64,000 nt of DNA from an uncultured Bacteroidales bacterium. Lineage in GTDB: Bacteria > Bacteroidota > Bacteroidia > Bacteroidales > Bacteroidaceae. This document shows positions 1-64,000 of this stretch, piece after piece; position 1 is the stretch's first letter; each line of letters starts with the position of its first letter. Location of the stretch: assembly GCA_945787885.1 (NCBI GenBank), contig CALZJF010000002.1, positions 33,264 to 97,263 on the forward strand. The letters run 5' to 3'. The translations under genes and the position numbers were made by a program. The notes beneath the pieces are model-generated. The model did not search any database. It saw nothing but the letters and a program-made list of their open reading frames with translations, and was not told the DNA's origin.

Positions 1-2589
1 GTAGAGGAAGATGGCGATGAGCGAGAGGAAGGTGGCGATGACTGCACCGCGCGTCATGTCGGCAGCGACGCTCGAACCTACCTTCTGTGCGCTGATAATC
101 GAACCTCCCGTCTTGTTGTCGCGGTCCTTGAAGGTAGCGTAGTCAGCCTTGATGAGCTTCGCATCGGTCAGAGCCTGCCAGATGAGCTTCTCGACTTCCT
201 GATCCACTTCCTGTCCGTTCTGCTCAATCTTATAAGAGGTAGAGATACGGATGGCGGGGTTCGAGGTGGTGACGATGGCCAGACAGCTGACTGTACCCTC
301 CGTGCCTACCTTCTCCTGAACGGCAGCCTTCACCTCTTCCGGCTCTACTGGCTGCTCAAATTCTACGACATAGTTGCGACCACCCGTGAAGTCAATGCCT
401 TGCTGCAAACCGCGGATGCCGAGGCTGGCACCGCAAATGACAATGAGGGCAGCGAATACAATGAACGACTTGCGCGCCATACCCATGAAGGCATACTCCG
501 TGTCCGTAGCGAAACGGCGAGAGAGAGCGGTGACGAAACTTACATTCGTCCACTTATCACGACTGAGGAAGTGCTCATATACCATACGCGTAATCCAAAC
601 AGCAGTGAAGAAGCTGGCAACGATGCCAATACCGAGCGTCATGGCGAAACCGCGGATGGAACCCGTACCGACATTGTAGAGGATAACGGCAGTGATGATA
701 GAGGTCAAGTTGGAGTCGAAGATAGCGCTGAAGGCATTGTCGTAACCATCAGCAAGGGATTCCTTCAACTGTTTGCCTGCGCGCAGACCCTCCTTCGTAC
801 GTTCGTAGATAAGCACGTTGGCATCGACTGCCATACCGAGCGAGAGGACGAGACCGGCGATACCCGACATCGTCAGCGCAGCCTGGAAGGAAGTGAGGAT
901 TCCGAAGGTGAAGAAGAAGTTGATGAGCAGTGCGCAGTTGGCCACCATACCCGGCACGAGGCCATAGTAGAGCACCATGAAGAACATCAGGAATACGAAA
1001 GCCACAACGCAGCTGATGAATCCAGCCTTGACGGATGCTGCACCGAGGCTCGGACCAACGGTCTCTTCCTGAACGATAGTCGTCGGAGCGGGCATCTTAC
1101 CACTTTTGAGCACATTGGCAAGGTCTTGCGTATCCTGTGCAGAGAAGTTTCCGCTAATTTGGCTCTGTCCGCCCGTGATTTCACTCTGGATGGTCGGCGC
1201 GCTATATACGTAGCCGTCGAGCACGATGGCAACGGGGCGCTTGAGGTTCTTCTTCGTAATCATAGCCCAGTCGCGTGCGCCATCGGTGTTCATCGTCATG
1301 GACACCACGGGGCGGTGATACTGGTCATAGTCGTCCTTTGCGTTCTCGATGACATCGCCAGCCAGAGCGGGCTCGCCATTCGTGCGGCGCAGGGCATAGA
1401 GTTCAAAGAGATTTCCACCCTTGAACATATCGCTGGGCTTCACGCTCCAAGCCAGATAAAGGTCAGAGGGCAGGACTTCGCGAGCGGCAGCACTGCGGAT
1501 AAATTCGCCCACGGCAGCGGTGTCAGCACTGGCAACATAGCCGACAACGCAACTGTTGGGGTTGATGAAGCTCTGCTGGCCGTTGCCCTGAATCAGACGG
1601 CTGAGCAAGGGGTGTGCAGCGCGTGCAGCCTGCAGTGCCTTATCGTCAACGGCAGGCTCAGCGGCCTTTTCCTCGCCGTCCTTTGCAGTCTTGGCTCCCG
1701 TCTTGAAGGCGTCGGCCATGTCTTTCTTCTTGTCAGCAGGTGCAGCCTCGGCGGTTTCCTCAGCCTTAGCCTCTTCCTTCGTTTCAGCTACTGCGGTGGT
1801 ATCAGCCTGAGCCTGCTCGCCCTTCGCAGCCTGAGCAAGACGGCTGTCAAGTGCCTGCAGGGCAGGATTGATTTCGCTGAAGAGATAGCACTCCCAAAAT
1901 TCCAGGTTTGCGCTTCCCTGAAGAAGATTACGCACACGCTCGGGCTCTTTGATACCCGGCATTTCGACCATGATCTGTCCCATTTGTCCGCGTCCCTCGA
2001 GGATTTGGATGTTGGGCTGAGCCACACCGAAGCGGTCGATACGGTTCTGCACGACCTGATAGGAGTTGCTGACGGCGGCCTTGATTTCTGTCTCAAGAGC
2101 ACTTCTCACCTGAGCATCGCTGCTATTGGGAGTGATGTTAGCCTCTTTCAGCTTGAGAGCAAAGACGCCTCCGAGCTGGTTTTTGCCAGCCTTCTCCTGA
2201 TACTTGCGGATGAAGACATCGAGGAAATCCTCGCTGCTCTGCTCCGCCTCTGCCGTGGCCTCTTCGATGGCAGCCTTGACCTTCGGGTCGTTAGCGTTCG
2301 TTCCGGCCAGATTCTTTACAACATCGGGCACGCTGACCTCGAGGATGACGTTCATACCACCCTTCAGGTCAAGTCCGAGACCGATTTGCAACTCTTCACA
2401 CTGCTTGTAGGTGTAACCGAGATACACCTCTTCCTGACGCAAGGAGTCAAGGAACGCCTTGCCCTGCACCTCGCCCATCTCGGCAGCCTTGCCCTCGTAG
2501 TGACGGGTGACGAAGCTGAAGCTGAGATAGAACAGGCAGATCAAGCCAAGAAGCAATGCGATGATTTTGACAAATACTTTGTTTTGCAT
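1..2589 (-). CDS. secDF: Protein translocase subunit SecDF (fused); 3' end lies beyond the window edge
   Basis: Not in the ORF track. Manual minus-strand translation from the ATG at 2589 gives MQNKVFVKIIALLLGLICLFYLSFSFVTRHY..., with the SecD motif LPGIKEPERVRNLLQGSANLEFWE. The + strand ORF 400-2622 is its antisense shadow. Confidence 0.93.
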   Translation of the reverse strand, partial: MQNKVFVKIIALLLGLICLFYLSFSFVTRHYEGKAAEMGEVQGKAFLDSLRQEEVYLGYTYKQCEELQIGLGLDLKGGMNVILEVSVPDVVKNLAGTNANDPKVKAAIEEATAEAEQSSEDFLDVFIRKYQEKAGKNQLGGVFALKLKEANITPNSSDAQVRSALETEIKAAVSNSYQVVQNRIDRFGVAQPNIQILEGRGQMGQIMVEMPGIKEPERVRNLLQGSANLEFWECYLFSEINPALQALDSRLAQAAKGEQAQADTTAVAETKEEAKAEETAEAAPADKKKDMADAFKTGAKTAKDGEEKAAEPAVDDKALQAARAAHPLLSRLIQGNGQQSFINPNSCVVGYVASADTAAVGEFIRSAAAREVLPSDLYLAWSVKPSDMFKGGNLFELYALRRTNGEPALAGDVIENAKDDYDQYHRPVVSMTMNTDGARDWAMITKKNLKRPVAIVLDGYVYSAPTIQSEITGGQSQISGNFSAQDTQDLANVLKSGKMPAPTTIVQEETVGPSLGAASVKAGFISCVVAFVFLMFFMVLYYGLVPGMVANCALLINFFFTFGILTSFQAALTMSGIAGLVLSLGMAVDANVLIYERTKEGLRAGKQLKESLADGYDNAFSAIFDSNLTSIITAVILYNVGTGSIRGFAMTLGIGIVASFFTAVWITRMVYEHFLSRDKWTNVSFVTALSRRFATDTEYAFMGMARKSFIVFAALIVICGASLGIRGLQQGIDFTGGRNYVVEFEQPVEPEEVKAAVQEKVGTEGTVSCLAIVTTSNPAIRISTSYKIEQNGQEVDQEVEKLIWQALTDAKLIKADYATFKDRDNKTGGSIISAQKVGSSVAADMTRGAVIATFLSLIAIFLY

Positions 2590-2765
2590 TTGGTTGAACT
2601 TGTGTTTTTATTGTGTTTATAATTGTTTTTCCGATAACCGACGTTTTATTGACGAATCAGGCTGGAGTTTGCGTCATGCTGCCACATTGATTTTCTGATG
2701 GCGGAGCATAGTTCGGGCATAGCGCAACGGCATTCTGCCCCCGAAAAAACTCACTTTTGAGCGTG

Positions 2766-2773
2766 CAAATATA
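2766..2773 (-). promoter_or_regulatory. Bacteroidetes -7 promoter element (TATATTTG) for secDF
   Basis: Matches the TAnnTTTG consensus, about 180 bp upstream of secDF. Confidence 0.45.
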
Positions 2774-2858
2774 GTCATATTTTCCAAAACGCAAGGGAGA
2801 TATGCCGCAAAAAGGGGCTTTTTTGCCTGATTACGAGCGTTTTCTGTAAATTTATGAT

Positions 2859-2866
2859 TAACTTTG
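2859..2866 (+). promoter_or_regulatory. Bacteroidetes -7 promoter element (TAACTTTG) for metG
   Basis: Matches TAnnTTTG and is divergent from the secDF element. Confidence 0.55.
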
Positions 2867-2994
2867 CGCGGTGGGAGTTTGAAACATGTCCGAGTTTTTT
2901 CGTATATTCTGCGGGCGTTCGCCCTATTTTTACAGGCTTCTCCCCCACTTCCGGCACGCCTCTGCCCATCGCCGTGAAGAGTCTGACGCCTCGC

Positions 2995-3036
2995 GTTTCT
3001 GCGTCCGACATCATGGTTTCTGCGTCCGGCATCATG
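2995..3036. repeat. 2 x 21-bp direct repeat GTTTCTGCGTCCGRCATCATG in the metG leader
   Basis: Directly visible, one mismatch. Confidence 0.8.
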
Positions 3037-3080
3037 AATCCCCCCGTTCGTCAATCATTACAATACAAATACCGAGATTT

Positions 3081-5144
<2,064 letters not shown>

Positions 5145-5168
5145 TCCCCGCCGCCATCGCCATCCAAT

Positions 5169-5213
5169 GCAAAATCCCCTGTCGGCCCTCATCGGGTCGG
5201 CAGGGGATTTTGC
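5169..5213. terminator. Bidirectional intrinsic terminator between metG and the GH108 gene
   Basis: GCAAAATCCCCTGTCGGCCC / GGGTCGGCAGGGGATTTTGC hairpin between convergent genes. Confidence 0.85.
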
Positions 5214-5254
5214 GTTTTACAGTCCCTCATCCTGCATCCTACAGCGCGCCCCGC

Positions 5255-5836
5255 CTACCTTGAAGCCCGCCTGTCGAATTTTATATCGCGCACGCGGCGC
5301 GTCCATCCGTTCCCGAACCGGCACCATGTGGGCAGGCGGCGGTAGTAGTGCAGGCGGGCAGAAGTCAGACGACTGAAGAGAATGTCGGCAGGCTGGGCGT
5401 TGATGGCAGCGATGGTGCGCGGACCGATGATACCATCAGCCCTGACGCCCACCGTTCGCTGCACCACGCGCGGCGCACCGCCACTCGTTATCATGAAATC
5501 CACAATCATGTTCGCCACACTCTGGTTCAGAATGTCGTCGGCCTGCGCGCGGTCCCAATAGCCCTGCCTGATGATGCCGTACCATTGCTCATAGGTCATG
5601 GCGCGCAGGTCGGCAAGGTCGCGGTTGCCATCGTCGTCATTGTCGTAGCCCATACGCCTCCAAGTGTCGAGCGTGATGCCGCTGTTGGTCCATCCTCCAA
5701 CGTCGTGCGAATTGAGTTTAGTGGTTTTCACAACGTTGAAGAGGTCGCCGGGATTGGGAAACTGACAGATTTGCGACTGTGTGGCGCCGCACTCCCATTT
5801 CAAGACGTGAATGACGAGATAATCCAATTTTGCCAT
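5255..5836 (-). CDS. Glycoside hydrolase family 108 lysozyme/endolysin-like protein with peptidoglycan-binding domain
   Basis: MAKLDYLVIHVLKWECG...DVGGWTNSGIT (E-x-G and D-x-GG-x-T-x-x-GIT motifs), YWDRAQAD, VQRTVGVRADGIIGPRT (PG-binding), FGNGWTRR. Confidence 0.85.
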   Translation of the reverse strand: MAKLDYLVIHVLKWECGATQSQICQFPNPGDLFNVVKTTKLNSHDVGGWTNSGITLDTWRRMGYDNDDDGNRDLADLRAMTYEQWYGIIRQGYWDRAQADDILNQSVANMIVDFMITSGGAPRVVQRTVGVRADGIIGPRTIAAINAQPADILFSRLTSARLHYYRRLPTWCRFGNGWTRRVRDIKFDRRASR

Positions 5837-5875
5837 AGTTCCATATTTTAGTACATTAAACTTATTTTGACGCGG

Positions 5876-5883
5876 CAAAATTA
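5876..5883 (-). promoter_or_regulatory. -7 promoter element (TAATTTTG) for the GH108 gene
   Basis: TAnnTTTG match 40 bp upstream of the ATG at 5836. Confidence 0.5.
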
Positions 5884-6036
5884 AACAACAAAGCCCAATT
5901 TCAGACGCACAGCCAGTCGCAAAAACCACCAACAACACGCAAAATTTTCTGAAACAGCCAGAAAATAGGCTTCTTTGTGTCAAATCATGACGGAAAGATG
6001 AATCAAAAAACAGCCAAGCCCACATGGGGCTTAGGC

Positions 6037-6084
6037 AAAAAAAACGAGGCTGCACTGCCATCCGGTGGATGCAATGCAGCCTCG
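6037..6084 (-). terminator. Intrinsic terminator of kbl
   Basis: CGAGGCTGCA/TGCAGCCTCG stem followed by T8 on the minus strand. Confidence 0.8.
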
Positions 6085-6111
6085 CCATGAGGTTTTCGGC
6101 ATTTCGCCAGT

Positions 6112-6161
6112 CAAGCTGCTTGTTTCAGAACGCCAAGCTGCTTATTTCAGAACGCCAAGCT
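6112..6161. repeat. 22-bp tandem duplication spanning the kbl stop codon
   Basis: CAAGCTGCTTGTTTCAGAACGC (6112-6133), CAAGCTGCTTATTTCAGAACGC (6134-6155), then CAAGCT. Confidence 0.8.
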
Positions 6162-7329
6162 CCTTGCCTACCTTGACGAAGGCGGCGATACACTTGTCGA
6201 GATGCTCGCGCTCGTGGGCAGCGGAAATCTGCACGCGGATGCGGGCCTGCCCCTGCGGTACTACGGGATAGAAGAATCCCGTCACGTAGATGCCCTCTTC
6301 CTGAAGAGCTGCCGCGAAGCGCTGCGAAAGGGGCGCATCGTAGAGCATGACGGCGCAGATGGCACTCTGAGTAGGCTTGATGTCGAAGCCAGCCTCCAGC
6401 ATCTTGTCGCGGAAATAGTTCACGTTCTCCACCAGCTTATCGTGCAGCGCATTGCTCTCGCGCAGGATGTTGAAGGTCTCGATGGCAGCGCCCACCACCG
6501 AGGGGGGAATGCTGTTGGAGAAGAGATACGGGCGGCTGCGCTGACGGAGCATGTCAATAATCTCCTTACGTCCCGTGGTGAATCCGCCGACGGCACCGCC
6601 AAAGGCCTTGCCCAACGTGCCCGTATAGATATCCACGCGGCCATAGGTGTTGAAAAATTCGCTCACACCGTGGCCCGTGGCTCCCACCACGCCCGCAGAA
6701 TGGCTCTCATCGACCATGACGAGGGCATCATACTTTTCTGCCAGATCGCATATCTTGTCCATCGGAGCCACATTGCCGTCCATCGAGAAGACGCCGTCGG
6801 TGACGATGATGCGGAAGCGCTGTGCCTGAGCCGCCTGCAACTGGCGCTCCAAATCCTCCATGTCGGCATTGGCATAGCGATAGCGGACAGCCTTGCAAAG
6901 GCGCACGCCGTCGATGATGGAAGCATGGTTGAGGGCATCGCTGATGATGGCATCGTCCTTCGTCAGCAGGGGTTCGAACACACCGCCGTTGGCATCGAAG
7001 CAAGCGGCATAGAGGATGGTGTCTTCCGTGTGGAAATATTCGCTGATGGCAGCCTCCAGCTGCTTGTGGAGGTCTTGGCATCCGCAGATGAAGCGCACGC
7101 TCGACATGCCGTAGCCACGGCGATCCATGGCATCCTTGGCAGCTTGTATGAGGCGCGGATTGTTAGAAAGTCCCAGATAGTTGTTGGCGCAGAAGTTCAG
7201 CACTGTCTTTCCGCCCACCTGAATGGCAGCCTGCTGCGGGCCTTCAATCAGACGCTCGCTCTTGTAAAGGCCAGCTTCGCGGATAGCAGCCAGCTCGTTC
7301 TGAAGATGCTCTTGAAATTTTCCGTACAT
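6142..7329 (-). CDS. kbl: Glycine C-acetyltransferase (2-amino-3-ketobutyrate CoA ligase)
   Basis: NFCANNYLGL, SVRFICG, DALNHASIIDG, VDESH, GTLGKA (PLP lysine), SRPYLFSN, ARIRVQISAAH. Confidence 0.96.
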   Translation of the reverse strand: MYGKFQEHLQNELAAIREAGLYKSERLIEGPQQAAIQVGGKTVLNFCANNYLGLSNNPRLIQAAKDAMDRRGYGMSSVRFICGCQDLHKQLEAAISEYFHTEDTILYAACFDANGGVFEPLLTKDDAIISDALNHASIIDGVRLCKAVRYRYANADMEDLERQLQAAQAQRFRIIVTDGVFSMDGNVAPMDKICDLAEKYDALVMVDESHSAGVVGATGHGVSEFFNTYGRVDIYTGTLGKAFGGAVGGFTTGRKEIIDMLRQRSRPYLFSNSIPPSVVGAAIETFNILRESNALHDKLVENVNYFRDKMLEAGFDIKPTQSAICAVMLYDAPLSQRFAAALQEEGIYVTGFFYPVVPQGQARIRVQISAAHEREHLDKCIAAFVKVGKELGVLK

Positions 7330-7453
7330 AGTATGAGGATTGTAGGTTATGATGAAAGATGACTACGATTGTGTAGGTTATGATGAAAGGGATTACTATA
7401 GGCTTAATGAAAAAGAGGCTTTGGCAATAGGGTTTTGAAGCCTTACACACAGG

Positions 7454-7461
7454 CAAAATTA
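7454..7461 (-). promoter_or_regulatory. -7 promoter element (TAATTTTG) for kbl
   Basis: TAnnTTTG match. Confidence 0.55.
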
Positions 7462-7536
7462 CGGCCTTTTTTCCGAAAACGCGCAGGGAACAGGGGAAAA
7501 AAGCGAAAAAAATTTTGCGCATACTTGAACTTGCGG

Positions 7537-7544
7537 TAACTTTG
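7537..7544 (+). promoter_or_regulatory. -7 promoter element (TAACTTTG) for tdh
   Basis: TAnnTTTG match about 170 bp upstream of the ATG at 7714. Confidence 0.6.
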
Positions 7545-7561
7545 CTGCGTTATGCAAGAGT

Positions 7562-7675
7562 AAAGACCAGCAATGCCTGCCAGCAGCCACCGCAGCGAAG
7601 CCCGGCAGATGCCGCTGCGGATGAGGCCAACTTCGCCAAGCAGCCGCCTGCCTTTCATAGGCGGTCTTTCTCTTT
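7562..7675 (+). promoter_or_regulatory. Candidate structured 5' leader (attenuator/riboswitch-like) of tdh
   Basis: Hairpin CCGCAGC/GCTGCGG (7590-7620). Terminator-like CCGCCT/AGGCGG followed by TCTTTCTCTTT (7644-7675). Competing pairing AAAGACC (7562-7568) with GGTCTTT (7663-7669). Confidence 0.4.
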
Positions 7676-7713
7676 CCGTTCTGAAAAACACCTCTCTATT
7701 ATCCCAACAAACA

Positions 7714-8667
7714 ATGAAGAACATACTCGTGATTGGAGCAACGGGCCAGATAGGCTCGGAACTCACTATGAAACTTCGTGGCATCTATGGCAACTCGCAC
7801 GTCGTTGCCGGATACATTCACGGCGCAGAGCCCAAAGGCGAACTCTTGGAAAGCGGGCCGGCGGAGGTTTGCGATGTGACCGACGGTGCGGCCGTAGCAG
7901 CCGTGGTGAAGAAATACGGAATCGACACCATCTACAATCTGGCAGCCCTGCTCAGCGTGGTGGCAGAAAACAAGCCGCGCCTGGCATGGAAGATTGGAAT
8001 CGACGGTCTGTGGAACATCCTTGAAGTGGCACGCGAGAATAGCTGTGCTGTCTTCACCCCTTCGAGCATCGGAAGTTTCGGCCCGGAGACTCCCGCCGAC
8101 GGCACGCCTCAAGACACGGTGCAGCGTCCGCGTACGATTTACGGCGTTTCAAAAGTCACCACCGAGCTCCTCTCAGACTGGTATTTCCGCAAATACGGCG
8201 TCGATACGCGTTCCGTGCGCTTCCCCGGGCTCATCAGTAATGTCACTCCCCCGGGCGGCGGCACGACGGACTATGCCGTCGACATCTACTACGCTGCCGT
8301 GCGTGGCGAGCGTTTCGTATGCCCCATTGCTGCCGGCACGTATATGGACATGATGTATATGCCCGATGCGCTTCAGGCGTGCGTGCAGCTCATGGAAGCC
8401 GACCCTGCCCGCCTCGTTCACCGCAATGGTTTCAACATTGCCTCCATGTCGTTCGAGCCCAGTCAGATTTATGCTGCCATACGTCGCCATTGCCCCGACT
8501 TCGAAATGGTCTATGAAGTAGATGCCTTGAAGCAGAGCATCGCCTCGAGTTGGCCCAACAGTCTCGACGACAGCTGCGCCCGCGCTGAATGGGATTGGAA
8601 TCCCACCTTCGACCTCGACAGCATGACAGCAGACATGCTCGAAAAGCTCCGCAAACGCCTGGGATAA
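7714..8667 (+). CDS. tdh: NAD-dependent epimerase-family (SDR-type) L-threonine 3-dehydrogenase
   Basis: MKNILVIGATGQIGSEL, YNLAALLS, PSSIG, YGVSK (YxxxK), PGGGTTDYAV. Divergent from kbl, the next step in threonine catabolism. Confidence 0.85.
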   Translation: MKNILVIGATGQIGSELTMKLRGIYGNSHVVAGYIHGAEPKGELLESGPAEVCDVTDGAAVAAVVKKYGIDTIYNLAALLSVVAENKPRLAWKIGIDGLWNILEVARENSCAVFTPSSIGSFGPETPADGTPQDTVQRPRTIYGVSKVTTELLSDWYFRKYGVDTRSVRFPGLISNVTPPGGGTTDYAVDIYYAAVRGERFVCPIAAGTYMDMMYMPDALQACVQLMEADPARLVHRNGFNIASMSFEPSQIYAAIRRHCPDFEMVYEVDALKQSIASSWPNSLDDSCARAEWDWNPTFDLDSMTADMLEKLRKRLG

Positions 8668-8721
8668 GGCATACAAACATTCGTCACATCAATAGCCGCG
8701 GCAGCAAAACGCGGCAGGAAA

Positions 8722-8757
8722 AACAAAAAGGCAGAGGACATCCTCTGCCTTTTTGTT
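8722..8757. terminator. Intrinsic terminator after tdh
   Basis: Perfect stem AACAAAAAGGCAGAGG-ACAT-CCTCTGCCTTTTTGTT. Confidence 0.85.
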
Positions 8758-8777
8758 GAAGTTTGCGAAACTTTAAA

Positions 8778-8856
8778 GGTAGGTTCTATAAATTAGTTTT
8801 CAATGTAAGGCAGTGTGTCTGTCTTACTTATCGCAAGCTAATTGATAGAACCTACC
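8778..8856. mobile_element. MITE copy 1 (79 bp), TSD TAAA
   Basis: TIR GGTAGGTTCTAT(A/C)AATTAG, 18/19 match. TAAA at 8774-8777 and 8857-8860. Confidence 0.85.
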
Positions 8857-8873
8857 TAAAGCCATTCTTGCCG

Positions 8874-9046
8874 CGGCAATGACCATTTTGAGGGGTCAAA
8901 ACGATGAATTTGGGGGTCAAAATGATGACTTTGAGGGTTGAAAATGGTCACTCCGGAGGTGCGGCCTCCACGGAACGCTTGAGAAGTTCAGGATTTTCAG
9001 TCAGAAAGGTATCTCCATATTGTCCGCAAGCAGGCATTTTCAGGGA
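8874..9046. repeat. Dispersed element: 21-22-bp periodic array plus tail ending CAGGCATTTTCAGGGA
   Basis: Units GACCATTTTGAGGGGTCAAAAC / GATGAATTTGGGGGTCAAAAT / GATGACTTTGAGGGTTGAAAAT. Homologous to 27291-27458. Confidence 0.7.
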
Positions 9047-9128
9047 CATGATACAGAGGAACCAGGGAGAGGAGGCTGCGCCTGGGGGCAAATGCGCTCT
9101 GATAGGGCGTTCGATATTTGTGAATTAA

Positions 9129-9207
9129 GGTAGGTTCTATAAATTAGTTTTCAATGTAAGGCAGTGTTTCTGTCTTACTTATCGCAAGCTAATTGATAGA
9201 ACCTACC
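9129..9207. mobile_element. MITE copy 2 (79 bp), TSD TTAA
   Basis: One substitution relative to copy 1. TTAA at 9125-9128 and 9208-9211. Confidence 0.85.
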
Positions 9208-9372
9208 TTAAACGCGGAATATAGTAGGGCGGGCAGATGCGCCGCATGGCTGCGCGTCTGCCTGAAACATGATTTTGCCCCAATCCAGCTATTTTGGCCC
9301 GTCCTGGCCATAACAATCAAGGCTGGCTGTTTTGACAAGCCAAGAGCCGGAGCAGGCAGAATCATCCGCTGT

Positions 9373-11079
9373 TCAGGGGCGTTCCAAAGCCTGCTCATGG
9401 ACTCCAGCGACGGCGCGGCCGCTGGGATCGTTCAGATGCTTGAAGGCAGCATCCCACGCCAAGGCTTCGGCGGTGGAACAGGCCACGCTCGGCACACTCG
9501 GCACACTGCGGGCAGCACTGTCGGAGGGGAAATGCTCGGCAAAGATGGAGCGGTAGTAGTACTCCTCCTTGTTCTGGGGCGGATTGATGGGGAAACGCTC
9601 GGCGGCGTGTGCCATCTCTTCATCGCTTACAGCAGATGCCGTAAGTTCCTTCAGCGTGTCGATCCAGGAATACCCCACCCCGTCGCTGAACTGCTCCTTC
9701 TGCCGCCATGCCACCTCTTCGGGGAGCAGTTCGGCAAAGGCTTCGCGGACGATGCGCTTCTCCATCGTCTTCCCCGGACACATCTTGGCAGTAGGGTTGA
9801 GCCGCATGGCAATATCGAGAAACTCCTTGTCGAGGAAGGGCACACGGCCCTCTACGCCCCACGCCGAAAGACTCTTGTTGGCGCGGAGACAGTCGTAAAG
9901 ATAGAGTTTCGAGAGCTTCCGCACCGTCTCCTCGTGGAACGCACGGGCATCGGGAGCCTTGTGGAAATAGAGATAGCCGCCGAAAATCTCATCGGCACCC
10001 TCGCCGGAGAGCACCATCTTGATGCCCATGCTCTTGATGACACGGGCCAGGAGATACATGGGCGTGCTGGCGCGGACGGTCGTCACGTCGTAGGTCTCGA
10101 TGAAATAGATGACATCGCGAATGGCATCCAGACCTTCCTGAATGGTGTAGTTGATTTCGTGATGCACAGTGCCGATGCGGTCTGCCACGAGGCGCGCCTT
10201 TGCCAAATCGGGCGCGCCCTTCAGCCCGACGGCAAAGGAATGGAGGCGCGGCCAATACGCCTCGCTGCGGCCGTCTTCTTCGATGCGGCGGGCAGAGAAG
10301 CGGGCAGCGATGGCGGAGATGACGGACGAATCGAGACCGCCGGAGAGGAGGACACCATAGGGGACATCGCTCATCAGTTGTCTGCGCACGGCGTCCTCCA
10401 GTCCGTGCCTGACGTCAGAAGCAGAGGCAGGATTGGACTTCACCGCATCGTAGTCCGTCCAGTCGCGGTGGTAATAGCGCGTCATGCCGGGCGTTTTGCT
10501 CCAGTAGAAATGTCCGGGCAGGAAGGGCTCATAGCGGTCGCACTGCCCTTCCAAAGCCTTCAGCTCGCTGGCGACATAGACCATGCCGTCGGCATCGTAG
10601 CCGATGTAGAGGGGGATGACGCCGATGGGGTCGCGGGCAATGAGGAAGGCATCGCGTTCGACATCGTAGAGGGCAAAGGCGAAGATGCCGCTCAGCTGCT
10701 CCATCATGGCGGTGATGTCGGCGGCAGTGGGCTGGGGGTGGGCCGCCATCATGGCGCGATAGAGGGGGAGGATGACCTCGCAGTCGCTGCGCGTCTGGAA
10801 GAGATAGCCGTCGTGCATACGCCGACGGAGGTCCTGATGATTATAGATTTCGCCATTGACGGCGAGCACCTGCTTCTTGTCGGGGGAAAAGAGGGGTTGT
10901 CTGCCAGACTCCGGATCGACGATGCTCAGGCGTTCATGGGCAAGGATGGCGGAGCCACCGCTGTAGATGCCGCTCCAGTCGGGACCACGATGCCGGATTT
11001 TCTGACTCATTCTCAACGCCTTCTGGCGGAGTTCCGCACTCTGCATGCGGATGTTGAATAGGGAGACGATGCCACACAT
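9373..11079 (-). CDS. asnB: Asparagine synthase B (glutamine-hydrolysing)
   Basis: MCGI N-terminal nucleophile Cys, RHRGPDWSG, NGEIYNH, LSGGLDSS, SGEGADE, RVPFLD, RQKEQFSDGVG. Confidence 0.97.
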   Translation of the reverse strand: MCGIVSLFNIRMQSAELRQKALRMSQKIRHRGPDWSGIYSGGSAILAHERLSIVDPESGRQPLFSPDKKQVLAVNGEIYNHQDLRRRMHDGYLFQTRSDCEVILPLYRAMMAAHPQPTAADITAMMEQLSGIFAFALYDVERDAFLIARDPIGVIPLYIGYDADGMVYVASELKALEGQCDRYEPFLPGHFYWSKTPGMTRYYHRDWTDYDAVKSNPASASDVRHGLEDAVRRQLMSDVPYGVLLSGGLDSSVISAIAARFSARRIEEDGRSEAYWPRLHSFAVGLKGAPDLAKARLVADRIGTVHHEINYTIQEGLDAIRDVIYFIETYDVTTVRASTPMYLLARVIKSMGIKMVLSGEGADEIFGGYLYFHKAPDARAFHEETVRKLSKLYLYDCLRANKSLSAWGVEGRVPFLDKEFLDIAMRLNPTAKMCPGKTMEKRIVREAFAELLPEEVAWRQKEQFSDGVGYSWIDTLKELTASAVSDEEMAHAAERFPINPPQNKEEYYYRSIFAEHFPSDSAARSVPSVPSVACSTAEALAWDAAFKHLNDPSGRAVAGVHEQALERP

Positions 11080-11375
11080 ATTGTTTCTGCTGAGGAATAT
11101 AAAAAGGTTTTTGTGTTTTTCCGAATTGGCACGGTATGTGCTAAAAAAAATCGGAGTGAATGCCTGTTAAGTAGGGGCAAAAATATGGCTTTTCGGCCTA
11201 TGCCTGCCTTCCTGTCTGCGTAAAATCGGGAGAAGGGAAGACGCAGGAAGCAGAAGTGGCGAGTCGGGGTGTCAAAAAACAGCGCGAATTTGTCAAAAAT
11301 TCTCCGTCTCTCTTCCCCACCCTGCTGCGGAAAGGCCTCTGCATCAGGGATTAAGTAGGCCGTGAAAATGAGTTT

Positions 11376-11490
11376 TATGTTTGAAAGCTCTATTTGGATG
11401 CAGGTCTTAGTCCTGAAATAAAGGAGCATGGCGCGGACTATGTGACTGTTTTCAAGGCTAAGACCTGCGCCAAGGAGAGCTTCAAACATA
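11376..11490. repeat. ~41-bp-arm imperfect inverted repeat (115-bp hairpin)
   Basis: Left arm TATGTTTGAAAGCTCTATTTGGATGCAGGTCTTAGTCCTGAAA versus the reverse complement of the right arm, TATGTTTGAAGCTCTCCTTGGCGCAGGTCTTAGCCTTGAAA. Confidence 0.75.
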
Positions 11491-11521
11491 CAAGCCATGA
11501 TGATTCCTACTATATACTTAC

Positions 11522-11598
11522 GGTAGGTTCTATCAATTAGTTTTCAATGTAAAGCAGAAACACTGCCTTACATTGAAAACTAATTGATAGAACCTACC
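11522..11598. mobile_element. MITE copy 3 (77 bp), symmetric variant built from two left-type halves, no TSD
   Basis: 31-bp perfect inverted repeat GGTAGGTTCTATCAATTAGTTTTCAATGTAA. Flanks TTAC and TATA differ. Confidence 0.75.
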
Positions 11599-11648
11599 TA
11601 TAACAAGTATCATGCGTCGATGGTGAAAGAGCAGAAAACATTTTCACC

Positions 11649-12245
11649 ATGAAATTCCCTTATTATATTATAGGAGTGGCGCTGCTCGCCGCCCTCCTCT
11701 TCGGCATTGGCCAGCGGGCTGCCGTACGACGGCTTACGACGGAAAAGGAACGCCTGCAACTCAACCAGCAGGCACTGTTGAGCCGCATCGAGCGTTATCG
11801 GACGGACAGCGGACGCTCCGCCATCGCCTGCCAACGCCTGACACTGCACCACGAGGAGCTGCGGGCGGCAAAGGCTGAACTGGCGGCGGAGGTGAAGGCT
11901 CTGCGCATACGGCTCAGCCGCGTGGAGAGCATCGCAAAGACGGCATCGCGCAGCGAACTGCGGTTTGTGGCACCGCTGACGGACACGATGCTTGTCGGCA
12001 TGGCAGACTCCTGCCCGCAACGCCTCCTGACATGGCGCGACGCCTGGACGGAGGTGCGGGGCTGCATCCGCCGCGATTCTGCCGAGGTCAGCATCCTCTC
12101 GCGCGACACGCTGGTGCAGATAGTTCACCGCGTGCCGCACCGCTGGTGGTTCTTCCGCTGGGGAACGCGCGCCATCCGGCAGGAGGTGGTGAGCCGCAAC
12201 CCTCACACGCAGCTGGTCTATACGGAATATCTGCGGCTGGAATAG
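11649..12245 (+). CDS. DUF6549-like membrane-anchored coiled-coil protein typical of Bacteroidales phage lysis regions (possible spanin-like)
   Basis: N-terminal TM segment, coiled coil, C-terminal RDTLVQIVHRVPHRWWFFRWGTRAIRQEVVSRNPH. Family assignment from recall. Confidence 0.6.
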   Translation: MKFPYYIIGVALLAALLFGIGQRAAVRRLTTEKERLQLNQQALLSRIERYRTDSGRSAIACQRLTLHHEELRAAKAELAAEVKALRIRLSRVESIAKTASRSELRFVAPLTDTMLVGMADSCPQRLLTWRDAWTEVRGCIRRDSAEVSILSRDTLVQIVHRVPHRWWFFRWGTRAIRQEVVSRNPHTQLVYTEYLRLE

Positions 12246-12259
12246 CCGACGGACAGCGT

Positions 12260-12308
12260 AAAAAAACTCCGCATCGCCCCCCTCGTCGGGGGAACGGTGC
12301 GGAGTTTT
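12260..12308. terminator. Bidirectional terminator between convergent genes
   Basis: AAAACTCCGCATCG...CGGTGCGGAGTTTT stem. Confidence 0.8.
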
Positions 12309-12344
12309 CTTGTGTGTATATAAATTCTATATAAGAGGAGGCGT

Positions 12345-13937
12345 TTAGAAGAGCACCTTCTTACCATTGACGATGTAGAGGCCCTGGCTGGCGCGTACAA
12401 CTCGGCGACCGGCAATGTCGAAGATGGCGGCCGGCTGAGCTGCATCGCCGACGACGGTCTCTATGCCGGTCTTCTGCTCGGTGCTGCCATTGAGGGAGTA
12501 GATATAGTTGCCCTTGTTCATCTCGTGGGTGCCGTTGTAGTTGTAGAGCTCGCCATAAACCACGACTTCATCGCCGATTTTGAAATAATCGTCAGAGGTG
12601 ATGTCCTCACCGCCGATGCCGTAGCCCTGATAGACTTCGAGCTGGCCCTCTTCAGTAGCATCGTCGCTGATGAAATAGATGGCATTGGTGTAGTTGCCGG
12701 CGATTGACTGGATTTTGCTGATAAGGCCCTTCACATACACCTTCTTCGAGAGGTCGCTCTTGGGGTCTTCAATCAGTTCGTGAGCGCGAGCCACGCTGTA
12801 GGCCGTCGCGGGAGTATTGCTGATGTCGGTCAGCTCCACTTCCTGCACGAGCTTCACATCCGTGACAACGACGTTCACAAACTTCTTGCTGCTGACGTAG
12901 AGAGCGAAGCCAGTGATGTCATACTCGCTGCCGTTCGAGAGCTGTTCCTTCAGCTCTGCCGAGGGGGAAACGATGCTGCCGACGGCGGTCTCTGCCCCTT
13001 CGACGCTGACATTGTAGTAGTTGCCGGAGATATTGAGGGTGCCGCGGAACTTGATATAGTCGATTTCAGGCTCTGCCACCCATCCGTCGAGGTCTGCGCC
13101 CGTCATGACGGTGGGAGTAGGATAGCTGACGGTGCCGGATCCGAGGATATTCAGCATGGGACTGTTGAACTGATTGAAGCCACCATAGGTGGAAATCTCG
13201 CCCTGAACGCTCACCTTGTCGCCCACAGACAGCAATACTTCGGGGAGCCAGACGGGCTTGAAGCAGAACATATAGCCCGTTTCGTCGCCCAGGACGATGC
13301 TGTTGCTGTTCTGTGCCATCACGCTGCCATCTACCTGGGCCTTTACGCCCACCTCAGCGGCGAGGGCTTCGGCAACGGTCATCTTCTCGTAGGTGTCTTC
13401 TGAAGGCTCTTCGCCCTTCTCAGTCAGAACGAGGGAGGCATCATCGACGACGGCATTGGCAAGGGAGTTCTTTGAAACCATGACAACAACGCAAACGCGG
13501 CTGGCAGCGGCGAGCTTGAAGGAGTAGCTGACCTTCGTCCAGTCGGCAGCAGCATTCACTTCATCACCATAAACATAGGTGCCGACCTTGTTGTCAGCAT
13601 TGACGGGGACATAGCCTGCCTTTACGACAGTGCTTGACTCGGCATCTGCGCACTTGGCGTAGAAGGAGATTTCATAGGTGCCGGCTTCGAGGTCGAGCTC
13701 CTTGTAGGCAAGGCGCATGTTCTTAGCAGCCTTCGTCAGCTCTACGGCATACGTGCCGCCGTGGGCTGCCGTGGTTTTCGTGAGGGTGGCGTTGGAGGCG
13801 GTAGAGGCCGACTTCCAGTTTACGGGGAGATTGTCGGACTCCCATGTTTCAAAATCGCCGTTCTCAAGCAAATTCGTCTGAGCACTCAGGGTCAGGACGG
13901 AGAAAATGGTGGCAAAAAGGAGTAAAACTTTTTTCAT
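12345..13937 (-). CDS. Secreted protein: CBM4/9-like N-terminal domain, OB-fold domains and a Prevotella-type T9SS C-terminal domain
   Basis: Signal peptide; NLLENGDFETW (CBM_4_9-like); OB-like LSVGDKVSVQGEISTYGG and FKIGDEVVVYGELYNY; C-terminus IFDIAGRRV...GLYIVNGKKVLF. Confidence 0.7.
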   Translation of the reverse strand: MKKVLLLFATIFSVLTLSAQTNLLENGDFETWESDNLPVNWKSASTASNATLTKTTAAHGGTYAVELTKAAKNMRLAYKELDLEAGTYEISFYAKCADAESSTVVKAGYVPVNADNKVGTYVYGDEVNAAADWTKVSYSFKLAAASRVCVVVMVSKNSLANAVVDDASLVLTEKGEEPSEDTYEKMTVAEALAAEVGVKAQVDGSVMAQNSNSIVLGDETGYMFCFKPVWLPEVLLSVGDKVSVQGEISTYGGFNQFNSPMLNILGSGTVSYPTPTVMTGADLDGWVAEPEIDYIKFRGTLNISGNYYNVSVEGAETAVGSIVSPSAELKEQLSNGSEYDITGFALYVSSKKFVNVVVTDVKLVQEVELTDISNTPATAYSVARAHELIEDPKSDLSKKVYVKGLISKIQSIAGNYTNAIYFISDDATEEGQLEVYQGYGIGGEDITSDDYFKIGDEVVVYGELYNYNGTHEMNKGNYIYSLNGSTEQKTGIETVVGDAAQPAAIFDIAGRRVVRASQGLYIVNGKKVLF

Positions 13938-13989
13938 AGTTGATAGAGATTATAATAGAAGTTGGGGTGATTGCTGCTTTTTCAGGCTG

Positions 13990-13997
13990 CAAAGTTA
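13990..13997 (-). promoter_or_regulatory. -7 promoter element (TAACTTTG)
   Basis: TAnnTTTG match 53 bp upstream of the 13937 start. Confidence 0.55.
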
Positions 13998-14082
13998 AGC
14001 CTTATTTTCAGAAAAGTCTCTCAAAAATGGTCAAAAACAGGGTTTGTCATCAATTTTTCATAGGCAAACTGCCGCAGGACGC

Positions 14083-14128
14083 AAAAAAGCGGACAGCCCT
14101 ATCGCTGAAAACGAGAGGAACTGTCCGC
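14083..14128 (-). terminator. Terminator after the POT transporter
   Basis: GCGGACAG/CTGTCCGC stem followed by T6 on the minus strand. Confidence 0.6.
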
Positions 14129-14160
14129 CTGCAGGGGGAAAAAGAGGGGGAAGAGGAGGA

Positions 14161-15702
14161 TTATGCCACCTTCTCCAACTTCTTGAGAATGGTGAAGATG
14201 AAGAGTGCGGAGACGAGACAGATGCCTGCGAGCACGCTCCAGATGACTACGAGATTAACGTTTGCACCCCACATCAGACCGGGAATCATGACGAGCTGGT
14301 TGCCAATGGCAGTTGCTGCAAACCAAAGTCCCATCATCAAGCCGGCATACTTCGGGGGAGCCACCTTGCTGACGAAGCTGATGCCGATGGGCGAAAGAAG
14401 AAGCTCGGCGAAGGTCAGGACGAGATAGGTAGAAATCAGCCAGTTGGCATCCACGCGCGCCACTTCCTCGCCGGCTTTTATAGCCGCAGCCTGATCAACG
14501 GGCAAAGCCAGTCCGACCGAACCTGCTGCCATGAGGCAGAAGGCAGAGGCAGCGACGAGCATACCCAGACCTATCTTCTTCGGACTGGAAGGCTCCAGAC
14601 CTTTGCGGCCCAGCCATGAGAAGAGGGCTACGCTGACGGGCGTGAGGGCTACGACATAGCAGGGATTGAACTGCTGGAAGATGGGGGCTTCCACATCTAC
14701 GACAGAAGTTCCGAGCTGCTCCGACTTTACATAGAGGAAGGCGATGGCGGCAACGATGACAAACACGGAGATGCCGCGGCCCTTCAGAGTGGAGCTCTGG
14801 AAAATTCCGAAGAGACCATAGACGATGAAGATGCAAGCCACGAGGTTCGTCACATCGAACGCCATGGCCTGAATGCCTTGCGAGGTGGTGGCGGTGAAAT
14901 CGCGTGCGAAGAGGGTCAGCGTATTGCCGTTCTGATGGAAAGCCATCCAGAAGAAGATGACGACGGCAAAGACGAGGCAGAGGCATACGATGCGCTCCTT
15001 CGTCTCGGCGGGCGAAAGTTCGGGCTGGGCAGCCGTCTGCTTTGCTGCACCGTCGGCCTTCTTGCCCTCCTGAGAGATGACGTGCTTGTAGGTTCCGCTG
15101 AAAGCGTAGTAGATGGCAATGGAGACAATCAGGCTCACGCAGGCTACGGCGAAGGCGAAATGATAGGAGTCGGCCTCGCTCACGCCGAGCTGCGTCTGGG
15201 CATACTGCATCACCTTGATGGCGGCGGTGGGGGCAAACATGGCGCCGATGTTGATGGCCATGTAGAAGAGGGAGAAGCCGCTGTCGCGCTTGTCGGCATA
15301 TTTCGGGTCGTCATACAGACGGCCCACCATCACCTGGAGGTTGCCCTTGAAGAGTCCCGTGCCGAGGCTGACGAGAATGAGGGCAAGCCCCATGGCCGCT
15401 GCAGCGACGAAATTGCTGCCGAGGGGCACGGAAAGGAGGAGATAACCGATGAACATGATGAAAATTCCCGTCGTCACCATGCGCCCGAAGCCGAAACGGT
15501 CAGCGGCGATACCGCCAATGACGGGGAGGAAATAGACCATCATGAGGAATGTGGAATACACACCACTGGCGAAACCCGTCTGCCAGCCGAAGTTGGCTTG
15601 CAGGAAGAGGAGGAAGACGGCCAGCATGGTGTAGTAGCCAAAACGCTCGCCCGTATTGGCCAGCGCGAGAGCCCATAGGCCCTTTGGTTGTCCTTCAAAC
15701 AT
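14161..15702 (-). CDS. Proton-dependent oligopeptide (POT/PTR) MFS transporter
   Basis: ERFGYY (ExxERFxYY-like), GTGLFKGN, GFSLFYMAINIGA (PTR2 signature), ELLLSPIG. Confidence 0.92.
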   Translation of the reverse strand: MFEGQPKGLWALALANTGERFGYYTMLAVFLLFLQANFGWQTGFASGVYSTFLMMVYFLPVIGGIAADRFGFGRMVTTGIFIMFIGYLLLSVPLGSNFVAAAAMGLALILVSLGTGLFKGNLQVMVGRLYDDPKYADKRDSGFSLFYMAINIGAMFAPTAAIKVMQYAQTQLGVSEADSYHFAFAVACVSLIVSIAIYYAFSGTYKHVISQEGKKADGAAKQTAAQPELSPAETKERIVCLCLVFAVVIFFWMAFHQNGNTLTLFARDFTATTSQGIQAMAFDVTNLVACIFIVYGLFGIFQSSTLKGRGISVFVIVAAIAFLYVKSEQLGTSVVDVEAPIFQQFNPCYVVALTPVSVALFSWLGRKGLEPSSPKKIGLGMLVAASAFCLMAAGSVGLALPVDQAAAIKAGEEVARVDANWLISTYLVLTFAELLLSPIGISFVSKVAPPKYAGLMMGLWFAATAIGNQLVMIPGLMWGANVNLVVIWSVLAGICLVSALFIFTILKKLEKVA

Positions 15703-15787
15703 AGAAATTGTGTGTTGGTGGTTTTGGAATGTGGTTTTGGAATATTATTTGATTGTCATGTTATTGTCTCTCTATATATGTACGCTG

Positions 15788-18673
15788 CTACAGCAGGTCT
15801 TTGAGGAATTTCGCCGTATAGCCTTTCCCCCGTGCCACCACCTCCTCGGGTGTTCCCGTTGCCACGAGTTGTCCGCCGCCGCGTCCGCCCTCCGGCCCGA
15901 TGTCGATGAGATGGTCGGCCATCTTGACGACATCCAGGTTATGCTCGATGACGATGACGGTATTGCCCTTGTCGATAAGGCGCTGCAAGACCTGGAGGAG
16001 GATGCGGATATCCTCGAAGTGCAGCCCCGTCGTGGGCTCGTCGAGGATGAAGACGGTGCGCCCCGTATCGCGCTTCGAAAGTTCGGTGGCGAGCTTCACA
16101 CGCTGGCTTTCACCTCCCGAGAGCGTGGTGGAAGATTGCCCCAGACGGATGTAGCCCAGCCCCACTTCCTGCAGCGTCTTGATTTTCTGCAGGATGGTCG
16201 GGACGTTTTCAAAAAACTCCACGGCCTGGTTGATGGTCATATCGAGCACATCGGCAATGCTTTTGCCCTTATAGCGCACTTCGAGCGTCTCGCGGTTATA
16301 GCGGCGTCCGCGGCAAGCCTCGCAACGCACGAAGACATCGGGGAGGAAATTCATCTCTATCGTCTTGTAACCGTTGCCGCGGCAAGCCTCGCAGCGACCT
16401 CCTTTCACATTGAAGGAGAAGCGGCCGGGCTTGTAGGCGCGCATCTTTGACTCAGGAAGGGCTGCGAAGAGATTGCGAATATCGTTGAAGACTCCTGTAT
16501 AAGTGGCTGGATTGGAGCGAGGCATACGGCCGATGGGACTCTGATCGACGGCCACAACCTTGTCGATATGCTCCAAACCTTCGATGGAATCGTAGGAAAG
16601 CGGCTCGCGGAGGGAGCGATAGAAGTGCTGACTGAGGATGGGGAGAAGCGTATCATTGATGAGGGTTGACTTTCCACTACCCGAGACACCCGTCACACAA
16701 ATCAGCGTGCCCAAGGGGAAGCTGACGCTGATGTCCTGCAGATTGTTGCCGCAGCAGCCGTGAAGGGTGAGGCACTGTCCGTTCCCTTTCCGCCGTTCTG
16801 CAGGGACTTCGATGCGGCGCGTCCCATTGAGATAGCCAGAGGTCAATGTATCGCAGCGGAGCATCTCCTGCGGTGTGCCCTGAAAGACCACTTCTCCACC
16901 CTTGCGTCCTGCCTTCGGACCGATATCAACGATATAATCTGCAGCGAGCATCATATCTTGGTCGTGCTCGACAACGACGACGGTGTTGCCACTGTCGCGG
17001 AGCTGCTTCAGGCTCTCTATGAGACGAATATTGTCGCGCTGATGGAGTCCGATGCTGGGCTCATCGAGGATATAGAGGACATTGACCAACTGCGAGCCTA
17101 TCTGCGTGGCAAGCCGTATGCGCTGGCTTTCGCCGCCCGAGAGGGTCTTCGTGGCGCGCGAGAGACTGAGATAGTCCAGCCCGACATTCAGGAGGAAGCG
17201 CAGACGCGTGCGGATTTCTTTCAGGATTTCTGTGGCGACGGCGCGCTCACGGGCAGAGAGGTTTTCCTCGATTCCATCGAAGAAATCATAGAGTTCGCCC
17301 AAGTCCATCGCACTGAGTTCTCCGATGTTCTTCCCGCCGAAACGATAGGAGAGGGCTTCGCGGTTCAGGCGCGTGCCGTGACAGTGCGGGCATTCCACCT
17401 CTTTCGAGAATTGCTCTGCCCAACGCTGAGCTGCCGCCGACATTTCTACGTCTGCCATCTGCTCCACATATTTCGCCAAACCATCGAAAGGAAGATAGTA
17501 GTCTTCGTCGCTGCCCGTGGCGGCAGCAGGAATACGCAGGCTCTCGCTACTGCCGTTGATGATTTCATCGACAGCCTCCTCCGGCAATTCCTGAAATGGC
17601 GTATTGCGGTCTGCATCATACTTCTGCAATACTGCTTCCACTTTCCAGAAAATCAGGTTGTTGCGCCATTTCCCCAAAGGTTCCAAAGCTCCCTCGCGAA
17701 TGCTCTTTGAAGGGTCGGGACACACTTTCTCAATGTCCATGGCGTGGAGGAAGCCCAAACCTTTGCATTTCGGGCAAGCTCCGAGAGTGGAATTGAAGGA
17801 AAAGACGTTCGGCGCAGGCTCGCGGTAGGCAATTCCCGTGACGGGACACATCAGACGTCGGCTGAAATAGCGCACTTGCTGCGTGGCATCATCAAGGATG
17901 AGCAGGAGTCCGTCGCCCTGATCGAGAGTTTTCGTCACAGACTGTCTAAGGCGCTCTCCGTCTTTGGCCTGCACACGGAGTTTATCGACGACGACTTCTA
18001 TGTCGTGAGTCTTATAGCGGTCGAGTTTCATGCCGCGATCTACGGTGCGAAGCTCGCCATCGACGCGGACATGAATGTAGCCTTTGCGCAACACGGTCTC
18101 GAAGACTTCGCGATAATGGCCCTTGCGGTTCTGCACCAGAGGGGAGAGGAGATAGATGCGATGCCCATCGTAGTCGCGGAGTATCATATCCACAATCTTC
18201 TCTTCCGTATATTTCACCATCGGCTCACCGCTAAGATAAGAGTAGGCGGTGGCGGCGCGGGCGTAGAGAAGACGGAGAAAATCATAGACCTCCGTGACGG
18301 TACCCACAGTGGAACGCGGATTTTTGTTCGTCGTCTTCTGCTCAATACTGATGACGGGCGACAGTCCGGTGATTTTATCAACATCGGGTCGCTCCAGATT
18401 TCCGAGAAAATTTCGGGCATAGGCTGAAAACGTCTCGATATACCGCCGCTGTCCTTCGGCATAGAGCGTATCAAAGGCTAAGCTTGACTTGCCACTGCCC
18501 GACAGCCCTGTGATAACGGTCAGGCATCGGCGTGGGATGGTCACGTCGATATTCTTCAGGTTGTGGACGCGTGCGCCCCACACCTCTATGTTGTCCTGTT
18601 TATGCTTGTTTTCTTCTGCCATCGTTTCTGTGCCGACACCGTAAGAATTAGCGATTTCATCGTCAGTTTTCAT
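15788..18673 (-). CDS. uvrA: Excinuclease ABC subunit A (start may be the ATG at 18622)
   Basis: GARVHNLKN, GLSGSGKSS, YAEGQRRY, two LSGGESQR signatures, Zn fingers, GPEGG. Confidence 0.97.
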   Translation of the reverse strand: MKTDDEIANSYGVGTETMAEENKHKQDNIEVWGARVHNLKNIDVTIPRRCLTVITGLSGSGKSSLAFDTLYAEGQRRYIETFSAYARNFLGNLERPDVDKITGLSPVISIEQKTTNKNPRSTVGTVTEVYDFLRLLYARAATAYSYLSGEPMVKYTEEKIVDMILRDYDGHRIYLLSPLVQNRKGHYREVFETVLRKGYIHVRVDGELRTVDRGMKLDRYKTHDIEVVVDKLRVQAKDGERLRQSVTKTLDQGDGLLLILDDATQQVRYFSRRLMCPVTGIAYREPAPNVFSFNSTLGACPKCKGLGFLHAMDIEKVCPDPSKSIREGALEPLGKWRNNLIFWKVEAVLQKYDADRNTPFQELPEEAVDEIINGSSESLRIPAAATGSDEDYYLPFDGLAKYVEQMADVEMSAAAQRWAEQFSKEVECPHCHGTRLNREALSYRFGGKNIGELSAMDLGELYDFFDGIEENLSARERAVATEILKEIRTRLRFLLNVGLDYLSLSRATKTLSGGESQRIRLATQIGSQLVNVLYILDEPSIGLHQRDNIRLIESLKQLRDSGNTVVVVEHDQDMMLAADYIVDIGPKAGRKGGEVVFQGTPQEMLRCDTLTSGYLNGTRRIEVPAERRKGNGQCLTLHGCCGNNLQDISVSFPLGTLICVTGVSGSGKSTLINDTLLPILSQHFYRSLREPLSYDSIEGLEHIDKVVAVDQSPIGRMPRSNPATYTGVFNDIRNLFAALPESKMRAYKPGRFSFNVKGGRCEACRGNGYKTIEMNFLPDVFVRCEACRGRRYNRETLEVRYKGKSIADVLDMTINQAVEFFENVPTILQKIKTLQEVGLGYIRLGQSSTTLSGGESQRVKLATELSKRDTGRTVFILDEPTTGLHFEDIRILLQVLQRLIDKGNTVIVIEHNLDVVKMADHLIDIGPEGGRGGGQLVATGTPEEVVARGKGYTAKFLKDLL

Positions 18674-18676
18674 CCA

Positions 18677-19441
18677 CTAAACGCCTCCTCCCGTCATGCT
18701 TTCCTTGAAGCCTCTGAGCAGATTGATGGTCTTCTTGTAATGATACGTCAATCCGTCTGCACCTTTGGCGTTGATGATGAGATAGTAAGCCCCATCTGGT
18801 GCGGCTGTTCCTCCCTTACCATTCATCGTCCCGTCCCACCCGTCGGCAGGATCATTCCATTCATAGATTTTCCGACCACTTCTGCTGAAGACAACAGCGC
18901 GAAATTCCACAATACTCTCATAGCCTTCCTTCACACGGAACACATCATTGATGCCGTCGCCGTTAGGAGTGAAGGCGTTCGGCACCTCCAACTTACTCTC
19001 GGCAATGTTAATGACAAAGGGTTCGTCCATCTCGTATTCCAAAGTATCACCGCCGGCAGTGAAGGTGACAAAGAGACTGACATACGAAGTGCCGCTCTCC
19101 ACGAAGCGATACTCCGTGTTCTCTTCAAAACGCGTGAGGAAGGGCGTTGCACTGCCATCTTTGAGGAATCGCCACTCATAGCGCGCCTGATATTTTCCCA
19201 AATTCTCCGGCCGTGCCTCAAACCGCACGCTGAAGGGCGCACCTCCGGCATACGATATAGCATCGCTGACCTCTTGTCCGTCATCATCTATATATATCAT
19301 CACAGGCGCGGCAGAGGGATAGTCCACCTCGTCAGCTGCCAGCGCGACAGCTGAAAACAAAGCGAGAACGGCGAGGTACGCCAGCTTGTATCCTGCCAAA
19401 GCAAATAAGCGCAGAAGGATAATCGGGGAGAGTTTTGGCAT
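18677..19441 (-). CDS. T9SS type B (gliding-motility-associated/CHU_C) C-terminal domain protein with PKD-like domain
   Basis: Signal peptide; LEVPNAFTPNGDGINDVF, WDGT, DGAYY..I. The ATG at 19441 is supported by TATTTTTG at 19463-19470. Confidence 0.8.
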   Translation of the reverse strand: MPKLSPIILLRLFALAGYKLAYLAVLALFSAVALAADEVDYPSAAPVMIYIDDDGQEVSDAISYAGGAPFSVRFEARPENLGKYQARYEWRFLKDGSATPFLTRFEENTEYRFVESGTSYVSLFVTFTAGGDTLEYEMDEPFVINIAESKLEVPNAFTPNGDGINDVFRVKEGYESIVEFRAVVFSRSGRKIYEWNDPADGWDGTMNGKGGTAAPDGAYYLIINAKGADGLTYHYKKTINLLRGFKESMTGGGV

Positions 19442-19534
19442 AACGCGGGGAATTTCGAACCGCAAAAATACGACAAACGCGAGTAAAATCAAAAAAATAT
19501 GTTCTCTTTTCTTTGGTTTTCAGTGTCTATTTGC

Positions 19535-19542
19535 TAAATTTG
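19535..19542 (+). promoter_or_regulatory. -7 promoter element (TAAATTTG) for tRNA-Leu
   Basis: TAnnTTTG match 11 bp upstream of the tRNA. Confidence 0.65.
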
Positions 19543-19553
19543 CACGCAAAAAT

Positions 19554-19634
19554 GCGCTTGTGGCGAAATGGTAGACGCGCCAGACTTAGGATCTGGTGTC
19601 TCGCGACGTAGGGGTTCGAGTCCCCTCAAGCGCA
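19554..19634 (+). tRNA. tRNA-Leu (anticodon TAG); CCA not encoded
   Basis: Acceptor stem GCGCTTG/CAAGCGC, D-loop GGTAGAC, anticodon arm CCAGA-CTTAGGA-TCTGG, long variable arm, T-loop GTTCGAG. Confidence 0.95.
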
Positions 19635-19645
19635 CAGATTCCGCG

Positions 19646-19687
19646 AGGTAACTGCTGGTTCTTCAAGTGCCTGCGGTTACCTTTTTT
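19646..19687 (+). terminator. Terminator after tRNA-Leu
   Basis: AGGTAACTGC/GCGGTTACCT stem followed by a T run. Confidence 0.65.
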
Positions 19688-19792
19688 CCTTATTAGCCGG
19701 GAGCCGTGGCAGCTTGTATCCCCATTTTCAATTCTTTACATCCTCAGCCATCTCCTCCCCCCAAATAATGCATATTCCCCCTAATAGTATAT

Positions 19793-21040
19793 ATGAGTTC
19801 TGAGAAAATCTTCGAGGTGATGGCCCCTGTAGGGTCTCGCGAAAGTCTCGCCGCCGCTCTTCAGGCAGGTGCCGACTCGGTGTATTTCGGCATCGAGACG
19901 CTCAATATGCGCGCGCACTCTGCCAGCCGCTTCACGAAAGCCGACCTGGCAGAGATAGCCGCCACATGCCGCGAGCGAGGTGTAAAGACATACCTCACCG
20001 TCAACACCATCATCTACGGCGAAGACCTCGACCCCATGCGTTCCATCTGCGATGCCGCCAAGGCAGCGGGCATCAGTGCCGTCATTGCAGCTGATGTGGC
20101 AGTGCTAACGTATTGCCGTTCCATCGGTCAGGAGGTGCATCTTTCCACCCAACTCAACATCTCCAATGCCGAAGCCCTGAAGTTCTATGCCGCCTATGCC
20201 GATGTCGTCGTCTTGGCGCGCGAACTGAAGTTGCAGCAGGTGCGCGATATTGCCGATGTCATCGAGCGCGAAAACATCTGCGGGCCTTCTGGCAAGAAGA
20301 TTCGAATAGAGATGTTCTGCCATGGTGCACTCTGCATGGCAGTCAGCGGCAAATGTTACCTCTCGCTCGACAATACCGGTCGCTCCGCGAACCGTGGCGA
20401 ATGTATGCAGATCTGCCGCCGCGGATATACCGTCCGCGACCGCGAGACGGGGCTGGAATTAGACCTTGACGGCAAATACATCATGTCGCCGAAAGATTTG
20501 AAAACCATCGGTTTCATCGATAAAATGATGCGCGCTGGCGTTACGGTCTTCAAAATCGAAGGGCGTGCGCGCAGCGCGGAATACGTTTATACCGTTGTGA
20601 AATGCTACAAAGAGGCCATTGCCAGCGTCGTTGATGGCACTTTCTCTGCTGAGAAGGTCGCAGCGTGGGACAAACGCCTTGCCACCGTCTTCAACCGTGG
20701 CTTCTGGGATGGCTATTATCTGGGGCAACGCCTTGGAGAATGGAGCAATCAGTACGGCAGCAGCGCAACGGAGAAGAAAGTCTATATCGGCAAGGGGCAG
20801 AAGTATTTCTCGCGGTTAGGCGTGGCTGAGTTCTACATCGAAACGGGAGAGTTCCGGCCGGGCGACCGTCTGCTCATCATCGGTCCCACAACGGGTGCGC
20901 TCTACGTCACTCCAGAAAGCGTCCATGCCGATAGCGGTCCCATCGAAGTAGCACGGAAAGGCATGTGCGTTGCCATTCCTGTTCCTGAAAAGGTGCGTCC
21001 TTCAGACAAACTCTACAAGCTCGTGCCGTCCGACCTCTAA
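19793..21040 (+). CDS. U32 'peptidase' family protein (Fe-S, TrhP/RlhA-like RNA hydroxylase family)
   Basis: AGADSVYFG, HLSTQ, CHGALC..SGKC, NRGEC.Q.CRR, MSPKDL, KIEGR. Confidence 0.9.
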   Translation: MSSEKIFEVMAPVGSRESLAAALQAGADSVYFGIETLNMRAHSASRFTKADLAEIAATCRERGVKTYLTVNTIIYGEDLDPMRSICDAAKAAGISAVIAADVAVLTYCRSIGQEVHLSTQLNISNAEALKFYAAYADVVVLARELKLQQVRDIADVIERENICGPSGKKIRIEMFCHGALCMAVSGKCYLSLDNTGRSANRGECMQICRRGYTVRDRETGLELDLDGKYIMSPKDLKTIGFIDKMMRAGVTVFKIEGRARSAEYVYTVVKCYKEAIASVVDGTFSAEKVAAWDKRLATVFNRGFWDGYYLGQRLGEWSNQYGSSATEKKVYIGKGQKYFSRLGVAEFYIETGEFRPGDRLLIIGPTTGALYVTPESVHADSGPIEVARKGMCVAIPVPEKVRPSDKLYKLVPSDL

Positions 21041-21093
21041 GCCGAGACGATGCGAACGCCACGATACCAGAATAACCTTACTATACTATAAAC

Positions 21094-22011
21094 ATGAAAC
21101 GAGTAGCTACTATCGGATTCTTTGACGGTGTACACCGAGGTCACCAGTACCTCTGCCAACAGCTCCGCGAGCTGGCTGGCGAAGAGGGGACGCCCATCAT
21201 CCTGACCTTTGCCAGACACCCGCAGCGTGTGCTCGGCCGTCAAGACCCTCCTCCCTTACTCACCACGAAAGAAGAAAAAATGCGTCTTCTCAAGTCCCTC
21301 TGCCGCGTCAATCAGATAGAAATTCTGGAGTTCGACCAGCGTATGGCAGGACTGACGGCAGAAGACTTCATGAACCATTATCTCCACAGCACCTTCGGCA
21401 TCACCCATCTCCTCGTCGGCTACGACCACCATTTCGGACGTCCACGCTGGGGCGAAGGAATTGAGAACTACCGCGAATATGGCAAGGAGGCTGGCATCGA
21501 AGTTGTAGCTGCACGCCAACTTCCGGAGATAAAAATATCCTCGTCGAAGATTCGCAGGTTCATCACGGCAGGCGACATCGAAGAGGCGAACAATATGCTC
21601 GGGCACACCTATATGCTGGCAGGCAAGGTGGTGAAGGGGCAGAAGCTGGGGCGCAAGCTCGGCATTCCCACTGCCAACCTCGCCGTAGCCGACCCTCTCA
21701 AGATGATTCCTGCCGATGGTGTCTATGTCTCTACGGTCAAGGCCGACGGGCAACTTTATCAAGCGGTGACGAACATCGGCAAATGCCCCACGCTGAAAAA
21801 GGGCGACACCACCACCATCGAGACCCACATCCTTGATGCAGACTGTCCGAACCTCTACGAGAAGGAGGTGGAGGTGTATTTCCACAAGCGTTTGCGCAAT
21901 GAGGTGGCGTTCGATAAGCCCGAAGCCCTGCTCGAACAGGTGCAGGCAGACGCTGAAGTGGCACAGGAATACCACCGCGAACATCCCTTCACGCTGGATA
22001 TGGCACTGTAA
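21094..22011 (+). CDS. ribF: Bifunctional riboflavin kinase/FAD synthetase
   Basis: GFFDGVHRGH, GYDHHFG, ISSSKIR, GIPTANL, NIG..PT, IETHIL. Confidence 0.95.
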   Translation: MKRVATIGFFDGVHRGHQYLCQQLRELAGEEGTPIILTFARHPQRVLGRQDPPPLLTTKEEKMRLLKSLCRVNQIEILEFDQRMAGLTAEDFMNHYLHSTFGITHLLVGYDHHFGRPRWGEGIENYREYGKEAGIEVVAARQLPEIKISSSKIRRFITAGDIEEANNMLGHTYMLAGKVVKGQKLGRKLGIPTANLAVADPLKMIPADGVYVSTVKADGQLYQAVTNIGKCPTLKKGDTTTIETHILDADCPNLYEKEVEVYFHKRLRNEVAFDKPEALLEQVQADAEVAQEYHREHPFTLDMAL

Positions 22012-22140
22012 CTTCCCCTTCCCCCAGAAGACTTCTACAGACGGCTGTCTCACAAAGGCAGCCGTCTCTTCGTATAAACCCTGCTGCGAACTAAGAAAAC
22101 CGCGGTTTCATCGCAAAAAACCATCGAATATCTACCAATT

Positions 22141-22953
22141 ATGTGGACTGCCATCATTGCTCTCCTGCTGCTATTGCTCTCGCAAGGCCTTTCCCTCATC
22201 GCCACTCTCGTCATCATGCTGATGCGCACCGGGAGGGAACTTTCATCGCTCTCCCCCAGTGCCCTTCTGCAGAACGAGCCCGATGCCTCCCTCTTCGGCA
22301 CCTGTAACCTTTTTTTCACCCTGCTTCTCATTTGGCTCCTCTGCTCCACGCGCCTCACCGCTCCCCGTCCGCTCCGCGCTTTCGCCCAAGGCATGCCGGC
22401 ACGCTGGGTTTGGAGCATCGTGGCTTTCATGCTGCTGTCTTTCGGACTGAGCCTGACGCTCCATCCCTTCGCCATTGAAGACGAGGTGGTGACGCGCACA
22501 TTTTTGTCGATGAAAGACAATGTCTGGTGCGTGCTCCTCATAGTCCTCGCGGGTCCCGTCTCTGAGGAATTGATTTTTCGCGCCTGTATCGTCCGTGTGC
22601 TCCGTCCTTCGGGCGGTTTCATCGCCATTTTGTGCAGTGCCCTTGCCTTCGCCGTTGTTCACGGCAACCTCATGCAGGGAATCCCCGCCTTCTTTATGGG
22701 CATTGCCCTCGCCCTCCTCTATCTCCACACGGGCGATGTCCGCCTCTGCATTCCCGCCCATGTCTGCAATAATCTCGTGGGCTACCTCCAAATGCGCTTC
22801 TGCCCCGACTCTGAATGGCTCGACGCATCGCCCGCATGGCTCCCCGTCAGTGCAGGCATGGCCCTCATCGTTGCAGGAAGCGCCTTGCTCTGCGTCTTCC
22901 TCCTTCGTGGAAATTCAGAGCCGTCGTCGCAGTCTCCCCTGCAAAATGCCTGA
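22141..22953 (+). CDS. CPBP/CAAX (Abi) family intramembrane glutamic endopeptidase
   Basis: Multi-TM; EELIFRA, FAVVH, HVCNN motifs. Confidence 0.88.
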   Translation: MWTAIIALLLLLLSQGLSLIATLVIMLMRTGRELSSLSPSALLQNEPDASLFGTCNLFFTLLLIWLLCSTRLTAPRPLRAFAQGMPARWVWSIVAFMLLSFGLSLTLHPFAIEDEVVTRTFLSMKDNVWCVLLIVLAGPVSEELIFRACIVRVLRPSGGFIAILCSALAFAVVHGNLMQGIPAFFMGIALALLYLHTGDVRLCIPAHVCNNLVGYLQMRFCPDSEWLDASPAWLPVSAGMALIVAGSALLCVFLLRGNSEPSSQSPLQNA

Positions 22954-23087
22954 TGCGGCGGCGGGCTTGCATCCGCTTTTTTCGCAGGAAACATTCCAAA
23001 CGCCAGCACGCCCTGCGCAGAAGTTCGTGGCTTCCGCGCAGGGCGTGCTTTTGCTATATATTATATATATGTGTATGTCAGGCGGAA

Positions 23088-23945
23088 TTATCCGTAGATA
23101 ATCTTTCCGTTCTCGTCCTCATACGGCGTGAGGTCCTTAGCATACTGGTTCATGGCGCGCAGACTCATGCCCATCGAGGAGAAACCGCCATCGTGGAAGA
23201 GATTCTGCATCGTCACCTTGCGGGTGAAGTCGGAGAACATCATGACGCAATAGTCAGCACACTCCTCCGCACTGGCATTGCCCAGCGGCGACATCTTGTT
23301 GGCAAAGTCCATCAGGTTCTCCATGTCCTTAATGCCCTTACCTGCCGTAGTGGGAGTGGGCGACTGCGAAATGGTGTTGATGCGCACATTCTTCTCGCGG
23401 CCATAGATATATCCGAAGCTGCGCGCAATGCTTTCGAGCATGCTCTTGGCATCTGCCATATCGTTGTAGCCAAAGAAGGTGCGCTGCGAGGCCACATACG
23501 ACAATGCTACGACGGAGCCATATTCAGCAATAGCGTCCTGCTTCTTCGCCACTTGCAGCATCTTATGGAAGGAGATGGCAGAAATATCGAGCGTCTTCTG
23601 CAAATAAGCGTAGTCCAGGTCATCGTAAGTGCGGTGCTTGCGCACATTCAGACTCATGCCAATGGAATGCAGCACGAAGTCGATTTTTCCTCCCAGGAGT
23701 CGCACGCTCTCTTCAAACACCTTCTCCAAGTCTTCCACACTCGTAGCGTCGGCGGGAATGACGGGAGCGTTCAGCTTCTCGCTCAGCACATTGAGTTCGC
23801 CCATACGCAGTGCCACGGGTGTGTTGCTGAGGGTGATGGCGGCACCCTCCTCCACGGCCTTTTCAGCCACTTTCCATGCGATAGACTCAGAATTGAGTGC
23901 GCCGAAGATGATTCCGCGCTTTCCTTGTAATAAGTTGTGAGACAT
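23088..23945 (-). CDS. fabI: Enoyl-ACP reductase
   Basis: GKRGIIFGALNSESIAWKVA, LHSIGMS, YNDMADAK, INTISQSPTPTTAG. Confidence 0.93.
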   Translation of the reverse strand: MSHNLLQGKRGIIFGALNSESIAWKVAEKAVEEGAAITLSNTPVALRMGELNVLSEKLNAPVIPADATSVEDLEKVFEESVRLLGGKIDFVLHSIGMSLNVRKHRTYDDLDYAYLQKTLDISAISFHKMLQVAKKQDAIAEYGSVVALSYVASQRTFFGYNDMADAKSMLESIARSFGYIYGREKNVRINTISQSPTPTTAGKGIKDMENLMDFANKMSPLGNASAEECADYCVMMFSDFTRKVTMQNLFHDGGFSSMGMSLRAMNQYAKDLTPYEDENGKIIYG

Positions 23946-23987
23946 CTAAAATCGGTTGCTATAGTAGTTGTTACGAAATTTTCAGCA

Positions 23988-23995
23988 CAAAGTTA
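23988..23995 (-). promoter_or_regulatory. -7 promoter element (TAACTTTG) for fabI
   Basis: TAnnTTTG match 43 bp upstream of the start. Confidence 0.55.
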
Positions 23996-24110
23996 CGCGC
24001 TTTGTGCAAAAACCCTCCCTTTTCAGCCCAAAACCTGCACACGCCAGCCCTCATCTGTGCCATTGCGCCACCTCCACTTGCCTAATTTTGCGTAAAACGA
24101 GGCAAAAGGC

Positions 24111-24152
24111 ACGCCCCTTCCGCCAGCCACAGCGTGCCGGCAGAAGGGGCGT
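24111..24152. terminator. Hairpin downstream of the GH20 gene (likely terminator)
   Basis: ACGCCCCTTC/GAAGGGGCGT stem. Confidence 0.55.
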
Positions 24153-24213
24153 ATAGGAAAGAGGAGGGGGCCATGCCCTACCCCTCCGAAGAAGCGCAGG
24201 AAAGATGCCCGCT

Positions 24214-26601
24214 TCAGCGCACCATCAGCTCATCTACGAATAGGAAGCCGGGAGCTCCCTTGCCTCCGTGCCATTCAGGAATGCTGTGCTCCGACAGCAC
24301 CTTCACCTTCACATACCGCGCAGTCGTCGCATCGAATTGCAGGGCGTGAGGGATGATTCCGTCAGCATCGCCCTGCTTCATTGCAGGGAAGTCCGTAGCA
24401 GCCACCTCGCGGAACGTCGTGCCATCATCCGATGCCCACACCTCGAACCGCCGGGCATCGAAAATCCAGTCGCCCTTGGCCACACACGTGTTGAACGCCA
24501 CCTCACGGAACGTCGTCGCCTGCCCCAAGTCGATGACGGCATCGAGGTCCGTCCCGCTGAATCCGATCCACTGTCCGCTCTGGAAGTTCGTCGATTCCCC
24601 CTTCACTCCATCCACCAGCGTGGCGCTGCCTCCGAAGGTGTAGCGTGCGTGAGGCTCCTGCAGCAGCCGGATGGGGCGCGCCGTGGAAGCGCAGAACGCA
24701 AAGTCGCGGGCTCCCACGTGACTCATCACCATCTTGCGGGCCACGGAGTGGGCATGGGCATCGCCGAGGCGAATGGCAGCATAGCGCAGCCGGGCATCAG
24801 CATTGATGGCTATCGGACCCTCATAGGGCAACGACGATGCGCTGGGCTGGCTGCCGTCGAGCGTATAGTAGATGCGCGCATCATCGACGGTAGAGAGCCT
24901 TGCCTCCACACAGCCCTTGTCCGTGCAGGTGCGGAAGTCGGCATGCACATCATAGAGATGGCGCGCATAGTTGTACTCCATCTCGTCGTACACCTGCATC
25001 ATGCGGAGCGTGCGCTGCGTGAAGTCGGCATAATCCTTCGTGCCGCGCTGCGTCCACTGAATTTCCGCCAAGGCCGAGAGGCGCGGCAGGGCCATATATT
25101 CAATCTGGCGATAGGTGGGCATATACTCCGTCCACATGTTGGCCTGCACGCCGACGATGTATTTCCCCAAGTTGTCGCGAAGCATCTCGTCAGAGACGGG
25201 CTCATAGCTATAGACACGGTCCAAGGGCAGATAGCCGCCGATGGCATCAGGCTCTGCCGAAGTGTCGAGCGCCTGATAATAGTCGAAGTAGAGATACGTG
25301 TTCGGCGTCATGATGACATCGTGGTGCTGCTTGGCGGCCTCAATACCTCCCGCCTCGCCACGCCACGACATGACGGTAGCCCCATCGGCAAGTCCGCCTT
25401 CGAGCGTCTCGTCCCAGCCAATCATCTTGCGTCCGAGCTTCGCAAGGTGGGCCTCCGCATGGCGGATGACGTAGCTCTGCAGACGTTCCTCGGCAGAATG
25501 CCCGTCGCGCGCCTGAAGGCCCTCAGCCTCTATGCGCTGCTGGCATTTCGGACACTTCTTCCACGCCGTCTTCGGACACTCATCGCCGCCGACGTGAATA
25601 TACTCCGAAGGGAAAATCGCTGCCACCTCGTCGAGCACATCATCGATGAAGCGCAGCGTCTTGTCGTTTCCGGCGCAAAGCACATCGTCGCTCACGCCCC
25701 AGATGCGCCACACCTCATACGGCCCCCCCGTACAGCCCAGTTCAGGATAAGCCGCCAAGGCTCCGAGCATATGGCCCGGCATGTCAATTTCAGGGACGAT
25801 GGTGATATATCGCTCAGCGGCATACTTCACGATGTCGCGACACTCCTGCTGCGTGTAGAAGCCGCCGTAGGGGACTCCGTCATAGACTCCGCTGTTATGC
25901 CCAATGACGGTCTCGCGGCGCTTTGCCCCCACCTCCGTCAGCCGGGGATATTTCTTGATTTCCAGTCGCCAGCCCTGGTCGTCCGTCAGGTGCCAGTGGA
26001 AGCGGTTGATGTTGTGGAGGGCGAGCATGTCAATGAAACGGCGAATGCTGTCAGGCGCAACGTAGTGGCGCGACACGTCAAGGTGCGTGCCGCGATAGCT
26101 GAAGCGAGGCGCATCGGTGATGCTGACGGCCGGCACCGTCACCTCCTTCATCGCATTGGGTTTCTCCGCGCCGCGCACGCGGACCTTGTGCGGCAATGCC
26201 TTCCGCAGCGTCTGCACGCCATAGAATGTGCCGGCATCGCTGCCGCCGCAGATGCTGATGCCCGAAGCATCCACGCGGAGGCTGTAGCCCTCAGCGTTGT
26301 CCGCAGCCCCATTGCTGAGGGCGATAAAGTTGGCTGCGGGCGCCTTCCTTACCACATTCAGCCGCATCCCCGTGCGCTCTTCGATGTATTGCTGCAAGAA
26401 GCGCGCGTTGCGCTGCAAGCCCTTTCCCTTTCCCGCCACGATGACGGTCTGCGCATTGACGACGAAAGGCTGTGCCCCGGGGTTGGTCTTCACCGTCTGC
26501 GGGCGTGGCACGATGTTGAAATCAGCAGTCTGCGCCGTCGTGCCGAGACTACAAATGGCAAGGGCACCAGAAAGAAGAATACGAAAAATGTTTTTTCTCA
26601 T
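24214..26601 (-). CDS. Beta-N-acetylhexosaminidase GH20 with FN3-associated and F5/8-type C-terminal domains
   Basis: PRFSYRG.HLDVSRH, HWHLTDDQGWR, PEIDMPGH, HVGGDE catalytic pair, WTEY; signal peptide. Confidence 0.95.
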   Translation of the reverse strand: MRKNIFRILLSGALAICSLGTTAQTADFNIVPRPQTVKTNPGAQPFVVNAQTVIVAGKGKGLQRNARFLQQYIEERTGMRLNVVRKAPAANFIALSNGAADNAEGYSLRVDASGISICGGSDAGTFYGVQTLRKALPHKVRVRGAEKPNAMKEVTVPAVSITDAPRFSYRGTHLDVSRHYVAPDSIRRFIDMLALHNINRFHWHLTDDQGWRLEIKKYPRLTEVGAKRRETVIGHNSGVYDGVPYGGFYTQQECRDIVKYAAERYITIVPEIDMPGHMLGALAAYPELGCTGGPYEVWRIWGVSDDVLCAGNDKTLRFIDDVLDEVAAIFPSEYIHVGGDECPKTAWKKCPKCQQRIEAEGLQARDGHSAEERLQSYVIRHAEAHLAKLGRKMIGWDETLEGGLADGATVMSWRGEAGGIEAAKQHHDVIMTPNTYLYFDYYQALDTSAEPDAIGGYLPLDRVYSYEPVSDEMLRDNLGKYIVGVQANMWTEYMPTYRQIEYMALPRLSALAEIQWTQRGTKDYADFTQRTLRMMQVYDEMEYNYARHLYDVHADFRTCTDKGCVEARLSTVDDARIYYTLDGSQPSASSLPYEGPIAINADARLRYAAIRLGDAHAHSVARKMVMSHVGARDFAFCASTARPIRLLQEPHARYTFGGSATLVDGVKGESTNFQSGQWIGFSGTDLDAVIDLGQATTFREVAFNTCVAKGDWIFDARRFEVWASDDGTTFREVAATDFPAMKQGDADGIIPHALQFDATTARYVKVKVLSEHSIPEWHGGKGAPGFLFVDELMVR

Positions 26602-26627
26602 AGTATTTATATGGTGTATAGAGTTTT

Positions 26628-26707
26628 GGTAGGTTCTATAAATTAGTTTTCAATGTAAGACAGTGTTTCTGTTTCACTTGGACGCAAGCTAATTGATAGA
26701 ACCTACC
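26628..26707. mobile_element. MITE copy 4 (80 bp), TSD TTTT
   Basis: Same TIRs; TTTT on both sides; 26 bp upstream of the GH20 start codon. Confidence 0.85.
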
Positions 26708-26712
26708 TTTTT

Positions 26713-27079
26713 TTATATGCCGACATGCTCCCCCGTCTCTGAGAGATTGAAGGGCGACAGCTGTAGAGAATGACAGAAATGGCGCAACGGCTCTTCCGTG
26801 CTCACCGCACTGCCATCTTCATATAGGTAGGTTCTATAAATTAGTTTTCAATGTAAGGCAGTGTTTCTGTTTCACTTGGACGCAAGCTAATTGATAGAAC
26901 CTACCTATACAGAAAGCCCGGCATGACAGAAGGCCATGCTGTCCCTGGGCATTTCCCTTATCAGGAACGTCTTTCCCACGCGTCTTCTGCCATAAACAGC
27001 CGCAAGCTCTGGCCTGCCGCTTTCATAGAGCGCGCAGAAGTTCTTCCTGTTCTTCATTTCTGCCAATGATTTTTGCCAT
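26713..27079 (-). pseudogene. Decayed AAA/ATPase_2-type ATP-binding protein gene (frameshift, MITE insertion, probable large deletion)
   Basis: MAKIIGRNEEQEELLR, +1 frameshift, LYESGRPELAAVYGRRRVGKTFLIRE (Walker A). Removing MITE copy 5 and one TSD continues the frame as VYEDGSAVSTEEPLRHFCHSLQLSPFNLSET, which stops at 26713. Confidence 0.8.
26826..26905. mobile_element. MITE copy 5 (80 bp), TSD TATA, inserted in the ATPase pseudogene
   Basis: TATA at 26822-26825 and 26906-26909; one substitution relative to copy 4. Confidence 0.9.
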
Positions 27080-27102
27080 GACATGATGTCTTAAACGTGC
27101 AG

Positions 27103-27110
27103 CAAATTTA
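27103..27110 (-). promoter_or_regulatory. -7 promoter element (TAAATTTG) upstream of the ATPase pseudogene
   Basis: TAnnTTTG match 24 bp upstream of the ATG at 27079. Confidence 0.55.
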
Positions 27111-27165
27111 CTAAAAGCTAACGGAAACGACCTGCAAACGCCGCCATAATTGACCAAAATCAAGG

Positions 27166-27203
27166 AAAATGGCTGGACAACGAGGGTGTTATCCAGCCAT
27201 TTT
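27166..27203. terminator. Bidirectional terminator-like hairpin
   Basis: AAAATGGCTGGACAAC / GTTATCCAGCCATTTT, 15/16 match. Confidence 0.6.
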
Positions 27204-27290
27204 CAAGCAAACGCTCCGTTTTTTGCGAGAGATTCCCCGTCATTCTACATGAATCTTCAATTTTCCGACGGCTGTTTTTGCCTCGAATGT

Positions 27291-27458
27291 GACCATCTTT
27301 GGGGGTCAAGATGGTCATTTCCGAGGGTGATAATGGTCACTTCTGGGGACGGAAATGACCTCCGGGGAGGTGGAAGCTCCCTGAAACGGTCAGGGATGTC
27401 AGGGATTTCACGCTGGGAGAGGCCTCTTTTGCCTGTCAGAAACAGGCATTTTCAGGGA
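27291..27458. repeat. Second copy of the 22-bp-array plus CAGGCATTTTCAGGGA-tail element
   Basis: Units GACCATCTTTGGGGGTCAAGAT / GGTCATTTCCGAGGGTGATAAT / GGTCACTTCTGGGGACGGAAAT. The tail aligns with 8945-9046. Confidence 0.7.
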
Positions 27459-27461
27459 ATC

Positions 27462-27557
27462 GCCTCGCAGCACACGGGCCTCAACAAACAAAACTGACAT
27501 TCCCACGCACGATGAGGACAGATTTGCCTCGCAGCACACGGGCCTCAACAAACAAAA
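27462..27557. repeat. 32-bp perfect direct repeat with 32-bp spacer
   Basis: GCCTCGCAGCACACGGGCCTCAACAAACAAAA at 27462-27493 and 27526-27557. Confidence 0.85.
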
Positions 27558-27664
27558 ACACCCCATAAGCCAAACGGGCTTACAGGGTGCTGGGGGGAAA
27601 CAAGTAGATGCAGAACCTACCCTATATACGAAAGCTATGGGGATGGGGCGCGGACAACGCCTGC

Positions 27665-29032
27665 CTATGTCTGCTGAATCAGGGCGACGGCATCGGCAAT
27701 GCTGAGCTGCTGCTGCTCGCCCGTCGCCATATTCTTCAGCGTCAGCACTCCCGCCTGCATTTCGCTCTCTCCGACGAGGGCGACGAAGGGGATGCTGCGG
27801 GCATTGGCGTATGCCATCTGCTTCTTCATCTTTGCCGCATCGGGATAGACCTCAGTGGCAATGCCGGCGGCGCGGGCGGCGCGGGCGAGCTGCAGGCAGT
27901 GGGCAGCCTCGGCAGCACCGAAATTGATGAAGAGCAACTGCGTGCCTGCCTCCGCCTCCGCGGGATACAGGTCGAGCTGTCCGAGCACATCGTAAATACG
28001 GTCGGCACCGAAACTGATGCCTACGCCGCTCAGGCCGGGCATTCCGAAGATGCCCGTGAGATTATCGTAGCGGCCGCCGCCCGTGATGCTGCCTATCTCG
28101 ACATCGAGGGCCTTCACTTCGACGATGCACCCCGTGTAATAGTTCAGACCGCGTGCGAGCGTGAGGTCGAGCTCAAGCGCATTCGTCAGTCCGCCGCGCT
28201 CCACGGCTTCTATCACGGTCTCCACCTCCTGACATCCCAGCAGGCCCGTAGCGCTCGCTGCCAGGACGCGACGAATTTCCTGCAACTTCTCGGCGTTCGT
28301 GCCAGAGAGGGTGATGATGGGCTGCAGTGTCTCCACCTGTTCGGCAGAGAGGCCGGCGGAGGCAAGTTCGGCATTGACGGCATCAAGGCCAATCTTGTCG
28401 AGCTTGTCGATAGCCACGGTGATGTCGATTATCTTGTCGGCAGCCCCCATCACTTCGGCAATGCCGGTGAGAATCTTGCGGTTATTGAGCTTGATGGCTA
28501 CGCGGATGCCGAAACGGCGGAACACTTCGTCGATGATTTGCAGGAGTTCCACCTCATTGAGCAGGGAGTCGGACCCGACTACGTCGGCATCGCACTGATA
28601 AAACTCGCGGTAGCGTCCGCGCTGGGGCTTGTCGGCGCGCCAGACGGGCTGTATCTGATAGCGTTTGAAGGGAAGCTGTAGCTCCTCGCGATGCTGCACG
28701 ACGTAGCGTGCGAAGGGGACGGTGAGGTCGTAGCGCAAGCCTTTCTCGCAGAACTTTGCTGCCAGTTGGGGCGCGGTGGCTTCCTCGTAGAGCTGGGTGG
28801 AGACGGAGCGGGTGAAATCGCCTGAGTTGAGGATTTTGAAAAGGAGCTTGTCGCCCTCTTCGCCATACTTCCCCATCAGGGTGGAGAGGTTCTCCATCGA
28901 AGGTGTCTCGATGGGGCGATAGCCGTAAAGGCGATAGACGGAGCGGATGGTATCAAAAATATAGTTGCGACGCGCCATTTCTGTGGGACCGAAATCGCGC
29001 GTGCCCTTGGGAATGCTGGGTTTCTGTGCCAT
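27665..29032 (-). CDS. hisS: Histidine--tRNA ligase
   Basis: [61 protein letters not shown]. Confidence 0.97.
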
Positions 29033-29045
29033 TATTTATATAAGA

Positions 29046-29125
29046 TAGGTAATAAAAAATTATAAGTAAGTATATAGTAGGAATGATTATGGCTTATATT
29101 TCATAAAAATAATTTTCATTACCTA
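29046..29125. repeat. AT-rich 80-bp inverted-repeat element between the EEP gene and hisS (possible degenerate MITE)
   Basis: TAGGTAATAAAAAATTAT versus the reverse complement of 29109-29125, TAGGTAATGAAAATTAT. Confidence 0.5.
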
Positions 29126-29138
29126 CTTGAAAGGGGAA

Positions 29139-30287
29139 TTAGAGTTCTTTGACGAGATAGATTTGAGTGGGCAAGTGGTCAGAATATCCGTTGAGCCAGG
29201 TGCCTCCGGCATGAGTGCGGAGCGGATTGCCCTTGTAGCGGCCCTCCTGCTGGAAGAGGAAGTCGCGGACGAAGATGGCGTGCTGATAGAAGGTAAGCCC
29301 CTTGGAGAGGTCGAGCTCAGCCACTTTCTGCGGAGCCTTGAGGTTGTAGCGCGCATCGACGGCGTTGGCGGAGACGAGAATCTGGTCGAAGAGGTTCCAG
29401 CGATTGTTGTAGAGCAGCGTGCCTTGCCCTTGTTTGCGCAGGGTGTAATACCAAGGGTTGAAGAAGTCAGTGTCGCCCTGCAGCTCCGAGGCTTTGAATT
29501 TGCACGCCATGCCCTTCGTGAGCGAGAGATTGTCGGGGTCGTCGTTGAGGTCGCCCATGACGATGAATTTCATCTTGCCCTCATATTCTGCGGCAAGGGC
29601 ATCGACGAGGCGTCGCACTTGCTGGGCAGCGCGTTCGCGCGCCGGACTTTCTGCACCGCGGCTGGGCCAATGATTGACGATGAAGCAGATGGGCTCGCCG
29701 GCCATGCGCCCGATGGCGCAGAGGAATCCGCGCGTGATGTGGGTGGTGTCGCCATAGAGGGGGAGCGGCACGACGTGGCCGTCCTCCACGCGGAAGCCTA
29801 AATCGGCTTGCGGGGCATCGGCGGTGGGATAGATGTAGGGGACGTAGAGCTCGCGGTCGAGCTGGAAGAAGCGGGGATTGTAGAGGAAGGCGCAATCCAC
29901 GCCGCGGCGGTCGTCGGTGTCATGATGGACGATGCGGAGGCCGCGCCCTGCGAGTGCGGGCTGCGCAATGAGGTCTTCAAGCACCTGCCTGTTCTCCACT
30001 TCCGAAACGCCTACGATGGCTGCGCCCGCCTTCACGCGGTCGGTGCAGAGGAGGGAGATGACGTGGGAAAGGTTCTTCAGTTTCGACTGATACTTCATGC
30101 CATTCCATGCGTAGGAACCGTTGGGGAGGAAATCGTAGTCGTTCTTTCCGGGAGCATGGATGGTGTCGAAAAGATTTTCAAGGTTGTAGAATGCCACTCC
30201 GTAGAGTGCGAGGCGTTTTTGCTGCGTCGTGCTGGCGTGGGAGGCAAGGGCGACGAGGGCAAAAAGTACGAAAAACAATCTTTTCAT
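29139..30287 (-). CDS. Secreted endonuclease/exonuclease/phosphatase (EEP) family nuclease
   Basis: Signal peptide; FYNLENLFD, GVSEVEN, VNHWPSR, GDLNDDP, FDQILVS, YSDHLP. Confidence 0.92.
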   Translation of the reverse strand: MKRLFFVLFALVALASHASTTQQKRLALYGVAFYNLENLFDTIHAPGKNDYDFLPNGSYAWNGMKYQSKLKNLSHVISLLCTDRVKAGAAIVGVSEVENRQVLEDLIAQPALAGRGLRIVHHDTDDRRGVDCAFLYNPRFFQLDRELYVPYIYPTADAPQADLGFRVEDGHVVPLPLYGDTTHITRGFLCAIGRMAGEPICFIVNHWPSRGAESPARERAAQQVRRLVDALAAEYEGKMKFIVMGDLNDDPDNLSLTKGMACKFKASELQGDTDFFNPWYYTLRKQGQGTLLYNNRWNLFDQILVSANAVDARYNLKAPQKVAELDLSKGLTFYQHAIFVRDFLFQQEGRYKGNPLRTHAGGTWLNGYSDHLPTQIYLVKEL

Positions 30288-30470
30288 AGCGTTGCTAAAG
30301 AGGGGAATGTTTGGAATGGGGACACGGATGCCACGTGATTTTTCTGAACATGAATGGCGCGAATGGCACGAATGCTGCGCGATTTTTGCTTTTGGACACG
30401 GATGCCGCGTGAATGTTCATTGAACACGAATGGCACGAATAGCACGAATGCTGCGCGAACAGCTGTTTGT

Positions 30471-31045
30471 GAAGTATTCGTGTAATTAGTGCGATTCGTG
30501 TTCAGTCAAATTTTCCGCGTGGTAAACGTAGAACACGAATTACCCGAATAGCACGAATGGGCGTGAACTGCTGTTGCGAAGTATTCGTGTAATTAGTGCG
30601 ATTCGTGTTCAGTCAAATTTTCCGCGTGGTAAACGTAGAACACGAATTACCCGAATAGCACGAATGGGCGTGAACTGCTGTTGCGAAGTATTCGTGTAAT
30701 TAGTGCGATTCGTGTTCAGTCAAATTTTCCGCGTGGTAAACGTAGAACACGAATTACCCGAATAGCACGAATGGGCGTGAACTGCTGTTGCGAAGTATTC
30801 GTGTAATTAGTGCGATTCGTGTTCAGTCAAATTTTCCGCGTGGTAAACGTAGAACACGAATTACCCGAATAGCACGAATGGGCGTGAACTGCTGTTGCGA
30901 AGTATTCGTGTAATTAGTGCGATTCGTGTTCAGTCAAATTTTCCGCGTGGTAAACGTAGAACACGAATTACCCGAATAGCACGAATGGGCGTGAACTGCT
31001 GTTGCGAAGTATTCGTGTAATTAGTGCGATTCGTGTTCAGTCAAA
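30471..31045. repeat. Tandem array of 107-bp units (5 identical plus 1 partial) of inverted REP-like arms; degenerate lead-in from ~30319
   Basis: Unit starts at 30471, 30578, 30685, 30792, 30899 and 31006. Arms GAACACGAATTACCCGAATAGCACGAAT and ATTCGTGTAATTAGTGCGATTCGTGTTC. Confidence 0.95.
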
Positions 31046-31265
31046 AAGTTTCCGCGCAGGGCGATTATCCATGCTGCCGCGCATGAAACGCGGTCAAAAC
31101 ACACGCAGAAACCTGCATTTTCGGGCGAAATAACGAGCGCGAAATTAAGTAAAGAATACGAGTCGGACAACAGAAAGCGGCGGATTATGGCAAAAAGTGA
31201 TGACTTTTTTCCCAAAAACCATCAAAAAGGATGGTCAAAATCCAAGCATATCGCCTAAAAAAAAC

Positions 31266-31273
31266 TAACTTTG
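31266..31273 (+). promoter_or_regulatory. -7 promoter element (TAACTTTG) for the TonB receptor operon
   Basis: TAnnTTTG match. Confidence 0.6.
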
Positions 31274-31337
31274 CCGTCGGAAAAAGTCGGAACCGGCTTT
31301 GCCCATACAGCGCAACGACAGATAAAACAGTATCAAG

Positions 31338-31445
31338 GGTGGGTTATATTTATTACCACCGTTTTCTTTTCTACCATAGCAGGGTTTCGTTTTGAAGAAG
31401 GGCAGCATTGCGCCCATCGCGAAAAACTAATAAATAGAACCCACC
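31338..31445. mobile_element. Divergent MITE relative (108 bp) in the 5' UTR of the TonB receptor
   Basis: TIR GGTGGGTT(A/C)TATTTATTA, 17/18 match, similar to the MITE TIR. No clean TSD. Confidence 0.6.
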
Positions 31446-31456
31446 TTCAGACAGCA

Positions 31457-34153
31457 ATGAAAAAAGGTACGCTCTTAGTGGCAACCATCCTTGCTGTGGC
31501 ATCAAGGGCGTCGGCACAGACGCCTGCCGACAGCCTCGCCGTCGATAATGCCGACTTCACCTTCACGGAGAGTCAGCTCGACGAGGACAACGATGCTCAG
31601 CAGACGATTTCTGCCATCTCTTCCAAGAAAGACCCCTACCTCAGCGAGGTGGGCTACGCCTTCAGTGCCGTGAGGTTCCGCGTCAGAGGCTACGACAACC
31701 TCTACAGCAGTTCCTACCTGAACGGCGTGAACATGAACGACCTCGAACTCGGACGCTTCAGCTACAGCATGATTGGCGGTATGAACGATGCCACGCGCAA
31801 CAAGGAAGGCGTGGGGCAGATGGACTACAACCTCTTCGGAGTGACGGGGCTGGGCGGCGGCGACAACATCAACATGCGCGCCGGACAGTATGCCGCGGGC
31901 AACAAGCTTACCCTCAGCGGCTGTAACCGCAACTACACTCTGCGCGGACAATTCACCCACGCCACGGGCTTCAACCGAAAGGGATGGGCCGCGGCTGGAA
32001 TGGTGGGATACCGCTGGGCTGACTACAACACGGCGTATATCGAAGGCACGTTCTACAACAGCTTCAGCTACTTCCTTGCCGTCGAGAAACGCTGGGGCGA
32101 CCGCCATTCGCTCAACCTCTCCACCTTCGGCGCACCGACGGAACGCGCACAGCAGGGGGCATCGACGGAGGAGGCTTACTATCTGGCCAACAGCCACTAC
32201 TACAATCCGAACTGGGGCTATCAGAACGGGAAGAAGCGCAATGCCCGCGTGGTACACGACTTCCAGCCTACAGCCATCCTGACATGGGACGTGAAGCCAT
32301 CGGCCTCGCAACGCCTCTCCACGAGCCTGGCGTATAAATATTCCATGTACTCCTCCAGCGCGCTGTCATGGGGCGACAATGCTGCCGACCCGCGTCCGGA
32401 CTACTACAAAAACCTGCCGTCGAGCATCTTCAACATCTACAACGACAACAAGAACACTCACGATTATCTCGACGCCAACCCGTATCTCACGGACCAGTTC
32501 TATCAACTCACGGAATTCTGGCAGACGGAGAGGAACAGGCAGATAGACTGGGACCGCCTCTACTATATCAACCAGCAGAACGCGCAGAACCCTCAGAACA
32601 GCAATGGCGAGGCTCTCTACTACGTGGAACGCCGGCATAACGATCAGCAAGCATGGATTCTGAACTCTACGTGGAGCCATAGCCTCAATGCACGGCACAA
32701 ATATGCCGTCGGCGCAGAGGTGAACCATACGAAGGGCATGCACTACAAGACGATGGACGACCTGCTCGGCGGAAATCCCATCACCGACATCGACAAATAT
32801 GCTTCGAAAGACTATGGCCGCTACAGTTCTGAGGCGCAGAACGACCTGAACAACCCCAACCGCATCATCGGCGAAGGCGACCGCTTCGGCTACAACTATA
32901 ATATCTACGTCAACCGCGCAAAGGCCTGGGCCAACTACCAATACTCCTCCAGCCACTGGACCGCCGTCGCCCAGGGGCACATTGACGGAACGGGCATCGC
33001 CCGCGAAGGAAAGATGCGCAACGGACGCTATGCCAACAACTCCTTCGGACACGACGGGCAGCGCGACGGCAACGAGGCACGATTCCTCGGAGGCGGACTG
33101 AAGGCCTCACTGACCTACAGCCCGAACCGCAACCACAGCATCCTCCTCGCCGCCAGCCTGTCGAGCAATGCGCCGCTGGCAAGAAATGCCTTCGTGGCAC
33201 CGCGCGACCAGAACAACTTCGTGGACAATCTGACGAACGAGGACATCTTCAGCGCAGAGGCCGCCTACACCTTCACGGCCGGAAAGGTGACGGGAAAGGT
33301 GGGGGGCTACTACACCATCTTCCGCCACGGTGTGGAACAGACGGCATTCTACAACGACCAGCAGGAACGCTTCACGTATCTGACGATGACGGACGTTGAT
33401 CGCCGACACTATGGCGTGGAGGCTGCCGTCAGCTATTCGCCCGACAACCACTGGACTATCACGGCTCTCGGAACTTGGAGCGATGCTGCCTACACGAACA
33501 ATCCGCACGCGCAGATTAGCTACGACGGCTTGGACGCTGCCACGAACGAGAAGCTCAATGCTTGCACGAACCCCGTCACGGGGGCTGCCGAACCGCTCCG
33601 CGTGGTGGCAGACGGCATGAAGGTGGGCTCTACGCCTCTCGCCGCCGTCATGCTCTCCGTGAAGTACAACATCAACTACTGGTTCTTCGAGGTGCAGGGT
33701 AAATATTTCGACCGTGCCTATCTGCAGTTCAGCCAGTATCGCCGCCTGTCGAGCGTACTGAAATCGTATGCCCCGTCGAGCTTCGACGCTGACGGCAACA
33801 TGGTCTATGATGTCACAACGGCAGAACTGGAGGAAAACGGCGGTATTCTCTACAATGCCGATGGCTCGTACAACGCCTCCTATTCGCCGAAACAGGAGAA
33901 ATTCGACGGTGGATTCATGCTCGATGCCAGCATCGGCAAGAGCATTCGCCTCAAACGCGGCAAGACGATGAGCATCAATCTGCAGGCGCAGAACATCCTG
34001 AACAATACGAACCTCCGCACGGGCGGCTACGAACAGAACCGCGACGACTTCTACAATACGGGCGAGGAAAAGGCATATCAGTTCTCGAAAAACCCGAAAT
34101 ACTACTATGCCAATGGCTTCAACTTCTTCCTGAACATTGGACTGCGATTCTAA
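31457..34153 (+). CDS. TonB-dependent outer-membrane receptor
   Basis: Signal peptide MKKGTLLVATILAVASRASAQ; plug-like FRVRGYD..LNGVNMND; C-terminal beta strand ..FFLNIGLRF. Confidence 0.85.
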   Translation: MKKGTLLVATILAVASRASAQTPADSLAVDNADFTFTESQLDEDNDAQQTISAISSKKDPYLSEVGYAFSAVRFRVRGYDNLYSSSYLNGVNMNDLELGRFSYSMIGGMNDATRNKEGVGQMDYNLFGVTGLGGGDNINMRAGQYAAGNKLTLSGCNRNYTLRGQFTHATGFNRKGWAAAGMVGYRWADYNTAYIEGTFYNSFSYFLAVEKRWGDRHSLNLSTFGAPTERAQQGASTEEAYYLANSHYYNPNWGYQNGKKRNARVVHDFQPTAILTWDVKPSASQRLSTSLAYKYSMYSSSALSWGDNAADPRPDYYKNLPSSIFNIYNDNKNTHDYLDANPYLTDQFYQLTEFWQTERNRQIDWDRLYYINQQNAQNPQNSNGEALYYVERRHNDQQAWILNSTWSHSLNARHKYAVGAEVNHTKGMHYKTMDDLLGGNPITDIDKYASKDYGRYSSEAQNDLNNPNRIIGEGDRFGYNYNIYVNRAKAWANYQYSSSHWTAVAQGHIDGTGIAREGKMRNGRYANNSFGHDGQRDGNEARFLGGGLKASLTYSPNRNHSILLAASLSSNAPLARNAFVAPRDQNNFVDNLTNEDIFSAEAAYTFTAGKVTGKVGGYYTIFRHGVEQTAFYNDQQERFTYLTMTDVDRRHYGVEAAVSYSPDNHWTITALGTWSDAAYTNNPHAQISYDGLDAATNEKLNACTNPVTGAAEPLRVVADGMKVGSTPLAAVMLSVKYNINYWFFEVQGKYFDRAYLQFSQYRRLSSVLKSYAPSSFDADGNMVYDVTTAELEENGGILYNADGSYNASYSPKQEKFDGGFMLDASIGKSIRLKRGKTMSINLQAQNILNNTNLRTGGYEQNRDDFYNTGEEKAYQFSKNPKYYYANGFNFFLNIGLRF

Positions 34154-34163
34154 ACATACTACT

Positions 34164-35210
34164 ATGAACCATAAGAACCTACTTGCCATACTCTGCTGCA
34201 TCGTGGCAGCACTGGGCTTCTCGGGGTGCTACAACGACTTCGATGAAGCTGACACGAAGGGATATACCGTGACGGCAACGGGCATTGCGGAGCCGAACAC
34301 CACCATCTACGCGGTGAAGGCAAAATACTGCGCCAACAGCTCGGCGGCGGGCACGAGTGCCAACTCCAGCAACTTCTGGACACTGGTGGAAGCGGACGAG
34401 ATTTTCGAGGGAGTAGTCGTGGCAAACGATATCTCCGGCAATCTCTACCAGTCGGTCTATCTCCGCGAACTCCGCCCGGAGGCTGCCACGGAGGCCGAAC
34501 GCGACCAGGTGCTGATGCTCGGCATCAAGAGCAGTTGCCTTTATCCTTACTTCAAACTCGGACAACGCGTGCGAGTGAACCTCAAGGGACTCTACGTCGG
34601 GGTCTATTCGAAGGCTCCAAAGGTGGGAACGCCGTATTTCACCAGCGCGGGCAATAACCGTCTGGGTCCCATGCTATTCGATGCGCTCCGCACGAATGTT
34701 CAGCTCATCGGCGAGCCTAACCCCGATGCGCCTGAGCTACAGCCCATCGACCTGACAGATGCTAAAGGGCAGGCATGGATTAAAGATTCATCGAACCAGA
34801 CGTGGCAGAACTGCCCCATCCTTGCCACCGTAGAGGGAAAGATGAAGGAGGTGCAGGGCATGGCTGCTAAGAATCCCGAGGCTGGCACGGAAGATACGTG
34901 GGAGGGTGTCTATGAGGACATCATCACCTTCACCAATGCTGACGGCACTACGCAGTACTCCAAAATCTATGCGCCTGAATGTCTGCGCGATGCGGGCTAT
35001 TGCGTCGATCGCACCATTCAGTTCGCCAATGGCTCGGCCGTTACGCTCCGAACTGGCACGGGCAATCGCATCTCCTTCCTCGTCATGCCGTTCGACAGCA
35101 GAAAATACACGGGTATGCTGACGTACTATAGCGGCTGGCAGACGGTGTTGCGTGATGCCGATGATATCTACCCGCAAATCGACCCCACCATCGGCACTCC
35201 GGACTTCTGA
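34164..35210 (+). CDS. Surface lipoprotein, DUF5689-like (OB-fold)
   Basis: Lipobox LGFSG-C; IFEGVVVANDISGNLYQSVYL, LYPYFKLGQRVRVNLKGLYVG.Y. Confidence 0.7.
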   Translation: MNHKNLLAILCCIVAALGFSGCYNDFDEADTKGYTVTATGIAEPNTTIYAVKAKYCANSSAAGTSANSSNFWTLVEADEIFEGVVVANDISGNLYQSVYLRELRPEAATEAERDQVLMLGIKSSCLYPYFKLGQRVRVNLKGLYVGVYSKAPKVGTPYFTSAGNNRLGPMLFDALRTNVQLIGEPNPDAPELQPIDLTDAKGQAWIKDSSNQTWQNCPILATVEGKMKEVQGMAAKNPEAGTEDTWEGVYEDIITFTNADGTTQYSKIYAPECLRDAGYCVDRTIQFANGSAVTLRTGTGNRISFLVMPFDSRKYTGMLTYYSGWQTVLRDADDIYPQIDPTIGTPDF

Positions 35211-35289
35211 TGGGCTTGTACCCGAACACTCATATATATATATAATATAGATACCCCCTTATCTTCACCTCGATACCCCCTTTTTTCAC

Positions 35290-36972
35290 ATGAGAAATTT
35301 AGCAAAATTCCTCGCTGCCTTCCTCGCCACCACCTTCGTGGCATGCGAAGACGTGCCCGCGCCCTACGAGATTTTCGGCGGCGGCAACCAAAATACGGAG
35401 GTCACCTCACTCTATTACTCCAGCAGCAACCTCTACACTGGATGGGAGCTCCGTGCCATCACGCCAGAACAGCCTTGGAGCCAAGGTTCTTCCTACACGC
35501 AAGCCACAGGCTATCAGAAGTGGGATGGCTCTGATACGAAAACCAACCGCGAGGCCACGGGCTATCTCATCTCGCCGAAGTTTAACACCGCTGCGGCAGA
35601 GACGGGCAAGATAAAAATAGCCTTCGACTATACGCTGCGCTATACGAACAATGTCAGCACTTGGAAGGAAAACCATAAAATCCTCGTCTCGAAAGACTAT
35701 GACGGCAATCCGGAAAACCTGACCAACGCCTCGTGGACCACGCTCGACTGGACGCCGGAGCCTTCGCCCTATACTGACTGGACGCTCTATCCCAGCGGCG
35801 AAATACAGCTGCCAGATGAATTTGCCAATCAGGAAGGCGTCTATGTAGCGTTCTACTTCCATGCGCCTGAATCGGGCTCTACCACGTGGGAGCTGATGAA
35901 CTTCGTTATCTGCGACGGCATAGCCACGGAAAATGGCAATCAGCCGGGCGGCGGCGACGAACCGGGCACGGGCGAGGGCGACATAGACTACACCAGCTCG
36001 AATCTCTATACGGGCTGGAATCTGCTCGCCATCACCGACGGACAGCCGTGGAGTCAGGGCAACACCTACACGCAGGCCACGGGCTACCAGAAGTGGGACG
36101 GATCCGAAACGAAGAGCAACCGCGAGGTGAAGGGTTATCTCATCTCACCGAAATTCAATACCGCAGCCTCCAAGACGGGCAAGGTGAAGATGAATTTCGA
36201 CTACACGCTCCGCTATACGAACAACGTCAGCACCTGGAAGGACAATCATAAGATTTTGGTTTCTAAGGACTACGATGGGAATAGTGATCATTTCAGCACA
36301 GCATCCTGGGTCGTGCTCGACTGGATGCCAGAGCCTTCGCCCTATTCTGACTGGACGCTCTATCCCAGCGGCGATATCCAGTTGCCCGATGAATTTGTGA
36401 ATCAGGAGGGTGTCTATGTGGCGTTCTACTTCTACGCGCCTGCCACGGGTTCTACCACATGGGAACTGATGAACTTCCATATCGTCGATGGCGTAGCCTC
36501 TGCAACGGGCGGTGGCGATGAGCCGGGCGGCGGCGACGAACCGGGCACGGGCGGTGTGGATGTAGATTTGACGAAGGCCGACCTCTGCATCAAGGCTACC
36601 GACTTGGGCTACAGCAATGCCACGGAGCTCACTAAAATCACCGTCGGCGACATTGAACTGACGGGCGACAAGGGCTCCAACTCCAATCCGCCGAAGTATT
36701 ACACCACGGGTTCTGCCCTGCGTATGTATCCCGGCAACAGCATGACCGTCGCGGCGAAGAAGAAGATTGCCAAGATAGTGCTCACTTGCGTCAAGGGAAG
36801 CGTGGCAAACAATCACGTCGAGGCTAAGCCCGGCAGCGTCACGGTAGCCGACCCGCAGGTTTTGATAGACAAAGTAGATGCTGAGACCGTCGTCGTCACC
36901 AATGCCGACACATCAACGGGCACGGCTTCACAACTCCGCTGGACTGCTATCTACGTTTTCTATGCTGAATAA
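35290..36972 (+). CDS. Surface lipoprotein with two tandem ~193-aa DUF5017/cleaved-adhesin-like domains and a C-terminal domain
   Basis: Lipobox TFVA-C; duplicated GYLISPKFNTAA...WELMNF block with PGGGDEPGTG linkers (579-bp period). Confidence 0.7.
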   Translation: MRNLAKFLAAFLATTFVACEDVPAPYEIFGGGNQNTEVTSLYYSSSNLYTGWELRAITPEQPWSQGSSYTQATGYQKWDGSDTKTNREATGYLISPKFNTAAAETGKIKIAFDYTLRYTNNVSTWKENHKILVSKDYDGNPENLTNASWTTLDWTPEPSPYTDWTLYPSGEIQLPDEFANQEGVYVAFYFHAPESGSTTWELMNFVICDGIATENGNQPGGGDEPGTGEGDIDYTSSNLYTGWNLLAITDGQPWSQGNTYTQATGYQKWDGSETKSNREVKGYLISPKFNTAASKTGKVKMNFDYTLRYTNNVSTWKDNHKILVSKDYDGNSDHFSTASWVVLDWMPEPSPYSDWTLYPSGDIQLPDEFVNQEGVYVAFYFYAPATGSTTWELMNFHIVDGVASATGGGDEPGGGDEPGTGGVDVDLTKADLCIKATDLGYSNATELTKITVGDIELTGDKGSNSNPPKYYTTGSALRMYPGNSMTVAAKKKIAKIVLTCVKGSVANNHVEAKPGSVTVADPQVLIDKVDAETVVVTNADTSTGTASQLRWTAIYVFYAE

Positions 36973-37933
36973 ACGCTGGATTTTCCCCCTCCTCTCCCTC
37001 GCTCTCCTCATCGCCTTCTCAGGCTGCGATGATGTGAACGGGGAAGAGGAGGATGTTCGTGAGAGCCTCAACGACCATTGCAATGAGAATCTGCCCGACT
37101 GCGGGGCTTCCTACGTCTATACAGAGGCGAAGGCGGCGAGCACGCAGTTCATCAGTCGCCTCGAAATGCCGCGATTGCAGGCAGGAGACATCTTCATCGT
37201 TCACCAATCGACGGACATGACGGGCAATCCCGTCAATTACAGCGTGGCGTATTCGCCTGAAAATCACCACAGCCGATGGGTGGCGTTCCGTTTCGACAAT
37301 GCGATGCGCGAGAAGCAGGTGGCGCGCAAGGACTACAGCATACGGCCGCAATACCCGAAAGACCCGCTCTGCACCGTCACCACATCGAACGATGCCTCCT
37401 TCAGCGGCTACGACCACGGACATCTCTGTGCCAGTGCCGACCGCCTGTGCTCGCGCCTGAGCAACGACCAGACGTTTTATATGTCGAACATGTCGCCGCA
37501 GATGGGCGACTTCAACCAATCGTACTGGACGAAATACGAATCCTTCGTCCAGACCCTCGGGCGCAACTGTCTCTCTGTCACCGACTCCAAGCGCTGGGCA
37601 GACACGCTCTACGTCGTCAAGGGTGGCACGATCGATCCGCAGCAGGTGCTCACGTATATCACAGTCGATAAGAACCGTATGCCCGTGCCGAAATACTATT
37701 TCATCGCCCTGCTGAAGGTGAAGAACAACACTTATAGTTCCATCGCCTTCTGGGTGGAGCACCGCGACTACGACACCAAGAAGATTCTGAAGGACGAAGA
37801 CGAGATTTTTGCCCACGCCATCAGCGTGGATGAGCTGGAACGCCGCACGGGCATCGACTTTTTCTGCAATCTCCCGGGCGTCATCGAAAAGAGCGTCGAG
37901 TCAGTGTATATGACCTCGGCGTGGAAAAACTGA
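36962..37933 (+). CDS. DNA/RNA non-specific endonuclease (NucA/Endonuclease_NS) lipoprotein
   Basis: Lipobox IAFSG-C; GYDHGHLCASADR (DRGH-like), FYMSNMSPQ, FNQSYW, VPKYYF, LERRTGIDFF. The start overlaps the upstream stop. Confidence 0.92.
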   Translation: MLNKRWIFPLLSLALLIAFSGCDDVNGEEEDVRESLNDHCNENLPDCGASYVYTEAKAASTQFISRLEMPRLQAGDIFIVHQSTDMTGNPVNYSVAYSPENHHSRWVAFRFDNAMREKQVARKDYSIRPQYPKDPLCTVTTSNDASFSGYDHGHLCASADRLCSRLSNDQTFYMSNMSPQMGDFNQSYWTKYESFVQTLGRNCLSVTDSKRWADTLYVVKGGTIDPQQVLTYITVDKNRMPVPKYYFIALLKVKNNTYSSIAFWVEHRDYDTKKILKDEDEIFAHAISVDELERRTGIDFFCNLPGVIEKSVESVYMTSAWKN

Positions 37934-37997
37934 CTTACGCTCCCGTGCAGAGCCGGCCCACTTCTACCTTCCACCTCTCAAAGCCTGTGAAAACAAC

Positions 37998-39059
37998 ATG
38001 AAAATCCGCAACATCGACCTCGGCGAACACCCCGTGCTGCTGGCTCCCATGGAGGATGTGACCGACATCGGCTTCCGCCTGTTGTGCCGCCGCTTGGGAG
38101 CCTCCATGGTCTATTCAGAATTTGTCGCCGCCGATGCCTTGGTGCGCAGCGTCAGCAAGACGTTCCAGAAGCTCCGCGTCGCTGACGACGAACGCCCCGT
38201 GGCGATACAGACCTACGGACGTTTCCCCGATGCCGTAGAAGAGGCAGCCGAAATCATCGTCGGGACGGCTCACCCCGATGTCCTCGACCTCAACTTCGGA
38301 TGCCCCGTGAAGCGGGTGGCGGGAAAGGGTGCGGGAGCGGGCATGCTCCAGACGCCTGACCTCATGCTCGACATCATCAGCCGCGTCGTACGCCGGGTGG
38401 GCGACCGCGTGCCCGTCACCGTCAAGACGCGTCTGGGATGGGATGTCCCCGGCCTGTATATGGATGCCCCCGACGGCAGCGGCCGCACGCCCTTCATTGT
38501 TGACCTCGCCGAACGCATCCAGGATGTGGGGGCGGAGGCTCTCACCATACATGGCCGCACACGCAGCCAGATGTACACGGGCGAGGCCGACTGGACGCTC
38601 ATCGGCGAGGTGAAACGCAACCCGAGAATGCGCATTCCCATCATCGGCAACGGCGACATCACGGACGGGGCAGGGGCAAAGGCGGCATTCGAACGTTATG
38701 GCGTAGATGCCGTCATGGTCGGGCGGGCCACCTTCGGCAGACCGTGGATATTCCGCGAAATCCGCGATGCGCTCGACGGCACGCACACCTGTATGACTCC
38801 CGACTGGAAACTGGACATCCTGAAGGAGCAGATCCACGAGTCCATCGAAAGAATCGATGAATATCGCGGCATCCTTCATATCCGCCGCCATCTGGCAGCC
38901 ACCCCCCTCTTCAAGGGCATCCCCAACTTCCGCGAGACGCGCATAGCGATGCTGCAGGCCGAGACGGAACAGTCGCTCCTCGACATCCTCGAAACCGTGC
39001 GCCCCATCGTCCGGGAGTTTGCCAACCAAACAGAAAATGCCCATCCGACGACTTCATGA
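37998..39059 (+). CDS. dusB: tRNA-dihydrouridine synthase
   Basis: LAPMEDVTD, DLNFGCP, VTVKTRLG, TIHGRT, GNGDI, VMVGRA. Confidence 0.93.
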   Translation: MKIRNIDLGEHPVLLAPMEDVTDIGFRLLCRRLGASMVYSEFVAADALVRSVSKTFQKLRVADDERPVAIQTYGRFPDAVEEAAEIIVGTAHPDVLDLNFGCPVKRVAGKGAGAGMLQTPDLMLDIISRVVRRVGDRVPVTVKTRLGWDVPGLYMDAPDGSGRTPFIVDLAERIQDVGAEALTIHGRTRSQMYTGEADWTLIGEVKRNPRMRIPIIGNGDITDGAGAKAAFERYGVDAVMVGRATFGRPWIFREIRDALDGTHTCMTPDWKLDILKEQIHESIERIDEYRGILHIRRHLAATPLFKGIPNFRETRIAMLQAETEQSLLDILETVRPIVREFANQTENAHPTTS

Positions 39060-40330
39060 AGATACTCATCGTCAACACCACACTCCATACGGGCGGTGCC
39101 TCCATCGCCGCCAACCGTCTGGCCGAGGCGCTCCGCGCCGCAGGCAACGAGGTGAAATTCCTCACGAAAGGCAGGTCGTTCGCTGACGGCCTGCGCTTTG
39201 TTTGGGAACGTTGCGAACTGCTCTACAGCAACGGCTTCGACTATGGCCGCGTATTTGCCATCGACCATGGGGGCTGCGGCACGGATATCACCCGGCTACC
39301 GGAATTTCAATGGGCTGACGTCGTCCATCTGCATTGGGTGAACCAGGCCATGCTCAGTCTGGACGGCCTCGAACGGCTCGTCAGCCAGTGCAAGACGATG
39401 GGGAAACGCCTCGTCTGGACACTCCACGATGCCTGGCCGGCAATGGGAATCTGCCATCTGCCGGAGGACTGCCTCAACTGGACCTCAGGCTGCGGCTCCT
39501 GCAGATACCTGCGGCGCAATGCGCTGACGCAACTGCTACCCCGCTGCGGACGTTCGGCCGACGACCTCTCCGCCCGGACATTCCGCCGCAAACAGGAAAT
39601 CTATGGGCAGGGACGCATTGCCTTTGTGGCCTGCAGCCGCTATCTGGCCGACCGCGTGCGCCAATCGCCGCTCCTGGCCGGACAGGAGGTGACGGATATT
39701 GCCAATCCGCTCGACACGGACTTCTTCTCCCCCCTCCCCGACAACGGGGGCGAAACGCAGGCGGAACTGCGGAGACGGCTCGCCCTGCCTGAGGGCAAGA
39801 CCATCCTCCTCTTCGTCTCCTTCAACATCAACGACCCGAACAAGGCCTTCGATGTCTTCACCCGCGCGGTGAATGCCCTTGCCATGCGCGATGCGGCCTT
39901 GCGCGAAACGCTGGCAGTCGTGGCCGTGGGGAAGTATGCCTCGCAGCATGCCCACGACTTCCGCTGCACGATGGTGCCGATAGAATATGTGGCGGAACGG
40001 ACGCTGATGCGCGACCTCTACCGTGCCTCCGATTTCTTCGCCATCACATCGCTGATGGAAAATCTGCCGAACACGATTGTCGAGGCGAAGGCGTGCGGCC
40101 TGCCCGTCGTAGCAACGGCGGTGGGGGGCATTCCGCAGATGATCCGCCCCGATACGGACGGCTTCCTCGTCGCTCCCGGCGATGCCGATGCTCTTTCCGC
40201 CACTTTGGAGCGCGCCGTGAAGCATCCGCGGCGGCGCGAACTGGGAGCGGCGGCGCGCGCAGAGGCAGTCGATACGTATTCGCAGCAGAGCGTCGCCAAT
40301 CGATATATGGAGGTTTACGCGCGCAGATAG
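39056..40330 (+). CDS. Glycosyltransferase family 4 (WcaC-like)
   Basis: VHLHWVNQ, WTLHDAW.A.G.CH, ENLPNTIVEAKACGLPVV, GGIP. ATGA overlap with dusB. Confidence 0.88.
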   Translation: MKILIVNTTLHTGGASIAANRLAEALRAAGNEVKFLTKGRSFADGLRFVWERCELLYSNGFDYGRVFAIDHGGCGTDITRLPEFQWADVVHLHWVNQAMLSLDGLERLVSQCKTMGKRLVWTLHDAWPAMGICHLPEDCLNWTSGCGSCRYLRRNALTQLLPRCGRSADDLSARTFRRKQEIYGQGRIAFVACSRYLADRVRQSPLLAGQEVTDIANPLDTDFFSPLPDNGGETQAELRRRLALPEGKTILLFVSFNINDPNKAFDVFTRAVNALAMRDAALRETLAVVAVGKYASQHAHDFRCTMVPIEYVAERTLMRDLYRASDFFAITSLMENLPNTIVEAKACGLPVVATAVGGIPQMIRPDTDGFLVAPGDADALSATLERAVKHPRRRELGAAARAEAVDTYSQQSVANRYMEVYARR

Positions 40331-40406
40331 CTCGCTGCATCTTCGCCTCTGCCCCACACTATTTTTCTCAAGACCTTTACAGGATTTACGGAAACTTCTA
40401 TAGAAT

Positions 40407-41195
40407 ATGATACGATTCACGATAGCCACCGTCTGCTACAACGCCGGACATCTCATTGGCCGCACCATCCGGAGTGTGGAGCAGCAAGATTATAAGGGGA
40501 TAGAACACCTCATCATCGATGGCAACAGCCAAGATGAGACATTGGCGCAGATTCATTTCTACCAGCAGCGTAACTCCCGCTCTCAGAATCCCCACGAGAT
40601 TGTCTGTCGTTCCGAACCAGACCGTGGCATTTATGATGCCATGAACAAGGCGCTGCGTCTCGCCACGGGCGACTATATCCTCTACCTCAATGCGGGCGAT
40701 GTCTTCCACACCCCCGATGTGCTGAGTCGCATAGCCGCCATGCTCGATGCCTCAGCGAATCGCAAGCAGCGTCCTGCCGTCATCTATGGAAACACCGATA
40801 TTGTCGATGAAAACGGGGATTTCGTGCGCCATCGTCGCCTTGCGCCTCCCGAACGCCTGACATGGCATTCCTTCAAGCAGGGCATGCTCGTCTGCCATCA
40901 GGCGTTCTTCGCCCGCCTCGACATAGCCAGAAAATTCACGTACGACGATGAGCACTATCGGCTGAGTGCCGACTTCGACTGGTGCATACGCATCATGAAG
41001 GAGGCGGCGCGCCTGAAGCTCCCCCTGCTCAATGCCCGCCTCGTCGTGGCCGACTTCCTCGAAGGGGGCATGTCGAAGCAGCGTCACAAGGAATCGCTAC
41101 TCGAACGCTACGACATCATGTGCCACCACTACGGCAAGCTCTCTGCCTTTCTGCAACACTGCTGGTTCGTCGTGCGCTCCGTGCTGAAACGCTAA
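40407..41195 (+). CDS. Glycosyltransferase family 2 (WcaE-like)
   Basis: IIDGNSQD, SEPDRGIYDAMNK, LNAGD, CHQAFF, SADFDW. Confidence 0.9.
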   Translation: MIRFTIATVCYNAGHLIGRTIRSVEQQDYKGIEHLIIDGNSQDETLAQIHFYQQRNSRSQNPHEIVCRSEPDRGIYDAMNKALRLATGDYILYLNAGDVFHTPDVLSRIAAMLDASANRKQRPAVIYGNTDIVDENGDFVRHRRLAPPERLTWHSFKQGMLVCHQAFFARLDIARKFTYDDEHYRLSADFDWCIRIMKEAARLKLPLLNARLVVADFLEGGMSKQRHKESLLERYDIMCHHYGKLSAFLQHCWFVVRSVLKR

Positions 41196-41241
41196 CGCCA
41201 CGGCATTGTAAAACCTACCGGAAATCCCCCTCCTCCTCCCC

Positions 41242-41730
41242 ATGAAACCTTTCACCGAAGACGTTGCCCTGCAATGGGCGATGCGCGAATGCGCCCGCCG
41301 CGAATATTGCCGCCACGACCTTGCCGGAAAAATGCGCGCAAAGGGTCTGGACGAGCAGGGCATCGCGCGCATACTTGACCGCCTCACCTCTGAGCAATTC
41401 CTGGACGAAGCGCGCTATGCGCAGGCGTTCGTTCACGACAAGATGGCGTACAACGGGTGGGGACGCCTGAAGGTGCGCGAGGCCCTGCGCATGAAGCGGC
41501 TGGCAGATGCCGACATTCGCCATGCCCTCGCTGACATCGACGACGATTCATACCGCCGCTCCCTGCGCCGCCTGCTGAAGAGCAAGGCGGCATCTATTGA
41601 TTTCGACCCCACCAATGCGCAGGAAGCCTACAAAGCCACCATGAAGCTCCTCCGCTTTGCAGCATCACGCGGCTTTGAATATGAGGTGGCATCGCGCGCC
41701 ATCGCAGAACTTCAGCAGGAAGATTCCTGA
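41242..41730 (+). CDS. recX: Regulatory protein RecX
   Basis: CARREYC, FLDEARYA.AFV.DK..YNGWGRLK, FAASRGFE. Confidence 0.85.
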   Translation: MKPFTEDVALQWAMRECARREYCRHDLAGKMRAKGLDEQGIARILDRLTSEQFLDEARYAQAFVHDKMAYNGWGRLKVREALRMKRLADADIRHALADIDDDSYRRSLRRLLKSKAASIDFDPTNAQEAYKATMKLLRFAASRGFEYEVASRAIAELQQEDS

Positions 41731-41782
41731 TTCTCCGCTTCCTCCTTCCTTGAAAAAACTTTCTCCCTCCCTCTCCCTTACC

Positions 41783-42517
41783 ATGTCTCCCACGCTCCGA
41801 TTTCTACCGCTTCTCCTCATCGTCCTCTTCTGTCATGCGGCTCCGCCTGCCACGGCGCAAACCGTCATCGACCTCCACACGGGGCAAATCTCGGGGAAGA
41901 AGACGACGGACTACGATGTGCAGGCGCGCGAAAAGTGGCAACTTGAGCAAGACTCCCTGGCTTACATCGACTGCCTGACGCGGGCTTTCAATTTTCTCCA
42001 CACGGACTCCCTCGCGCAGGCGCAGGCGCAGTTCGAGCGCGCCCTCTCGCTCCGCCCGAAAGCTCCCGGCAACCGGGTGGTTCACCACTACTTGGCGCGC
42101 ATCTTCATGGCTCGCTCGCAGTGGAAGGATGCCCTTGCGCGCCTCTCGCGTCTTCTCGAACAGGAGCCTGCGAATGCCGATGTGCGCGCTGACCGCGCTT
42201 CCTGCTATCTGCAGCTCAGTCGGTTTGCCGACGCCGTCGCCGATCTCTCCTATCTCCTGTTGCAGCATCCCGACGACCCTCATTTCCTCTTGCTCCGCGC
42301 CACGGCTCACAGCGGTGCCCATCAGCCCTACGATGCGCTCGACGATTTAGACACCATCGTCCGCCTCTCCCCTGAAAATGCCGAAGCCTATCTGCTCCGC
42401 GCTGAAATCTATCTGGATTTGGGCCAGCGGGGCTATGCGCGCCGCGATGCGGAAAAGGCGTTGCAGCTCGGCATACAGGAGGCGGACATCGAGCCTCTGC
42501 TGAAACGCCTGAACTGA
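41783..42517 (+). CDS. Secreted tetratricopeptide-repeat protein
   Basis: Signal peptide; TPR-like helices (A..L.P, AEAYLLRAEIY). Confidence 0.8.
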   Translation: MSPTLRFLPLLLIVLFCHAAPPATAQTVIDLHTGQISGKKTTDYDVQAREKWQLEQDSLAYIDCLTRAFNFLHTDSLAQAQAQFERALSLRPKAPGNRVVHHYLARIFMARSQWKDALARLSRLLEQEPANADVRADRASCYLQLSRFADAVADLSYLLLQHPDDPHFLLLRATAHSGAHQPYDALDDLDTIVRLSPENAEAYLLRAEIYLDLGQRGYARRDAEKALQLGIQEADIEPLLKRLN

Positions 42518-42561
42518 CCGCCTCTCTCTCATTCTTCCCCCCTGCTAATCCTACTTTCCCC

Positions 42562-43998
42562 TTGAAATTCCTTTCCCTCCTCTTCTTTCTCATCGCTCTC
42601 CCCGCATCAGCCCAGCTGTGGCCGGAGCCATTCGCCATTGCCCCCTACTCTCGCGAGGTGCGGGCCGTATGGTACTGCACGCTCGGCGGCATCGACTGGC
42701 CGGGGCGGCAGTATGCCCAGACCGCTGCGAAGGCAGAGCGGCAGAAGCAGATGCTCTGCGAAGACTTCGACCGCCTGCAGCAGGCCGGCATCAATGTCAT
42801 TCTCTTTCAGGCCCGCGTGCGTGGCACGGTCACGTATGCCTCTGACTATGAGCCCTGGGATGGGGCTATTTCCGGCACTCCGGGCATGGCTCCGCCCTAC
42901 GATCCCTTGGAGTTTGCCGTCAGCGAGGCACACCGTCGGGGCATGGAGCTCCATGCCTACGTCGTCACCTTCCCCATCTGCAGCACCGCGCAGGCTAAGG
43001 CGCTGGGGCGTCAGGCAGTCAGCGCGCGCTATCCCGGGCTGGTGCAACGCTGTGGCGACCGCTGGTTCATGGATCCCGGTATGCCGGGGACGGCGCCCTA
43101 TCTGGCAGCCATCTGCAAGGAGATAGTCGAACGCTATGATGTCGATGGCATTCATCTCGACTATATCCGCTATCCTGAGCGCGAAATGGCGTTCAACGAC
43201 AACATTGCCTATAAGAAATGGGGCAACGGCGCGCCGAAGGAGCAGTGGAAGCGCGAGCAAGTGACGCGCACGGTGCGTGCCATCCACGATGCCGTGCGCA
43301 GCGTGCGGCCGTGGGTGAAGCTCAGCTGCTCGCCCGTAGGCAAGTATGCCGATTTGCCGCGGGCTTGGAGCCGCGGGTGGAATGCGCGCGATGCCGTCGC
43401 GCAGGAAGCGCAGGAATGGCTCAGGGAGGGCATCATGGACTGGCTGTTTCCCATGATGTATTTCGATGGCGATAATTTCTATCCCTTTGCCGCCAACTGG
43501 CAGCAAGAGTGCCACGGGCATCCCGTCGTCCCCGGTCTGGGCATCTATCTCCTTGCGCCCGACCAGAAGGACTGGACGCTGGAGAGCATCATGCGGCAGA
43601 TGAACTTCCTGCGTCAGATAGGCATTGGCGGACAGGCTTTCTTCCGCACGAAATTCCTGTTGGACAACCATAAGGGCATCCTCGATTTCTGCCATGAGTT
43701 CTACGCGCAGCCCGCCCTCACCCCTCCGATGACTTGGCTCGACAATACGCCGCCCGAATCGCCACGCGTGAGGCTGGAGCGCCGCGATGGCTATCGGCTG
43801 CTCATCAGTTGGGACGAGGTGAAGGACGACACTCCCATCCTCTACAACGTCTATCGCGAAGACCCCTCGGGCTATGTCGAAATGCTCGCCCACCATCTCA
43901 GTCAGCCCTATTTCCTCTATATTCCTGCCCTCCCCTCCCGCCTTCACGATAAAATCGTGGTCCGCGCCATGGATGCCTATGGCAACGAGAGCGAATAA
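42562..43998 (+). CDS. Glycosyl hydrolase-like 10 (YddW/DigH-like) protein; TTG start
   Basis: EVRAVW, DW, FQARVRG, YDPLEFAV.EAH.RGMELHAY, YDVDGIHLDYIRYP, FPMMY. Confidence 0.85.
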   Translation: MKFLSLLFFLIALPASAQLWPEPFAIAPYSREVRAVWYCTLGGIDWPGRQYAQTAAKAERQKQMLCEDFDRLQQAGINVILFQARVRGTVTYASDYEPWDGAISGTPGMAPPYDPLEFAVSEAHRRGMELHAYVVTFPICSTAQAKALGRQAVSARYPGLVQRCGDRWFMDPGMPGTAPYLAAICKEIVERYDVDGIHLDYIRYPEREMAFNDNIAYKKWGNGAPKEQWKREQVTRTVRAIHDAVRSVRPWVKLSCSPVGKYADLPRAWSRGWNARDAVAQEAQEWLREGIMDWLFPMMYFDGDNFYPFAANWQQECHGHPVVPGLGIYLLAPDQKDWTLESIMRQMNFLRQIGIGGQAFFRTKFLLDNHKGILDFCHEFYAQPALTPPMTWLDNTPPESPRVRLERRDGYRLLISWDEVKDDTPILYNVYREDPSGYVEMLAHHLSQPYFLYIPALPSRLHDKIVVRAMDAYGNESE

Positions 43999-44140
43999 GC
44001 GGGCAATCCGTTTTTTTTTACTTACCACAAGCATAGGACTATTTGCCAAGGCTTGCGTTGCCTCCCTACAGCGCAAGCCCAAGGAGTCATTCTGATTGCC
44101 TTGCCCCTTATTCCTTGACCCCTAATCCCTGTTCCCTGCC

Positions 44141-44932
44141 GTGCGTTCCCTCCTCATTCTCCTCTTTTGCTGCATTCCCTGCCTCGGTTTCCCCTTGCAG
44201 GCTTCTGCCCAAATGCGCCATGTAGGCCGCACCTGGCTCTTCGGCGTGGGCAAAAGCGCGCTCTATGACAGCTATCTCTCTCCCTTAGACTACCGTGGGC
44301 CTTCGCTGAGCATCAGCATGACGAACGAGCGGACGGCACGCTGGGGCAAAGGCAGGGTGGACTCCTATGCCCGATGGGCCATCGTGGGGACGATGGCGGA
44401 GAATGCCGTGGGGAATGCTGATTTCTACGATGGAACCGTGGATTTTTCGCTCGGATGGCACTACCGCTGGAGCTTCCCGCGCCACTGGACACTGCGCGCT
44501 GGCGCGCTGGCAGAGCTCTCCTTCGGCGGCACGTATTCTTCCCGCAATGGCAACAACCCCGCGCAGGGGCGGGCGGCACTCGATGTGGCGGCGTCCGTCA
44601 TGGCCGACTATGATTTCCGCCTTCTCTCCCGCCTCTTCTCGCTGCGCCTGCAGGCAGATGCTCCCGTGGTGGGCATGATGTTTTCGCCACAATACGGGCA
44701 GTCGTACTACGAGATTTTCTCGCTCCACCACTACGACCGCAATCTCCGCCCCACTTATCCCGGCAATGTCCCCTCGCTGCGCTTCGCCGCCCTCCTCGCC
44801 TTCCCCATTCGTCAGGCGCGCCTCGTGGCGGGCTATCAGGCCGACATCCGCCAGAGCGACGTGAATCAGCTCCGCCGCCATGCCTGGCAGCACGCTTTCA
44901 TCGTCGGTTTCCGGCGCCAACTTCACTTCTGA
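44141..44932 (+). CDS. DUF3316-like outer-membrane beta-barrel protein; GTG start
   Basis: YDSYLSPLDYRG, SRNGNNPAQ, FSPQYGQSYYEIF; C-terminal Phe. Confidence 0.7.
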   Translation: MRSLLILLFCCIPCLGFPLQASAQMRHVGRTWLFGVGKSALYDSYLSPLDYRGPSLSISMTNERTARWGKGRVDSYARWAIVGTMAENAVGNADFYDGTVDFSLGWHYRWSFPRHWTLRAGALAELSFGGTYSSRNGNNPAQGRAALDVAASVMADYDFRLLSRLFSLRLQADAPVVGMMFSPQYGQSYYEIFSLHHYDRNLRPTYPGNVPSLRFAALLAFPIRQARLVAGYQADIRQSDVNQLRRHAWQHAFIVGFRRQLHF

Positions 44933-44969
44933 TTCTTTCCCTTCCCTATATTCCTCCCCCCTCCTCCCC

Positions 44970-45992
44970 ATGCGCCACGCCATTCTCCCTGTTTTCCTCC
45001 TCGTCCTCGCCCTGCTGCCCGCGGGGTGCATCAGCAGCGAGGGCTTCGACGATACGCGCCGCGACAATTTCGAAGCTCTCTGGAGCATCATCGACCGCCA
45101 CTATTGCTTCTTCGACTATAAACGCACTGCCTACGGGCTCGACTGGGACGAGGTCTATCAGCGCTACAGCCCGCAGGTCAGCGAAAAGATGAGCGACGAT
45201 GCCCTCTTCCAGGTGCTGACGAACATGACGTTTGAGCTCCGCGATGGCCACGTCAATCTCGCCTCTCCCTCCAACACGGCTTACTTCACTGATTGGTATG
45301 AGGCCTACCCTGAGAATTTCAGCGACTCCATCCTGCGCCGCTATCTCGGTGCTGCCGACGAGGTTCGCGTCACGGCAGGTCTGCGCTACCGCGTCCTGCG
45401 CGACAACATCGGCTATCTGCGCTGCGCATCGTTTCAGAATGGCATCGGCGATGGCAACCTGCACGAGGTGATGATGTATCTTGCCTCCTGCGACGGCCTC
45501 ATCATAGATGTCCGCAACAATGGCGGCGGACTCATCACGTCTGCTCAGGCGCTGGCGGGAGCTTTCTTCAACGAGCCGCTGACCGTGGGCTATATGCAAC
45601 ACAAGACGGGCCCCGGCCACGCCGACTTCTCTGCCCCGCAGCCCATCCGCATTGAGCCCGCCGCGGGAATGCGGTGGCAGAAACCCGTAGTCGTGCTGGC
45701 AAACCGCCGCACCTTCAGTGCTGCCAATGCCTTCGTCATGTTTCTCCGTGCGTCAGGCAACGTCACCGTCATCGGCGACCGCACGGGTGGCGGCAGCGGA
45801 ATGCCCTTCAGCAGCGAACTTCCACGCGGATGGTCAGTGCGCTTCTCTGCCTGCCCGATGACGGACACTGAGGGCAACCACACGGAATTTGGCATCGACC
45901 CCGACATCCATGTCGATATCACCTCCGACGACTATCAGCGCAGCATCGACACTATCCTCGAAACCGCACTCTCACATCTTCTCCACAAATAA
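44970..45992 (+). CDS. S41 family peptidase lipoprotein
   Basis: Lipobox LPAG-C; LRDGHVNL, IIDVRNNGGG, FSAAN (catalytic Ser), GDRTGGG, GIDPD. Confidence 0.9.
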   Translation: MRHAILPVFLLVLALLPAGCISSEGFDDTRRDNFEALWSIIDRHYCFFDYKRTAYGLDWDEVYQRYSPQVSEKMSDDALFQVLTNMTFELRDGHVNLASPSNTAYFTDWYEAYPENFSDSILRRYLGAADEVRVTAGLRYRVLRDNIGYLRCASFQNGIGDGNLHEVMMYLASCDGLIIDVRNNGGGLITSAQALAGAFFNEPLTVGYMQHKTGPGHADFSAPQPIRIEPAAGMRWQKPVVVLANRRTFSAANAFVMFLRASGNVTVIGDRTGGGSGMPFSSELPRGWSVRFSACPMTDTEGNHTEFGIDPDIHVDITSDDYQRSIDTILETALSHLLHK

Positions 45993-46075
45993 ACAGGCCA
46001 TTTTTCCAAGTTCGTCCTGAATAGAACGACCTATCACCCGCAAAAACATCATTTGAACACGCAAAAATTTATTTT

Positions 46076-46610
46076 GAACACGAATTGCACGAATTACACG
46101 AATAATTTGCATCGGCATCCATACACATTCGGGAAATTCGTGTTATTCGTGTTCAATTTTTATCACGCAAAATATTGGGGGTGAACACGAATTACACGGA
46201 TTACACGAATATTTTGCATCGGCATCCATACACATTCGGGAAATTCGTGTTATTCGTGTTCAATTTTTATCACGCAAAATATTGGGGGTGAACACGAATT
46301 GCACGGATTACACGAATATTTTGCATCGGCATTCATACACATTCGGGCAATTCGTGTTATTCGTGTTCAATTTTTATCACGCGAAATATTGGGGGTAAAC
46401 ACGAATTGCACGAATTACACGAATATCGCGCGGCGGCATCCATACACATTCGGGAAATTCGTGTTATTCGTGTTCAATTTTTATCACGCAAAATATTCGG
46501 GTTGAACACGAATTGCACGAATCACACGAATGTGGCGCGGCGGCATCCATACACATTCGGGAAATTCGTGTTATTCGTGTTCAACATTTATCATGCGGAA
46601 ATTGGGGGTT
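46076..46610. repeat. Tandem array of 5 slightly divergent 107-bp units with the same REP-like arms
   Basis: Unit starts at 46076, 46183, 46290, 46397 and 46504. Arms GAACACGAATTRCACGRATTACACGAAT and ATTCGGGAAATTCGTGTTATTCGTGTTC. Confidence 0.95.
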
Positions 46611-46647
46611 GATTATGCGTACGAAATGCGGGGAATGACGTTGCTAT

Positions 46648-46765
46648 GCGGCAATGATTATTTTCAGGGGCGATTGTGGTCATTTTGACCCCAAAAAATG
46701 ATGATTTCGGACATGAAAATGATGATTTCGGGCACGGAAATGATGACTTCTTGGTCGGAAACAAT
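46648..46765. repeat. 21-22-bp periodic array
   Basis: GGTCATTTTGACCCCAAAAAAT / GATGATTTCGGACATGAAAAT / GATGATTTCGGGCACGGAAAT. The GCGGCAATGA head is shared with 8874. Confidence 0.7.
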
Positions 46766-46942
46766 GAGCGGAAATTCCATTTCGCCGTCGATAACAATTG
46801 ACTGACGGGGCAAAAACGGCGGGACGAGGGGGGAGGGGAAACGCTGCGGACTGACGCTTGACCAACTCCGACTGCAACCATATACCAACCATCTATCAAA
46901 TCCTACCATACTGACTATCAAATCATTCTTATTGCCAGCTTA

Positions 46943-46992
46943 CAACGCGCAAGCCCCCTGATTGGCGCTTCAATCAGGGGGCTTGCGCGTTG
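46943..46992. terminator. 22-bp perfect hairpin terminating the pilin locus
   Basis: CAACGCGCAAGCCCCCTGATTG-GCGCTT-CAATCAGGGGGCTTGCGCGTTG, 19 bp after the last pilin stop. Confidence 0.75.
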
Positions 46993-47011
46993 CGGCTGAC
47001 AGGGGGCAGAG

Positions 47012-49462
47012 CTATTTGATGCGAGGATAAGTGCCAGGCACATAGGTGTAGCGGTAGGCACTGCCGTGATTCTTCAACCACTCACGGTTAGCCGCGTTGG
47101 CAAAATAATTGGAGAACTCACCGTTATTGAGCTTTTCCATAAACAGATCGAGACCTTTGTTCAAACTCCAATGGTGCTCGAAAAATTCAATGTCAATCTG
47201 ATTGGAGACGATGAGCTCTTCGACAGAATTGACAAAGTCTTCCGACTGCATCTGAGACGTCAGGAGCGGGAAGCAGAGGCGGCCGGGAGCGAATGTGGGG
47301 TAGTCGGTCTTGGTAGGGTCGATATCTGAATTGAAATAGCAGCAGTAGGCGTAGCTGTTCACTGCATCGTATGCGCCGACGCCAGCATACGTGTGATAAT
47401 TGTCCTCTACGCTCTTATCCAGATTCTTCTCCGTGCCGCTGTGATAGCAGGAGACGAGCAGACCCTTGTTGTAACCGACGAGTCCGCCTATCGTACCGTT
47501 GCCCGTTGCCCATGCCTCTACTGCCCCGACGTGGGCGCAACCTATCATGCAGCTATTTTCTTCGATGGTGCCAATAAGGCTTCCGGAGTAAATCTCCTTG
47601 TTGGCAGGCTCCGTCTGCCGAATCTTTCCATCAGCATAGACGGCGCAGACGAGGCCTTCACAGTGGTTGGCCACGATGCCGCAGCCATCGACCTTCACAA
47701 CTTCAGAGAACTCAAGGTATTCCACCACGGAATTGGGACCGAGATGGAAGAAGAAGGGCTTACCCTTGAGGTTGCGGATGCTGCTGCCATTGCCTTGGAA
47801 GAAGCCGTTGAACCTACTTTCTTCATTAGCCTCATCGCAGTGAAGCCCAATGCCACACCAGTCGATGCACACGCTATCGGGCAGGAAGAGTTCGGGCTGG
47901 AGGACGATGTTGGCATCGAGCTTCACGTAGTAGCCCGTGAAGTCGAAGTAGGGCGCGTCGGCAGTGAGGGAGACGGACGTGCCGGAGAGATTCTTGTAAG
48001 TGACTGGCGTGCGGTTCGTTCCCTTTACCTCGTGGGCAAAGGAGACGAGCTCCTGCGCCGTGGAAATCAGGAAGGGGTGTGCCTGCGAACCATCGTTGCC
48101 GTAGATATCAGAGAGCTTCTGGGTGGTGGGATTGACATAGAGCCACGTGGCATCGTCCTCGGTGGCACGAGCGTCGCCGAAGATGGTGAAGTTGCTCCGT
48201 TGGAGCATTTCAGGCGTGAGCATGTTTTGCTTCTTATGAAGCTGACCATTGTCGGGCGTCTCAACAAACTGCCAGTCCATATACTCGGCGCCGACGGTCA
48301 TTTCCTCGTTCCGGTGGTTGAGGTTGATATGGATGGTGGTGCAGTATCCGCCTCGAAACTCTACTTCAGTGGGCATCTTGGCGGTATAGCGATGGGACTT
48401 CATGTTCGGCTGGAGCTTGGTGGAGGGGTCTTTCCATGGCTCCATCGGGTCTTGATAGCTGACGGTGAACTTCATGGTGAAATCCGAGCGCGTGGCAGGA
48501 ACTGCGAGGGCGTAGAAGACGAACTGCTTTCCGACTCCCGTTCCAGTTCCTTCCGGACGCGGAATCCATGCCTTCGTGTCCTTCTTCTGGTCATACTGGG
48601 GCGCAGCCTCAGGATAAAGGACGGCGAGCGCAGCCTGATCGTCGGCAGTCAGAGCCTGCGCGGCAGCAGAGCCTTGTCGCCATTTGTAGAGCGTAGGCAT
48701 ATCGGTATAAACCATATCGCTCACCCTCGACAAGACATCGGCGCTCTCATTGCTGGCAGAGAAGCCGGAGATGTTGACGATGACGCGCACGTTTGCCAAG
48801 GCGTGCTTGAAATAGAGCTTCGCTACGGAACCTCCCGGCTCGGCAAGTTTCTGCGTGTCGTAGGTGAGGAGGAGGTCGTCGCGCACGATCTTCGTGCTAT
48901 CGGTGTGGTCTATCGTATCATCGAGAATGAAAGGATTGCCGAGGGAACCGAAATACGTGTCGATGCCTATCTCCGTGCCTTCGGCATCCGTCGTGTAGCA
49001 AAGGGTGTGGCCCCAATCGAACGTCACCGCCTCTGCCTGCTGGGGGAGGCTGTAGCCGATGAAGGTGTGGGGATTGTGGGCATCGCTCCAGTAGATGCGG
49101 TCGGGCGTACGGGGCGGATTGGTATTGGTCTGGCCCTTCGTGTCATCGCGCGTCCATCCGCCGGAGGTCTGTCCCTCGCCCACGGCATGGGTATAGACGA
49201 TGCCGCGATAGGAGAATCCGTCGATGGGCTGACTCGTGCGTTGTATCTGCGTCAGCGTCAGCGCATCTTTGTCAATGAAACGGCTGCGGCCCACATAGAA
49301 ATCCTTGTCTAAGGCTGGGGCGCGCGAAGCCTTCTCCCCATCCACGCAGACTTCGATGCCGGAGAGGGGCACGGCGTCTTCGCCCGTGGGGAGATGCATC
49401 TGCTCTTCGGAGCAGCTCCAGAGGAGGAGGGAGAGCAGGAAGAGGGAAAAAAATTTTGCCAA
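47012..49462 (-). CDS. Type V pilin (Mfa-like) lipoprotein with C-terminal GLUG-like adhesin domain; TTG start
   Basis: Lipobox LWS-C, SRA site, LYFKHALANVRV, internal EYMDW, GSQAHPFLISTAQEL, FNGFFQGNG. Confidence 0.75.
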   Translation of the reverse strand: MAKFFSLFLLSLLLWSCSEEQMHLPTGEDAVPLSGIEVCVDGEKASRAPALDKDFYVGRSRFIDKDALTLTQIQRTSQPIDGFSYRGIVYTHAVGEGQTSGGWTRDDTKGQTNTNPPRTPDRIYWSDAHNPHTFIGYSLPQQAEAVTFDWGHTLCYTTDAEGTEIGIDTYFGSLGNPFILDDTIDHTDSTKIVRDDLLLTYDTQKLAEPGGSVAKLYFKHALANVRVIVNISGFSASNESADVLSRVSDMVYTDMPTLYKWRQGSAAAQALTADDQAALAVLYPEAAPQYDQKKDTKAWIPRPEGTGTGVGKQFVFYALAVPATRSDFTMKFTVSYQDPMEPWKDPSTKLQPNMKSHRYTAKMPTEVEFRGGYCTTIHINLNHRNEEMTVGAEYMDWQFVETPDNGQLHKKQNMLTPEMLQRSNFTIFGDARATEDDATWLYVNPTTQKLSDIYGNDGSQAHPFLISTAQELVSFAHEVKGTNRTPVTYKNLSGTSVSLTADAPYFDFTGYYVKLDANIVLQPELFLPDSVCIDWCGIGLHCDEANEESRFNGFFQGNGSSIRNLKGKPFFFHLGPNSVVEYLEFSEVVKVDGCGIVANHCEGLVCAVYADGKIRQTEPANKEIYSGSLIGTIEENSCMIGCAHVGAVEAWATGNGTIGGLVGYNKGLLVSCYHSGTEKNLDKSVEDNYHTYAGVGAYDAVNSYAYCCYFNSDIDPTKTDYPTFAPGRLCFPLLTSQMQSEDFVNSVEELIVSNQIDIEFFEHHWSLNKGLDLFMEKLNNGEFSNYFANAANREWLKNHGSAYRYTYVPGTYPRIK

Positions 49463-49481
49463 GGGGGAAAAGATGATTTTA

Positions 49482-49670
49482 GGTAGGTTCTATAAATTAG
49501 TTTTCAATGTAAGGCAGTGTTTCTGTCTTGCTTGGATGTCTTCACGCCTCTCGCACCGTATCTTTTTGTCTTTCATTCAGTCACGTAGCCCGCTACGCTC
49601 CCTCGTGAAAAACAAAAACCTACGGCACGATAGTCGCAAATACATCGCAAGCTAATTGATAGAACCTACC
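49482..49670. mobile_element. MITE copy 6, long form (189 bp), TSD TTTA
   Basis: Same TIRs; TTTA at 49478-49481 and 49671-49674; ~110-bp core absent from the short copies. Confidence 0.88.
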
Positions 49671-49698
49671 TTTAGATAGGAGGGGAGATAACGGTGTG

Positions 49699-50787
49699 CT
49701 ATGGGTTTGGCTCGGCGGGGGCGGGCTCGGCGGGCTTCAGCATGACGGAATAGGCACAGCCTTCAGCAAACTCCTGCTGCGCGAAGGCGATGCGATAGCG
49801 CCGCTCACCATCGCGCAGCCAAAACACGGGGGCTGCGGGGAGGACGCAGGGAGGAACGTAGAGCAGAAACTCATTTGCCTCGGGCGAAGGGCGGTGGCAG
49901 GTGTAAGTGGCAGTGTTGGGAATGGGGCCCCATATCCTCGCGTACTGCGTTTCGCCCAAATCAGTAGGGCCGCCCGAGAGCGTGGCGATGCTGGAACGCC
50001 CCTTGCCCTGACCATAAACGGCAGCGTCGCCTTCGGCAATGACCTCCACGCCCAGTACTTTGCCATTGAGGGCATAGCCGCAGGAGGCCTTTTCGCGGTA
50101 GGAGAACTTCTGGCTTTCATAGCCCATGGGGGCATAATAGTCGCCGACGACTATTTCTGCGCCATCAATGTCAGGCATTCCTTCGAGCGTGAGGACGGCG
50201 GCGGAGGTAAGAGGAGCGGAGAGCTGGGAAGCATCGACGGTGACACGGAGCTTCGCCACCTTATGCCGGAAGTTGAGATGCACCTCCTGCGCGCCCGTCT
50301 GCCGAACGCCCTGCGCCCAGAGGACATCGCTCTTCTTGAAATTCTCCGCCGTGCTCTGGTCGGCACAGAAGAAATTGCTGGGGCGGCTATAGCGATAGTT
50401 GTCAAAGACGAAGATGCGGGTGCCGGTGGTGTTCTGCGCCGTATAGATATATGTGGTGGCCTGCGACTGCACGCCGAGGGAGGCGACGAACGGACTGGCA
50501 TCCGTGATGGTCAGCTCATGGAAGGCAGAACTCCACGACTCGCCCAACTGGTGGTCGGAGGTATAAGGGCAGATGATTTTCATGCGGAACTTGTCGCCCG
50601 CCTCCCATTGGTCGCCCGCGACGCTGGTGCGGAGGGGGAGTTCGCCATCGAAGGGCGACATGGAAATGTGCAGCCGCACATCAGTCTCTCCGCCTGAAAG
50701 GTCAGGCAGCGCATCGTCCTGCGAGCAGGCTGCAAAGAGGCTGAGGGCAAGGACGAGGAGGATGGAGAAAAACGGCTTGTCGGACAT
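49699..50787 (-). CDS. Type V pilin (Mfa-like) lipoprotein lacking an obvious C-terminal donor strand
   Basis: Lipobox LFAA-C, PLRT, SDVLWA, LNFRHKVAKLRVTV; ends YSVMLKPAEPAPAEPNP. Confidence 0.7.
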   Translation of the reverse strand: MSDKPFFSILLVLALSLFAACSQDDALPDLSGGETDVRLHISMSPFDGELPLRTSVAGDQWEAGDKFRMKIICPYTSDHQLGESWSSAFHELTITDASPFVASLGVQSQATTYIYTAQNTTGTRIFVFDNYRYSRPSNFFCADQSTAENFKKSDVLWAQGVRQTGAQEVHLNFRHKVAKLRVTVDASQLSAPLTSAAVLTLEGMPDIDGAEIVVGDYYAPMGYESQKFSYREKASCGYALNGKVLGVEVIAEGDAAVYGQGKGRSSIATLSGGPTDLGETQYARIWGPIPNTATYTCHRPSPEANEFLLYVPPCVLPAAPVFWLRDGERRYRIAFAQQEFAEGCAYSVMLKPAEPAPAEPNP

Positions 50788-50803
50788 AGAAGGATGAAGG
50801 AGG

Positions 50804-53581
50804 TCAGTTAGGTTGTTCGATGGGATTCCAGGCATCTGCCTCGGCACCCGGACTATCGGGGAGCAAGGTGGGATAGCGATGCTGATAGCCCACGGTGTTC
50901 GACTCGAAGTGCATACGGCACGGATGATTGGCACCGCGGTTGGCGTTGTACCAGCGAATGGCATAGTTCATGGCGTGCCAAGGCGCGAGGCCATAGTAGT
51001 TTTTCCAGTCAGCAAGGTTGATGAGCGTTGACATCTCTACATCGTGGGTGAGAAAGTCATTCTTCGCCCGCAGGATGTCGGTGTTTCTGCCGCGGATGTA
51101 CTCGAGCAGGGAGTAGTCGTCGGGCGTTGTGCCTACGGCGTTGGCTTGGGGGGAGAGCTCCGTGTCATAGAAATTGCACATGAACGTCCTGAAGGATGGG
51201 AGTGCGGAGCAGTTGCGCGTGCTCTTCTGAGTGGCGAGGGAGATTTGGGGCTTGAAGACGGGGGTGGCATTGGCATCCGCGCCGATGAGGGCTCCGCCGC
51301 TGATGCCCCGGGCAGCCTGCATGCAGCCGAACATGTTCAGGCTGCTGGCAGTGCCGACGAGGGCTCCGCCGGCATCGCCGACATGGATGCAACCGACGAC
51401 GTATGACGTGCCGACCACGCCATCCTCCATCTGCATCACCGTGGCTATGCTGCTGCCGCTGCTGGGAGCGAGGAGCGAAATGCCCGCGATGTAGGTGGGA
51501 TTGACGGCTGTATGCAGGAGCGCAGTGGGATGGGTGCTCTCGATGCAAAGGTTCGTGATGGAGGCTCCTTCCATAGCGCGCCCATTGACATAGCCAAAGA
51601 GCTGCTCATTGCGCATATAGACATTGCTCAGCGTATGCCCTTGCCCATCGAATTTGCCCATGAAGGGAGTGGCGGCGGAGCTGCCGATGCTCTCCAGAGC
51701 CCAGTCGCTGAGGTCGAGATTGGCATTGAGCTTGACCTGAAAGTTCATGCGGAGGTCGTCGTCGTAGAAGGGGAAGGGGCCGCGCAGATAGTCGCGCTCG
51801 GTGTATGCGGCACGGTCGGCGTTGGCAGGATAGTAGCGGTCGTAGAAGATGTAGCCTTCCTGCTCGGCTTCTTCCTCTGTCACCCATTCAGGGTTCTTCT
51901 GATCGTTCGTGCGCGACCATCCGTAGGTGGCGGGTTCGCGGATGACCTGCCCGCCGACGATGGTCTCCGTGTAGGTCTTGACGAGGCGATAGAGGCCGGA
52001 GGTGCGCGTGGCGGCAGTGCCATTGACGAGGTTGATGAACTCCAGAAACTCCTTTTCGCTGGAAATCTCAAAGACGGGGTTGTAATCGCGCATGCCGGCG
52101 GCGGCGATGGCATCGGCGATGGCCTTCTTCCACCATTGATAGTAATCGGCATCGCCGGGGGTGGAGACGGGGCGTTCCACGATGGCAGACTCCAAATCCT
52201 GACTGCCGGCATCCTGCTCCGTCCACGAAAGGTTCTTATCGACTACGACGTAGAAGGCATTGTAGCGATAGCCGACGGTGAACGTATAGCTGACGCCGAC
52301 TTCCATCTTCAGGCCGTTGGGGAACATCTTGATGGGATTGCCATTGGCATCGGCGATGGTGTCGCCCTTCTCATCGCGCTTGACGACATCGTCGAGCGAG
52401 AAGATATGGTAGGTGCCCTCCACCTTGCCAATTTCGCTGTTCATTTCGTCGCCGTCATTGACGTCGTAAAGATAAACGCGGAAGCGGGTGTAGGGAGGCA
52501 ATACGAAAAGATTGCCCTTCTCTGAGCAATTGCACATATCGTAGGGGATGGTGATGAAATAATGACCACCATTGATGCCGCAGAAGAAGGGGCGTTTGGC
52601 TTTCGTCTCTACTTCTTCCGTGGTGCAGGCTCCGAAATTCAGGAAGCACTGGTCGGGCTGCTCTTCGAGCCGCCGGACTTGGTCGTCGCTGAAGTGATTC
52701 CAATACGTGGTATCTACGGCTTTGAGCGTACCATTGTCAATATTTACTCCGGCGGGCATACACATTCGGCGATAGACCTGCGTGACGGCCTCGCACTCCC
52801 TCTGTGCCTGCTCATCGGTCTTGCCCGCCTCGGTGGAGGCATTGTCGTTTTCGGTCGTATCGTGGTTGTCGGGATATTTATAATCCTTCCATCCGTCCGG
52901 CCGACTGGAGCCGTCGGGCCTGATGTTGGCGCAGATTTCAACTCGCTGGATAGCATTGCCGCTGGCCTTGACTTTGAAGCAGATGCGCGCGCCCTGATGG
53001 TTGAGCACGAGAGGGATGCCCTCGGTCGGGCCAGAGGCGTTCACCCAGTCGGCAATGCAGAAGTCGGGATAGAAATAACTTTTGCTGGCATTGCGCAGGG
53101 AGTTGTTGAAGTTGCTCTGGCTCCATGCCCTGAAGCGCAGTGAGCGGCCGTTGTCCCAAGTGAGGGAGTCGGAGGCTTTCTGTGTGAAGGCTTCGTAAGT
53201 GCCATTGCGGTCGAGGTCGTCATAGCCCTTCCGCCCGGCTTCGGGAAGCCAGTCGGTGCCGAGATTGATATTGCCCGCAGCATAGCGGTGCATGAGATAA
53301 TAGGTGCGGTAGGCTGTATTCGCCTCCCATCCCGTGCCGTCCGTCTTCAGGTAATTGCGATAAATGCGCATACGGTCGTTCTGGTTGAACGAACCATTGT
53401 CGTTGCTGGTATAACTGGTAGCGCGCGTGGAGAATTGGTCGGCAATGGAGGGGTTGAAATTGACCGCACGGCCCAACAATGCCTGCTGTTGTTCGGGCAA
53501 ATGCCATTCATCCTGCTGACAAGCCGTGACGACGGTTGCCAGCAGGATGAGAAAGACAGTATGTAATAATTTCTGCAGCAT
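50804..53581 (-). CDS. Type V pilin lipoprotein with C-terminal GLUG-like adhesin domain
   Basis: Lipobox VVTA-C, FSTRAT, LVLNHQGARICF, FMGKFDGQGHTLSNV. Confidence 0.72.
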   Translation of the reverse strand: MLQKLLHTVFLILLATVVTACQQDEWHLPEQQQALLGRAVNFNPSIADQFSTRATSYTSNDNGSFNQNDRMRIYRNYLKTDGTGWEANTAYRTYYLMHRYAAGNINLGTDWLPEAGRKGYDDLDRNGTYEAFTQKASDSLTWDNGRSLRFRAWSQSNFNNSLRNASKSYFYPDFCIADWVNASGPTEGIPLVLNHQGARICFKVKASGNAIQRVEICANIRPDGSSRPDGWKDYKYPDNHDTTENDNASTEAGKTDEQAQRECEAVTQVYRRMCMPAGVNIDNGTLKAVDTTYWNHFSDDQVRRLEEQPDQCFLNFGACTTEEVETKAKRPFFCGINGGHYFITIPYDMCNCSEKGNLFVLPPYTRFRVYLYDVNDGDEMNSEIGKVEGTYHIFSLDDVVKRDEKGDTIADANGNPIKMFPNGLKMEVGVSYTFTVGYRYNAFYVVVDKNLSWTEQDAGSQDLESAIVERPVSTPGDADYYQWWKKAIADAIAAAGMRDYNPVFEISSEKEFLEFINLVNGTAATRTSGLYRLVKTYTETIVGGQVIREPATYGWSRTNDQKNPEWVTEEEAEQEGYIFYDRYYPANADRAAYTERDYLRGPFPFYDDDLRMNFQVKLNANLDLSDWALESIGSSAATPFMGKFDGQGHTLSNVYMRNEQLFGYVNGRAMEGASITNLCIESTHPTALLHTAVNPTYIAGISLLAPSSGSSIATVMQMEDGVVGTSYVVGCIHVGDAGGALVGTASSLNMFGCMQAARGISGGALIGADANATPVFKPQISLATQKSTRNCSALPSFRTFMCNFYDTELSPQANAVGTTPDDYSLLEYIRGRNTDILRAKNDFLTHDVEMSTLINLADWKNYYGLAPWHAMNYAIRWYNANRGANHPCRMHFESNTVGYQHRYPTLLPDSPGAEADAWNPIEQPN

Positions 53582-53625
53582 GGGGATATGGTGTAGCACC
53601 TTTTACTTTGGCTGTATCTTCAATT

Positions 53626-56268
53626 TTATTTATAGACGGGCATGGCGGGACGATGGTCGGACACGGGCTGATCAGTGTTTTCCTTGCAATTCTCCACATT
53701 GCCCGTAATCGTTCCATCACCGAACAGCTTGGCACCCTTGACTGTGAGATTGAGCACCTCTGCGCGCCAGCCAGTCCGTGTAGCATCGTCCTTATAAGGA
53801 ATCCAATAATCCCCTTCTTTATGGACGTTGGCTTCATACTCTCCCGTATAATTAGGCGTAGTCTCCTGCTTCGTGGAGTAAATGCCATTGAGTCCGGCAA
53901 AAAGTGCAGTGCCGGAAGTGTGAGGGATGATGATGTAGAACACCGACGGCTTGACATAGAGCTTAAAAGAACCTGGGGCATCGGGTACATAATACTCACC
54001 TGCCATGACTTGCGCCAATGTGGGATGACGCTGGATGTATTCATCCCGGGCTGGAGTTTTGACGGTAGCGGTGGTAGCCTTAACGGAAGAGGGAAGAACC
54101 ACATAGTCATGGCTCGCCTCTCGGGAGCCTGCGCCCACATAGTACTCTGTTCCTGTGCCGCCCTCTATGGGACGAGTGAGGAGCGTACGTTTGTCGTACG
54201 TCTTGCCACCTATGGTATAGAGGTCGGCATCTGTATAATTGACAGATTGGAGCGTGGTTTTGACATAGGAAACGCCATTGACGGTGGCCAGCTCATCTTC
54301 CGCATAATAGACTGCGGGATGATGCACCTTCTCATACAACGATTCAGGAAGGGCGAACTGCGCGGTGACGACGTTGGATATACCCTCCGGCTTTGTGGTA
54401 TAGAGCGGAACTTGCTGCTCATAGAGGGCATAGTTCGTGGTCTCCTGATATTCCTTCCATTCCTCGCCCGTATGCGTCAGAGTAATAGTGTGATACTGAA
54501 GGTCGTCCTGCCCGAAGGCATCGAGGTGCCCCGTGAAGACGAAAGTATCCGGGAGCAGGCGGGCATCAATCTCCATGTCGAGACTGAGGTTGAAATAGTC
54601 GCCGTGGTGCGCTCCCCCCTCGTGGGCTTCGGAGAAATATTTAATCCAGGTTTTCTCGCTGAGGTATTGCCCCGTGGCATCATCTTCGCCCGTCGTGCCT
54701 TCATCGTAAAAGCCACCATCCGTCACCTTGTCGCCACCATCATTGACATACGAGTCCTTGCGGCGCGTATAGGCGCGCTGCCACGAGCTGCCGGCAATGG
54801 AGAGTTTATTGCCGTTCTTGTTATCGACACCGTAGTACCAGTCGGTGGAAGTGGTCTCTTCCCACTTCTCCGAACCCGAGGTATTGTAGTCGATGCCTTC
54901 GCGGGAGATATGCAGATACACGATGGTCTCATAGTTGGCATCGAGGTCGAACACGAACTCCTTTTCGTAGGTCAGCCCGTTCTCAAGAGTGACGAGGAAG
55001 TCTATCTTGTTCTTCCTGCCGGCTATCTTCTGCCGTTCGGTTTCATCATTGTAGCCCGCCTCGTCGTACATCACATTGTCGTAGGAGGTATAGGTGGGAC
55101 GCACGATGAGGTCATAGATGGGCACTTCGCTGAACACCATCCGCTCATAGCCCTTGTCAGCAACGGCCTTGTTGCCGGCAGCGACGGCATCGACTTCACT
55201 CTTGCCGCCACTGATGGCTTTGTTGTAGGCATTGAGATAAATGGCGTTGATGGCAGAATAGCCTTGGCTTTTGGGGTAGAATGATTCCTTTTTGCCGATG
55301 TAGGCCACGATTTGGGATTCTTCGCCATAGAAATGCGGCACCACCTTTCTCACCTTCTCAGCCCACGTAGGTGTGAGGGTGTGGAGCTGCGTCGCGCCGT
55401 CATAGACATCCTTCACGCCGGCGAGGACATCTACGTTGCAGAAACGAATGGAGGAGGAGTTGGGGTCATCGCCCTGCACCACGCCATCTATCTCTACCGA
55501 CTTCGCATAGCCCTTGATGGTGGTTTCGAGAGTGGGGTCGATGAGGATGTATGCCAACACATGGGCAAGGCGATGGCGGAAGGGGAGGATAATGCGGGAG
55601 ACAGTGGCGGAGATGTGGGTGTTGGCAGGCATTCCGAGGTAGTGGGAGAGGAGGGTGTAGTTGCCCAATGCGCCGTCGTCGCCGACGCTGACATCGCCGC
55701 TTTGGTTGGTGGTCAGATGTTCCACCTTCGTGACCGTGGTGTTCGAGCCATTGACGAGGGTGCGATCTTGCTCAAGCTCAGTCACAACGTTGGTATAACG
55801 AATGCGGTTCGGCACGAGCACTCCCTCGAAATAATGAGCACCATTGTCCATCCAGCGCGCCTTCTCCGTCGTTTCCGTACCGTCGGCAGCACGATAGTTG
55901 AAGGTATAGACGGCATATCCGCTGTTGGGGTTGGTGTCGTAGAAATCATCGTTTGACGTTCCGCCCTGCAACTTCAGGATTGCCTCTCGCTTCGTAGCCG
56001 GTTTGCCCACCTTTCCATACGTGATGTCCAGCCCTTTCTTGAGGGGCTGTATCAGCCAGGCCACTTGCTCGGCAGGCATCGTCTCGCCCGCCGCACGGCT
56101 TTGCGGTGCTGCCTCTTCCGCTATCAGCATGTCAGCAGCATCCACGCCAATCTCGATAGGACTGCCCACGCCCTCATCGCCGAAGGCCCAGACGGAGTCT
56201 TCGGTGCAGGAAGGAAGAAGAGTGAGGACGGCGGATGTCCAGACGAGAAGGGGAATATACAGGCGCAT
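53626..56268 (-). CDS. Type V pilin lipoprotein with C-terminal extension (alternative start 56286)
   Basis: Lipobox LLPS-C, QSRAA, LPFRHRLAHVLAYI, internal SEKWEE. Confidence 0.7.
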   Translation of the reverse strand: MRLYIPLLVWTSAVLTLLPSCTEDSVWAFGDEGVGSPIEIGVDAADMLIAEEAAPQSRAAGETMPAEQVAWLIQPLKKGLDITYGKVGKPATKREAILKLQGGTSNDDFYDTNPNSGYAVYTFNYRAADGTETTEKARWMDNGAHYFEGVLVPNRIRYTNVVTELEQDRTLVNGSNTTVTKVEHLTTNQSGDVSVGDDGALGNYTLLSHYLGMPANTHISATVSRIILPFRHRLAHVLAYILIDPTLETTIKGYAKSVEIDGVVQGDDPNSSSIRFCNVDVLAGVKDVYDGATQLHTLTPTWAEKVRKVVPHFYGEESQIVAYIGKKESFYPKSQGYSAINAIYLNAYNKAISGGKSEVDAVAAGNKAVADKGYERMVFSEVPIYDLIVRPTYTSYDNVMYDEAGYNDETERQKIAGRKNKIDFLVTLENGLTYEKEFVFDLDANYETIVYLHISREGIDYNTSGSEKWEETTSTDWYYGVDNKNGNKLSIAGSSWQRAYTRRKDSYVNDGGDKVTDGGFYDEGTTGEDDATGQYLSEKTWIKYFSEAHEGGAHHGDYFNLSLDMEIDARLLPDTFVFTGHLDAFGQDDLQYHTITLTHTGEEWKEYQETTNYALYEQQVPLYTTKPEGISNVVTAQFALPESLYEKVHHPAVYYAEDELATVNGVSYVKTTLQSVNYTDADLYTIGGKTYDKRTLLTRPIEGGTGTEYYVGAGSREASHDYVVLPSSVKATTATVKTPARDEYIQRHPTLAQVMAGEYYVPDAPGSFKLYVKPSVFYIIIPHTSGTALFAGLNGIYSTKQETTPNYTGEYEANVHKEGDYWIPYKDDATRTGWRAEVLNLTVKGAKLFGDGTITGNVENCKENTDQPVSDHRPAMPVYK

Positions 56269-56275
56269 AAGTTTG

Positions 56276-59200
56276 TTAGAAATCATTATCGTAGTCAGGC
56301 ATCACACTATTGCGTTTGCCAATCACTTTCTCTTCACTGAGCCCTTCAGCCCACGTGTGTGCGCCGACGGCATCGAGCTGCCACCAGTTACCGACACTGG
56401 GATTGTCAGCGTCCATACCATTTTTCACGGTATTGATAGAGGAGGAAGAGGCGTAGCAAGTATAGGCGATGATGGCGGCTTTTGAAGATTTGTCGGTGCT
56501 CTCGGCCGTCGCCCGCACCGCGCTGAACCAGCTCGTGCAGTCAGCAATCTGCAGACAGGGGTCTTCTGCCCCCTTGGGGACCGTGCCGCCGACGATGCCG
56601 CCATAGTAATTATTGACAGACCCCTTGGCAGCAGTAGAATTTGCAGCGCCGGAGACGGCATCGGCAGTATTGCCGAGATAGACGCTCTCAAGGATTTTGG
56701 CTCTTGCAGCGCAGGCAACGATGCCGCCGGCATAGTGCTTGGCCTGCGTACCGAGGGTTTCGGGCATCCACATCCTGACGGGCACTTTCACCTTGCAGTT
56801 GGCGACGGTGGCACCGCCGTATGCCCAGACCACGAGTCCAGCAGCCGTGGCGGCCTGGACGTTGATGTCCGCCGTGGCGGCCTTCACCTGGATATTGCTG
56901 AGCCTGCCCTTCGTGCCATAGACGGCATACGCCAGGGGGGCGATGGCGTCTTCGGCGGAATATTCGTTGCTGCTGTTCACCGAGGGCTTTGCCACCAGGG
57001 AGTGTTCGAGCAGGAGGGTGAGGTCCTTGATTTCGCCCAGCACATAGTTGAAGAGCATGGGGGCTGTGGTGTATTGCGTGGCGTCGCCTTCCGCCGGCCC
57101 CTTGCCCGTGGTGGTTTCCACCGTTTTGGGGTCGGTCGTACTGCTGCGCAGGGTGATGGTCTTGCCGTTGCCGTCGAGGTTGAAGCGGACGTTGTTCGCG
57201 GCATTGAGGTCGTCGGCCACGACTTTGCCGAACGGCCAGTCAGTGCCGGGGGTTGCCGTGCTTTCTACCGCGAAACTCTGGGAGATGCGGTAGTGCTTGT
57301 CCGCAACATTGTAGCCGCTACTCATGATTTGCTTCAGGTCTTCCTGACAGTCGATGACGGCATTGAATTTCGGCCCGGCGTAGGCATTGGGATTCGTCTG
57401 GTCGTTCTCGTCTGCAGGGTTGCAACGGTTGAGGGCAACCGTCGGCCAGGCGTTGGAATAGGCCCGCAGGGCAGAGGCAGTGGCAAAGATATTCTTGAAG
57501 CGGTTGGCCTCCTGCCGGACGGTGATGCCGTATTCGAATGTATTGGAGGAAACACGTCCGCCGGCATAGCCCACGATTCCGCCTCCCATCACTGTGCTTT
57601 CGCCATTCACGGCGGCATTGACGGTGCATCCGTCAATGACAGCCATCGACGTTTCGTCCTTGCTGACGGAGACAGCGGCCAAGCCGCCTATGTAGTTCTT
57701 ATAGGTATGCCCGTCTTCTGCCGTGATGTCGCATCCCTCATCGCCCCATACGGGGAGCGTGGAGGAACACTGGTAAATCGTGCCATGATTCAGCCCGACG
57801 AAGGCGGCGACGGTGGCTTTCGCCGTCGTCCCTTCATGGGCGACGCTGACATTCACGCGCTCTATCGTGCCATCGTTCTGCCCCGCCACTACGTAAGGCA
57901 CCGTGGTGCCGTCAGGGACGAGGATGGTGCCATTGGCGAGGTTGCCCGACGAGGAGATTTTCCGGAAGAGTTGATGCGATGTGGAGAGCTGGCATCCCGC
58001 CAGGTTGAGGGTGGCATTCAGGTCGTAGTCTGTTGTCCAGTCATCGGGAAAATCGAGGGGCAGTTTCGGAGGCTGTATGATGCCCACACTGCCTTGGCAG
58101 TTCTTCTTGGGGTCGCTCAGAAAGTCTATGAGTGCCTCGCGGCTGGCGATGACGATGGGGTCGCCGTTCTGCCCGTAGTCGTCGCAGATGGTGCTGGTGG
58201 CCACCTCCGTCCAGTCTTCTATCCACGCCGTGATGAGAATCTTCCGGCTTTCGCGCGAGAGGGTGACCTCGATGGTCAGATGTTTCCCTGCTTCGAGGTT
58301 ATAGGCTTCATCGGCAGCTGCCTGCTCTTCAGTCGTACCATTGACATAGCGCTGGTCGTTGGAGGCATAGAAGGAGAAGTGCTGGGTGGAGAGATTGATT
58401 TTGGCAATGATGTCCTCGTCCTTCCGTTCGGCATAGTTGTGCGGCATGACGATGGCGTCATAGCGCGTCGAACTGACGCCCGTCTGTTCGGGGCCGTTCT
58501 TGTCGGCAGGATAATCGATGAGCACCTCCTTAGCCCAAGGCTGATTGATGGTGATGGCCTCCTGCTCGTCCTGCTCGTAACTGCTGATGGCCATCTTGAT
58601 GTTGCTCGCAGCGTTCTGAAAGTTCAGGGCTTCGCGCTGCACGCCCTCGCCAGCGCGGAGGATGACGGTGATCCATGCCCGCTGATGACGCATGAAGAGG
58701 GGAATCTTCTTATATGCCTCCGTGTCCATCAGCGAGGGGCCGAGCCATGCCTGATTGGCTTTGTACCACTCCTTGCTTGTCATGGAGAGCATCTCGTCAG
58801 GACTATTGCCCGTTCCGGCATCGGCATCCCAGATGGGCAGATAGGAATGCCCCGCGAGGTGGTCCATGGCGAGCCATTTCTCCTGACTGCCTTGGTCGGC
58901 GGAGAGGGGGGCGGCGTTGGCAACGGCTTTGAAGCCCCACTGATTGACATTGTCTTGCCAATAGAGGGGCGTGGCGTTCTCCTCCACTTTCAGGGTGCCG
59001 TCGTAGCCGGCTATGGGATTCTCCTCGCCGGTGGTCTGCGTGGGGCGATAGGTGCTGCTGCCTTGGGGGGAATCTTCCCCTTGGCGATACATTTCGATGG
59101 TGAAATGATAGTCGTGACTGACGGGCTTGAATGAATCCACGCGCTGCTGCCATTCTTCCTTCGTCGTGCGCAGTGCGCGGCTGTCGTCGGGCACGAGCGT

Positions 59201-59329
59201 GGTGAAGGCGATGGGGCTCCCCTCCTCTATCGCATCGTCGCCGCCGAGCCACGTCCAGTCGTCGCCGTGGCAACCCGCGAGGGGCAACAGCGTCAGGAAG
59301 AGCAGAAGATGAGGGAGAAAACGTTTCAA
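56276..59329 (-). CDS. Type V pilin lipoprotein with C-terminal beta-helix/GLUG-like adhesin; TTG start
   Basis: Lipobox PLAG-C, ALRTT, LFMRHQRAWITVIL, internal WIEDW, FNLDGNGKTI. Confidence 0.72.
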   Translation of the reverse strand: MKRFLPHLLLFLTLLPLAGCHGDDWTWLGGDDAIEEGSPIAFTTLVPDDSRALRTTKEEWQQRVDSFKPVSHDYHFTIEMYRQGEDSPQGSSTYRPTQTTGEENPIAGYDGTLKVEENATPLYWQDNVNQWGFKAVANAAPLSADQGSQEKWLAMDHLAGHSYLPIWDADAGTGNSPDEMLSMTSKEWYKANQAWLGPSLMDTEAYKKIPLFMRHQRAWITVILRAGEGVQREALNFQNAASNIKMAISSYEQDEQEAITINQPWAKEVLIDYPADKNGPEQTGVSSTRYDAIVMPHNYAERKDEDIIAKINLSTQHFSFYASNDQRYVNGTTEEQAAADEAYNLEAGKHLTIEVTLSRESRKILITAWIEDWTEVATSTICDDYGQNGDPIVIASREALIDFLSDPKKNCQGSVGIIQPPKLPLDFPDDWTTDYDLNATLNLAGCQLSTSHQLFRKISSSGNLANGTILVPDGTTVPYVVAGQNDGTIERVNVSVAHEGTTAKATVAAFVGLNHGTIYQCSSTLPVWGDEGCDITAEDGHTYKNYIGGLAAVSVSKDETSMAVIDGCTVNAAVNGESTVMGGGIVGYAGGRVSSNTFEYGITVRQEANRFKNIFATASALRAYSNAWPTVALNRCNPADENDQTNPNAYAGPKFNAVIDCQEDLKQIMSSGYNVADKHYRISQSFAVESTATPGTDWPFGKVVADDLNAANNVRFNLDGNGKTITLRSSTTDPKTVETTTGKGPAEGDATQYTTAPMLFNYVLGEIKDLTLLLEHSLVAKPSVNSSNEYSAEDAIAPLAYAVYGTKGRLSNIQVKAATADINVQAATAAGLVVWAYGGATVANCKVKVPVRMWMPETLGTQAKHYAGGIVACAARAKILESVYLGNTADAVSGAANSTAAKGSVNNYYGGIVGGTVPKGAEDPCLQIADCTSWFSAVRATAESTDKSSKAAIIAYTCYASSSSINTVKNGMDADNPSVGNWWQLDAVGAHTWAEGLSEEKVIGKRNSVMPDYDNDF

Positions 59330-59348
59330 GATGGAGAAGGATTTGGGG

Positions 59349-60644
59349 TTAATTGTCGATGGTGCCATCGGTCTTGTATTCGAGTTCGCTGGCAGGCACT
59401 ATCCAGTCAGAAATCTCCGTGCGGATGATGGCAAGCGTTCCGCGGCGAAGCTCGATGTTCCAGATATATTTGTAGCCGCTTCGGAGGTTTTTCAGGTTTT
59501 CGTCGGCGACGACGTAGGTGACCTCATGGAGAATCGAGGTCGATGCCTCCTTCCAGGTGATGCGGATGGCCTGAAGTTGGCCGAAGGCGATGGCATTGTA
59601 TGCCTTGAGATAACCCGTGGGGTAGCCCCAGTTCTTGTCAGCTCCAGCCTCGCTGTCAAGCATGTCGAACATTTCAAAGGAGGTGCCGTAGGGGTTTCGC
59701 TGCAGCTCTGAGTCGGGGAACTGCGAGATATCCACGGTCTTGTAGGTCGTTGTCGCCAGCTCGCCCTGCGCATTGATTTGCGTGAAGACGTAGGCGGTGT
59801 CGGTGATGCCGAGGAGCTCCACTTTCTGAATGTCGTCCTTGGAGAGAACGACGGAGAGGTCGGCAGAACCCTTGATGTTCACCTGAATTTGGCTGAACTG
59901 GTGCTTGAAATAGAGGTTCACGCGGTTGGCACTCTGCGTAGCACCGAGGGGTGACTGTATGGTGAGGGCTTGGCAAATGTCGGGCTGATCGGTGATGCGC
60001 TCTATCGTCTGCTCTGCTCCGTGGGAGTCGCGGCGCGGGGCGCGCGTGAGATTGAAGGCGTTGGCACGTATTTCTCCCAGCGAAACATCGGCGGGCTCGA
60101 ATTTCAAGCCGTTGGAGCCCTTCGCGTCAGTACCGACGATGGTCGTGGCGTGGTTGAGGTCGGTCCAGGCGAGGAAGGCGTGCGGCCGGCGGTTCTGCCA
60201 GTAGAAGCAGGTGGCACTGTCGTCGTTGCCATAACTGTCATACTGCGTAGGCTCGGCGTATGCCCGGTTCCAATAGAGCGAATTGCCCATCGTGCCGCTC
60301 ACCTTCATCCAAGTCGTGATGTCTGTGCCGTTCGCCACGTCGAAGTCTTTCACGGCAGTGTCGGCAGAGGCGATGTAGTACATTCGGCAGACGAAACGGT
60401 GGGCATCGGGCATATAGTAGGTGGCACCGGGGGTGATGTTGGTGCCTTCCCGGGCTTCTCCGGCGCGCGTTCCCACCTGATTGGACGTTGTTCCGGCGGC
60501 GAACTGCACCATTTCGCCCTGCATCGGATGGAAATCGTCAGGACATCCGTCGGACGACGCTGCATCCACACAGCCGGCGAGCAGTAACAAAGCTGCTACT
60601 GCTACACAGACGGACAGGGAGACATGTGGGAGGAGATTTTTCAA
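59349..60644 (-). CDS. Type V pilin (single Mfa-like domain, C-terminal donor strand); TTG start
   Basis: Lipobox LLAG-C, VGTRAG, LYFKHQFSQIQVNI, C-terminal TEISDW. Confidence 0.75.
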   Translation of the reverse strand: MKNLLPHVSLSVCVAVAALLLLAGCVDAASSDGCPDDFHPMQGEMVQFAAGTTSNQVGTRAGEAREGTNITPGATYYMPDAHRFVCRMYYIASADTAVKDFDVANGTDITTWMKVSGTMGNSLYWNRAYAEPTQYDSYGNDDSATCFYWQNRRPHAFLAWTDLNHATTIVGTDAKGSNGLKFEPADVSLGEIRANAFNLTRAPRRDSHGAEQTIERITDQPDICQALTIQSPLGATQSANRVNLYFKHQFSQIQVNIKGSADLSVVLSKDDIQKVELLGITDTAYVFTQINAQGELATTTYKTVDISQFPDSELQRNPYGTSFEMFDMLDSEAGADKNWGYPTGYLKAYNAIAFGQLQAIRITWKEASTSILHEVTYVVADENLKNLRSGYKYIWNIELRRGTLAIIRTEISDWIVPASELEYKTDGTIDN

Positions 60645-60711
60645 GATAGGTTTTCTATGGAAAGAATAGGGGAAATGGGGGCTGTATATGCACATCACGC
60701 TCAGGACGCAC

Positions 60712-60797
60712 CACTTTTGGGGGTCAAACAAATCACTTTGAGGGGGCGAAATGACCACTCTGAGGGGCGAAAATGACCACTTGGGAGGGAAAAACAC
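60712..60797. repeat. 22-bp periodic array inside the pilin locus
   Basis: CACTTTTGGGGGTCAAACAAAT / CACTTTGAGGGGGCGAAATGAC / CACTCTGAGGGGCGAAAATGAC. Confidence 0.75.
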
Positions 60798-60808
60798 ATG
60801 CGCCGCGG

Positions 60809-62788
60809 TTAATCCCAATCCAGGGAGGCATTGCCATTGCCTGTGGTTTCGTCCCACGCCTTGACGAGGGCTCTGAAAGTGATGGCTTCCTTGGTCAGAT
60901 GAATGGTATATTTGTAGTGCTGACCGCGCTGCCACGCGGTGATGGGGCTGGAGGAGCCGTCCTGGCAGGTGTTGAGCTGAAGTTTGTAGGTCGTGCCGTC
61001 CGCCAGGGTGATGAGGAGGGAGGCATCGGGAAGCGTTTGGGGAACGACGCAGTATTCATCGAGGGCTGCTTCACTGCCTACTTTATAATTGGCAGGGCGG
61101 AAGCCGGAGATAAGAGTCGGTTTGACGGCGGCAGCCTCAAAACTGATATTGCCCGTCAGCATATCCAAGGTTCCTGCGTCAGAGAGATTCGTGATGGAGA
61201 TACGCGCGCCTGCCAGTGCGACGGCATCAGCACCCTCGGAAGTGGTCAGATTGACCGTCACCTTGCTCATGACGTGCTCGAAATGCAGGGGGACATCGCC
61301 CGTGCGAGGGGTCAGCCGTACCTCTTCCGCCGTTCCTACCTTCGCCTTGTCAGCATCAGCGTCGCAAGCGTAGCCCCAAAGCACGTCGGATCCTTGCAGC
61401 ATGGCAGTAGTGGCTGATGTGGGAGAGAGGGCGCGGAAATATGAGGCATCAGACTGGCCGGCCCAGTAGATGGCGGGATCGTAGTTCCAATCGGGGTCAG
61501 CCCATGTCAGGGTTGTGCTTTTCGTGTCGAAACTCTGCGTGTTGCTCTTATAGATGTCTAATCCTTCGGCCCGCAGCTGTTCGTCGATGCTGCCCTTAGC
61601 CGTAATGTCAGGGTTGAACTGTATGATGCCTGTGCCGGAAGCCTCAACGACTGTCCAATCTTTCAGCGTGGCAGAAACACTGACCCCTGCCTTGCTGACG
61701 CTGACGTTCAGGACATAGTTGTAGCCCGGCTGCATTTTGCCACCTTGCAGCCCCTTGCCCCAGCTACCATCCTCAAGCAGCCCGCTCGTGACCTTCACTT
61801 CGTAGTCATTGTTCTCCACATTGGATATTTTCAGGAGTGCATGGCCCTCAGTGAGGAGCGTCTGGGGAACGACGATGGCCTGGAAGGTAGAGGCGTTTTT
61901 ATACATCTTCACTGTGCCAACGTCATAGCCGGGGGTTGATTCCGCTTCCGCTATTTTCAGCGTAGGCGCAAGGGTCTTGCATCGGCGGTTCATGCCTTGC
62001 AGCTCCACGGTGGTAGCACTGAGGGCATCGTTGCCAAAGCCATCCGCAGCCTCGACGTTCACCGTCACCATACTCATGGCATGGGTGTAGGGGAGCATCA
62101 GTGTGCCGTGACTGCTGCTTGCGCTCGTACCATGAACGTAGCTGACGGGAGTCTGCTCCGCGCTCCAGAGGAGGTCGGCATGGCGGAAGTCGGCCGCTTC
62201 GGTCTGGTCGTAGGGGATGCGCCATTCCAAGGTGCCGTCTGCCGCGACGAAATTGCTGGCGAATCGATGTCCGCCGTTGTAGCAATAGCCGTAGTAGCTT
62301 TGCAGATAGTGGTTGTCCGTGGCGATATGGGTAGCATCGCCTTTGCCGCCTGCGCTGAAATCATCCCAAAAAAGGGTGGGCATAGCGGTCAGATCGGAGG
62401 TCTGCATGGTGTTGGCAGGGGTAAGCCCAAGGGCTGCACCCGTGCCAATGGGGGTGATATCGCCGTCACCGCTGTATGCGACATTGTTGCCTGAGCCTTT
62501 TATGAAGCGCACTAACTTGGGGCTATTCTGCACATTGACCACGTTTCGCTCTGCCGCTCCACCCTCCCACGTGACATGGCGAAGATAAGCCCACAGCGTA
62601 TCGCCCTGCGCAAAATCCTTCCCCGTGGCCCTGACAGCAGGAGCCGAACGATCCAGCAGGGCTGCCACCTGCACGGGGGTCTTCGTCTCACCGTTGAGGT
62701 AAGGCGTTTCCCATTCAGCTTTGTCAGTGCAGCCCATCAGCACTGCGGTGAGGAGGAGGAGGTATAGAAGGTGTTTCGTCATGGTCAT
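60809..62788 (-). CDS. Type V pilin with two tandem Mfa-like domains
   Basis: Lipobox VLMG-C, AVRAT, HAMSMVTVNV and HVMSKVTVNL, strands ATLKDW (internal) and LVKAW (terminal). Confidence 0.78.
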   Translation of the reverse strand: MTMTKHLLYLLLLTAVLMGCTDKAEWETPYLNGETKTPVQVAALLDRSAPAVRATGKDFAQGDTLWAYLRHVTWEGGAAERNVVNVQNSPKLVRFIKGSGNNVAYSGDGDITPIGTGAALGLTPANTMQTSDLTAMPTLFWDDFSAGGKGDATHIATDNHYLQSYYGYCYNGGHRFASNFVAADGTLEWRIPYDQTEAADFRHADLLWSAEQTPVSYVHGTSASSSHGTLMLPYTHAMSMVTVNVEAADGFGNDALSATTVELQGMNRRCKTLAPTLKIAEAESTPGYDVGTVKMYKNASTFQAIVVPQTLLTEGHALLKISNVENNDYEVKVTSGLLEDGSWGKGLQGGKMQPGYNYVLNVSVSKAGVSVSATLKDWTVVEASGTGIIQFNPDITAKGSIDEQLRAEGLDIYKSNTQSFDTKSTTLTWADPDWNYDPAIYWAGQSDASYFRALSPTSATTAMLQGSDVLWGYACDADADKAKVGTAEEVRLTPRTGDVPLHFEHVMSKVTVNLTTSEGADAVALAGARISITNLSDAGTLDMLTGNISFEAAAVKPTLISGFRPANYKVGSEAALDEYCVVPQTLPDASLLITLADGTTYKLQLNTCQDGSSSPITAWQRGQHYKYTIHLTKEAITFRALVKAWDETTGNGNASLDWD

Positions 62789-62925
62789 GTGGGGGTGTTT
62801 GTTTCAGGGATATTGACATCGAGCGTCAATGCTGCCGAGAGGTCGTTGAGGAGGAAGTATTGCCCGCGCTGGAGTTCCTGCGATTGGCTCATGCACCGAT
62901 GGCGAGGCCATGCGCAGTCATGAGG

Positions 62926-64000
62926 CTACATCCAAATGTCTTCGCTGCCCGTCACGTCCGTCCAATCCTTCAGGGTGGCACTGACCTTGATGCCCGTCTT
63001 GGTGATGTTCAGCGTATAGATATAGCGTTTGCCAGGCTCCCACGCGGTGATGGTCTTGCCATCGACCTTGATATTCTTGATACCCAGCACCGTCTCATAG
63101 ACATCCGTATTCGTGCCGTCGCCTATGGTAATGCGGAACTTCAGGTCGTCGTCTGCGGCGTTCGTCAGACTCTGTGGGACAACGGCATTGCGGTAGTTGG
63201 CATGCTGATTCGTAAGAGCGCCGTCGATGCCATTATCGTTTGTCATCTCGAAATCCGCTGTTGTCTTGCCCGTGAAGTCAGACGTTCCATCGGCAAACTT
63301 AATCATGCCTTCCGTGTAGCCATTGATGATTTTCACCTTGGTATGTTCGTTGATGGAAATGCCATTGGCAAGGGGGTTGCCCGAAGCGTCTGTGCTCGTT
63401 GTGAGTTTAACGATTACCTGCGCCATGGCATACTGGAAGTTCATGTGCAGCAGACCTTCGTCGGCGTGGCTACTGCCATCGGGGGCATCGGTAGCGCAGA
63501 TACCTTCTGTGTTATGCCCATTCTTGCAAGTCTCATCGGGCGTTCCGTCAGCCTTGCGAGGCATTCCGAGCATCAGGCACGAGGGGTACGTGTTTGCTGA
63601 ATAGTCGCAATTTTCGACCGCAATGCCAGTTGCCGACACATCTGCTGCGGCAGGACCTCCCGTCTCCCCAACCTGCGGCCAGACTCCACGGAAGAAATAG
63701 TGCGTCTGATGGTCGGGCCAATAGAGCTGCGGGGTCATGGTGTATTTGCTGTCAGCATAACTCATCTGAGCCTTATCTTCGCCGCCATTATAAGGCCCTG
63801 CCGTCTTATTTGTGCTGCGATAGAGGGTAAAGTCTTTCGTAAAGTTTTCCAATCCATTAGTCTCCGTCACCACTTGTCCGTAGCACTTTCCGAAATTGAT
63901 GATAGGCGTTTCGTTCGCAGCCGTCACCGTGTCCCAGTCCTTAATGGTTGCCGTGACATCGACGCCAGTTTTATTGACGGTGACATTCAGCACATAGTTC
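62926..64000 (-). CDS. Multi-domain type V pilin; 5' part lies beyond the window edge
   Basis: Internal ATIKDW, MNFQYAMAQVIVKL, terminal WEPGKRYIYTLNI..ATLKDW. Confidence 0.75.
   Translation of the reverse strand, partial: NYVLNVTVNKTGVDVTATIKDWDTVTAANETPIINFGKCYGQVVTETNGLENFTKDFTLYRSTNKTAGPYNGGEDKAQMSYADSKYTMTPQLYWPDHQTHYFFRGVWPQVGETGGPAAADVSATGIAVENCDYSANTYPSCLMLGMPRKADGTPDETCKNGHNTEGICATDAPDGSSHADEGLLHMNFQYAMAQVIVKLTTSTDASGNPLANGISINEHTKVKIINGYTEGMIKFADGTSDFTGKTTADFEMTNDNGIDGALTNQHANYRNAVVPQSLTNAADDDLKFRITIGDGTNTDVYETVLGIKNIKVDGKTITAWEPGKRYIYTLNITKTGIKVSATLKDWTDVTGSEDIWM

Follow-up and report, generated by a model that had tools for sequence, protein, structure and literature searches.

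A 189-bp MITE family with 19-bp inverted repeats and 4-bp target duplications in gut Bacteroidales, probably mobilised in trans

Correia (NEMIS) elements of Neisseria are hairpin-forming MITEs of 100-160 bp whose copies number in the hundreds and frequently lie beside genes, and that have no autonomous partner in the genome. They carry 26-bp TIRs, duplicate TA and are restricted to one genus. The family described here is likewise hairpin-forming, high in copy number and gene-adjacent, and its partner was not found in the genome, but it differs by its 4-bp TSD and its spread over several Bacteroidales families. It is also similar to the Stowaway-type MITEs derived from IS630/Tc1-mariner elements, which are likewise short, non-coding, TIR-bearing and abundant, with a palindromic T...A target. 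Within the order, Porphyromonas gingivalis has MITEs (MITE239, MITE464, PgRS, BrickBuilt) that give rise to assembly breaks and strain polymorphism (PMC2575886, PMC4596501); they are distinct elements, which have the order, the assembly breaks and the strain polymorphism in common with the present family. A catalogue of prokaryote MITEs reports 81,380 distinct MITEs in Bacteroidota, mostly genus-specific, whereas the TIR studied here crosses family boundaries; the family may be contained in the tables of this catalogue, which does not describe the present TIR, TSD, fold or activity (PMC11602168). The TIR, GGTAGGTTCTATAAATTAG, was not found in print in the literature searched. The kind of element is known.

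The window, a stretch of 64,000 nucleotides from an uncultured Bacteroidales bacterium, contains six copies, all of them at the positions given in an earlier note on this DNA (Table 1). That note also described exact 4-bp TSDs for five of the six copies, a TIR length of 19 bp, and single-base differences between copies of one subtype, and all of this was confirmed, the last point for the 79-bp pair as well as for the 80-bp pair. The two TIRs of the window copies are complementary at 18 of 19 positions (position 13 is A versus C); in the genome consensus they are perfectly complementary. Copies 3, 4 and 6 lie, as claimed, within 50 bp of start codons, namely 50 bp upstream of a DUF6549 gene (11649), 26 bp upstream of a GH20 gene (26601) and 19 bp upstream of a fimbrillin-like gene (49462); copy 6 is flanked on both sides by fimbrillin-like genes. 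Copy 2 is found downstream of the asparagine synthase gene. Copy 3 is nested in a degenerate member of a second MITE family (about 11354-11521), at the right end of the latter. Copy 5 interrupts a putative minus-strand Walker-A ATPase pseudogene fragment. When the element and one TATA are taken out, the flanks fuse into an open frame of 97 aa that carries the Walker-A motif GRRRVGKT, which makes the pseudogene location proposed earlier plausible.

Table 1. Copies and remnants of the MITE family in the window, with the short form of the family ends
Feature	Coordinates (with TSD where present)	Strand	Details
Copy 1, 79-bp deletion form	8774..8860	+	Element 8778-8856; TSD TAAA/TAAA
Copy 2, 79-bp form	9125..9211	+	Element 9129-9207; TSD TTAA/TTAA; deletion junction as in copy 1
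Copy 3, 77-bp near-perfect palindrome	11522..11598	.	Left arm present twice; no TSD
Copy 4, 80-bp deletion form	26624..26711	+	Element 26628-26707; TSD TTTT/TTTT
Copy 5, 80-bp form	26822..26909	+	Element 26826-26905; TSD TATA/TATA
Solo TIR-like remnant, GGTGGG variant CTAATAAATAGAACCCACC	31427..31445	-	3 mismatches to family TIR; G000 C2:64690-64708
Copy 6, full-length 189-bp master form	49478..49674	+	Element 49482-49670; TSD TTTA/TTTA
Family ends, short form			GGTAGGTTCTAT...ATAGAACCTACC

The contig of the window belongs to ENA assembly ERZ941000 (run SRR3176534). The 2.70-Mb pig-gut assembly that contains the window (labelled G000) has 418-434 family termini, 147 complete, paired copies and about 82 fragments at contig ends; the element occurs roughly 200 times in this genome. 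The family makes up about 1.2-1.5% of the 2.7-Mb genome. Copy lengths range from 61 to 258 bp, with 104 of the 147 paired elements being exactly 189 bp long (the master form), and the median identity of 120 full-length copies to their consensus is 97.9%. Exact 4-bp TSDs flank 111 of the 147 copies, against an expectation of 10.7 and a maximum of 23 when flanks were re-paired at random, and the hexamer GGTAGG is found 30 times in the window, where 15.6 would be expected; the pattern is therefore not due to chance. The consensus of the duplicated bases is TWWA, with a logo of T(83%)-W-W-A(77%), and the palindrome extends into the flanks (-4T/-3C and +3G/+4A). Since the first and last bases of the TSD vary (ATAA, TTAT, TTTT and others) and are nevertheless duplicated exactly each time, a re-parsing as 2-bp duplications is ruled out. 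The flanks are AT-rich (41% GC versus 53.5% for the genome), and only 26% of insertions, versus 81% of random positions, fall into long ORFs, so that most insertions are intergenic. The copies are scattered singly, with both orientations balanced (57 versus 55).

The comparison with conspecific metagenome contigs, a check suggested in the earlier note, revealed empty alleles. The site of copy 1 is polymorphic among conspecific strains: TAAA[MITE]TAAA in the window (contigs L087 and L089 are also occupied) stands against a single CAAA in five independent gut metagenome assemblies (CTT-CAAA-GCC in L086, L088, L090, L094 and L095). At another locus of the genome, G000 C13:24475, TTAA[MITE]TTAA corresponds to a single TTAA in six independent gut metagenome assemblies. 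Copy 2 was occupied in every conspecific contig spanning its site, and copy 3 is fixed (10 of 10 conspecific contigs). Exact look-ups with the HisRS and fimbrillin genes returned no other strains, and in other species the flanking genes were too diverged for an empty-site comparison. Precise empty alleles with a single copy of the TSD show true transposition. Together with the small size, the lack of coding capacity, the TIRs and the fixed length of the TSD, they identify the family as a MITE in the generic sense. Internal deletion derivatives have moved as well: the 101-bp form is found at four loci, the 80-bp form at three and the 79-bp form at two, each class with one common junction and a separate TSD per locus. 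Because derivatives down to about 79 bp have moved, the ends are sufficient for movement.

Together, our data suggest, with a probability of about 0.8, that this is a genuine MITE family, recently and probably still active, whose movement depends on a DDE-type transposase that acts in trans and recognises its TIRs. In this model, the master copy is a 189-bp non-coding cut-and-paste transposon that inserts at TWWA sites, which are AT-rich and mostly intergenic, and duplicates 4 bp. The transposase would act on the 19-bp TIRs in trans, and the internal deletion derivatives would be moved as well. The non-autonomous element mobilised in trans that was proposed earlier is supported: the window has no transposase, and the empty alleles are the opposite of the outcome that the earlier note named as refuting.

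The family is not confined to one species. Its TIR is present in 61 of the 148 species of the genus, where the expansions are separate; the number of termini per genome reaches 254 in G081, 123 in G088 and 510 in G057 (with a relaxed pattern). The exact 19-mer also occurs in MAGs labelled Alistipes, Rikenellaceae, Paludibacteraceae and Equimonas, again in an element of about 189 bp. The family thus crosses family boundaries within gut Bacteroidales, with a length kept at 188-191 bp and diverging interiors. Its consensus had no match in plasmid or phage collections. Separate expansions in many species and the occurrence in other families indicate that a transposase acting on these ends probably circulates in animal-gut Bacteroidales.

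The genome-wide search with the TIR for an autonomous partner, also proposed in the earlier note and extended here beyond the genome, yielded no transposase bounded by these ends. None was found in G000 (the interiors of IS elements are all missing from this assembly), in a relative (G431) that is 99% complete and carries 24 copies, in 92 GTDB stretches and 24 metagenome stretches, or in plasmids, phages and viral contigs, and the TIR was absent from the fetched PF13612, PF01609, PF05598, PF13701, PF13586 and PF13358 transposase loci of the genus. The IS982, IS4/IS5, IS1182 and IS1380 elements examined from the genus have ends of an unrelated kind. Several candidates were rejected. A 1294-bp TIR pair on contig C29 of G000 encloses a lipoprotein gene and no transposase. 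An IS982 N-terminus with a frameshift was found at C3:297, 120 bp inward of a GGTAGGTTCTATAACTTA terminus; as complete IS982 copies begin at ACGTGAG, it represents an insertion into a MITE TIR. The IS982 ends here are ACGTGAGTTCG, not the MITE TIR, and the copies at C3:297 and on C53 are inserted after nucleotide 18 of the TIR. In locus L267, a GGGATG-type TIR is found 315 bp from an IS1380-like gene, but an IS1380 end, CCTTAATTCCGC, sits between the two, indicating a nested insertion. Finally, X/Y ends (AATA[CG]T[TA]CGTTAAA) that adjoin the TIR occur in both orientations relative to it and also at non-MITE sites, and therefore belong to another IS that favours the MITE TIR as a target; the other 147 species of the genus lack the Y end.

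The TIR itself points to a different group of enzymes than the earlier note had suggested. The genus contains complete DDE_3 elements of 1.1 kb, flanked by TA, that end in AGTAAGTG..CAAAATTAGTTTA and share with the family TIR the terminal heptamer [A/G]GTA[A/G]GT and a subterminal AAATTAGTTT. Compared without gaps to six IS630-family termini of the genus, the TIR is identical at 13-17 of 25 positions; a score of 17 is reached by only 3 of the 17,898 25-mers in those DDE_3 loci, and exactly three IS termini have that score. A co-resident sister family in G000 with the TIR AGTAGGTAATGAAAATTAG resembles the 4-bp-TSD family in its TIR; of its 45 pairs, 34 are flanked by TA duplications. The TIR is therefore IS630-like. 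The duplication is not: canonical IS630 elements, including the copies in this genus, and the co-resident family duplicate TA, whereas the present family duplicates 4 bp, TWWA, and no DDE_3 gene with its ends was found. Of the 148 genomes that represent the genus, 7 have a PF13358 (DDE_3) match; G000 and five high-quality MITE-bearing genomes have none. We tentatively suggest, at slightly less than even odds and judging from the termini, that the likeliest helper is a relative of the IS630/Tc1-mariner elements of the genus that would cut 4 nt apart (T/WWA) and not 2 (T/A). The identity of the helper would reveal whether 4-bp duplications can be produced by an enzyme of the IS630 type.

The fold of the element raises the question of an additional function. 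The master copy folds into an imperfect rod-like palindrome, which is kept across gut Bacteroidales by compensatory changes. The 189-nt rod with its apical hairpin might have a role for the host or as RNA, for example in stabilising transcripts, in processing or as a small RNA, with its fold under selection on one strand and transposition serving only for its spread, a possibility that we consider rather unlikely. It is suggested by the conservation of length and fold across families despite diverged interiors, and by the start codons just downstream of many copies. In 62 copies, 92.7% of the cells are paired, versus 41-48% with the partners slid; beyond the outer TIR helix, compensatory changes affect 33 of 37 pairs, and in the apical stem 4 of 5 pairs, with none broken there, although the alignment had been adjusted to the structure and arm-to-arm gene conversion in a palindrome can mimic covariation. 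One strand is predicted to be more stable by 12.8 kcal/mol (107 of 112 copies), and in distant taxa a covariance model gives 80-112 bits for the favoured strand and 30-40 bits for the opposite strand. However, both orientations are equally frequent, the element matches nothing in Rfam and shows neither a promoter nor a terminator signal, and deletion forms without the centre still transpose, which means that mobility does not require it. Less likely still, the two ideas may hold together: an undescribed IS630/Tc1-mariner-like clade with a 4-nt stagger at TWWA, and strand-specific selection across families on the covarying 189-nt rod, as a structured RNA or a single-stranded DNA intermediate and not a passive palindrome.

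As to the mover, the earlier note had named the IS5 subgroup and IS1182 as groups that fit; on that reading, the MITE would be derived from such an element and moved by its transposase. In ISfinder-type descriptions, the IS5 subgroup has ends that start with GG and duplicates 4 bp at a palindromic T..A target, which fits the family. The enzymes are also available in the genus, with PF01609 in 86 and PF05598 in 32 of 148 genomes. However, G000 itself has no PF01609 match, the target is TWWA and not YTAR, the TIR resembles IS630-type ends instead, and none of the 60 fetched loci (30 with PF01609, 30 with PF05598) had the GGNNNGTTCTAT end. The assignment is therefore improbable. Cross-mobilisation by the IS1380-family elements of this genome is more doubtful again. 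This family makes 4-5-bp TSDs, and a habit of short AT-rich duplications would be common to both; IS1380-like ends, CCTTAATTCCGCA, are found at three contig ends of G000 (C5, C19 and C46), and 1.6-kb copies exist in the genus. Yet no clear TSDs were seen for these copies, the IS1380 ends (CCTTAATTCCGCAGC) bear no relation to the TIR of the MITE, and on C46 the end adjoins nucleotide 14 of a MITE TIR, as expected if the IS had inserted into the MITE. A REP- or BIME-like repeat with a structural or regulatory role, spread through recombination or by an enzyme of the RAYT type and not by TIR/TSD transposition, the alternative named in the earlier note, would fit the strong hairpin, the intergenic positions and the failure to find a transposase with the family ends, but is refuted almost beyond doubt by exact TSDs far above chance, by precise one-TSD empty sites at two loci, and by copies that are dispersed singly in balanced orientations.

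A transposed MITE family of this abundance has practical consequences. Because of its copy number, its position at contig ends, its upstream sites and its differences between strains, it is a practical strain-typing marker (copies differ between strains of one species), a cause of fragmented metagenome-assembled genomes (at least 82 of 192 contig ends in G000 lie inside a copy) and, as many copies are directly upstream of genes, a likely source of regulatory variation.

Empty-site alleles exist at two loci, which excludes a REP-like origin for the MITE family, a non-coding element with a 189-bp master, a 19-bp TIR (GGTAGG...CCTACC ends) and a 4-bp TSD. Among conspecific contigs from pig and other gut metagenomes, retrieved by exact-protein look-up, three are identical to the window and carry the first copy as CTT-TAAA-[element]-TAAA-GCC, while five independent assemblies read CTT-CAAA-GCC, with the element absent and a single TSD copy. 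At contig position C13:24475 of the assembly that holds the window, where two genes stand 5 bp apart, the occupied allele is CCTACC-TTAA-[189 bp]-TTAA-TAGATATG and the empty one, found in six assemblies, is CCTACC-TTAA-TAGATATG. Seven further sites examined were occupied in all contigs reaching them. The earlier note had named two signs that together would suggest REP-like elements: a lack of empty sites, which is contradicted, and a lack of any transposase with these ends, none of which turned up in the genomes and collections searched. Separately, three conspecific contigs (L099, L100, L109) differ from assembly contigs C13 and C47 in changing to unrelated genes right after a MITE copy, either through chimeric joins via the repeat or through real rearrangements between copies.

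The assembly (2.70 Mb in 96 contigs, 91% complete, 53.5% GC, with the window at C2:33264-97263) contains the TIR 19-mer 418-434 times with 2-3 mismatches allowed. When termini are paired, 147 complete elements result, of which 104 measure exactly 189 bp; because 82 of the 192 contig ends fall within one, the true copy number is approximately 190-230. Median identity to the consensus is 97.9% among the 120 full-length copies, which occur equally often in both orientations. An exact 4-bp TSD flanks 111 of the 147, as against 10.7 (maximum 23) when flanks are re-paired at random, and 22 of the remaining 36 show a one-base difference. Exact duplicates such as ATAA, TTAT and TTTT leave no room for reading the TSD as a 2-bp one. 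The target logo reads T(83%)-W-W-A(77%), and the bases around it are palindromic (-4 T, -3 C, +3 G, +4 A). Flank GC is 41%, and only 26% of insertion sites lie within a long open frame, compared with 81% of random positions.

The six window copies lie where the earlier note had placed them, and what it said of them is confirmed: five have exact TSDs (TAAA, TTAA, TTTT, TATA, TTTA), one base separates the two 79-bp copies and likewise the two 80-bp copies, and three lie within 50 bp of a gene start, with neighbours assigned by Pfam and by gene calls in conspecific contigs. The TIR is indeed 19 bp long, with its two ends complementary at 18 of 19 positions in window copies and at every position in the genome consensus. 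The pseudogene is plausible, as copy 5 breaks a 97-aa Walker-A frame, which taking out the element and one TATA makes whole again.

The short forms correspond to the master with part of its interior deleted. Four loci hold the 101-bp form, three the 80-bp form and two the 79-bp form; within a class the junction is constant, and each locus has its own TSD. Hence the deletion forms have moved in their own right, and the ends are enough for mobilisation. Copy 3, which lacks a flanking 4-bp repeat, belongs to a 77-bp class that is a left-arm/left-arm palindrome, and its nesting at the end of a degenerate second-family MITE copy may explain the absent TSD. At the copy-1 site, one fetched contig (L091, 1-51) has the interior of the long form between the same TAAA repeats, whereas the window has the 79-bp form, whose junction is identical to that of copy 2, 351 bp away; this suggests deletion in place or conversion with copy 2 as donor, or else an artefact of assembly.

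By all defining features save a known autonomous partner, the element is a MITE. For the helper, the transposase acting in trans, the one positive lead from sequence comparison is IS630. At their ends, complete, TA-flanked 1.1-kb DDE_3 elements of the genus match the MITE TIR at 13-17 of 25 positions; a score of 17 is reached by only 3 of 17,898 25-mers in DDE_3 loci, and exactly three IS termini score 17. In contrast to IS630-derived MITEs, the element lacks a TA duplication. The helper would be an IS630-related transposase attacking 5' of the T on each TWWA strand, rather than of TA, a reading that we put at slightly below even odds (roughly 45%). PF13612, PF01609, PF05598, PF13701, PF13586 and PF13358 had zero matches in the assembly, where the absence of a transposase is weak evidence because IS interiors are not assembled; ends of IS982-like, IS1380-like and other IS elements sit at its contig boundaries. 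Genus transposase loci fetched for five DDE families have ends unrelated to the TIR, near-complete carrier genomes gave TIR pairs of MITE size only, and scans of public collections returned no transposase, only pairs of that size, single ends and two passenger genes lying between TIRs. The assignment to the IS5 subgroup or IS1182 proposed earlier is not supported, since the MITE ends differ from those of the IS5/IS1182 loci fetched from the genus. They differ likewise from the IS982 and IS1380 ends.

On C29 of the assembly and on the fetched stretch L306, family TIRs enclose one gene for a lipoprotein or secreted protein, an arrangement like that of a mobile insertion cassette carrying a passenger gene.

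High-identity copies of the consensus were confined to the home assembly among the first 24 relatives searched. Of 148 species of the genus, 61 carry the TIR itself, which has expanded strongly and separately to 254, 123, 94, 87 and 83 termini; a related genome, G057, has 510 under a relaxed pattern including GGGATG and GGGTTG variants. Identity to the consensus is 89-91% for copies in other species; the genes beside those copies reach no more than 71% identity or are not detected at all. Expansions occur in only three of 401 high-quality genomes of the order. The exact 19-mer is also found, mostly in elements of 188-190 bp, in MAGs labelled Alloprevotella, Bacteroidaceae, Prevotellamassilia, Alistipes, Rikenellaceae, Paludibacteraceae and Equimonas. 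An element with the same TIR core (GGCTGG/GGGCGG-GTTCTATAAATTA) and an interior of TAGTCCCACC-like tandem units lies on a contig classed as viral. MITEs have been catalogued in bulk in Bacteroidota (PMC11602168) and described in Porphyromonas (PMC2575886, PMC4596501); no publication found in the literature searched prints this TIR.

The consensus is predicted to fold into a single rod (-72.4 kcal/mol, z = -10.6), as is an Alistipes copy with a different interior (z = -7.6), and z ranges from -3.6 to -11 in all 17 sequences tested across taxa. In the apical stem, four of five pairs have compensatory changes and none is broken. With a covariance model built on 15 copies, distant copies score 80-112 bits for one strand and 30-40 for the other, and in 107 of 112 copies of the assembly the fold favours one strand by 12.8 kcal/mol. 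With 62 copies aligned to the model, 92.7% of cells pair (79% shuffled, 41-48% with slid partners) and 33 of 37 pairs outside the outer TIR helix show double changes, figures that come from an alignment fitted to the structure and from related copies, in which arm-to-arm conversion of a palindrome can mimic covariation. The element matched no Rfam family, promoter or terminator.

A second, sister MITE family, mainly about 192 bp, has 178 termini in the assembly and TA on both sides in 34 of 45 pairs; up to 22 of 25 positions of its TIR agree with IS630-family elements of the genus. In the first family, the AT-rich stretch of the TIR (TCTATAAATTAG) is an insertion hot spot for other IS, abutted by IS982-like (ACGTGAGTTCG), IS1380-like (CCTTAATTCCGCA) and X/Y elements (AATA[CG]T[TA]CGTTAAA), the last with 6 of 10 ends inside the TIR.

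Features in the window, the assembly (C contigs) and fetched stretches (L)
Feature	Position	Remark
Copy 1	window 8778-8856	adjoined directly by a 22-bp-unit array
Copy 2	window 9129-9207	
Copy 3	window 11522-11598	50 bp before DUF6549 gene
Copy 4	window 26628-26707	26 bp before GH20 gene
Copy 5	window 26826-26905	
Copy 6	window 49482-49670	19 bp before fimbrillin-like gene
107-bp-unit tandem arrays (two)	window 30360-31152, 45968-46609	units up to 100% identical
Short 22-bp-unit arrays	window 8866-8960, 27276-27370, 60716-60788	GGGGTCAAAATGATGAC-like
TIR-flanked genes	C29:18705-19998 (L001 1006-2299); L306 185-1684	1294 bp; 1500 bp
Element in contig classed as viral	L281 1621-1793	173 bp; IMG/VR UViG 2600255111_000002
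Second MITE family	window 11354-11521, 29109-29127	TIR AGTAGGTAATGAAAATTAG; genome-wide, e.g. L002 1047-1265
Hot-spot junctions	C3:297, C53 start, C83 start, C46 start, C28 end, C95 start, C66 end, C68 start, C17 end, C84 end	
Third repeat family	C14:20575-20702, C14:21879-22005, C55:2782-2910, six contig ends	TIR TATTGCTGTCCGGTAAAAC; small, about 110-130 bp
IS982-end palindromes	C10:50448-50485, C31:16548-16586	38-39 bp; ACGTGAGTTC...GAACTCACGT

The palindromes on C10 and C31 consist of two inverted IS982 ends only and are minimal IS982-derived mini-elements. Contigs also break, at the end of C33 and the start of C76, at a multi-copy gene beginning MATKYLDPKADLTFKKVF, presumably of the PD-(D/E)XK 'Rpn/putative transposase' family, which on C76 begins directly at a second-family MITE end.

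Follow-up and report, generated by a model that had tools for sequence, protein, structure and literature searches.

As described in a first-pass annotation of the window (the 64,000-nucleotide stretch of DNA from an uncultured Bacteroidales bacterium that was analyzed), positions 47012 to 64000 contain, on the minus strand, seven complete genes and one gene cut by the end of the window, all encoding proteins with a lipobox cysteine and an arginine site. The locus continues on the same contig to ~77.7 kb (window-relative), i.e., for a further 13.7 kb upstream of the window, and the earlier reading covered only part of it. The whole operon spans ~31 kb and comprises 14 genes on the minus strand, designated g00 to g13, encoding a DUF3575 barrel (g00), a DUF5119 anchor-type lipoprotein (g01), and 12 lipoproteins with an Arg site (g02 to g13). 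Positions 47012 to 64000 represent the downstream half to two thirds of this operon, with the following features:

g13, 47012..49462, minus strand: 816 residues, Cys17, Arg site between R47 and A48; last gene of the operon
g13, parts of the protein: pilin module, residues ~30-397; conserved tail and linker, 396-410; beta-helix module, 411-816
g13 beta-helix module (GLUG / Peptidase_M26_N-like), 47015..48232, minus strand: residues 411-816
g12-g13 spacer, 49463..49698: 236 bp, a hairpin-rich insertion as judged from the sequence
g12, 49699..50787, minus strand: 362 residues, short pilin-fold lipoprotein with LFAAC and LRT, lacking a W strand and a donor tail
g11, 50804..53581, minus strand: ~925 residues, lipoprotein with a TRA site; the open reading frame extends to 53599, with Met7 as the likely start
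g11, parts of the protein: N part pilin-like; C part a GLUG / M26_N-type module, with a core at residues 618-780 (window 51260-51748)
g10, 53626..56286, minus strand: 886 residues, lipoprotein (LLPSC); conserved site of the TRA type, LPFRH motif
g09, 56276..59368, minus strand: 1030 residues, lipoprotein with an SRA site and a pilin module extending to ~392
g09 tandem beta-helix modules: residues 392-690 (window 57299-58195) and 691-1030 (window 56279-57298)
g08, 59349..60644, minus strand: ~431 residues, one pilin module, TRA site; the tail that follows the W strand at the C terminus is conserved
g07, 60809..62788, minus strand: 659 residues, double-module pilin; both Mfa_like_1 stretches terminate in a DW/AW strand and a tail
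g06, 62926..64000, minus strand: C-terminal 357 residues of a 704-residue double-module pilin, the gene beginning beyond the window (L001 1190-3304)

The likely start of g08 is a TTG codon at 60644, according to the family consensus and the sequence. The gaps between genes are mostly 0 to 45 bp, and the only intergenic occurrence of the Bacteroidetes-type promoter motif TAnnTTTG is located 50 nt upstream of g00. Production of a single transcript is not certain, since a repeat array of 930 bp lies between g01 and g02 in this genome. Essentially no other Mfa_like_1 locus was found in the genome.

A lipobox is present in every protein from g01 to g13 (LLWSC in g13, LFAAC in g12, VVTAC in g11, LLPSC in g10, PLAGC in g09, LLAGC in g08, VLMGC in g07, and LFAAC in g06, in the part of that gene located outside the window). 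In alignments with orthologues of as many as 59 further species, the cysteine is kept in the 11 families aligned (g03 to g13). The Arg site is located 25 to 45 residues from the cysteine (SRA in g13, LRT in g12, TRA in g11, SRA in g10 and g09, TRA in g08, and VRA in g07). A T-R-A consensus is kept at this position in the same 11 families, including a TR consensus for the family of g12, and the sequence of g02 itself reads VTRA. This conservation, assessed family by family in the alignments, is far beyond chance. Inspection of the g01 sequence revealed no Arg within ~60 residues after the cysteine, though a lipobox is present, and g01 matches Pfam DUF5119 with a score of 30.4 bits; on this basis g01 is an anchor-type subunit devoid of an Arg site. 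In the AlphaFold2 model of g13, Arg47 is found in a low-confidence loop that follows the first strand (residues 30-40). Arg46 of FimA and Arg49 of Mfa1 occupy a comparable loop position (PMC13655056).

The Mfa-like L.F.H motif, which had been attributed to all eight proteins, is exact in g13, g12, g10, g08, and both modules of g07 (with Tyr at the place of F in the first of these). Degenerate versions occur in g09 (LFMRH, of the form L-x-M-x-H) and g11 (LVLNH). In the looser form L-x-hydrophobic-x-H, the motif is found in each of the eight proteins. In g06, the motif is exact in the first module, which lies outside the window, and is replaced by MNFQY in the second module, the one seen in the window.

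Pfam Mfa_like_1 scored above its cut-off for eight genes of the operon (g03 to g08, g12, and g13). The scores were 29.1 bits for g13, 35.8 for g12, 33 for g08, and 149.2 for g07 (two stretches); g06 scored 58.7 bits for the part encoded in the window and 108.3 bits, again in two stretches, for the whole protein. The score of g09 was 22.4 bits for a cut-off of 27, and g10 and g11 had no Pfam match. None of the eight window proteins had an NCBIfam match, and searches of PDB sequences gave none for g13, g09, g01, or g00. Within the locus, BLASTP linked only g04 to g07 to each other, so family profiles were required to detect the remaining links. With hhalign, the pilin module of g09 matched g06 (E = 2.6e-14) and g07 (E = 7e-12), g12 matched g07 (E = 1.5e-11), and the N part of g11 matched g12 (E = 4.6e-8). 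For g11, it is these profile matches of the N part alone that support the link to pilins. The AlphaFold2 model of g13 has a mean pLDDT of 84.7, and its N half was matched by Foldseek to type V pilins of known structure from Bacteroides and P. gingivalis, namely 4h40, 4qb7, 4k4k, 3ufi, Mfa2, and Mfa3 (E = 1e-8 to 6e-4, with ~1e-8 for fimbrial proteins of Bacteroides); at the level of the predicted structure, the pilin fold of g13 is thus confirmed. The two-domain FimA/Mfa fold is therefore assigned by the model for g13, by Pfam for g03 to g08 and g12, and by hhalign for g09, and is supported by hhalign for g11 in its N part. Together, the Pfam matches and the g13 model uphold the assignment of the region as a type V (FimA/Mfa-class) pilus-type locus. 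The proposal that it encodes at least eight pilins holds for most of the genes by Pfam, hhalign, or modeling, the pilin nature of g10 not being confirmed.

The position of the W strand distinguishes the subunits. The strand and its tail are terminal in g06, g07, and g08, the three genes that had been described as stalk-type subunits ending in a donor strand. In the alignments, a conserved tail specific to each family extends beyond the last W strand in all of g03 to g08. Among these, the four proteins g04 to g07 are internally duplicated double pilins, as illustrated by the hhalign comparisons of residues 200-391 with 463-658 in g07 (E = 1.7e-22) and of the two halves of g06 (E = 7e-17). Large domains follow the W strand in g02 (in this clade), g09, g10, g11, and g13. 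Extensions of this kind had been reported for four genes of the window, together with internal strands; the extensions are present in all four, and the internal strand is found in g09 (EDW at 385), g13 (MDW at 396), and g11 (LSW near 458), its assignment in g10 being uncertain. In agreement with the first-pass annotation, g12 has no W strand, and the C terminus of its family stops directly after the last core strand. By the published criterion, that a tip or adaptor pilin has no donor strand (PMC13655056), g12 is of the tip or adaptor class, as read from its alignment.

Homologous beta-helix modules, of the GLUG / IgA1-protease N-terminal type, make up the extra domains of g11, g13, and, in two copies, g09. 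Pfam GLUG (PF07581) remained below its gathering cut-off of 20.5 bits for g09 (13.9 bits, E = 0.073) and g13 (7.8 bits, E = 6.6) and had no match in g10 or g11; a precomputed Pfam GLUG match is carried by 3 of the 120 g09 relatives listed. Despite these subthreshold scores, homology of these modules to GLUG / Peptidase_M26_N is supported by profile, transitive, and fold evidence. The C-terminal part of g13 matched by hhalign the C part of g11 (E = 4.3e-15) and the first g09 module (E = 5.8e-7), and the two g09 modules matched each other (E = 1.3e-8). The alignment of the C-terminal parts of g13 and g09 reached a probability of 64.5 with close relatives only and improved with more diverse orthologues. 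Residues 614-782 of g11 matched giant repeat proteins (E = 1e-28 and 2e-16) that themselves carry Pfam GLUG (1e-53) and Peptidase_M26_N (1e-31). In the model of g13, short strands are regularly arranged at residues 598-711, and the C half was matched by Foldseek to an IgA1 protease (7uvl_P, probability 0.99, E = 0.028). Nearly all of the 142 relatives of g13 have the same pilin-plus-module length. The earlier description of the extensions as mostly GLUG-like is thus retained for g09, g11, and g13 on these three types of evidence, albeit with Pfam GLUG below threshold, and is not supported for g10, the 400-residue C-terminal part of which is unrelated to the extensions of g09, g11, and g13.

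The g10 protein is the odd subunit. No Pfam match was obtained among the 48 sequences scanned (g10 and 47 aligned relatives), the AlphaFold2 model was weak (pLDDT of 65.5), and Foldseek returned nothing significant (best E = 0.039, probability of 0.14). Comparison of g10 with the other families of the locus by hhalign led to a match over the leader only; the body compared to eight pilin families gave E > 0.01 throughout, and six of these eight alignments, all with E > 0.01, superimposed the LPFRH segment on the motif of the partner. On these grounds, g10 was not retained as a demonstrated pilin. None of its more than 395 relatives has a protein name, and by these searches the body and the 400-residue C-terminal part are of no recognizable family.

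Comparison of related loci provided information on the organization of the operon. All the loci with sufficient flanking sequence (45 of 45) contained g09-g10-g11-g12-g13 as single copies of identical order and strand, and the order of the upstream genes is also fixed. These 45 loci span genera as distant as Xylanibacter, Muribaculaceae, and Cryptobacteroides. Each gene of the operon forms its own orthologous family. Median identities were 33 to 41% for the genes bearing extensions versus 31 to 40% for the others, indicating that, in terms of sequence identity, the tip-type genes are not evolving faster than the others. The flanks contain no invertase, shufflon, or regulator. The regulator or invertase for which inspection of the upstream region had been suggested was accordingly not found, and regulation by phase variation was discarded, since neither type of gene is present in the flanks. 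Judged from this conservation, the operon looks like a fixed multipart machine and not like a set of swappable tips, and the invariable gene set and order suggest that every subunit may have its own place in the structure.

We therefore consider it probable that g00 to g13 build a type V (FimA/Mfa-class) surface fiber of fixed composition with an adhesive distal complex. The subunits would be exported as lipoproteins, cut after the Arg residue by a putative protease, and joined by insertion of C-terminal strands, as are FimA and Mfa1. A single C25 peptidase is encoded by the genome, and it may be PorU. Stalk and adaptor segments made of the tail-bearing subunits would rest on g01, and g09 to g13 would form a conserved distal complex displaying several beta-helix binding modules together, by analogy with Mfa3 to Mfa5, which do so on a smaller scale. 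Accommodating five or six donor-less subunits in one linear fiber would call for a hypothetical tip complex of nonlinear form or for a strand donated from within a subunit.

Internal donation is part of a second reading, which is possible but doubtful, in which ~12 subunits polymerize in one fixed sequence specified by the fit between donor tails and grooves. In the chaperone-usher P pilus (PapG-F-E-K-A-H), different subunits each have a fixed place determined by donor-strand/groove specificity. That pilus is a functional parallel and not a relative, as the fold, the strand polarity, and the assembly machinery differ, and a P-pilus-like order of assembly is suggested here by the fixed gene set. 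In such an ordered heteropolymer, the tail of the first module of the double pilins would complement the second module in cis, and g02, g09, g11, and g13 would donate their internal strand, with the beta-helix or Ig-like domain projecting sideways as an arm. If this were true, the fiber would be studded with several binding modules instead of bearing one at its tip, and cis-complemented double pilins and internal-strand donors would both be undescribed for type V pili.

The first-pass annotation had favored one stalk with interchangeable tips and hence a combinatorial repertoire of adhesins, a proposal that the comparison of loci does not support. In this unlikely scheme, a homopolymeric stalk made of one of g02 to g08 would be capped by any one of g09 to g13, so that each cell would bear a mix of fibers differing in their adhesins. 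It agrees with the restriction of subunits lacking a free donor strand to the distal end of the fiber (PMC13655056), of which there are five genes here, and the beta-helix modules differ in sequence, which would allow different ligands. However, alternative tips should be gained, lost, or shuffled between lineages, yet the comparison of tip genes revealed all five once and in the same order at each of the 45 loci, with a divergence of g09 to g13 no greater than that of the stalk-type genes, and the conservation of seven different donor-bearing pilins would be left unexplained. The operon corrects a simple reading, by which many tip-like genes amount to a variable adhesin repertoire. It is quite improbable that there is no fiber and that the pilin folds are lipid-anchored or short pedestals of separate surface lipoproteins or of a very short stalk-less adhesin complex: many "fimbrillin family" lipoproteins of Bacteroidales have never been shown to polymerize and g10 has no detectable pilin fold, but an Arg site, known solely for initiating strand exchange, is kept in the families g03 to g13 (VTRA in g02), the C-terminal tails of g03 to g08 are conserved and family specific, and at the head of the operon stands an anchor-type subunit devoid of such a site.

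The operon is new as a variant of the type V pilus class, and no description of it was found in the literature. Bacteroidales adhere mainly by means of type V pili, but understanding of these fibers is limited, to our knowledge, to the five-gene Fim and Mfa systems of a single oral pathogen. With 12 subunit types kept in strict order, three questions become testable: how the order of subunits is specified in type V pili, whether a donor strand can act from inside a polypeptide, and what the ligands of the widespread GLUG-type beta-helix modules are. Mfa5 contains a vWA domain and requires type IX secretion. The accessory subunits of the present operon differ from Mfa5, as they are lipoproteins with beta-helix modules. 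Several features recall Mfa1-5 and FimA-E of Porphyromonas gingivalis: the pilins are lipoproteins, most of them predicted to adopt a beta-sandwich of two domains; an Arg site follows the anchor strand; the stalk-type subunits carry putative donor tails at the C terminus; the anchor has no Arg site; and the last genes of the operon encode several accessory subunits devoid of terminal donor tails (PMC13655056). The operon has 12 pilin-like genes, against four or five in those systems, with seven different donor-bearing subunits and four double-module pilins, and the DUF3575 barrel and the DUF5119 anchor stand in for Mfa2/FimB. No gingipain-type Arg protease, as known from P. gingivalis, was identified here.

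In Bacteroides, the tip pilin BovFim1C and the DGR-diversified BfrT, BthT, and BunT bear a C-terminal binding head (bioRxiv 10.1101/2024.11.15.621889). The subunits described here share with them the combination of a pilin module and an extra domain for ligand binding (putative in the present operon), as well as a location at the ends of operons that include anchor and stalk genes (bioRxiv 10.1101/2024.11.15.621889). The heads of the Bacteroides proteins adopt a C-type-lectin fold and are often hypervariable, whereas those of the present operon are conserved GLUG / M26_N beta-helices, several per operon. The modeled fold of the C half of g13 matches streptococcal IgA1 proteases (PDB 7uvl and 7uvk), but here the module is not followed by a protease domain. 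In comparison to other GLUG / M26_N proteins, including giant repeat adhesin-like proteins, the module is here fused to a type V pilin.

The distribution of the operon is patchy, and it is not a clade marker, as indicated by the scarcity of g13 and g11 in genomes of the genus and family: g13 was not found in the 24 same-genus genomes searched, and full-length g11 was found in only 3 of 150 other genomes drawn from the family (6 of them from the same genus), none of the three being of the same genus. The gene set and its order recur in species of the gut and rumen, dozens of them uncultured and a few cultured. Xylanibacter ruminicola KHT3 and D31d and X. brevis ATCC 19188 are cultured carriers. 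Overall, the carriers belong to rumen, horse-gut, and other gut lineages that include culturable Xylanibacter strains.

The eight ORFs in positions 47012-64000 of the window (G000:C2:33264-97263; the draft genome comprises 96 contigs totaling 2.7 Mb, at 53.5% G+C) all lie on the minus strand and are separated by gaps of 0 to 236 bp. The first-pass annotation described the motifs and strands of these genes correctly but not the extent of the locus, which continues upstream: reading the contig onward (L001, the sequence beyond the window end) completed the gene cut by the window edge, g06, as a 704-aa protein and revealed six further genes of similar kind.

Genes of the operon, in transcription order
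g00, L001 14506-15981, 491 aa, Pfam DUF3575 (outer-membrane barrel family)
g01, L001 13337-14509, 390 aa, Pfam DUF5119
g02, L001 9705-12407, 900 aa
g03, L001 8382-9695, 437 aa
g04, L001 5669-8158, 829 aa
g05, L001 3311-5626, 771 aa
g06, window 62926 onward, minus strand, 704 aa
g07, window, minus strand, 659 aa
g08, window, minus strand, about 431 aa
g09, window, minus strand, 1030 aa
g10, window, minus strand, 886 aa
g11, window, minus strand, about 925 aa
g12, window, minus strand, 362 aa
g13, window, minus strand, 816 aa

All of g01-g13 encode a lipobox Cys, followed 25 to 45 residues later by an Arg in all of g02-g13. Alignment of orthologues from up to 59 other species gave the Arg-site consensus Thr-Arg-Ala in every family aligned (g03-g13), bearing out the Arg sites reported for the window genes. 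The g02 protein, outside these alignments, has VTRA at this place in its own sequence, and the Arg site is absent at the corresponding place of the anchor-type g01. The L-x-F-x-H motif, previously assigned to all eight window genes, is exact or near-exact in most operon genes; g09 and g11 have degenerate forms (L-x-M-x-H and L-x-L-x-H, respectively). In the proteins g03-g08, including the stalk-type g06-g08 of the annotation, the C terminus is indeed a W strand plus a tail of 10 to 18 residues that is conserved inside each family and different among families. The gene noted as lacking a donor strand is g12, which ends without a tail; in g09, g11, and g13 a conserved tail continues into a large extra domain.

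Pfam Mfa_like_1 was detected above the cut-off in g03-g08, g12, and g13, and below it in g09 (22.4 bits), whereas g10 and g11 had no match in the Pfam scan. The g02 protein scan did not match Mfa_like_1, but a six-frame genome search gave a match in the frame of this gene that exceeded the cut-off (42 bits). In that search the family was confined to the operon locus and one gene on another contig (G000:C6:48453-49148; 338-aa frame, 111.6 bits). The only Peptidase_C25 (gingipain-family) match of the genome (G000:C21:11372-12517; 1341-aa frame) may correspond to PorU, a protein of type IX secretion, and not to an Arg-specific pilin-processing protease.

Comparison with Mfa/FimA structures, as the annotation had proposed, was performed for g13 with an AlphaFold2 model built from 56 relatives (mean pLDDT 84.7) and revealed a pilin-like N-terminal half matching BF2867, BVU_2522, BACUNI_00621, BACOVA_04980, Mfa2, Mfa3, and Mfa4 (Foldseek E values of 1e-8 to 1e-2, probability up to 1.0). 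Arg47 is in a low-confidence loop following the first strand, where FimA and Mfa1 have their cleavage sites (Arg46 and Arg49, respectively; PMC13655056). The C-terminal half was modeled as a beta-helix matching streptococcal IgA1 protease (7uvl_P; probability 0.99, E = 0.028). Each of g04-g07 contains two Mfa_like_1 stretches, the duplicated unit being the pilin C-terminal domain with L-x-F-x-H motif, W strand, and tail (hhalign E values of 1e-10 to 1.7e-22).

Residues 614-782 of g11 matched giant repeat proteins (E values of 1e-28 and 2e-16) that themselves contain GLUG (1e-53) and Peptidase_M26_N (1e-31). Family profiles linked the C-terminal parts of g13 and g11 (4.3e-15), the first of the tandem modules of g09 to that of g13 (5.8e-7), and the two g09 modules to each other (1.3e-8), and three g09 relatives have a precomputed GLUG match. 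Thus, homologous beta-helix modules are present in g09 (two copies), g11, and g13. The large domains had been described as mostly GLUG-like, which holds in terms of homology for these three proteins but not for g10, and Pfam GLUG scored well under threshold in the window's own proteins. Nor was the pilin class assigned to g10 confirmed: no Pfam match was found in the 48 sequences scanned (g10 and 47 aligned relatives), its weak model (pLDDT 65.5) had no significant structural match, and profile similarity to other operon families was confined to the leader. We therefore classify g10 as a lipoprotein whose leader is of pilin type and whose body belongs to no recognized family. Its residues about 515-565 (window 54600-54750), a Gly/Asp/His-rich stretch (GDKVTDGG...GGAHHGDYF) modeled with low confidence, are near-invariant in the 48-sequence alignment and could form a metal-binding or catalytic site; residues about 604-795 are variable or absent in distant orthologues. 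The product of the first pilin gene, g02 (L001 9705-12407), is extended C-terminally by about 430 aa of Ig-like repeats with weak Pfam CopC and MG2 matches. This extension is also present in a same-family relative (51% identity over residues 2-881) but not in Xylanibacter-type orthologues, which terminate near residue 470.

The g09 family occurs at 61 loci in a collection of species-representative genomes, including Xylanibacter ruminicola KHT3, D31d, and Ga6B6, X. brevis ATCC 19188, Prevotella sp. MA2016, and many horse, rumen, and other gut MAGs (labeled Prevotellaceae, Bacteroidaceae, Muribaculaceae, Cryptobacteroides, and Minthosoma). Mapping of all 14 operon proteins onto these loci showed that g09-g10-g11-g12-g13 is single-copy, ordered, and on the same strand in 45/45 loci where the sequence continues for 8.5 kb or more past g09. 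The upstream order g02-g03-g04-(g05)-g06-g07-g08 is also conserved, the sole variation being three or four double pilins; a metagenome contig with called genes has the identical layout, and a same-family genome retains all of g00-g06. Median identity to the proteins of this genome is 31 to 41% for every operon gene, the extension-bearing genes evolving no faster than the others. The distribution of the operon is patchy: g13 was not detected in the 24 same-genus genomes searched, and full-length g11 was found in 3 of 150 other genomes of a family draw (six same-genus), none of the three being of the same genus. Flanking genes differ and are unrelated between loci, and neither the regulator nor the invertase sought in the flanks was found.

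These comparisons argue against the proposal of one stalk with interchangeable tips, since alternative tips should differ in number or kind among lineages, yet every subunit is kept. We favor a fiber of fixed composition, because an invariant subunit set resembles that of a machine with a place for each part. The parts list agrees with the way type V pili have been described to work (PMC13655056): lipoprotein export, cleavage after Arg, C-terminal donor-strand insertion, an anchor that is not cleaved, and distal subunits lacking a donor strand. Subunits of the fixed-composition fiber would be exported as lipoproteins, cut after Arg, and polymerized by donor-strand insertion; g03-g08, plus g02 where extension-less, would form stalk and adaptor segments, and g09-g13 a conserved distal complex that displays several beta-helix modules and is analogous to Mfa3-5 on a larger scale. 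Tip proteins combining pilin and binding domains, and many pilin genes per genome, are already known in Bacteroides (bioRxiv 10.1101/2024.11.15.621889); our literature search found no paper on the operon itself, on pilins with two modules, or on fusions of pilin and GLUG domains.

The only Bacteroidetes-type promoter motif in the intergenic regions is upstream of g00, which suggests that the operon is one transcript, but a 930-bp repeat array separating g01 from g02 in this genome makes this less certain. This array is an insertion, since the g01-g02 gap of the same-family relative measures only about 66 bp, and it may split or modulate the operon. REP/BIME-like arrays of CACGAAT-type sub-repeats occur at three sites.

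REP/BIME-like arrays around the operon
window 46075-46609, after g13, period 107 bp
L001 12547-13306, between anchor gene g01 and g02, period 121 bp
L001 16227-16773, upstream of g00, periods 106-127 bp

A hairpin-rich 236-bp spacer (window 49463-49698) directly precedes the last gene, g13; spacers at this place in related loci are different and mostly shorter. The g07-g08 spacer contains a 22-bp unit repeated 2.2 times (window 60734-60781), directly before the TTG codon at which g08 probably starts. Near the contig end, a gene for a Vsr-type very-short-patch mismatch endonuclease (L001 19285-19773) is preceded by a DUF1016_N fragment.
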